Shown piece by piece: positions 1 through 25,447 of a stretch of DNA of 25,447 bases (positions are counted from its first letter, which is position 1; each line of letters starts with the position of its first letter). A program made the position numbers and the translations under genes. The DNA is taken from positions 1 to 25,447 of IMG/VR virus record IMGVR_UViG_3300020235_000430, one strand, 5' to 3'. The notes under the pieces are model-generated. The model was not told the DNA's origin and did no database searches. It worked only from the letters and a program-made list of their open reading frames with translations. This stretch comes from a virus. Lineage: Duplodnaviria; Caudoviricetes.

Positions 1-48
1 AGGAAGAAAAGTCCTATGAATATCGGCAGACTCTGAGAGACGACCAAC

Positions 49-945
49 ATGGCCTACGTGAACATCATGGACGCGAGCTTCCGGGCCGCGTTCGAGGAAC
101 GACAACTCGCACCCGTCCAGGCGACACCTACACCCTTCGACGGATGGAACCGCTGCTGCGGAGACGACGGTGGCAGAGTGGGGCTGGCCAAGGGCTGGCT
201 CACGATTATCGGGGGCAACCCGAAGTTCGGGAAGAGCATCCTGGCTCTGGCGATGGCCGCCAGGGCGATGATGGAGGGGGAGACGGTCGGGTTCATCTCG
301 CTGGAGATGAAGGCCCCCGCGTTAGCTGCTCGCCTCTACTCCATCATGACGAGCACCCCGATCTGGAAGCTGGAGAAGGTGGGCTTCACGGAGGCCCACT
401 TCAGGAAGGTGTGGAAGGACATGGCCCCTCTGCAAAACGAGCACAACTTCCTCGTGAACGACGACCGGATGTACGAGTTGAAGCTGGTGCAGGCGGCAGT
501 CGAGGACATGCGGCAGGACGGGGTCGAGTGGCTGGTGATCGACTACCTCCAGCTTTGCAGCCTGGGCGACGACAAGAAGATCAACCAGGCTGTCGGGGAG
601 ACCACCAACTGGCTGCACGCCTTCGCCCGTGAGACGGAGACGACGGTCATCGCGCTGTCACAGTTTAACCGCGAGACCAGCAAGAACTACCACGACACCC
701 CGATGCCCCAGGGCCTCCACGGCGGGATGATTATCGAAGCGACCGCCGACCAGATCATGCTGATCGACCACAGCCGCTTCGAGCGGACGAGGAAGAGCGG
801 ACGCACCTGGCTCGTCCTGACGAATCGGCACGGGCCCCACGGTGAGGTGCCCATAGAGTGGAACTACGACACCCTCCGCTGCCGGGAGCAGGAGCCCCAC
901 GAGGAGGGGACCTGGCCTGGTGAGAAAAAGGTGAAGAAGCCATGA
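49..945 (+). CDS. dnaB: DnaB-like (SF4) replicative helicase, ATPase domain only
   Basis: Walker A GGNPKFGKS, H1a FISLEM, Walker B LVIDYLQL, H3 IALSQFNRE, H4-like IEATAD and arginine-finger-like NRHG. Confidence 0.9.
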   Translation: MAYVNIMDASFRAAFEERQLAPVQATPTPFDGWNRCCGDDGGRVGLAKGWLTIIGGNPKFGKSILALAMAARAMMEGETVGFISLEMKAPALAARLYSIMTSTPIWKLEKVGFTEAHFRKVWKDMAPLQNEHNFLVNDDRMYELKLVQAAVEDMRQDGVEWLVIDYLQLCSLGDDKKINQAVGETTNWLHAFARETETTVIALSQFNRETSKNYHDTPMPQGLHGGMIIEATADQIMLIDHSRFERTRKSGRTWLVLTNRHGPHGEVPIEWNYDTLRCREQEPHEEGTWPGEKKVKKP

Positions 946-1538
946 GCCCGAAGCCACCGATCAAGCCTACACGCCGGAGCCGTGGCGAGGGGCCAGACGA
1001 GACCCTCCGGGACATCCAGAAGTCGTGGGCCCGACATGACGGCCTACCCCCACGGTCGCGGCTCACTGGCCACCTGGACCTCGGAGCCGATGAGCTTTTG
1101 CAGAGAACCAGCGCCATGCTCCCGAAGGAGAGGCGCGATCACCTGGAGGAGTTGAGTGGCCAGCCGCCGAAGGAAGAAGAAGCCCCCTCTGGAGAACGCA
1201 GAGGACAGCTACTGCCGGAAGACGTACCGGACGGTGGGGTGCAGCGTGGTGACCTTCAGCCAGCCCCGGAGGACGAAGCAGACGCCGGGGATCGCGGACC
1301 TCCTGGTGTTCGACGCTCGCTCCGGGACTTTCTGGTGGCACGAGGTGAAGAGGCAGCAGGGGGAGGAGTGGCTGAAGGTGGGTCACGGGCAGACGCCGGA
1401 GCAGGAGGTCTTCCAGAAGCTCGTGGAGGCGTTCGGGATGACGTACATCCTGGGGAGCCGGGAGGCGATGTTCGAGAGGCTAAAAAAGATCGGAGTGCTG
1501 ACCTGACCGACGACGAAGTGGACTGGCTCCTGGGATGA
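942..1538 (+). CDS. Hypothetical protein whose ORF encloses the VRR-NUC gene
   Basis: ATGA overlap with the helicase stop at 942-945 and with the next start at 1535-1538; codons look GC3-rich in this frame at 942-1155 and 1507-1538, but not in between. Confidence 0.55.
   Translation: MSPKPPIKPTRRSRGEGPDETLRDIQKSWARHDGLPPRSRLTGHLDLGADELLQRTSAMLPKERRDHLEELSGQPPKEEEAPSGERRGQLLPEDVPDGGVQRGDLQPAPEDEADAGDRGPPGVRRSLRDFLVARGEEAAGGGVAEGGSRADAGAGGLPEARGGVRDDVHPGEPGGDVREAKKDRSADLTDDEVDWLLG
1156..1506 (+). CDS. VRR-NUC family PD-(D/E)XK nuclease, putative Holliday junction resolvase
   Basis: Motif TPGIADLLV...WHEVK...QTPEQEVFQ matches the VRR-NUC pattern (PG.PDL...EVK...lt..Q); GGAGG RBS at 1145-1149 before the GTG start. 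Confidence 0.8.
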   Translation: MASRRRKKKPPLENAEDSYCRKTYRTVGCSVVTFSQPRRTKQTPGIADLLVFDARSGTFWWHEVKRQQGEEWLKVGHGQTPEQEVFQKLVEAFGMTYILGSREAMFERLKKIGVLT

Positions 1539-1996
1539 GCTTCGACGACGACAAACGCCACCTGGAGAGGCAGACGTTCTGCCTCCGGGCGTTCAGCAGA
1601 CGCTACGGTCTCACGTTCGACGAGGATCTCCCCAAGTTGAGCCACTTCGATGCGTTCCTGTTTGCAGACGGGGAGCGGCTGGCGCTCTGCGAGTTCAAGG
1701 GGCGGAAGAACAAGCACGACAGCTACGTGTGGGGCGGCGAGACGGAAGGGGTCGTCTTCTGTCGGGTGGACAAGTACGACTGGATGGCCGAAGCTGAGGG
1801 TGAGCACGGGCTCAAAGGACTCTTCGTCTACGGGTACGACGACGGCCTCTTCTGGATCACCAAGGCGGACGTGCCCACGGGCGACGTGAGAACCCTGAAC
1901 GGCAGGGATGGTGCGGTGCCAGCGTACTTCTTTCCGGCCAGGCTGCTGATCGCGGCGTACCTCGCCCCCTGGAGATACGGACCAGCACGACGATGA
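1535..1996 (+). CDS. Putative PD-(D/E)XK nuclease-fold protein
   Basis: FDAFL...LCEFKGRK resembles a D...ExK catalytic motif; ATGA coupling at both ends. Confidence 0.55.
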   Translation: MSFDDDKRHLERQTFCLRAFSRRYGLTFDEDLPKLSHFDAFLFADGERLALCEFKGRKNKHDSYVWGGETEGVVFCRVDKYDWMAEAEGEHGLKGLFVYGYDDGLFWITKADVPTGDVRTLNGRDGAVPAYFFPARLLIAAYLAPWRYGPARR

Positions 1997-2391
1997 ATAT
2001 GCACACCGGCATGTACATCCTCGACGACCTGAACAAGGTGATCGGCCCCGTGCCGGTGGAGGTCTGGGGCCCGTGGTTCGAGTCGGCCAGCACGACGCGG
2101 AGGCGCGTCGTAAGGCGTGAGGCTTACGCCACCCACGGGGAGGAGACCATCGAGGTCTCGACGGTCTTCCTGGGCCTCTGTCACCGCTGGAGCGACGATG
2201 GGCCCCCGCTCGTCTTCGAGACGATGGTCTTCGGTGGGCCTGATGACGGCGACATGTTCCGCTGCTGCACCTGGGACGAGGCCCTGGCCCAGCACAACGA
2301 GGTAGCAGAGCGCGTGCTCTCGGAGTACGGGGAAGCAGACGGACTCACCCTGGAGCAGCGTAGGGTGCTGGATACGATCCCGACTAAGTGA
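1993..2391 (+). CDS. Phage hypothetical protein
   Basis: ATGA-coupled start; the VSTVFLGL.H...PPLVFETMVFGG block resembles a recurrent phage hypothetical family (from recall). Confidence 0.8.
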   Translation: MNMHTGMYILDDLNKVIGPVPVEVWGPWFESASTTRRRVVRREAYATHGEETIEVSTVFLGLCHRWSDDGPPLVFETMVFGGPDDGDMFRCCTWDEALAQHNEVAERVLSEYGEADGLTLEQRRVLDTIPTK

Positions 2392-2575
2392 GCCAGGTTA
2401 GCAGGGCGACCACGATAATGAGGCCCAGGGCGAGGAGCTTCCCGGTGTTGCTCCGCACCACGTTCGTGACCCGCCTGACCTTCAGCTTCCAGAGCGGATC
2501 CGTCGTCCAGTGATCGGGGTCGGGCTCCGGGAGTTCATCCCCCGGCTTCCACCCGTCATGCGTCGGCTTGCCCAT
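2384..2575 (-). CDS. Small membrane protein, holin candidate
   Basis: C-terminal hydrophobic stretch LLALGLIIVVALLTWL preceded by basic residues; AAGGAGG RBS; last gene of the late operon, two genes after the endolysin. Confidence 0.6.
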   Translation of the reverse strand: MGKPTHDGWKPGDELPEPDPDHWTTDPLWKLKVRRVTNVVRSNTGKLLALGLIIVVALLTWLT

Positions 2576-2813
2576 CTGCTGCCTCCTTGGCCGCCTCCCA
2601 CGACGCCACGATGTTCTCGATGCCCACCGCGACGACCGGACTCAGCCGCTCGTAGTTACCCTCGACCTGGAGCCACTCCTTCGCTCCCGCCACGGCACTG
2701 GCGAACAGCACCTGGCCGACCGTCTTCCCAGCTATGTCTGACACCGGCATGTTGCCTACCCTCCAGAGTGCGCGAAAGAATGTCTTTGCTGCGATTCTCT
2801 TTTCACGAGCCAC
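2556..2813 (-). CDS. Hypothetical protein in the lysis region
   Basis: Fills the gap between the endolysin stop (2815) and the membrane-protein gene; GTG start. Confidence 0.6.
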   Translation of the reverse strand: MAREKRIAAKTFFRALWRVGNMPVSDIAGKTVGQVLFASAVAGAKEWLQVEGNYERLSPVVAVGIENIVASWEAAKEAADGQADA

Positions 2814-2814
2814 C

Positions 2815-3192
2815 TCAGTGTCGGCTCTTCCCGATCCACATCACGTCCTGGGGGAAGCCGTCCTCGGCGCTGTTCACGTCACCGTGGACGTGGCCGCCCT
2901 TGTGCCTGACGCCCTCGATAGCATAGTACACGCCGATCCGCTTGAACTCGGCATGGAGCAGGCCCTCCACGATGCGGATGCGGTCGGCTGAGGTCTCACA
3001 CCGGATGTCAACGGCCTTCCCCAGGTGGTGGGACTTGCCGTCGCCCTTCTCTCTCCAGTCGCTCGAAATGTGGAACGGGATCCCGGAGAACTCGCGGGCC
3101 ACGTCGAGTTTCGCGATAAGCTCCTGGTCCATCTTATCGGGGTGCTTGAACTCGCTCGTGCTGAAGTACGTACTGGTCTCGAAAGACGCCAC
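2815..3192 (-). CDS. Peptidase M15-family zinc peptidase, probable endolysin
   Basis: YF...EF...MD.ELI.KLD..R...GIPF.ISS..R, SHH.GKAVDI and HVH.D zinc-site pattern. Start moved to GTG 3192, which has GAGGT upstream and directly follows the stop at 3195. Confidence 0.85.
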   Translation of the reverse strand: MASFETSTYFSTSEFKHPDKMDQELIAKLDVAREFSGIPFHISSDWREKGDGKSHHLGKAVDIRCETSADRIRIVEGLLHAEFKRIGVYYAIEGVRHKGGHVHGDVNSAEDGFPQDVMWIGKSRH

Positions 3193-3194
3193 GA

Positions 3195-6100
3195 CTACCT
3201 CACTGACTGAAGGGCTGCTCGCACGTCGCTGGCCCACGACTTGGTCCGCCCATCGTTCGCGTTCATGTAGCGGCGGATCCGGCTGGACAAGTTACCGATA
3301 ACCGCCTGCTGCTGCTCGTTGTCCAAGCGCCTGAAGCCTGCGCTCCTGAACAACTGAACGACGGCCCCTTCGATCTCCGGCCCCTGGGTGCGCGTCTCCT
3401 CTCGGTGCTCCTCCCGCGTCTGGCCACGACCGGAGGCGGCCACGGGGACACGGAGGTCTGCCTCGGCCAGCGAGGCTTTTACGCCCGTCTGAGGGATCTC
3501 GCGGGGCACCGTGGGACTGAGGGCGGCGCTGGCTCCGAGCGGGATGCGCTCCCCGAACACGTCGAGCTTCGCCGGCACCATCCGCGAGACTCCGGGGATC
3601 CGGCGCATCATGCCGAAGGCCGCCGTCTCCGCCAGGTTGTCGCCCACGGTCTCCCGGAGGTACCCGTCCGAGAGGATGGCGAGGTCGGACATGATCGTGG
3701 GGATCAGGCTCCCGGTCTGCGAAGAGACGAAGCGGTCGGAGTACGTACCCCCGGACATGATCGCCTTGTTGATCTCGTTGATGCCGCGCATGAAGCTCTG
3801 CTCCAGGAACATCCTGCCGGCACCCTGGGCAGCAGCCATCGAGCCAGCCGTCGCACCCTGCTCGCTCACGTCCTGGAAGGTCTGGGCACCGTACCCCAGG
3901 AGGTTGCCGAACGGAGCCATGCCCGTGAGGGAGTGCCAGTTGTCACCGATGCGGACGGCGTAGGGGACCTTGCCGTGCTGCTGCCACTTCTGGCGCTCCG
4001 CGTTGCTGGCCGGCATCGCTCCGGTGGCGAGGCCCTTGGACGCGAGCCACGCACCCATGGCCATGACCCCCGCTCCGGTGGCCGCTCTGCTACCAGCCGT
4101 GACGAACTCCTTCTGGAGTTGCCGAAGCTCCGCCAGGTCCCGCATCGTGATGTTGCCGTTCTCTGCAAGCAGCACCTGGATGCGGTTACCGGCGACCCGG
4201 AGGTTCTTCGCTTTCAGGACCGTGTTCACGGGACCGAGAGGCCCACGCTCGATGAAGAAGCGCGTTAGCAGAGACGACGGCGTCCGGCGGAACGGCGCGA
4301 CCCAGCCGAAGGCGAAGCGGGCCAGGTGGCCAGCGACCCGGTGGTCGATCCTGGAGTCGAGCCTCCACGAAGAGAAGGTGCGGTCGAGGGCGGACATCAT
4401 CTCCGCGATCTTCGTCCTGTTAGCGAAGACCCGATCCACCGACTGACGCACGGCCTCGTCGATCATCTCGGGATGCGGGTCGTCCACGAGCGCCTGCTTC
4501 GCCGCCGCCCTACGGTTCTCCGGGAGGTGCCTGGTGAAGAGTTGGGCCTGCTCGTCGATAGCTCCCCAGAACGCCGCGAACCTGTACACCGCATCGTAAC
4601 CGCCCTGCAAGTCGAAGATCCAGGAGACGGTACGGCCCACCATGCTGTCGCGGTCCAGCCTGCCGGACTGGATCTCGTCCCACTTCCTCGCGATGACATC
4701 TCCTTCGATGCCCGCTTCCATGCCCTGGCTGAAGTCCTCTCCGTTGATGAGGACGCGCTTCGCCTTCTTCGCCCCCTCCCACGCTCCCTTGGACGCGGCC
4801 TTCGCTCGTGCGACCGGCGTGAAGATCGTCGAGCGGAACTCGGTGCCCACGCCCACGTCCACCTCCACGCCCTCGGCTCCACGTCGGGTGACTGTCCGGG
4901 GCACCTTCCTGACCCCGGAGACGAAGGGGGCAACGAAGCGGTCGAGGACCGTGGCCATCGCGCGCTCCGGCCCCTCCTCCAGGATGGCCTCGACGGTGTT
5001 CGAGAGGATGTTCCTGCCCATCGTCTTCACGCCCGTTAGCAGGCCGGCGCGGCGGACCTGAATAATCTTGTCGAGGATCCCAGCCTCACCGGACAGCGAA
5101 GTCGCCAGGTCCGACATGGCGCGGTTGTCGCCGGACTGCATCTTCTCCAGCGCCTCGTTGAAGAGGAGCTTCTCCTGCTGGGTGAGGTCCGGCATGGGGT
5201 TCCGGTTGCGGAGAAGAGCGGTGTCCCCAGCGCGTCCGATGTTATGGCCGGAGGCGATGGCTTTGATCTTCCGCATCTTCAGCATCCAGTAGAACGGATC
5301 CGCTGATGCCGTGGACATCGCCCGGAGCGAGTTCAGGGTGCGGCCAGCCTCGGACGCCCCGCGCACGAAGGCGGCCACGTAGGACTCGTTCTGCTTCTCC
5401 ATCAAGAGCATCGACCGTTCGATCTCGTCGGCCTCGTCGAGGAGTTGCTCCGCCCGCTTCGTCCCGATGGAGCGCGAGTCCACCTCGTCGAGGATCTGAC
5501 TCATCCGAGCACTCGCGTTGAATATCTTGTCCCGGTTCGAGACGAAGTTCCCCCGGAGCGCCATCAACTCGACCGAGTCCAGGTTCGTCCGCTTGGCCGC
5601 CCCCGCCAGGTCGTCCACGCCCATGTCCCTGGCTGCTGCACGCAGGGCGTCGTGGGTCTTCGTCACCGCCTCCGGGACCATGCCAGTGGCCAGCAACTCG
5701 TCGTAGGTGTCCTCGAAGGCCATCTGCGCCTCGATGTCATCCGACACCTTCGTGTACTGGACCTGGTGCCCCTCCGGCTTCGGCACTCCACGCACGACCT
5801 TGCGGGCACCGGCCCTGGGACCCGTGATGCCCTCCAGGGGCATGTCCTCGACCCGCGTGTTGCGGGCCTCGATCTCGGCCCTGGCCATCTCGGCCTTGGT
5901 GGCGGGCACCGGCCCCTCCGGCATGTCCCGTCCCACCCTGATGAGATCCTCAGCGTCTGACCGCTCCATGCCACCGGCCACCAGGTTGTCGATGGACTTC
6001 TGCTCAGAGATGGTCCTCGCTGCCTCATCGACCTCTGAGATGCGCCTCTCGGGCTCCACGCGGCGCTCTGCGCCCTCGAACACCTCTCCCCTGGCCCGTC

Positions 6101-6914
6101 TCTCTATTCCACGCTCCGTGCGCCCCTTGCCCTCACTGGCGAGGTCTGCGGGAGACTTCGGCGGGTCGGCCACGAACTCAGCGTCACTCACGCCCGAGTC
6201 GCCCTTCTTCCTCCGGGCCCTGGACCTCGCGATGCGGGCACCGATGATCTCCATGACCCCGCCGAGTGCGATGTCGATGCCCACCTCGGACGCGATGCGG
6301 ATGGCCGGGTTCTCCATGGCCTCGATGATCCGTTCGCGGGCCTCTGAGTCCTCGGGGAGGAAGTGAGCGAGCGCGGCTGCGGTGGACGCCTCGGGCCCAC
6401 CAGCAGCCTGGACCCCCGCAGCGGGCACACCGGCCACCATGTTCCCCAGGCGGGTGGTCGCCATGCCCGTCCGACCCACGATGTTCGGGGCCACGGGGCG
6501 AGCGAGGCCGGCGAGTCTGCTAACCCGCCCGATCTTGCCAGCAGAAGTGATCGCGCCCACGGTGCCGAGCACGCCAGCCGTCTCCGCACCCAGCCGGGAG
6601 ATGAAGGCCAGGGGCTTGTTCGCCTTGAACCCCACCCGGCTGAGTTCGCTCGACTGGTCTGCAAGCTCCTGCTGCATGGACACGAGCCAGTCGGGCTCGA
6701 AGTCCTCCGGGAGCATCATCCGGCCCACGCCCGCGACACCTGCGCCCATGGACGTGACGAACGCGGCTGGACCGGAGCCAGCGGCCACGAGGGCGTCGGC
6801 CAGGAAGTTCGTCCCCTTCCGCCGACGACGCATGTACAGCGCCTCGCGGAAGTTGCGCGCCGAGAGGCCGAGCCTTACCCGCTCGTCTAGTTCAGCCCTG
6901 AGTTCGGGATCCAC
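3195..6914 (-). CDS. Large internal virion / DNA ejection protein (1239 aa)
   Basis: Very long Ala/Gly/Arg-rich, apparently helical protein with hydrophobic Gly-rich segments; last and largest of three genes after the nozzle, as T7 gp16 is. Function inferred from synteny. Confidence 0.7.
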   Translation of the reverse strand: MDPELRAELDERVRLGLSARNFREALYMRRRRKGTNFLADALVAAGSGPAAFVTSMGAGVAGVGRMMLPEDFEPDWLVSMQQELADQSSELSRVGFKANKPLAFISRLGAETAGVLGTVGAITSAGKIGRVSRLAGLARPVAPNIVGRTGMATTRLGNMVAGVPAAGVQAAGGPEASTAAALAHFLPEDSEARERIIEAMENPAIRIASEVGIDIALGGVMEIIGARIARSRARRKKGDSGVSDAEFVADPPKSPADLASEGKGRTERGIERRARGEVFEGAERRVEPERRISEVDEAARTISEQKSIDNLVAGGMERSDAEDLIRVGRDMPEGPVPATKAEMARAEIEARNTRVEDMPLEGITGPRAGARKVVRGVPKPEGHQVQYTKVSDDIEAQMAFEDTYDELLATGMVPEAVTKTHDALRAAARDMGVDDLAGAAKRTNLDSVELMALRGNFVSNRDKIFNASARMSQILDEVDSRSIGTKRAEQLLDEADEIERSMLLMEKQNESYVAAFVRGASEAGRTLNSLRAMSTASADPFYWMLKMRKIKAIASGHNIGRAGDTALLRNRNPMPDLTQQEKLLFNEALEKMQSGDNRAMSDLATSLSGEAGILDKIIQVRRAGLLTGVKTMGRNILSNTVEAILEEGPERAMATVLDRFVAPFVSGVRKVPRTVTRRGAEGVEVDVGVGTEFRSTIFTPVARAKAASKGAWEGAKKAKRVLINGEDFSQGMEAGIEGDVIARKWDEIQSGRLDRDSMVGRTVSWIFDLQGGYDAVYRFAAFWGAIDEQAQLFTRHLPENRRAAAKQALVDDPHPEMIDEAVRQSVDRVFANRTKIAEMMSALDRTFSSWRLDSRIDHRVAGHLARFAFGWVAPFRRTPSSLLTRFFIERGPLGPVNTVLKAKNLRVAGNRIQVLLAENGNITMRDLAELRQLQKEFVTAGSRAATGAGVMAMGAWLASKGLATGAMPASNAERQKWQQHGKVPYAVRIGDNWHSLTGMAPFGNLLGYGAQTFQDVSEQGATAGSMAAAQGAGRMFLEQSFMRGINEINKAIMSGGTYSDRFVSSQTGSLIPTIMSDLAILSDGYLRETVGDNLAETAAFGMMRRIPGVSRMVPAKLDVFGERIPLGASAALSPTVPREIPQTGVKASLAEADLRVPVAASGRGQTREEHREETRTQGPEIEGAVVQLFRSAGFRRLDNEQQQAVIGNLSSRIRRYMNANDGRTKSWASDVRAALQSVR

Positions 6915-6917
6915 TCA

Positions 6918-8162
6918 TCACCTTCCCAGGATGGCGTCTGCAAACTGCTCCGGCGTGTTGGCATCGTCGAAGATGTTCTTCTGCCAGTTGAAGCCCCCAC
7001 GGCCCGGACGGTTCCCCGCGTCGGCCCAGTCGAGGCGCTCCCACACCTCGGCTGCACGGCTGATGAAGTACGTGCGGATGAGACGGATGGCCCCCTCGTT
7101 GTTTGCAGTCGCGGCCAAGACCTCATCGCGGATCGAGGGAGCCTCCCCGGTGTCGTCGAGCACCCTGGCCCACCACTTCTCCATCTGATCCTCATCGACA
7201 GCGTGCGAGCCAGCCGCGAGTGCATCCTCGGACATGGTCGCGAGATCCTCGGGACCCGTCTCCGCCTCGACGGCGGTCATGGTGTCCTCCACCCTCTGCG
7301 TGATCCTACGACGCAACTCGTTGTAGCGTTCGAGATCCTCGGGATCCTCGGGGGGACCCTCGAAGCCGAACCTGCTAAACATCTCGGTGTCCACCTGCTC
7401 CAGGACCCGTGCTGCGCGCTGGCGGGCCGCGACGTTGTCCGGGCCCCTCTCGCGGGGTCCAGCACGGTCGTACCTCTCGCTGTACTGGTCGAGGGCGATC
7501 TGGGCGAGCACGACCTCGTCGGGCTGGCCTTCAGTGCGCTCCGCGTTGTCCGCACGGTAGGCAGTGATGAGGGCCGCCTCGTCGGGCGAGATGCGTGCCT
7601 CAGCCTCGTCCGACCGCTCCTGGGCCAGGCGCTGGTTCATGAGGTTCGAGAAGGCGTACCTCTGGTCCCCTGACTCCAGGATCTGAACGTCGTCCGGCAT
7701 CGCGGGCGTGCCTTCCGGGATGATGGCGCGACTCTCCCAGGTGACCTCCCGACCCTGGGCCTCCGGCTGCGGGCCAGTGGTCGGCTCGATGCCAGCCTCC
7801 GGGATCCCCGGCATCTGGACGGCACCCTGGGGCTGGGGCTGCATCCCGAATCGGGGCTCGCTGATCCTGTCGGACACGCCGCCCTCCTTGAGCGCACGCG
7901 CCAGCGTCATGTCGGCAGGCGTGGAGCCCTCCGGGATCGGACGCGCACCGATGTCAGCCAGCTTCAACTGCCGGTCGAGGTTGGCCTGCTCGCGGTCGTA
8001 GACGCGCTGCTCCGCCCGCTCTGCAAACTCCGTCATCCGGGCCTCGTGCTCCTGCTGGGCACGCTGCTGCTCCTGCCCGCCGAGCACGAGGTTGTACCCG
8101 CGCTGGAAGGCCCTCTCGAACGTGTCGTCCCGCTGGGGGAGTACCGAAGGGCGGAAGGTCAT
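6918..8162 (-). CDS. Putative internal virion / ejection protein (414 aa)
   Basis: Glu/Gln/Arg-rich, coiled-coil-like N-terminus; TAATG overlap with the upstream gene; middle position in the ejection trio. Confidence 0.6.
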   Translation of the reverse strand: MTFRPSVLPQRDDTFERAFQRGYNLVLGGQEQQRAQQEHEARMTEFAERAEQRVYDREQANLDRQLKLADIGARPIPEGSTPADMTLARALKEGGVSDRISEPRFGMQPQPQGAVQMPGIPEAGIEPTTGPQPEAQGREVTWESRAIIPEGTPAMPDDVQILESGDQRYAFSNLMNQRLAQERSDEAEARISPDEAALITAYRADNAERTEGQPDEVVLAQIALDQYSERYDRAGPRERGPDNVAARQRAARVLEQVDTEMFSRFGFEGPPEDPEDLERYNELRRRITQRVEDTMTAVEAETGPEDLATMSEDALAAGSHAVDEDQMEKWWARVLDDTGEAPSIRDEVLAATANNEGAIRLIRTYFISRAAEVWERLDWADAGNRPGRGGFNWQKNIFDDANTPEQFADAILGR

Positions 8163-8773
8163 TATCCGCTCCCGTACCCGCTGTCGCCCTGGTTGCCGAT
8201 CCAGTCACCCACCTTGTTCCCGATGTACGCTCCGACCGGCCCAGCCACCGCTCCGCCGACGAAGCCCGCAGCGGTACCCGCAGCCTTCTTCAGGAAGCCA
8301 CCGAAGCCGCCTCCCTGGTTCGCGTTCTCCTCCCCCTGCGAGCGGTCGAGTGCGCCACCGATCATGTCGATCTGCTGGCCGTAGAGGTTCTGGCTGTAGG
8401 CACCCAGGCCAGCGGTGTTCCGCTGCGAGAGTTGGGCGGCGTTCATGGACTGCGCGGCGATGGCGTTGGCCACCCTGCGGTTGAAGTCCTGGAACATCCG
8501 ACCGGCGTCACGCTGGAAGAACCCAGAGCGAAGCCGACCCGATCCGGTGGCCGAGCCAGTGAGGGATTCGTACTGCTGCCCAAGCTGCTCAGTGGCCTCG
8601 TCGAGGAAGCCCTGGCCGTACTGTGAGACGGCCTGAGACGGGTCGAACTCCAGCGCCCGCGACAGGTACCCGGAGGACGCCGCCTCCCGGTCCTGGCCGA
8701 TCTGTCCGGCCAACTGATCGTACTGGCCAAGGGCCTGCTGCTCTCGCTGCCTCCCGAAGATTCGTCTGGGCAT
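8162..8773 (-). CDS. Putative DNA-transfer / pilot ejection protein (203 aa)
   Basis: Gln/Gly/Ala-rich with a C-terminal glycine-zipper-like segment GTAAGFVGGAVAGPVGAYIG; GGAG RBS; directly follows the nozzle genes. Confidence 0.65.
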   Translation of the reverse strand: MPRRIFGRQREQQALGQYDQLAGQIGQDREAASSGYLSRALEFDPSQAVSQYGQGFLDEATEQLGQQYESLTGSATGSGRLRSGFFQRDAGRMFQDFNRRVANAIAAQSMNAAQLSQRNTAGLGAYSQNLYGQQIDMIGGALDRSQGEENANQGGGFGGFLKKAAGTAAGFVGGAVAGPVGAYIGNKVGDWIGNQGDSGYGSG

Positions 8774-8785
8774 CCTACCACTCCA

Positions 8786-9316
8786 TTATGTAGAGGCCAC
8801 AACAGATTCGCGGACGTTCTCGAACTCAAGCTCCACCTGCTCCAGGATGAGATCGCCAGCAGCGAGCCCGCCCTCAACGCTCACCATGACCTGGAACCAG
8901 GCACCCCGCATCGCCGTCCTAAGCCTCTCGTTCGCAGTGTCAGGGTAAGGCAACGACAGCCCGATCTCAAACCGCTCAGTCACCCGCTCCGCTCCACCCA
9001 CGAGGCTGAGGGTGAGTCGTTCATCGACGACTCCGGCGTACCCAGGGGGAATCGCCCCGGCAGTCCCGTCGAGGGTCACGAAGTCGATGATGGGCGTGAT
9101 GATGAGATCCACCGTCATGTCGAAGGTGACGGTGAGGTAGATGTTCTTGAAGATGGCCTCGCCGCTCGCGCCCGCAGGAGCGATGGGATCTGACTTCGCG
9201 AGCACGTCCACCAGGACCGCGCCGTCACCGTCCACGAAGCCCTCACCCCACTCCAGGATGTTGGCGTCGGAATCCACTCCTCCGAAGAAGAGCGTCGGGG
9301 TGGGCGTGCCGGTCAT
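8786..9316 (-). CDS. Stand-alone C-terminal part of a tail nozzle / DNA-stabilisation protein
   Basis: LFFG...G..D.G start and terminal RGAWFQV.V......L.LEQVELEF pattern resemble the C-terminal beta region of P22 gp10 / T7 gp12-like proteins; ATGA overlap. Confidence 0.55.
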   Translation of the reverse strand: MTGTPTPTLFFGGVDSDANILEWGEGFVDGDGAVLVDVLAKSDPIAPAGASGEAIFKNIYLTVTFDMTVDLIITPIIDFVTLDGTAGAIPPGYAGVVDERLTLSLVGGAERVTERFEIGLSLPYPDTANERLRTAMRGAWFQVMVSVEGGLAAGDLILEQVELEFENVRESVVAST

Positions 9317-9362
9317 TCCTTATCTCCGATGAGACCTTCGCGGTAGTCCGGCGTGCCGGTCA
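9303..9362. repeat. 13-bp direct repeat GGCGTGCCGGTCA (9303-9315 and 9350-9362)
   Basis: Read directly; encodes (V)TGTP near the end of the 759-aa ORF and (M)TGTP at the start of the 176-aa ORF. Confidence 0.9.
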
Positions 9363-11592
9363 CTCGCGCCCAGTAGGAGGTGTAGATCGTGCCGAAGCAC
9401 GTCACCTCGTGACGCAGGCCCACGCGGACGGTGTCGGTCTCTTCGGGTGCGGGAACGCCACCGAGCACGCTCACGCCGCCTGCGGTGATGAAGGGGTTCT
9501 CGCGCTCACCCGCTGTCCCCGTCATCCAGTCATCGGAGGCGGGGGTCACGTCCATGTTGTTCGTGTAGGCCAGCGTGTAGTGGTTTGCAGGCGCTGCCGT
9601 TGGTCCGGGGCACAGCGTTCGTCCAGGCGCGTTAGCGTTGATCCAGTCGAGGGTGATGAAGACGGAATCGCCGTCCATGTTCGCGTTCCAGTCGTCGCCT
9701 GGCGCGTCGGGTCCACCCCAGCAGTCGAGGGACGGGCTGAACGCGACCGCACCCACGAAGCGGAAGCGATAGCGGTTCCACTGCGCGTTGTTGGCGAAGT
9801 CGGCGTCTTCGTAGCTCGTGGTGCCCGCCGCGACCGTGGCGAGGGCCACGAACCCACCGAAGGCTTGCTTGCCCCCGCTATCGGGTGGCCCCACCCCACC
9901 AGCGAGCGCCTGGGTCCCGGTGTTGCCCTCGTCCGCGCGGGCTCGTTCGATCTCGATCTCCAAGCCCTCGGCACCTACCGGGATGACCCATTCGACGGTG
10001 ATCCTGGACGCCGCCCCCGAGATCACCTCCCAGACGCCGTTGTTCTCACCAGACCGGAAGACCGGCAGGGGCACGGCCTCGTCAGTCACGAACGTCGCCT
10101 GCCCCCGGAACGCGGCAGAGTCCCAGTTGTCGGCGTCCCCAGCGTTGCCGGTCCAGTCCACGATTCCAGGCACCACGGCAGGCGTGGTCCCCGACGCTCC
10201 CCGGAAGGCCCGCAGCGAGAGCTTGTAGGGGGTGTTCGGAGTGAGCCCTTCGATGTCCGTGGTCTGGCCAGCACCGCCCGACGAGGCCACCGACTTCTTC
10301 AGCACGTAAGTCGCGCCTGCGTCCTCCGACAGGTATATCTGGATGACCGCTGCGGCGGTGTCCCCGATGTTGTCCCACGTCAGGGTGGCCGCGATGGACT
10401 CCTCTCCGACCTTCGGCACGGCAGAGCCCAGCGTGATGTCCGGGTACCCCGTGGGAGCGACACCACCGGACCCACTCTCCGTCGTGAACAACTGCGCGCC
10501 CACCTGCGCCGTCTCACCGAGTTCGTAGTACGACCAGCGCGGCTTCGACGGGTTGCGGATCGAGAGGGCGTAGACCCGGCGGCCCCAGACGAAGAGGACG
10601 ACCCGGCTCTTCGCGTCGTACTGTGCGAACGCATCGTGGACATCTGACTCAGCGACCAGCGTGGTCGGGTCCGGGCCTTCGATGTCGAGGGGGGTGGCGA
10701 TGTCTGTGGACGCCTGGTTCCCGGTGATGACCCTGGGGCCCTGGTTGCTCCAGAAGAACACCTGGTTCCCCACCGAGACCGCGAGCCGGTGCCCCACGCA
10801 TCCGAAGAGCACGTCCACCGGGCGCATCCCGAACGTGTCCGGGGAGTACCCGAAGAGTTCGTAGGTCTCCGTCTCCTTGAAGACGATCAGCGACGTACCC
10901 GCAGTCCTGCAAACCGTGATGCGCTCCGCCCGCTGCCCAACCTCGAAGAACGCGAAGTCCTGGAACGTGACCGGGTCGCCGGAGTTCGAGATGCGGAGCA
11001 CGTCGGGCCGGTTCGGGTCGGTGGCGTTCCCGTACCCCCAACCGACTATGTACGTCAGGTGGCGGGTGATGCCTCGGAAGAGCACGTCGGCGTCCCCCTC
11101 GCCGTCGAGGTCCGCCTGCAAAGTGCTGATCGTGATGCCGAACGGATCGTACACCTTCGTGGGGACCCGCCCGCCCAGGTTCGGCTCGTCGTGGGCGATC
11201 AGCATCTTCGAGTCCGACTCCGCCATGACGAGGCTGGGCACCGCGTAGAGCCACCCGTTGTTCAGGACGCTCACGTCTGCAAGCAGGCCCACCGCACTGG
11301 GGTTCGTGCCGTCGATGGCGAGGATGTTCAGCCAGAGTTCCTCGGTCGCCGTCTGGTACCCGACTGCAAGCGCCGCCTGCTGCGAGCGGAGAGCCTCCAG
11401 GCCCACCACCTGGTCGATGTCGATGGGGTCGTCGTTCACCAGGACGGAGGTCTGCGTCATCCCCTTCCTGATCTCCGCCTTGCCCTCGTAGAGGAAGACG
11501 TTCCTGAGATCCTCGAAGCTCACAGGGAGCCGGACCATGACCCCATCGGACCGTTGCAGGCCCGTCCCGTAGGGGAGGACGACTACGGGCAT
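9313..11592 (-). CDS. Tail nozzle (P22 gp10 / T7 gp12-like) N-terminal part fused to FN3-like domains
   Basis: Beta-propeller-like blocks LRISNSGDP, LIVFKE, FGCVGHR, VFFWSNQG, RWSYY in the first ~365 aa; then LTW...Y...GLTPNTPYKLSLRA and ITVEW...IERA...TTSYED...YRFR FN3-like signatures. Confidence 0.7.
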   Translation of the reverse strand: MPVVVLPYGTGLQRSDGVMVRLPVSFEDLRNVFLYEGKAEIRKGMTQTSVLVNDDPIDIDQVVGLEALRSQQAALAVGYQTATEELWLNILAIDGTNPSAVGLLADVSVLNNGWLYAVPSLVMAESDSKMLIAHDEPNLGGRVPTKVYDPFGITISTLQADLDGEGDADVLFRGITRHLTYIVGWGYGNATDPNRPDVLRISNSGDPVTFQDFAFFEVGQRAERITVCRTAGTSLIVFKETETYELFGYSPDTFGMRPVDVLFGCVGHRLAVSVGNQVFFWSNQGPRVITGNQASTDIATPLDIEGPDPTTLVAESDVHDAFAQYDAKSRVVLFVWGRRVYALSIRNPSKPRWSYYELGETAQVGAQLFTTESGSGGVAPTGYPDITLGSAVPKVGEESIAATLTWDNIGDTAAAVIQIYLSEDAGATYVLKKSVASSGGAGQTTDIEGLTPNTPYKLSLRAFRGASGTTPAVVPGIVDWTGNAGDADNWDSAAFRGQATFVTDEAVPLPVFRSGENNGVWEVISGAASRITVEWVIPVGAEGLEIEIERARADEGNTGTQALAGGVGPPDSGGKQAFGGFVALATVAAGTTSYEDADFANNAQWNRYRFRFVGAVAFSPSLDCWGGPDAPGDDWNANMDGDSVFITLDWINANAPGRTLCPGPTAAPANHYTLAYTNNMDVTPASDDWMTGTAGERENPFITAGGVSVLGGVPAPEETDTVRVGLRHEVTCFGTIYTSYWARVTGTPDYREGLIGDKE

Positions 11593-11870
11593 CAGCAGGC
11601 CCCGCAGCCTTGGGTGGCGAACTCGAACGATCCGGGCTCCGGCTCCGTGTTAGCTGCCAGCGTCGTGAAGGCCGTGGCCACCCCAGGCCCCGTGTTCGAT
11701 CCGTCGTCGAAGAAGTAGGTCGCACGGATGATGTAGTCCGTGCCGACGAGCAGGCCGATGGCGTCGTACTGCGTGAGGTACGTCGAGGTGAAGTCCTGGA
11801 TGACGGGCGTCAGGAAGCCGGTGTCGGCTGCAAGCGTGACCTCCCACAGAGTGGCGACGTGAGCGAGCAT
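11592..11870 (-). CDS. Small virion protein with a partial FN3-like domain
   Basis: H.AT.WEV...D.GF..PV...LT....GL..GT.Y..RA.Y pattern; TGATG overlaps at both ends. Confidence 0.6.
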   Translation of the reverse strand: MLAHVATLWEVTLAADTGFLTPVIQDFTSTYLTQYDAIGLLVGTDYIIRATYFFDDGSNTGPGVATAFTTLAANTEPEPGSFEFATQGCGAC

Positions 11871-12745
11871 CAGAACAACTCCACTGGGGTGCCCTCAGCC
11901 CCAACCCACGTCCCCTGCAAGTTGCGGATAATGACATCGGGGGGGATGGCCGAAGCGTCTTGATCGAACGTCTCGTCCGGGAGCGGCGGCGGCGTCGAGA
12001 ACGTGGGGTCCGTGCTGAACGACAGGAACGAGATCCGCCTGTCCGAGATTTGGGTCGGGCCGATAGTGGACCTGACCCAGCCGAGCACCGAGTTGACGGC
12101 CTGGACGAGCGCCGCATCGTCGCCCGCGCTGATCTCGTCGATGTCCCAGACGGTGGGCACCGCAGGCGGCGTGTCGAAGTCTGAGAACGTGAAGTTGAGG
12201 CGGAACCGGGCGTTCGCGCCTGCGGCCTCCAGCCGGAACCGCACCCAGAAGTAGAACGGGTCGAAGCCTCCGCCAGGAGTGCCCAGGTTGATCTCGACCG
12301 TCTGGCCATCAGCCTGACCTCCGCCACCGATCAGGGTTCCTCCGTTCATCCGAACCGAGTTGTTGAACGTGGTGAATATGGCGAAGTCGGAGTCATCGAA
12401 GTTTCCCGCGTTCAGCGAGAACGGACCCGTACCGAACCTCATCCTGATGCCGCTGCCACCCGCCGTCTCGACGTAGCCACGGGCCAGGACCTCGAAGGGC
12501 ACGCCGACGAAGTTATCGAACCCGTCGATGCCCATGTGGGCGGCGTTGGTCTCGACCTGCTGAATGACGATGCCCTCACCGGCTCCGCTCTCGTCCAACA
12601 CGAAGGTGTTGCCTGTGCCGCCATAGGCTGTGATGCCCACAGGCCAGCCCACGCCTACGTCGCCAGCGAACTCGCGGAAGTCGGTCGCACCGATGAAGAC
12701 CCCAGGGGCGATCTCTCTCGGGATACCTGAACGGACAGCAGCCAT
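11870..12745 (-). CDS. Putative tail-associated beta-rich protein (291 aa)
   Basis: Gly/Phe/Thr-rich, beta-strand-like sequence located between adaptor and nozzle genes; TGATG overlaps. Confidence 0.6.
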   Translation of the reverse strand: MAAVRSGIPREIAPGVFIGATDFREFAGDVGVGWPVGITAYGGTGNTFVLDESGAGEGIVIQQVETNAAHMGIDGFDNFVGVPFEVLARGYVETAGGSGIRMRFGTGPFSLNAGNFDDSDFAIFTTFNNSVRMNGGTLIGGGGQADGQTVEINLGTPGGGFDPFYFWVRFRLEAAGANARFRLNFTFSDFDTPPAVPTVWDIDEISAGDDAALVQAVNSVLGWVRSTIGPTQISDRRISFLSFSTDPTFSTPPPLPDETFDQDASAIPPDVIIRNLQGTWVGAEGTPVELF

Positions 12746-13443
12746 CAGACTCTCTGACCTCCCACCACGCTGCCGAATCGCGAGACCTGGCCGCCAGCGT
12801 AGTCAGCGACTTCAGCCATGAACGTGCCACTCATCTCCTCAACGTCGCTCGCGAGCACTGCAAGCGCGGCGGTCTTCACTTCCGGCTCCATGCCGACCGT
12901 CATCTTGAGGAGGAAGGTCGTGAGGTCGTAGACCAGAAGCTCCTGGTAGACGCTGGGGAGTTCGGAGGTCTCGGTGCCGTCCATCGGAAGCGCCCTGTCC
13001 GCAGGGCGACGACCGTAGTAGATGCAGACGCTGCTCACGTCGTCCATGTCCCCGCAGATGGCGTGCAGCACGAACCCCCGGAGCGTCATCCGGGGCGCGA
13101 GCCCAGCCTCGGGATCGTTGTGCGGGACGATGGCGACCTCGTCTCCCCGGACCAGCGTAGGGTGGGACCCTGGGTTCTGGATCTCGACGCGGGTGACTCC
13201 TGCGGTCGGATCCACGGCGGACCCCTCCTGGTCCAGGCTCCCCATGTTCACGTCGCCGTTGGCGTCGAGGGCACCGACCGTGTTCGCTCCGAAGTAGTCG
13301 GGGTTGACCCTGTTCGCCTGGCTGAAGATGGTCTGCTCTTTCACCTGGATGCGGCGGTACAGGACGGGTCCGGTGCTGGGGAAGTCCGCCCCGAAGTCCA
13401 TCGCCCGCGAGCGCCCCTCGGTGATGATCTCGTCGAACGTCAT
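12745..13443 (-). CDS. Head-tail adaptor / tail ring protein, paralog 3
   Basis: N-terminal MTFDEII helix, central beta region, Y.RRP, then LPSVYQELLVY helix; this is the layout of podophage adaptor (tail tubular A-like) proteins. Confidence 0.65.
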   Translation of the reverse strand: MTFDEIITEGRSRAMDFGADFPSTGPVLYRRIQVKEQTIFSQANRVNPDYFGANTVGALDANGDVNMGSLDQEGSAVDPTAGVTRVEIQNPGSHPTLVRGDEVAIVPHNDPEAGLAPRMTLRGFVLHAICGDMDDVSSVCIYYGRRPADRALPMDGTETSELPSVYQELLVYDLTTFLLKMTVGMEPEVKTAALAVLASDVEEMSGTFMAEVADYAGGQVSRFGSVVGGQRV

Positions 13444-14126
13444 CAGGCTCCTCCAGTGAGCATCGGCAGCAGCGTGTTCACGTTGATGTGCCTGCGGTGG
13501 CCGAAACGGCGGTGGAGGTTTGCAGTCGAGTGCGTGAGGTAGGACGCGAACCTCTGAGCCCAGGCGTTGCGGTCCTGCTTCAGCGCGGCGGCCTCGTCCC
13601 CGCGCCCATCCTTCAGCGCCAGGAAGATCGCGACCTCCAGGATGAGGAGTTCGTCGTAGTCCTCCTGCCAGTCTGAATCCAGCACCCCGGCCACTCCGCC
13701 TGGCGCTGGGTCGTCAGGACGCTTCGAGTACCAGAACGTCAGGGTGTCTGTCGCGCCCGGAGGGGCCGTCTGGCCGGCGAAGGCGAAGAAGTCACCCCCG
13801 AACTCGTACACGGTGGGCTTCGGCTCCTCGCAGAGCCTGTCGTCGTAGGGCACGACGATGACTTCTGCAAACACATCGTTCTCGATCCTGATGATCGCCT
13901 CGGCGGACTCGGGGCGCTCCCAGACGCTGGCCACACCCACCACGTCCGCCGTCTCTGCAAAGTGGATCGGGTTCACCTCGGCGGCGAAGTTGTACAGCCC
14001 CCGCAGGAGTCGCGTGACCAGGCCGGTAAGCTCCACGGCCTCGTTCGCGATGGTGCCCGGCTGGTTCTTCGATGACTTCGCGTAGGCCCCGTCGAGGATG
14101 TCCTGCACGGTGGTGGTGACGGCCAT
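13443..14126 (-). CDS. Head-tail adaptor / tail ring protein, paralog 2
   Basis: TTVQDIL start, W.RP....II.I, TLTFWYSKRP, then EDYDELLILEVA.FLALKDG helix. Confidence 0.7.
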   Translation of the reverse strand: MAVTTTVQDILDGAYAKSSKNQPGTIANEAVELTGLVTRLLRGLYNFAAEVNPIHFAETADVVGVASVWERPESAEAIIRIENDVFAEVIVVPYDDRLCEEPKPTVYEFGGDFFAFAGQTAPPGATDTLTFWYSKRPDDPAPGGVAGVLDSDWQEDYDELLILEVAIFLALKDGRGDEAAALKQDRNAWAQRFASYLTHSTANLHRRFGHRRHINVNTLLPMLTGGA

Positions 14127-15307
14127 CAGAAGCCTCCAGGAAAGACATCGACGGTGACGAAGGTCTCAGCCGCACCCTGCTGGGCGATGGCATCCCAGAC
14201 GCCCTGGATCATCTCCGTGCCGATCAGGATGCTGGCGGCGTCCTTGGCCCTCGCCGCCATGATCTTCACCATCGCTCCCACGTAGGCGTCGTGCGCGAAG
14301 TTCGGCAGCAGCAGACGCTGGTCGGGGTCGTTGATCTCGGCGGGCGTCAGGACGAGCCTGAAGACGAGCGAACCGAACCCGGCCCACGTCGCCGCCACGC
14401 CGGAGAGGAAGAGCTTCTTGCCCTGGGTGTAGAGGAGGCGGTCGGAGGAGTAGTCCCCTGGGCGATGCCGGACTCCCAGGTTCACCATCTCGATCTCCTG
14501 GCCCTCGTTCCTCTGGTTCTCGTTGATGAGGGTCGCGCCCGGTAGCAGGAACGTGTACGCGGGCAGTGTGATGCCTTCCTCGAAGGCGGTGTCGGAGCCG
14601 TCGCCCAGGGGGAGGATGACGGTGAACGTGCTCGCCAGCATCGACGGGCGGATCATGGCGATGTAGCTGGTCGCCTCCTTCTCGAACGAGGAGACGGCCC
14701 GCATCAGGACCGCGTCCGGGTGGGCCCGCTTCTCGAAGGCGGGGCTCCAGTCCCGAGCCTCGACCATCAACTCCCGCGCGGTCAGGCTCCCAAGCTGACA
14801 GCGCGTCAGGATCTGGGCCGGGACGCAGGCTTCGACCTCGATCCAGGAGCAGGTGCCCACGATGGCATCCACCCCGTTGGGTGTCATCTCCAGGTACACT
14901 CCGAAGACGCTGCTGTCGCCCGCCCAGTCGGTGTAGTTGAAGACGACCTCGACCTCTACGAAGTCAGTCGAGTCGAAGCCCACGATGCTGCGGACGAACG
15001 TGAGAGCCGGGTTGGATCCCAGCAGGCTTGCAGCCGGGGCCAGACCGATTCGGACCTCGTCCGGGGAGACGGTCGGTGCCGCGCTCCACGCCAGCCTCAT
15101 ACGGACCTTGATCGTGCCCGTCGCCCCGACTGGGATCCCCAGGTCTGCAAGCGCGAGGGCCACCTGGGGATCCTCGGCACCCGGAGTCAGCCCGGTGATG
15201 AACGTCGAGTCGTCCGGGTCTACAGAGTTGACTTCCGAGAACAGGGGGGCCGTGGTCCACCCAGGTGCCGGGAAGGTCGCGATGTCCGCTGTGGGTCTGA
15301 CCAGCAT
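14126..15307 (-). CDS. Head-tail adaptor / tail ring protein, paralog 1, with an extra N-terminal beta domain
   Basis: Adaptor-like portion starts near LTARELM and ends LLPNFAHDAYVGAMV; preceded by ~165 aa of acidic beta-rich sequence. Confidence 0.55.
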   Translation of the reverse strand: MLVRPTADIATFPAPGWTTAPLFSEVNSVDPDDSTFITGLTPGAEDPQVALALADLGIPVGATGTIKVRMRLAWSAAPTVSPDEVRIGLAPAASLLGSNPALTFVRSIVGFDSTDFVEVEVVFNYTDWAGDSSVFGVYLEMTPNGVDAIVGTCSWIEVEACVPAQILTRCQLGSLTARELMVEARDWSPAFEKRAHPDAVLMRAVSSFEKEATSYIAMIRPSMLASTFTVILPLGDGSDTAFEEGITLPAYTFLLPGATLINENQRNEGQEIEMVNLGVRHRPGDYSSDRLLYTQGKKLFLSGVAATWAGFGSLVFRLVLTPAEINDPDQRLLLPNFAHDAYVGAMVKIMAARAKDAASILIGTEMIQGVWDAIAQQGAAETFVTVDVFPGGF

Positions 15308-15322
15308 GGTGCCCCCTGATCG

Positions 15323-15778
15323 TTAGCCCTTCAGAAGTCCCTGGATCTCCTCGACCTCTTCCTCGTCGTGCTCGTGCTCCAGGGCGTGGGCCAGGAACAG
15401 CCGGAGGGCTCCCTTCCTGGGACCACCCGCCCGCGTCTTCTCGGCAGCGAAGAGCGTACCGAAGAATCCGGGGTTGCCCACGAGGGCCTCACCGAGTTCA
15501 TCCAGGTTCGCCGTGACCGGGGCCTCGACGGTCTCGATCTCTCCACCCGACGCCTTCCTCGACGCCTCTGCCTTGTCGGGGGCGGCCCGTCGCTCCGCCA
15601 TCTTCTTCGCGGTGCTCTCCGGGTCGTACCCATCCTCCACCTCCTTGGCCAACTCGTGCCTCCGTGCAAGCACCGCACCGATGACCCTGCTACCGAACCT
15701 CCGGGTGTGGTGCTTCTTCTCGACCTGGGCCATGGCGGCCCGTTCCTTCCCGACCACCCGCGCTCCGAACTTGCTCAT
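15323..15778 (-). CDS. Hypothetical protein (151 aa)
   Basis: ATGA-coupled, GC3-rich codons; short internal peptide repeat KFGARVVG / RFGSRVIG. Confidence 0.75.
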   Translation of the reverse strand: MSKFGARVVGKERAAMAQVEKKHHTRRFGSRVIGAVLARRHELAKEVEDGYDPESTAKKMAERRAAPDKAEASRKASGGEIETVEAPVTANLDELGEALVGNPGFFGTLFAAEKTRAGGPRKGALRLFLAHALEHEHDEEEVEEIQGLLKG

Positions 15779-16299
15779 GAGATGTCTGCTCCTACCGTGA
15801 CTGGGGCCGGGTTGCCCCGGACGATCCGCCTGAAGAGGTACCGCTCGTCGTAGTGCTTGTCAGCGACCAGCTTCGCCGCGTTCCTGGCGGCACGAGTCTC
15901 CTCTGCAACCCCTTCGATGGCCTCGCGGGTCTTCTCATCCGCGCCCTCGTACTTCTCGAACATGTAGCAAGCGTACCGGATCTCCTCGATGACCGCACCC
16001 CAGTCCTCGTTGCCACGGAACTGGTAGCGACCGATGAGACCGAAGCCCTGCGACTCCAGGAGGGAGTTGCGGATCAGGGGCCAGTGCTTCTCTTTCGTGA
16101 ACCCCAGCTTCTCCCACCTCGCGAGAGCCTCCCGCCCGCGCCGTACACGAGGTGCGTACTCCGCCACGCGCCCGACAGCCCACCAGGCTGGCCCGATCCC
16201 CACGACTTCGAGTCGCGGGTCGATCTCCCGGAGGCGCTCGAAGACCCACTGTGGGGCCACCTCGCACTCCTCCGGGAGGTCTACGAGCCGCTGGATCAC
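15775..16299 (-). CDS. Hypothetical protein (174 aa)
   Basis: GTGA overlap with the upstream stop and ATGA overlap downstream; GC3-rich codons. Confidence 0.75.
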   Translation of the reverse strand: MIQRLVDLPEECEVAPQWVFERLREIDPRLEVVGIGPAWWAVGRVAEYAPRVRRGREALARWEKLGFTKEKHWPLIRNSLLESQGFGLIGRYQFRGNEDWGAVIEEIRYACYMFEKYEGADEKTREAIEGVAEETRAARNAAKLVADKHYDERYLFRRIVRGNPAPVTVGADIS

Positions 16300-17162
16300 G
16301 GCGTGTACTGCGGCCTGGTCTGAGTCACCGACAAGTCACCGCGACCCTCACCCTGGACGGGCGACGGGCGGTACTCAGCCTGCAAAGTCCCCTCGGTCGA
16401 GACTGCCGCGCCATCGCTCCTTGCAGAGACGACCAGAAGGTCCGTGTCTCCACGCCCGTCGAGCACCCGCATCCCAGCCGGGTCCTTGATGGTGAGCCCG
16501 GTCAACAAGGCGTTCGCCGCCTGCGGATCCGTGCCCACGACCAGGGCAGCGTTGAGGCCACCCAGATCGAACGTGTTGAAGTTGGCCACGATGCCGTCGT
16601 TCGTGTTCGTCGTGCCCGCAGTGAAGTCACCACCAACCGCTTCGAGCGTCAGGATGCCGATGACACCCTCGGAGCCATCACCGACCACCTGGGGACACGC
16701 ACGGAGCGCGTCTTCCTCGGTGGCGAAGGCCATGATTCCAGAAGGCGCGATGGTGATAATGGTCTGGCCCGAGTCGATGGTGACGAGCCACACTCCCCAC
16801 GTACCGTCGAGCACAACCTCGGTGCCCGAGAACGCCTGGGCCGCCGTGGCCGCGAGACGGGTGAGCACCCCGACAAGGTTCTGCCAGAGAGCTTCGATGG
16901 CGAAGGTGACGGCAGCAGCCACAGCGAACTGCGGGCTCCCCACCACCCCGTTGTCCTGGACCGCCTTGGCCCGAAGGTTGATGTCCGCCGTGGCGATGAC
17001 ACGAGCGTAGGCGGAAAGGTCCGAGACCCGGTAGTTGTAGCGGGGCTGCTTCACGTAGATGGGCTCGTCCTCATCTGCGTTCGCAGGGTCCGCGATGACC
17101 GCGTTGGCGGCCTTCTTCAGAAGCTCCGCGTCCCGGTGAACATTCCTGTCCTGAATGGCCAT
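16296..17162 (-). CDS. Putative capsid decoration / minor head protein
   Basis: Directly downstream of the capsid gene; Ala/Thr/Gly/Val-rich. Start moved to ATG 17162 because of a strong AGGAGG RBS just upstream. Confidence 0.6.
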   Translation of the reverse strand: MAIQDRNVHRDAELLKKAANAVIADPANADEDEPIYVKQPRYNYRVSDLSAYARVIATADINLRAKAVQDNGVVGSPQFAVAAAVTFAIEALWQNLVGVLTRLAATAAQAFSGTEVVLDGTWGVWLVTIDSGQTIITIAPSGIMAFATEEDALRACPQVVGDGSEGVIGILTLEAVGGDFTAGTTNTNDGIVANFNTFDLGGLNAALVVGTDPQAANALLTGLTIKDPAGMRVLDGRGDTDLLVVSARSDGAAVSTEGTLQAEYRPSPVQGEGRGDLSVTQTRPQYTP

Positions 17163-17196
17163 GGTGGCCTCCTGCTGAGGTTGACATAGATGTGGA

Positions 17197-17222
17197 CCTG
17201 GGGGGCTCACCGGCCCCCCAGG
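17197..17222 (-). terminator. GC-rich hairpin downstream of the major capsid gene (attenuator or mRNA stabiliser)
   Basis: Perfect 10-bp inverted repeat CCTGGGGGGC / GCCCCCCAGG with a 6-nt loop; no U-tract follows. Confidence 0.55.
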
Positions 17223-17240
17223 CTACCCACCGGCTGTCGA

Positions 17241-18605
17241 TCAGAACGACGCGCTCAAGCCGTCGATGCGGACGTTCTTCCTGGGCGCAACACAGAAGAG
17301 TTGCTCGTACATCACGCCGGTCGCGTAGAAGGCATCCTTCCGCCCCGTGGCATCCGTTACGCGGTTCCAGATGGATCCGGTCCGGTCATCCCACTCCCAC
17401 GAGTTCAGCGTGAGCCGACGCCAGGTGTCGTTCTGCAAGCAGAAGACGACCTCGGGCGGCAGCTTACGAGCGACCTTCAACATGACGGTGCGGTCACCGA
17501 GAACGATTTCCACATGTCCCTTCCCGCCCGCGTACTGGCCACGGGGGTCGTTGAAGATCCGATCACCCTTCAGGCTCTGCCAGTAACCACGGCAGGCGGC
17601 CCGCGATGCGACGACGCAGTCGATGCGTCCAGCACCCTTCACCGCGACCTCATCGTCCGCGAAGACGAGAAGCTCCTCGGTGAGTTGTCCACCCCAGACG
17701 GCGTCGGAGCCGTCGATGACGATGGACCTCCACAGGCGGTTCCCGCTCGCCGTCCGGTCGATGTTGTTGTACGTGGAGACGATCCCACCGTCGTCCGCGC
17801 CAGCCATCAACCCGGCGATCTCGCGGTCGTCACCAGACGACGCCTGCACTGCGGAGTTACCGGCACCGTCACCAGCGACGATGTACAGTCCGGCACCGTC
17901 CGCCACCCAGGCGTCGATGGTGGCCTCAACACCCGAGAACGTCAGGAGGGCCGAATCCTCGTCGATGTCGATGAGGGTCAAAGCCTGCGCCGTCCCAGGG
18001 TTCAGGATGGCGCTGTCGTCCAGCGGGCCTGCGGCTGCGAGAGCGACACAGCCCTCACCTTCCATGAACTGCAAGAAGGCGTCGGTGAACCCATCCACCC
18101 CAACGGAGCGGTCCACGACCACCGACATGGTCGAGGAACTGAGCTTCGTGGGGGTGGCTGCGGCTCGCGCCTTCACCCCGGCACCGAAGCCGATGTACAT
18201 CCGGTCGATCTCGTTCACCAGACGGGTGACGAGGTCGGGGAGAGCCCTCTCCATGTAGTTGATGAAGGCTCCCTCATCGCCCACGACACGACGCATCGTG
18301 TCACCCGTCATCTCGACGGTTCCCTGAATCTTCTTCAGGAAGAGGCGGCTGTTCTTGAAGACCGGGTCATCCGCCTCGGGGATGTACTCGTTCTCCAGAC
18401 GCGCACCAACACCAGCAGGAAGCTGGAAGTAGTGCGCCATTTCCACGAAACGACCGCCCGTCGTGTTGTCGTTCTGGACGTTCATGTCGGTCTGGAAGAT
18501 CGACATCAACTCCGTGTCCTCGACGATGTTCACGATGAGGGGATCCGAGAAGATGACCTTCATCGCCTCGGTGATCGCATCAGTGGTCGTGGTGATGCTG
18601 GGCAT
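17241..18605 (-). CDS. Major capsid protein (HK97 fold expected)
   Basis: Follows scaffold and portal; 454 aa; motifs GVGARLENEYIP, KKIQGTVEMTG and C-terminal Y.QLFC..PR.N.RI.GL typical of phage coat proteins; GAGGT RBS. Confidence 0.85.
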   Translation of the reverse strand: MPSITTTTDAITEAMKVIFSDPLIVNIVEDTELMSIFQTDMNVQNDNTTGGRFVEMAHYFQLPAGVGARLENEYIPEADDPVFKNSRLFLKKIQGTVEMTGDTMRRVVGDEGAFINYMERALPDLVTRLVNEIDRMYIGFGAGVKARAAATPTKLSSSTMSVVVDRSVGVDGFTDAFLQFMEGEGCVALAAAGPLDDSAILNPGTAQALTLIDIDEDSALLTFSGVEATIDAWVADGAGLYIVAGDGAGNSAVQASSGDDREIAGLMAGADDGGIVSTYNNIDRTASGNRLWRSIVIDGSDAVWGGQLTEELLVFADDEVAVKGAGRIDCVVASRAACRGYWQSLKGDRIFNDPRGQYAGGKGHVEIVLGDRTVMLKVARKLPPEVVFCLQNDTWRRLTLNSWEWDDRTGSIWNRVTDATGRKDAFYATGVMYEQLFCVAPRKNVRIDGLSASF

Positions 18606-18628
18606 GACCTTACCTCTGGATCAGATGA

Positions 18629-19921
18629 TTAGCGGTTCAAGAGAGCAGCCAAGCCGCGCTTGCGGACTTCCTCGACCCTCTGCTTGAGATTCTGACCCGG
18701 AGGCAGTTTGCTGGCTTCGGTCGGCGCTGCGTGCTTCCCCGGTCCGGGGGCTGCGGCGACTTTCTTCCGCTTCTTACTGGCCTTCACGAGTTGCTTGCCG
18801 GTCTTCGGCTTCGCCTTGGACTTCTTCCGAGTCGAAGGTTTGCCACGGAGCCGCTGCCCGTTGTCCTTCAGGGCCTTCCTGGCGTCGAGCGGGTCGATCC
18901 CGTTCAACTCCAGCCGTTCTGCTACGATGGTCGGTAGGTCTTTCGCCTCCAGGGTGAGCAGCTTGTGGCGGTTGATGTGATCCACCACGTCTCGCGTCAC
19001 GTCTGCAAGCAACCTCGTCCTACGACCCTCTTCCATCTCGTCGGGGATCATCCTTTCGATCCCCTCCCGGAGCGTGGCAGCGTTCTTGTTCTGCGCTGTC
19101 CGGTTTGCCCTCGCCTTCTGGAGAGCCTCCCTCGTCTCAAACCGAGCAGCCTTCGCCTCGGCCTGTAGAGTTCTAAGTGCTGAGGGCTCTTCGAGCAACT
19201 CCTGCACGGTCTCCTTCAGGGCGTCCCAGGCACCTGGCGCGGTCATCAGCGCGAGGGCCACCTGGGGGAGATGCTTCTCTTCGATGTGCTCCAGGACGAA
19301 GCCAGCCGGGTCCACCCCGAACTGCTCTTCGATCTCGTAAAGCTCTTCCTGGGCGGCCTGGATCTCCGAGAGGCCGGTGCGGTACGCCTCGCCCCGCATG
19401 AACCCGTTCTTGAGTTGGTTCAGCCTCTCGGCGGTCTCCTGGTCATCGACGACTATTTCGAGGTCGTCGTCGTCGGGGCCACGTCCGGGGATGGAGACCG
19501 TGATCTCCTCCTCCTCCTTCTCCTCCTCCTCACCGTCCCCCTCGGACTCGTCGGACTCGTCTCCCGCTTCTGCCCCGGACTTGTCCTCGTCGTCGTCCTC
19601 GTGCTCGTCGGACCCTTCATCGTCGTCCTCTAGTAGCTCTTCATCGAGCCCGAGCCCTTCCCCTTCGGCGGACTCGTCCTCATCGCCGGGACGTTCATCT
19701 TCATCCCCTGACCCGTCGCCGCTACCGGAGCCTTGATGCTGCTCCCCTTGAGCGGAGAGTTCGTCGAAGTCGCTCCCCCGCTGGTGACGTGACTCATCGT
19801 CGTCTCCCTTTTCGAGTTGAGCCCTCGCCTGCGCGAGAGCTTCTTTGATGCCGAACTTGCCCCCTGCTCCGCCGCTGTCCTCGGTTCCCTCGCCTTCGAG
19901 GTTTTCAGACTCGTCTGGCAC
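18629..19921 (-). CDS. Capsid scaffolding protein
   Basis: Between portal and capsid; very acidic low-complexity N-terminus, helical core, Lys-rich C-terminus; GGAG RBS and GTG start. Confidence 0.75.
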   Translation of the reverse strand: MPDESENLEGEGTEDSGGAGGKFGIKEALAQARAQLEKGDDDESRHQRGSDFDELSAQGEQHQGSGSGDGSGDEDERPGDEDESAEGEGLGLDEELLEDDDEGSDEHEDDDEDKSGAEAGDESDESEGDGEEEEKEEEEITVSIPGRGPDDDDLEIVVDDQETAERLNQLKNGFMRGEAYRTGLSEIQAAQEELYEIEEQFGVDPAGFVLEHIEEKHLPQVALALMTAPGAWDALKETVQELLEEPSALRTLQAEAKAARFETREALQKARANRTAQNKNAATLREGIERMIPDEMEEGRRTRLLADVTRDVVDHINRHKLLTLEAKDLPTIVAERLELNGIDPLDARKALKDNGQRLRGKPSTRKKSKAKPKTGKQLVKASKKRKKVAAAPGPGKHAAPTEASKLPPGQNLKQRVEEVRKRGLAALLNR

Positions 19922-19934
19922 GTCCTACTCCTGC

Positions 19935-22274
19935 TTACTGAGGTAGAGGCGGTGGGCCCAGAGGTGACTCACCCTGGCTTCCAGGAAGAGCCCCAGGACC
20001 GGGGGCGACTTCGGATGATGTAGCATCAGGCCCTCCGCCGCCACCTCCGCCGCCCGTTCCACCCTCCAGCGGTACACCCCCTGGGGGTGGTGCCATCTCG
20101 GCGGCCTTCATCTGGATGTTCATGATGTGCATCTGCCGGTGCATGACGAACTGCTGCTGCACGACGGGGTCGAGTTCGAGGAACTCCGGCGACGACATGA
20201 ACTCCTCGTGGCTCATCAGGTGGACCAGATCGTCGTACCACTCGAACACCGGGATCTCCATCGCGGGGACCCCCTGGAGCATCTTGCCGTTCTCTTGGTC
20301 GGCAGTGATGCGGTGGATCCCCCCGAACTTCCCGGCGCGGCCCAGGTGCGGGAACCGCGATAGCTCGAAGAAGGCGTTCGTCGCTGCCGGGGTCCCTGGC
20401 GGTCCGAAGAGCCCGTTGGCGTACAGGGCGGTGATGTTCTTCTGGCGCTCGCCTCGGCCCTCGGGCAGCATCGACTCCACGTCGGCCTGCACGTTTACAG
20501 AGGCGCTCTCGAAGAGGTCCGGGTAGACCATGATGGTCCGGGCGACGTTGTCCTCACCCGCGTAGGCGAGGATGTCCTCTTCGTCGTAGAGCGCCGGGAA
20601 GATCACGATCCAGTCTTCGACCATGCGACCGAACTCCTCGGCTGCTCGACGCATCGTCGGCCCCAGGAAGCGGTCGGAGTTGAAGCGAAGCTCCTTCACG
20701 AGTTCGCCCGAAGCGTCCTCGGTCGGGGCCGCACCCTCTGTCCCCACCAGGTTGCCGAGTTCGTCGATCTCCTGCCTCAAGAACTCCAGCGTCCGGTACA
20801 CGTCCGGGGACAGTGGGGGCGGTGCGACCCACTCGAACGGCGGGATGTTCGCCCGTCTCGTGACCTTCAGCCCCAGGCCCGGACGGTTCGTCACCTGTCG
20901 CTCGTTCAGGCCCGACTGGGCGTCGATGATCTTGATCGGATTCGTCGAGAGGTTGGTGTGCTCCAGCAGCCCGGCAGCGGTCTTGTTGTACATCCGCTGA
21001 GGCTGGTTCATGGCCTCCTGGGGGGTCGTGCCTCCAGCGGGGCGTCCGGGAAGGCGGACGAACTCGAAGCGCCTGATGGGCGACGTGTACGGGTAGGCCA
21101 GTGGGCGCGGCGAATCGTGCAGGCACTTCTCCCGCGTGACCACGAGCAGCCGTCCACCGGGCTGCTTGGGACCCTCCTCCATGCCCGCGAACGGAGCGGG
21201 TCGGTGCCAGAGCGTGAAGACCTCCACGGTGGGCTCCGGGATGACGACGTTCGTGCTGAAGTCGCTGCCGATGGTGTTCGGATCAGCCGCGCCGAAGTAC
21301 CCCGAGCCGTAGATGAACCGCTCCAGGATTCCGGTGTCGGAGCCGCCCTGGTTCGGGACCTGGTACCCCTCGACCTTGATGCCGTACAACTCGAAGATTT
21401 CGTTCGTGGTGTGGAACGTCCGGGTCATGTGCCAGGACTTCTCGTGCCACGGGTCGGGGCCCCACTCACCGCGCACCTGGACGGCGTTGAGAACCTGCAC
21501 GTCGAGGTCTCCCCTCCGTTCGACGTGGGCCCCCTCGGGACCGACAGGTTCCCCGGAGTCGTCGAACTGCGGCTTGCCCTCCGCGCTGAAGCCGATGTTC
21601 CCGTCGAGGCCATCCAGGGCTTGGACCTGTTCCTCCGTGAGCCCCTCCATGTCCTCCTCGCCTGCCTGCCCCTCGAACGTGACGAAGTCGCCCTTCCGCA
21701 GGTTAATCGTACTCTGGAGGTACGTGGTGCCCGCAGGGATGAGCCAGGCGCTCGCCCGGTCCCACACCTCGGCCATGTTGATCTCCCGCCACTTCTTCTT
21801 GAAGATCACGTCGAGGGTCGCGGCCAGCATCGCGTCGTCCCGATCCGGCCCTGGCACGAACGTGACGATGGGCGGGTTCTCGGTCATGCGGGCGTGGGTG
21901 ATGATGAACCACGGGAGCAGCCGGTTGAAGACGGGCCGCTGCCGCCACTTCTTCTCGTCGGTGGTCATCCACCGGGTCACGTCGATGAAGCGACCCAGGC
22001 GCGGGTTGAAGACGCTCCACTGCTGCCCGGAGAGCATCCTGATGTTCTCTTCGATCTGACGGTCCCGCCTGCGAACCGAGTCGTCCTGGGAGTCCCACAT
22101 GTAGGTCGCCCAGGTGATGCGCTTCCGGTCGTCGTCGTCGGACTCCCCGTGGCCGTCCTCGGAGGGCTGTCGGATGTCCGGGATGTCGTCGAAGTCGAAC
22201 GCCTGGCCACCCGGAGAGAGGGCCACTGTGGGACTGCCCTTCATGCCCCCGAAGCGTGAGGAACTGAGGGCCAT
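19935..22274 (-). CDS. Portal protein
   Basis: 779 aa; EN.RML.GQQW, PVFNRL, ENPP...PG..RDD..A, Q.MYNK, H..H.EF segments and a Pro/Gly-rich tail typical of P22-like portals; upstream of scaffold and capsid; GGAG RBS. Confidence 0.88.
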   Translation of the reverse strand: MALSSSRFGGMKGSPTVALSPGGQAFDFDDIPDIRQPSEDGHGESDDDDRKRITWATYMWDSQDDSVRRRDRQIEENIRMLSGQQWSVFNPRLGRFIDVTRWMTTDEKKWRQRPVFNRLLPWFIITHARMTENPPIVTFVPGPDRDDAMLAATLDVIFKKKWREINMAEVWDRASAWLIPAGTTYLQSTINLRKGDFVTFEGQAGEEDMEGLTEEQVQALDGLDGNIGFSAEGKPQFDDSGEPVGPEGAHVERRGDLDVQVLNAVQVRGEWGPDPWHEKSWHMTRTFHTTNEIFELYGIKVEGYQVPNQGGSDTGILERFIYGSGYFGAADPNTIGSDFSTNVVIPEPTVEVFTLWHRPAPFAGMEEGPKQPGGRLLVVTREKCLHDSPRPLAYPYTSPIRRFEFVRLPGRPAGGTTPQEAMNQPQRMYNKTAAGLLEHTNLSTNPIKIIDAQSGLNERQVTNRPGLGLKVTRRANIPPFEWVAPPPLSPDVYRTLEFLRQEIDELGNLVGTEGAAPTEDASGELVKELRFNSDRFLGPTMRRAAEEFGRMVEDWIVIFPALYDEEDILAYAGEDNVARTIMVYPDLFESASVNVQADVESMLPEGRGERQKNITALYANGLFGPPGTPAATNAFFELSRFPHLGRAGKFGGIHRITADQENGKMLQGVPAMEIPVFEWYDDLVHLMSHEEFMSSPEFLELDPVVQQQFVMHRQMHIMNIQMKAAEMAPPPGGVPLEGGTGGGGGGGGPDATSSEVAPGPGALPGSQGESPLGPPPLPQ

Positions 22275-22275
22275 G

Positions 22276-22515
22276 CTACTCTCCAGTCAGTGTGATGGGG
22301 GCTCCGGTGCGGATCGCCGGGATAAGCTGCTCCACCTGGGCGTAGGGAAGCGTGGAGAGCGTGTCGAGCGTGGCCTTCCAGACCTCGATGGGGATCGCGA
22401 CGTGGGTCGGGGATCCCGACTTGGCGACCTCGACTGCTGGAGTCGCTCCGTTCGGTGTGGCCTTGGTCTTCTCCTTCTCAAGTCCCTCGGTCACGCCTGC
22501 CCGTGGCTCGCTCAT
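22276..22515 (-). CDS. Small hypothetical protein (79 aa)
   Basis: Start moved to ATG 22515 (ATGA overlap, GAGG upstream); motif L..LPYAQV..LI..I. Confidence 0.7.
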   Translation of the reverse strand: MSEPRAGVTEGLEKEKTKATPNGATPAVEVAKSGSPTHVAIPIEVWKATLDTLSTLPYAQVEQLIPAIRTGAPITLTGE

Positions 22516-22817
22516 GGGGTCCTCTCTGGTTCGGGCGCACCGGGATCGACAGCCCGGTCGCGGAGCTTCTGTTCGGTGTCCGCCTTCGCCGCGTCGATGT
22601 GGACGAGTTGGTCTTCGAGTTGGTTCGGCAGTTGGTGCGCCTGGTGAGCCAGCATCCTGGTCCGCTGGTCCGGGTCGGTTAGCAGATCCCACATGCCACA
22701 CATGTACCCGAAGAAGCTCACCGGCTCATCAGCTTCGCCGTCGATCTGGATCTCCTGACGGACTATCGTCTGGATCTCCTCCCACTCTGCTGGGTCTGCC
22801 TCGAAGCCTTGGATCAT
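22512..22817 (-). CDS. Hypothetical protein (101 aa)
   Basis: Start moved to ATG 22817 (ATGA overlap with the upstream stop). Confidence 0.65.
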   Translation of the reverse strand: MIQGFEADPAEWEEIQTIVRQEIQIDGEADEPVSFFGYMCGMWDLLTDPDQRTRMLAHQAHQLPNQLEDQLVHIDAAKADTEQKLRDRAVDPGAPEPERTP

Positions 22818-23125
22818 GGGTCGATGTCGGGGTTCACGGTGCCGTAGACGAACTCGAAGTCGATGGAGTCCGGGTCGATGGCCCCGCCTGTTGGGTTGTA
22901 GAGTACCGTGCGTAGCGTGTCGGCGGCAACGACCATCCAAGTGATTAGCAGATCGTCGATAGTCGTCGCGGTCGTGACGGGAGCCCAGGTGATGATGTGA
23001 GTCCCGAGCGCGAGACCGGGCACGTTCGTGTCCACGACCACGGTGCCGTTCGAGCTAACGCTGGGGAAGTCGATGGTGACGCGGGCGACCGTGAGGCCCT
23101 CGAAGATCGTGTCGAGCCTACGCAC
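22814..23125 (-). CDS. Small beta-rich virion-associated protein
   Basis: IDFPSV...VPG...V.AADT.R..LYNPTGGAIDP pattern recalled from phage fibre-associated domains; start moved to GTG 23125 with GGAG upstream. Confidence 0.65.
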   Translation of the reverse strand: MRRLDTIFEGLTVARVTIDFPSVSSNGTVVVDTNVPGLALGTHIITWAPVTTATTIDDLLITWMVVAADTLRTVLYNPTGGAIDPDSIDFEFVYGTVNPDIDP

Positions 23126-24863
23126 CAGTCGTCTCCAGGATGCGCCACCGGGCTGTCGCGCCGTCATACCAGAGCAGCGCGGAATCACCAGGCCCAAGTG
23201 TCAGGTCCGCGCCGGTCGGTGAGATGATCCGGTTCGTGGCCAGACTACCAACGTCTTGATGTCCAAGCACCAGATCGAACGAGCCGATGTTGACGAGTCG
23301 CAACTCATCGTCTGCCTCAGAGAAATCGACTGTCGTAGCGTCGATGCCTGTGATGGTGCGGGAGGCGTCAGTATCCAAGCGCAGCAGACCACGCATCGCG
23401 GTGCCAGAACCCTGTCCCTGATAGTCGTCCTGATCTGCCGTGATCTGAGCAGGACTGATCGGAACGAGAGCGTTGGCTCCTTGCACCTTCGCACGAACGG
23501 TGACTGTGAACGTGAGGCGAGAAGCCTCGTAGATTTGGTTGGCTACGCCGAGCGTGTAGACCCGCAACCGATAGAGCCCAGAGTTGTCTGCGCCTGCACG
23601 TTCAGCCGAGAAGAACGCGATGTTGTTCTTTACGGCAGCATCATCTTCGATGGTCCAGAACAGTGCCGTGCCGAAGCCATCGACCATATCGCCAGACGAC
23701 TGTCCGGTGAGCCTCCACGAAGACAGGAGCAGGTTTACGCTGGATGCGCGGCGAATGAAATCGGAGACTGGGAACCCATCAGCTTCGACCCGCAGCCCGC
23801 CCTCCGGGATGACAACCTTTGCTGGCGTCGGGGCCGAGAAGTGGGGGTTGAGTATGAGATCCGCACCGTCCCAGTACATCGCGGCATCTGGCGACTGGGC
23901 TGAGGCACCAAATCGGATCAGGGCGTTGTCGTTGAAGTGAATGTCACCATCCCCGAAGTCGGACCACGCGCCTCCGGTGTTGAGCAGGAGCCATGCGTCC
24001 ACGGCCACGGTGATGGCGGAGCGGACCGCCGCCTTCTCGACCGCGCCGCCGAAGGGGATCGCGGTCACGTCGAGCCCGTAGTACGCGACCATGGTCTCGG
24101 TCCCAAGGCCCGGCTGGAACAGCCCAGCGGCAGGGTTCTGGGCCCACACCCCCCGGATGATTCCGAAGCTGATCGTGGACCCGGCCACGGTCGAGAACTT
24201 CGGGGACACCGTGAGGGCTGTGTGGTTGGTGACGTTCATGACCGCGCCGCTTACCTGCGTGCGGATGAGGCCCGACCAGTTCACCGCCGTCATGGTGGCT
24301 GTCGTGCGCGTGCCCGCGAAGGGGTTCGTGACTGAGACCCCGGCGTTTACCACCAGGGGATTCAGCGGGTTGTTCCCGGCCCCAGGCCCTGCAAACAACG
24401 CGGGGAGGGCCTGCATGACGGTGTAGGCCGCGAAGCCGGGGTTGACGAGCGTGGTGATCTCTGGAGCACCACGGAAGCTCTCGTAGATGAACGTCGGGTT
24501 GGTGAAACTGATCGTGCCCGAGAAGTTCATGCCGCCACCGACGAAGAGCGCCGTGAACGCCTCGACCGCGTCGTAGTCGAAGCCGTAGGCCGCGAGCGGG
24601 TTGGCGCTGTACGGGCCGAAGATGACCGGGGAGTTGAGCCTGACGAAGCCAGGGTCCGGTCCGGGGTTGCCCGCGAGCGTCAGGTCTTCGGCAGTGTCCG
24701 GCGAGCCGAAAGCGACCTGGCCACCGGCCCGCCCTGCAAGCAGCAGGTACTGGAGGTGGTCGTCGGCTGGCGGCCCCAGGCCCGCGAGCGACGAGTGTTC
24801 GATGGGGGGCTCGAACGGCGGCCCGTCCATCCCCTGCCCAGAAGCCTTCAGCCCCGAGTTCAT
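23118..24863 (-). CDS. Putative fibre / receptor-binding structural protein
   Basis: N-terminal HSSLAGL..DDH.QYLLL.GR.GGQ motif and C-terminal ITADQDDY...SRTITGI...NRI...LWYDG...RWR domain, both recalled from phage fibre-like proteins; start moved to ATG 24863 (TAATG overlap). Confidence 0.6.
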   Translation of the reverse strand: MNSGLKASGQGMDGPPFEPPIEHSSLAGLGPPADDHLQYLLLAGRAGGQVAFGSPDTAEDLTLAGNPGPDPGFVRLNSPVIFGPYSANPLAAYGFDYDAVEAFTALFVGGGMNFSGTISFTNPTFIYESFRGAPEITTLVNPGFAAYTVMQALPALFAGPGAGNNPLNPLVVNAGVSVTNPFAGTRTTATMTAVNWSGLIRTQVSGAVMNVTNHTALTVSPKFSTVAGSTISFGIIRGVWAQNPAAGLFQPGLGTETMVAYYGLDVTAIPFGGAVEKAAVRSAITVAVDAWLLLNTGGAWSDFGDGDIHFNDNALIRFGASAQSPDAAMYWDGADLILNPHFSAPTPAKVVIPEGGLRVEADGFPVSDFIRRASSVNLLLSSWRLTGQSSGDMVDGFGTALFWTIEDDAAVKNNIAFFSAERAGADNSGLYRLRVYTLGVANQIYEASRLTFTVTVRAKVQGANALVPISPAQITADQDDYQGQGSGTAMRGLLRLDTDASRTITGIDATTVDFSEADDELRLVNIGSFDLVLGHQDVGSLATNRIISPTGADLTLGPGDSALLWYDGATARWRILETTGA

Positions 24864-25282
24864 TAGGCCGCGAAAGCTCCTCCGCGAACCCAGCACTCGA
24901 ACGACTCAGCGTTCTCGGTGGCGAAGGCGATGATGTCGTTCGTGTCCGCCAGGACCAGTGGGGGATCGTTCAGCGCCGTGGTCAGGTCGATGACCGCACT
25001 GAACGCCTCCACAGTGCCGGACGGGATGATCGCCGCGACCGGGATCTCCCGCCACAGGAAGAAGTTTCCGCCGCCGTTGATCGACAGGAAGATGCGGACC
25101 ATGCCGAGCGTCGTTGTGCCGATAGCCTTGACTTCGATCTGGTCGATCCTGACGCCCTCCGTCTGACCGTCTGCTACGGTGACCAGGGTCCCAGAGCCGT
25201 CGAGGTTCGCGTTCGCCACGCTGATCGTGCCGTGCTCGTTGACGCCCGCTCTGGTGAAGACGGGCTGCTCGTTTTTTGCCAT
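24863..25282 (-). CDS. Hypothetical beta-rich virion-associated protein (139 aa)
   Basis: Overlap-coupled at both ends; ANANLDGSGT...RID.I.VKA.GTTT.GMVRIF pattern. Confidence 0.7.
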   Translation of the reverse strand: MAKNEQPVFTRAGVNEHGTISVANANLDGSGTLVTVADGQTEGVRIDQIEVKAIGTTTLGMVRIFLSINGGGNFFLWREIPVAAIIPSGTVEAFSAVIDLTTALNDPPLVLADTNDIIAFATENAESFECWVRGGAFAA

Positions 25283-25447
25283 CAGGAGAACCCTGCGTTA
25301 GAGGCACACATATCGTGAGGTGTCCACGGCTGACGACTGGTCGCCCTCGACAGAACGAACCTACCCAGGTCGGTCTCCATGAACAGGTCGTTCGCCATCT
25401 GCTGGCTGAACGGCAGCTTCACCGGGATGTGGAAGACGAAGCACGGC
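25282..25447 (-). CDS. Partial CDS (3' end only), hypothetical
   Basis: Frame is open from the window edge (...PCFVFHIPVKLPFSQQMANDLFMETDLGRF...NAGFS*) and ends in a TGATG overlap with the next gene. Confidence 0.6.
   Translation of the reverse strand, partial: PCFVFHIPVKLPFSQQMANDLFMETDLGRFVLSRATSRQPWTPHDMCASNAGFS

Follow-up and report, generated by a model that had tools for sequence, protein, structure and literature searches.

An asymmetric DNA word accumulated inside the genes of one phage lineage, and its tentative reading as a site for a phage-encoded protein

Avoidance of restriction sites is a well-known feature of phage genomes, in which a purge of palindromes is of the ordinary kind. 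Short sites that are instead repeated many times have been described in several systems. The available text of two reports on the cluster A mycobacteriophages, which are temperate, describes stoperators as 20–30 sites of 13–14 bases, located within promoters and the short gaps between genes and bound by a known repressor; they are asymmetric, genome-wide, variable among related phages and mostly oriented with transcription in both arms (PMC6550527, PMC9283540). Chi-rich lambdoid phages carry a short asymmetric word, have recombination genes of the lambda type and lack a recognised inhibitor, and the part of the literature consulted reports a single orientation (20:3 and 32:0) and clustering of the sites (PMC3784561, PMC12315714, PMC8022716; orientation and clustering from PMC12315714). 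HIP1 and the alternate highly iterated palindromes, as far as the accessible account goes, are iterated inside genes in all frames (PMC4390886). A description of the word reported here, or of the phenomenon, was not found in a search of mainly open-access literature.

The stretch of DNA analysed, called the window below, is 25,447 nucleotides long and constitutes half of the 51-kb genome of an uncultured marine phage. It contains TTGCAG or its complement CTGCAA 32 times, dispersed between positions 430 and 24739 (9 copies of TTGCAG on the + strand and 23 of CTGCAA, which place the word on the - strand), exactly at the starts listed by eye in a preliminary description of this DNA. An order-3 Markov model of the window gives an expectation of 5.8 and ranks the word first among all 6-mers. 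The base on its 5' side is C in 15 copies, T in 15, G in 2 and A in none, in agreement with the earlier count of 30 copies preceded by a pyrimidine; TTTGCAG and CTTGCAG are each found 15 times in the window, against 0.6 and 2.1 expected under the same model. The whole genome has 74 copies, about one per 0.7–1 kb within genes. The extent first given, YTTGCAG, was right in its core and too narrow, as G stands two bases 5' of the word in 40 of the 74 copies, the next base 3' is a purine in 57, and a variant, TAGCAG, is present 23 times in the genome, with a purine next in 21. Thirteen copies of this variant lie in the window (2303..25176; 7 on the + and 6 on the - strand), all followed by a purine, and within genes of the whole genome it is seen 18 times against 5 expected. 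The information in the word is limited to about nine positions in this phage, and the 9-letter form has 19 copies in 51 kb, or about 370 per Mb. The top 7- and 8-mers are in 6- to 60-fold excess; the 4-base core shows none (58 seen, 65.7 expected).

An assembly artefact is ruled out: nine sequencing runs from five studies each contain half or more of the sampled words of the window (one of the runs may be the source), and contigs from two studies align to it over stretches of up to 2.2 kb, mostly with 0–6 differences. No RNA data are listed among the runs that hold the sampled words. The contigs compared for polymorphism at word sites were either near-identical or belonged to other organisms; no close cultured relative of the phage was found, with one weak match.

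CTGCAG is absent from the window, as the preliminary description had said, but the special pairing that it drew between this absence and the word is not supported, because CTGCAG is just one of 27 purged palindromes. The purge covers the whole window (1..25447): 51 of the 64 six-base palindromes are missing, 27 of these with at least three copies expected, CAAT is also absent, and palindromic 6-base sites total 110 where 485 are expected. This purge is like ordinary restriction-site avoidance, though extreme, and particular palindromes are missing, the purged set differing between lineages. Avoidance accounts for the missing words and not for the accumulated one. A related clade without the word (clade A) and control phage G012, which also lacks it, are purged to an equal degree.

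The codons in which the word is written show that it has been accumulated at the DNA level, independently of this purge. Called genes contain 31 of the 32 window copies, 24 on the coding strand (about 25 had been estimated) and 7 on the template strand, and, as had been claimed, all three frames are used. Sixteen coding-strand copies read xTT GCA G and five template-strand copies read xCT GCA A, and none of these 21 (1662..24739) can be reached from CTGCAG by any synonymous change; the only possible synonymous escapes from CTGCAG are eight Leu-Gln copies and two in the frame xxT TGC AG (430..18074). Called genes of the whole genome hold 67 copies, against 10.7 in a free synonymous shuffle and 12.4 in a constrained, protein-preserving one in which the 74 purged words were forbidden (maximum 17 in 10 samples), so that the word is about five times above the level explained by proteins and restriction-site loss together. 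Outside the codon-aligned frame 50 copies are seen and 6.2 expected. Dicodons of the form xTT-GCA are completed by G in 33 of 34 cases, other GCA codons in 79 of 133, and on the coding strand the opportunities realised in the three frames are 31/95, 3/10 and 12/33, each about a third. Three related control phages from which CTGCAG is likewise missing have no comparable excess and use frame 1 in 2/148, 2/182 and 0/139 cases; this phage does so in 33/175. The relatives employ ordinary codons at the equivalent residues; their 17 palindromic same-residue matches all fall on Leu-Gln sites, and at non-escape sites 0 of 24 matches hold a palindrome. The earlier suggestions that the signal belongs to the DNA, that the word is actively accumulated and that avoidance of CTGCAG is insufficient to explain it are thus borne out by the shuffles and homologue comparisons that had been called for. 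A shift of the proteome toward Leu/Phe-Ala-Asp/Glu is not shown by the data, for such sequences number 40 against 27.1 expected here but 41 against 26.0 in a word-free relative.

The early and late arms of transcription meet at 2391..2556, where the prevailing orientation of the word is reversed. Coding-sense copies make up 34/44 and 12/15 of the in-gene copies of the two arms (46/59 together), and the 9-letter form is in the coding sense in each of its 19 copies. The polarity with respect to transcription is seen in both arms, but the coding-strand bias is partly due to protein sequence, and the reverse orientation is in excess as well: the opportunities realised are 46/138 on the coding and 13/114 on the template strand, the latter with 7 copies against 0.45 expected in one frame, and the TAGCAG variant uses the template strand at least equally (11/96). 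Spacing of the copies is random, with no sign of evenness, and they are evenly distributed along the length of genes (p 0.67), without preference for gene ends (8/74 within 30 bases of an end, 8.2 expected). Seven of the 74 copies lie outside called genes, where the non-coding share is 6.2%. No iterons were found in this phage.

Genes that carry the word in the window include those for a DnaB-like helicase (49..945, + strand, two copies), a predicted PD-(D/E)XK endonuclease with no homologue in the relatives compared (1535..1996, +, one copy), a large internal virion protein (3195..6914, -, three copies) and the major capsid protein (17241..18605, -, two copies), which served as the query for collecting relatives. 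Between the first two lies a gene for a small endonuclease with weak matches to endonuclease and resolvase families (1156..1506, +). The P22-like portal protein gene (19935..22274, -) has no copy and sits in the longest word-free gap, of 5.4 kb. The phage also encodes RecT and YqaJ and two small helix-turn-helix (HTH) proteins, one LuxR-type, just beyond the window (L020:13047-13271), and one XRE-type. An unassigned acidic 159-amino-acid gene adjoins the exonuclease gene; its product is modelled as helical and matches no fold clearly (best Z 5.2). None of the five records searched has a tyrosine integrase, so there is no evident sign of a silenced prophage state.

The spread of the word is lineage-specific, and a neighbouring clade (B) accumulates a related word, GGCTGCARA. 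On the coding strand the clade B 9-mer is seen 47 times against 1.9 expected; with protein sequence allowed for, the figures are 64 against 2.7 and 12 against 0.6, a similar excess on both strands, and the flanks add weakly to it. The four closest sister loci carry neither word; the word-positive set comprises two lineages only. For the LuxR-type protein, the predicted recognition helix is near-constant in four clade B phages but differs in both this phage and clade A; that of two word-free outgroup phages, G005 and G011, is near the clade B form. The XRE-type helix does not track the word.

A protein-binding site, one of the candidates offered in the preliminary description, remains the best reading, with a putative reader. 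We tentatively favour the view, by analogy, that the word is a selected DNA site which would be bound by a sequence-specific protein of the phage itself, in a loosely stoperator-like way. Selection would place the word in genes by means of rare synonymous codons, and a small phage DNA-binding protein may then occupy sites along the whole genome; occupancy could regulate transcription in the fashion of the mycobacteriophage stoperators or, alternatively, might mark and shield phage DNA. If reader and word co-evolve, one would expect the TTGCAG core where CTGCAG is purged, GGCTGCARA in clade B, and neither in the others. The LuxR-type HTH protein is the best candidate for the reader. Points on this side are the in-gene excess over both shuffles, the behaviour of that helix in clade B, the majority orientation with transcription in both arms, a density above that of any of the 301 Gemmatimonadota genomes counted, and the related 9-mer of clade B beside four sisters without it. 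The genome also resembles those with stoperators in its many asymmetric sites that vary among related phages (PMC6550527, PMC9283540, as far as their available text allows the comparison). It differs in having 74 copies, of 7–9 rather than 13–14 bases, within genes and with no gene-end preference, in the reverse-orientation excess here and the both-strand excess in clade B, and in the lack of any recognised repressor of the stoperator kind among its genes; the clade-B-like helix of G005 and G011, the untracked XRE helix, the restriction to two lineages and the missing tyrosine integrase also count against a phage reader. The AAA_5/DUF7192 pair was considered as reader and rejected: the partner resembles a vWA/MIDAS domain in its fold (best Z 7.7, rmsd 3.7, 163 aligned), and two unrelated loci with a DUF7192 partner show no strongly enriched word. 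A bolder version, an undescribed reader-and-word system in which dozens of short, codon-hidden sites would let a phage protein coat or mark the genome that encodes it, and in which its specificity was re-written once the old CTGCAG core became a restriction target, seems unlikely to us.

The strongest competitor, though improbable, is a Chi-like site that would halt a host AddAB-type helicase-nuclease and favour the repair of the ends of phage DNA, restriction-cut ends among them. The word is asymmetric, 7–9 bases long and made by synonymous change in all frames; a phage with RecT and YqaJ and no match to Gam or Abc2 among the ORFs scanned belongs to the class that over-represents Chi, in the consulted part of PMC3784561; variant Chi words occur in related hosts, according to the available text of PMC8022716; the recombination module is lambda-like, as in the Chi-rich lambdoids; and copy density is of the same order (one per 0.7 kb here, one per 1.9 kb in LLS, as given in the portion of the source seen). 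An AddAB-type nuclease domain was found in 106/201 genomes of the Gemmatimonadota, many as pairs of large proteins. Support for this phylum as host is weak, because the two bacterial contigs in which relatives were found are complete phage circles that lack host genes. In the two (incomplete) genome bins holding relatives the nuclease domain had no match. Not one of 301 Gemmatimonadota genomes counted carries the word densely: the 9-letter form reaches at most 34 per Mb there against about 370 per Mb in the phage, higher counts were traced to lower-GC genomes or depleted controls, and fragments of 10 genomes show no consistent excess. These tallies, of words and of nuclease domains, include the unpublished genomes G073, G113, G173 and G197, on which alone no claim is based. 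The empty search weakens the case for a host reader and goes against the earlier suggestion that the word could fingerprint the host. Moreover, unlike the sites of the Chi-rich lambdoids, the word has no single orientation, flipping instead with transcription, is not clustered, and its top 7- and 8-mers far exceed the median excess of 2.3–4.8 reported for Chi.

Slightly less probable is that the word serves a modification or defence protein of the host as its target, where marked or bound sites would protect the DNA in cis and many copies would be a gain. The word coincides with extreme purging here and in clade B, is in excess on both strands, and is lacking in clade A, whose genes instead include those for a C5 methylase and a TGT-like protein; a mobile defence system need leave no trace in host composition. 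However, the equally purged clade A and G012 do without the word, and the methylation-based defences that are known select against their own sites.

Much less probable again is an action within the mRNA, or on the non-template strand as it is transcribed past (a pause, anti-termination or RNA-binding site). The orientation of the 9-letter form and the preference for the coding strand would suit it, but the template-strand excess, the strand use of TAGCAG and the uniform position within genes do not. We think no better of a methylase with biased mismatch repair that makes the word without selection, as proposed for HIP1 in the accessible part of PMC4390886. A GC step lies in the core and the copies are within genes in all frames, but the word is non-palindromic with both palindromic neighbours at zero, its 4-base core is not enriched, it is in excess in the phage and in no bacterial genome tested, and the scanned ORFs of this phage contain no methylase match. 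Chi and HIP1, both named beforehand as candidates, each fail on some of their defining features. A primase recognition site for lagging-strand priming is very improbable: the copy density, the DnaB-like helicase and the 8-base site of the NrS-1 primase-polymerase (PMC8718748, in the part available) fit, but the scanned ORFs have no primase match, spacing is random rather than even, and relatives that lack the word also have a helicase of this kind. Least credible of all is the word as mere product of escape from purged CTGCAG sites, since frame use (up to 10/31 in-gene copies compatible, 21/31 impossible), the relatives' codons and the constrained shuffle rule it out as main cause, even if that shuffle mostly reproduces the excess of G012 (31 seen, 20.6 expected).

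A phage under very strong pressure from restriction still spends rare codons on one word about 70 times, and the word points to an unrecognised protein-DNA interaction during phage infection. The phage family offers a natural experiment, with one word in one lineage, a related word in one clade and none in close relatives. Should the reader be a host enzyme, an uncultured marine lineage would thereby gain its first Chi-like or defence motif.

An exact count of the window gave 32 copies of TTGCAG/CTGCAA (nine as TTGCAG, 23 as CTGCAA) at the positions reported in the preliminary description, 30 of them with a pyrimidine 5' of TTGCAG; CTGCAG does not occur. As had also been claimed, the copies occupy all frames and both strands: 31 fall within called genes, the coding strand carrying 24 of them and the template strand seven. 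The hexamer is the top-ranked word in the window (32 copies versus 5.8 expected from an order-3 Markov model), and TTT, which opens five of the in-gene word sites listed, is rare (14 of 348 Phe codons in called genes). The window sequence is real, since nine runs from five marine or subsurface studies contain half or more of the words sampled, and contigs from two studies align in long, near-identical pieces.

In reverse complement, the window matches 25.4 kb of the 51-kb viral record G001 (99.9% identity). Both termini of G001 lie inside one PAPS-reductase-like gene, so this record is probably nearly complete. It carries 74 copies of the hexamer, with a purine directly 3' of 57 and G favoured two bases upstream (40/74), and 23 copies of the variant TAGCAG. 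The structural proteins encoded in the window include internal virion proteins, a P22-like portal and the major capsid protein, alongside a DnaB-like helicase, nucleases and an endolysin; G001 has in addition RecT, YqaJ, a replication-initiator-like protein, two small HTH proteins and an AAA_5/DUF7192 pair, and no tyrosine integrase was found in any of five records. Most differences between window and G001 (26 of 30) sit in three patches (15826-15978, 23790-23802 and 25115-25306), which suggests recombination between strains; one patch abolishes a word copy (15903) that is among the two lacking a 5' pyrimidine.

The absence of CTGCAG is an ordinary part of a general purge, in which the window contains no copy of 51 of the 64 six-base palindromes (for 27 of these, three or more would be expected) and palindromic sites overall number 110 versus 485 expected. 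It amounts to an extreme form of restriction-site avoidance. The purged sets of related phages overlap but differ. Asymmetric words are missing as well: CAAT (0 versus 63 expected in genes), GAGCTG (0 versus 51) and several 7-mers are at zero in both the window and G001, and CAAT is also scarce in four sister loci. A predicted PD-(D/E)XK endonuclease at 1535-1996 is without a homologue in the relatives compared; that the CAAT purge answers to it is a guess. CTAG is strongly depleted and CCWGG in excess in the window, the pattern of Dcm methylation with very-short-patch repair.

Avoidance of CTGCAG had been proposed as the explanation of some copies only, and a synonymous change could yield no more than 10 of the 31 in-gene copies. 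The suggestion of active accumulation held against protein-preserving shuffles. The called genes of G001 contain 67 copies; a free synonymous shuffle yields 10.7, and a shuffle that forbids 74 purged words yields 12.4, with 17 the highest of 10 samples. Outside the codon-aligned frame there are 50 copies versus 6.2. G follows the xTT-GCA dicodon in 33 of 34 cases, versus 79 of 133 where other codons precede GCA (p = 5e-7). Three relatives that also lack CTGCAG served as controls; in one of them, G012, the excess is confined to the Leu-Gln frame and the constrained shuffle reproduces most of it (31 versus 20.6), and the frame-1 rates of the controls are 2/148, 2/182 and 0/139, versus 33/175 in G001. 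The limit of 10 in 31, the constrained shuffle and the frame-1 controls rule out escape from CTGCAG as the main cause. Alignment of word sites with 19 relatives gave 280 site-relative pairs, which are not independent; the same hexamer occurs in three. The residues are the same in 77 pairs, and 17 of these are palindromic, every one at a Leu-Gln site; none of the 24 same-residue pairs at frame-1 sites has the word or a palindrome. The accumulation is thus selection-like and independent of the purge, and it has lineage-specific variants.

These variants emerged among relatives gathered by major capsid protein. Clade B (G004, G006, G007, G008, G010 and short loci) retains CTGCAG at roughly double the expected count and is enriched on the coding strand for GGCTGCARA (G form 47 versus 1.9 and A form 17 versus 0.8 in four pooled genomes). 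G001 and G004 have the identical top 7-mer (34 versus 1.4 and 27 versus 4.3, respectively). Neither word nor purge is seen in the four G001 sister loci, which total 41 kb and share 82% capsid identity with it. Clade A (G002, G003, G009) is purged, lacks the word and has genes for a C5 methylase and a TGT-like protein. In its early region L023:11381-15314 these two stand with a PAPS-reductase-like gene, and the group is likely a DNA modification cassette. Because the trees (the portal tree by a quick method) group G001 with its word-free sisters, away from clades A and B, the word marks two lineages, through either one origin with losses and sequence change or two origins. The slot for the large internal virion protein also varies among relatives (L024:7178-12889, L035:13948-18966), with a zeta-toxin-like kinase domain in G002 and GGDEF and LPD38 domains in G006.

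The copies are randomly spaced (coefficient of variation 1.09) and uniformly placed within genes, with no preference for gene ends found. The longest word-free gap, 5.4 kb at 19009-24388 and spanning the portal gene, is borderline, being reached in about 5% of random-spacing simulations. The majority orientation of YTTGCAG tracks transcription in both arms (34/44 and 12/15 in-gene copies), and in G001 the share of opportunities realised is 46/138 for the coding strand versus 13/114 for the template strand, a lean that may overstate the true polarity once flanking bases are taken into account. Template-strand copies are in excess too; the clade B 9-mers give similar ratios on the two strands (64 versus 2.7 and 12 versus 0.6).

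A sequence-specific protein would read the word. Four genes are present in every word-positive genome that includes the region, in both lineages, and in no word-free genome: the AAA_5/DUF7192 pair, a 159-aa acidic gene adjoining the exonuclease gene, and a 104-aa gene after terminase (L020:12344-12658; five word-positive genomes, no word-free ones). The predicted structure of DUF7192 resembles vWA/MIDAS domains, presumably pointing to a MoxR-type chaperone pair with AAA_5; the tail of the 104-aa protein resembles a GroES mobile loop, and the 159-aa model gave no clear structural match. In the LuxR-type HTH protein (L020:13047-13271) the predicted recognition helix hardly varies within clade B; those of G001 and clade A differ from it, and that of word-free G005 and G011 resembles clade B's; the helix of the XRE HTH protein does not track the word. 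These patterns are candidate leads from the sequences of two lineages and not evidence of binding. Locus L020 also encodes Acb2/Tad1-like hairpin and MazG-like proteins (5787-6140 and 1948-2280), possible counter-defence genes, and a 914-aa ORF (6990-9734) that precedes the lysis and terminase genes and has no family match and no homologue in relatives.

The host may belong to Gemmatimonadota: three records of that group are among the few taxon-bearing named terminase relatives, and a portal relative occurs in 2 of 401 genomes of the phylum. The assignment is weak, because both contigs concerned (G016:C31 and G329:C89) are terminally redundant, complete phage circles that carry no host genes. 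The 9-letter form of this phage's word peaks at 34 per Mb among 301 genomes, versus about 370 in G001, and the clade B pattern peaks at 18; no excess was consistent across fragments of 10 genomes picked for their high counts (in G030, for example, the top 7-mer is 1.1-fold in 460 kb). The tallies take in four unpublished genomes, on which alone no claim depends.

We tentatively favour a phage-encoded reader, since no bacterial genome tested carries the word densely and it changes from one close relative to the next. It also tends to follow transcription, like stoperators (PMC6550527, PMC9283540), and its enrichment far exceeds that of Chi in phages (median 2.3-4.8 in PMC3784561). A Chi site is less likely but has genuine support: the phage belongs to the class with a recombinase and no recognised inhibitor, and 106 of 201 genomes of the phylum contain AddAB-type genes. 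The word fails as Chi on orientation and clustering (PMC12315714). A host defence mark is less probable again. The signal itself is real and strong, with good internal controls; no published description of the word was found in the literature searched. Its length and location set the word apart from stoperators, and it represents a variant form of the iterated DNA sites of phages.
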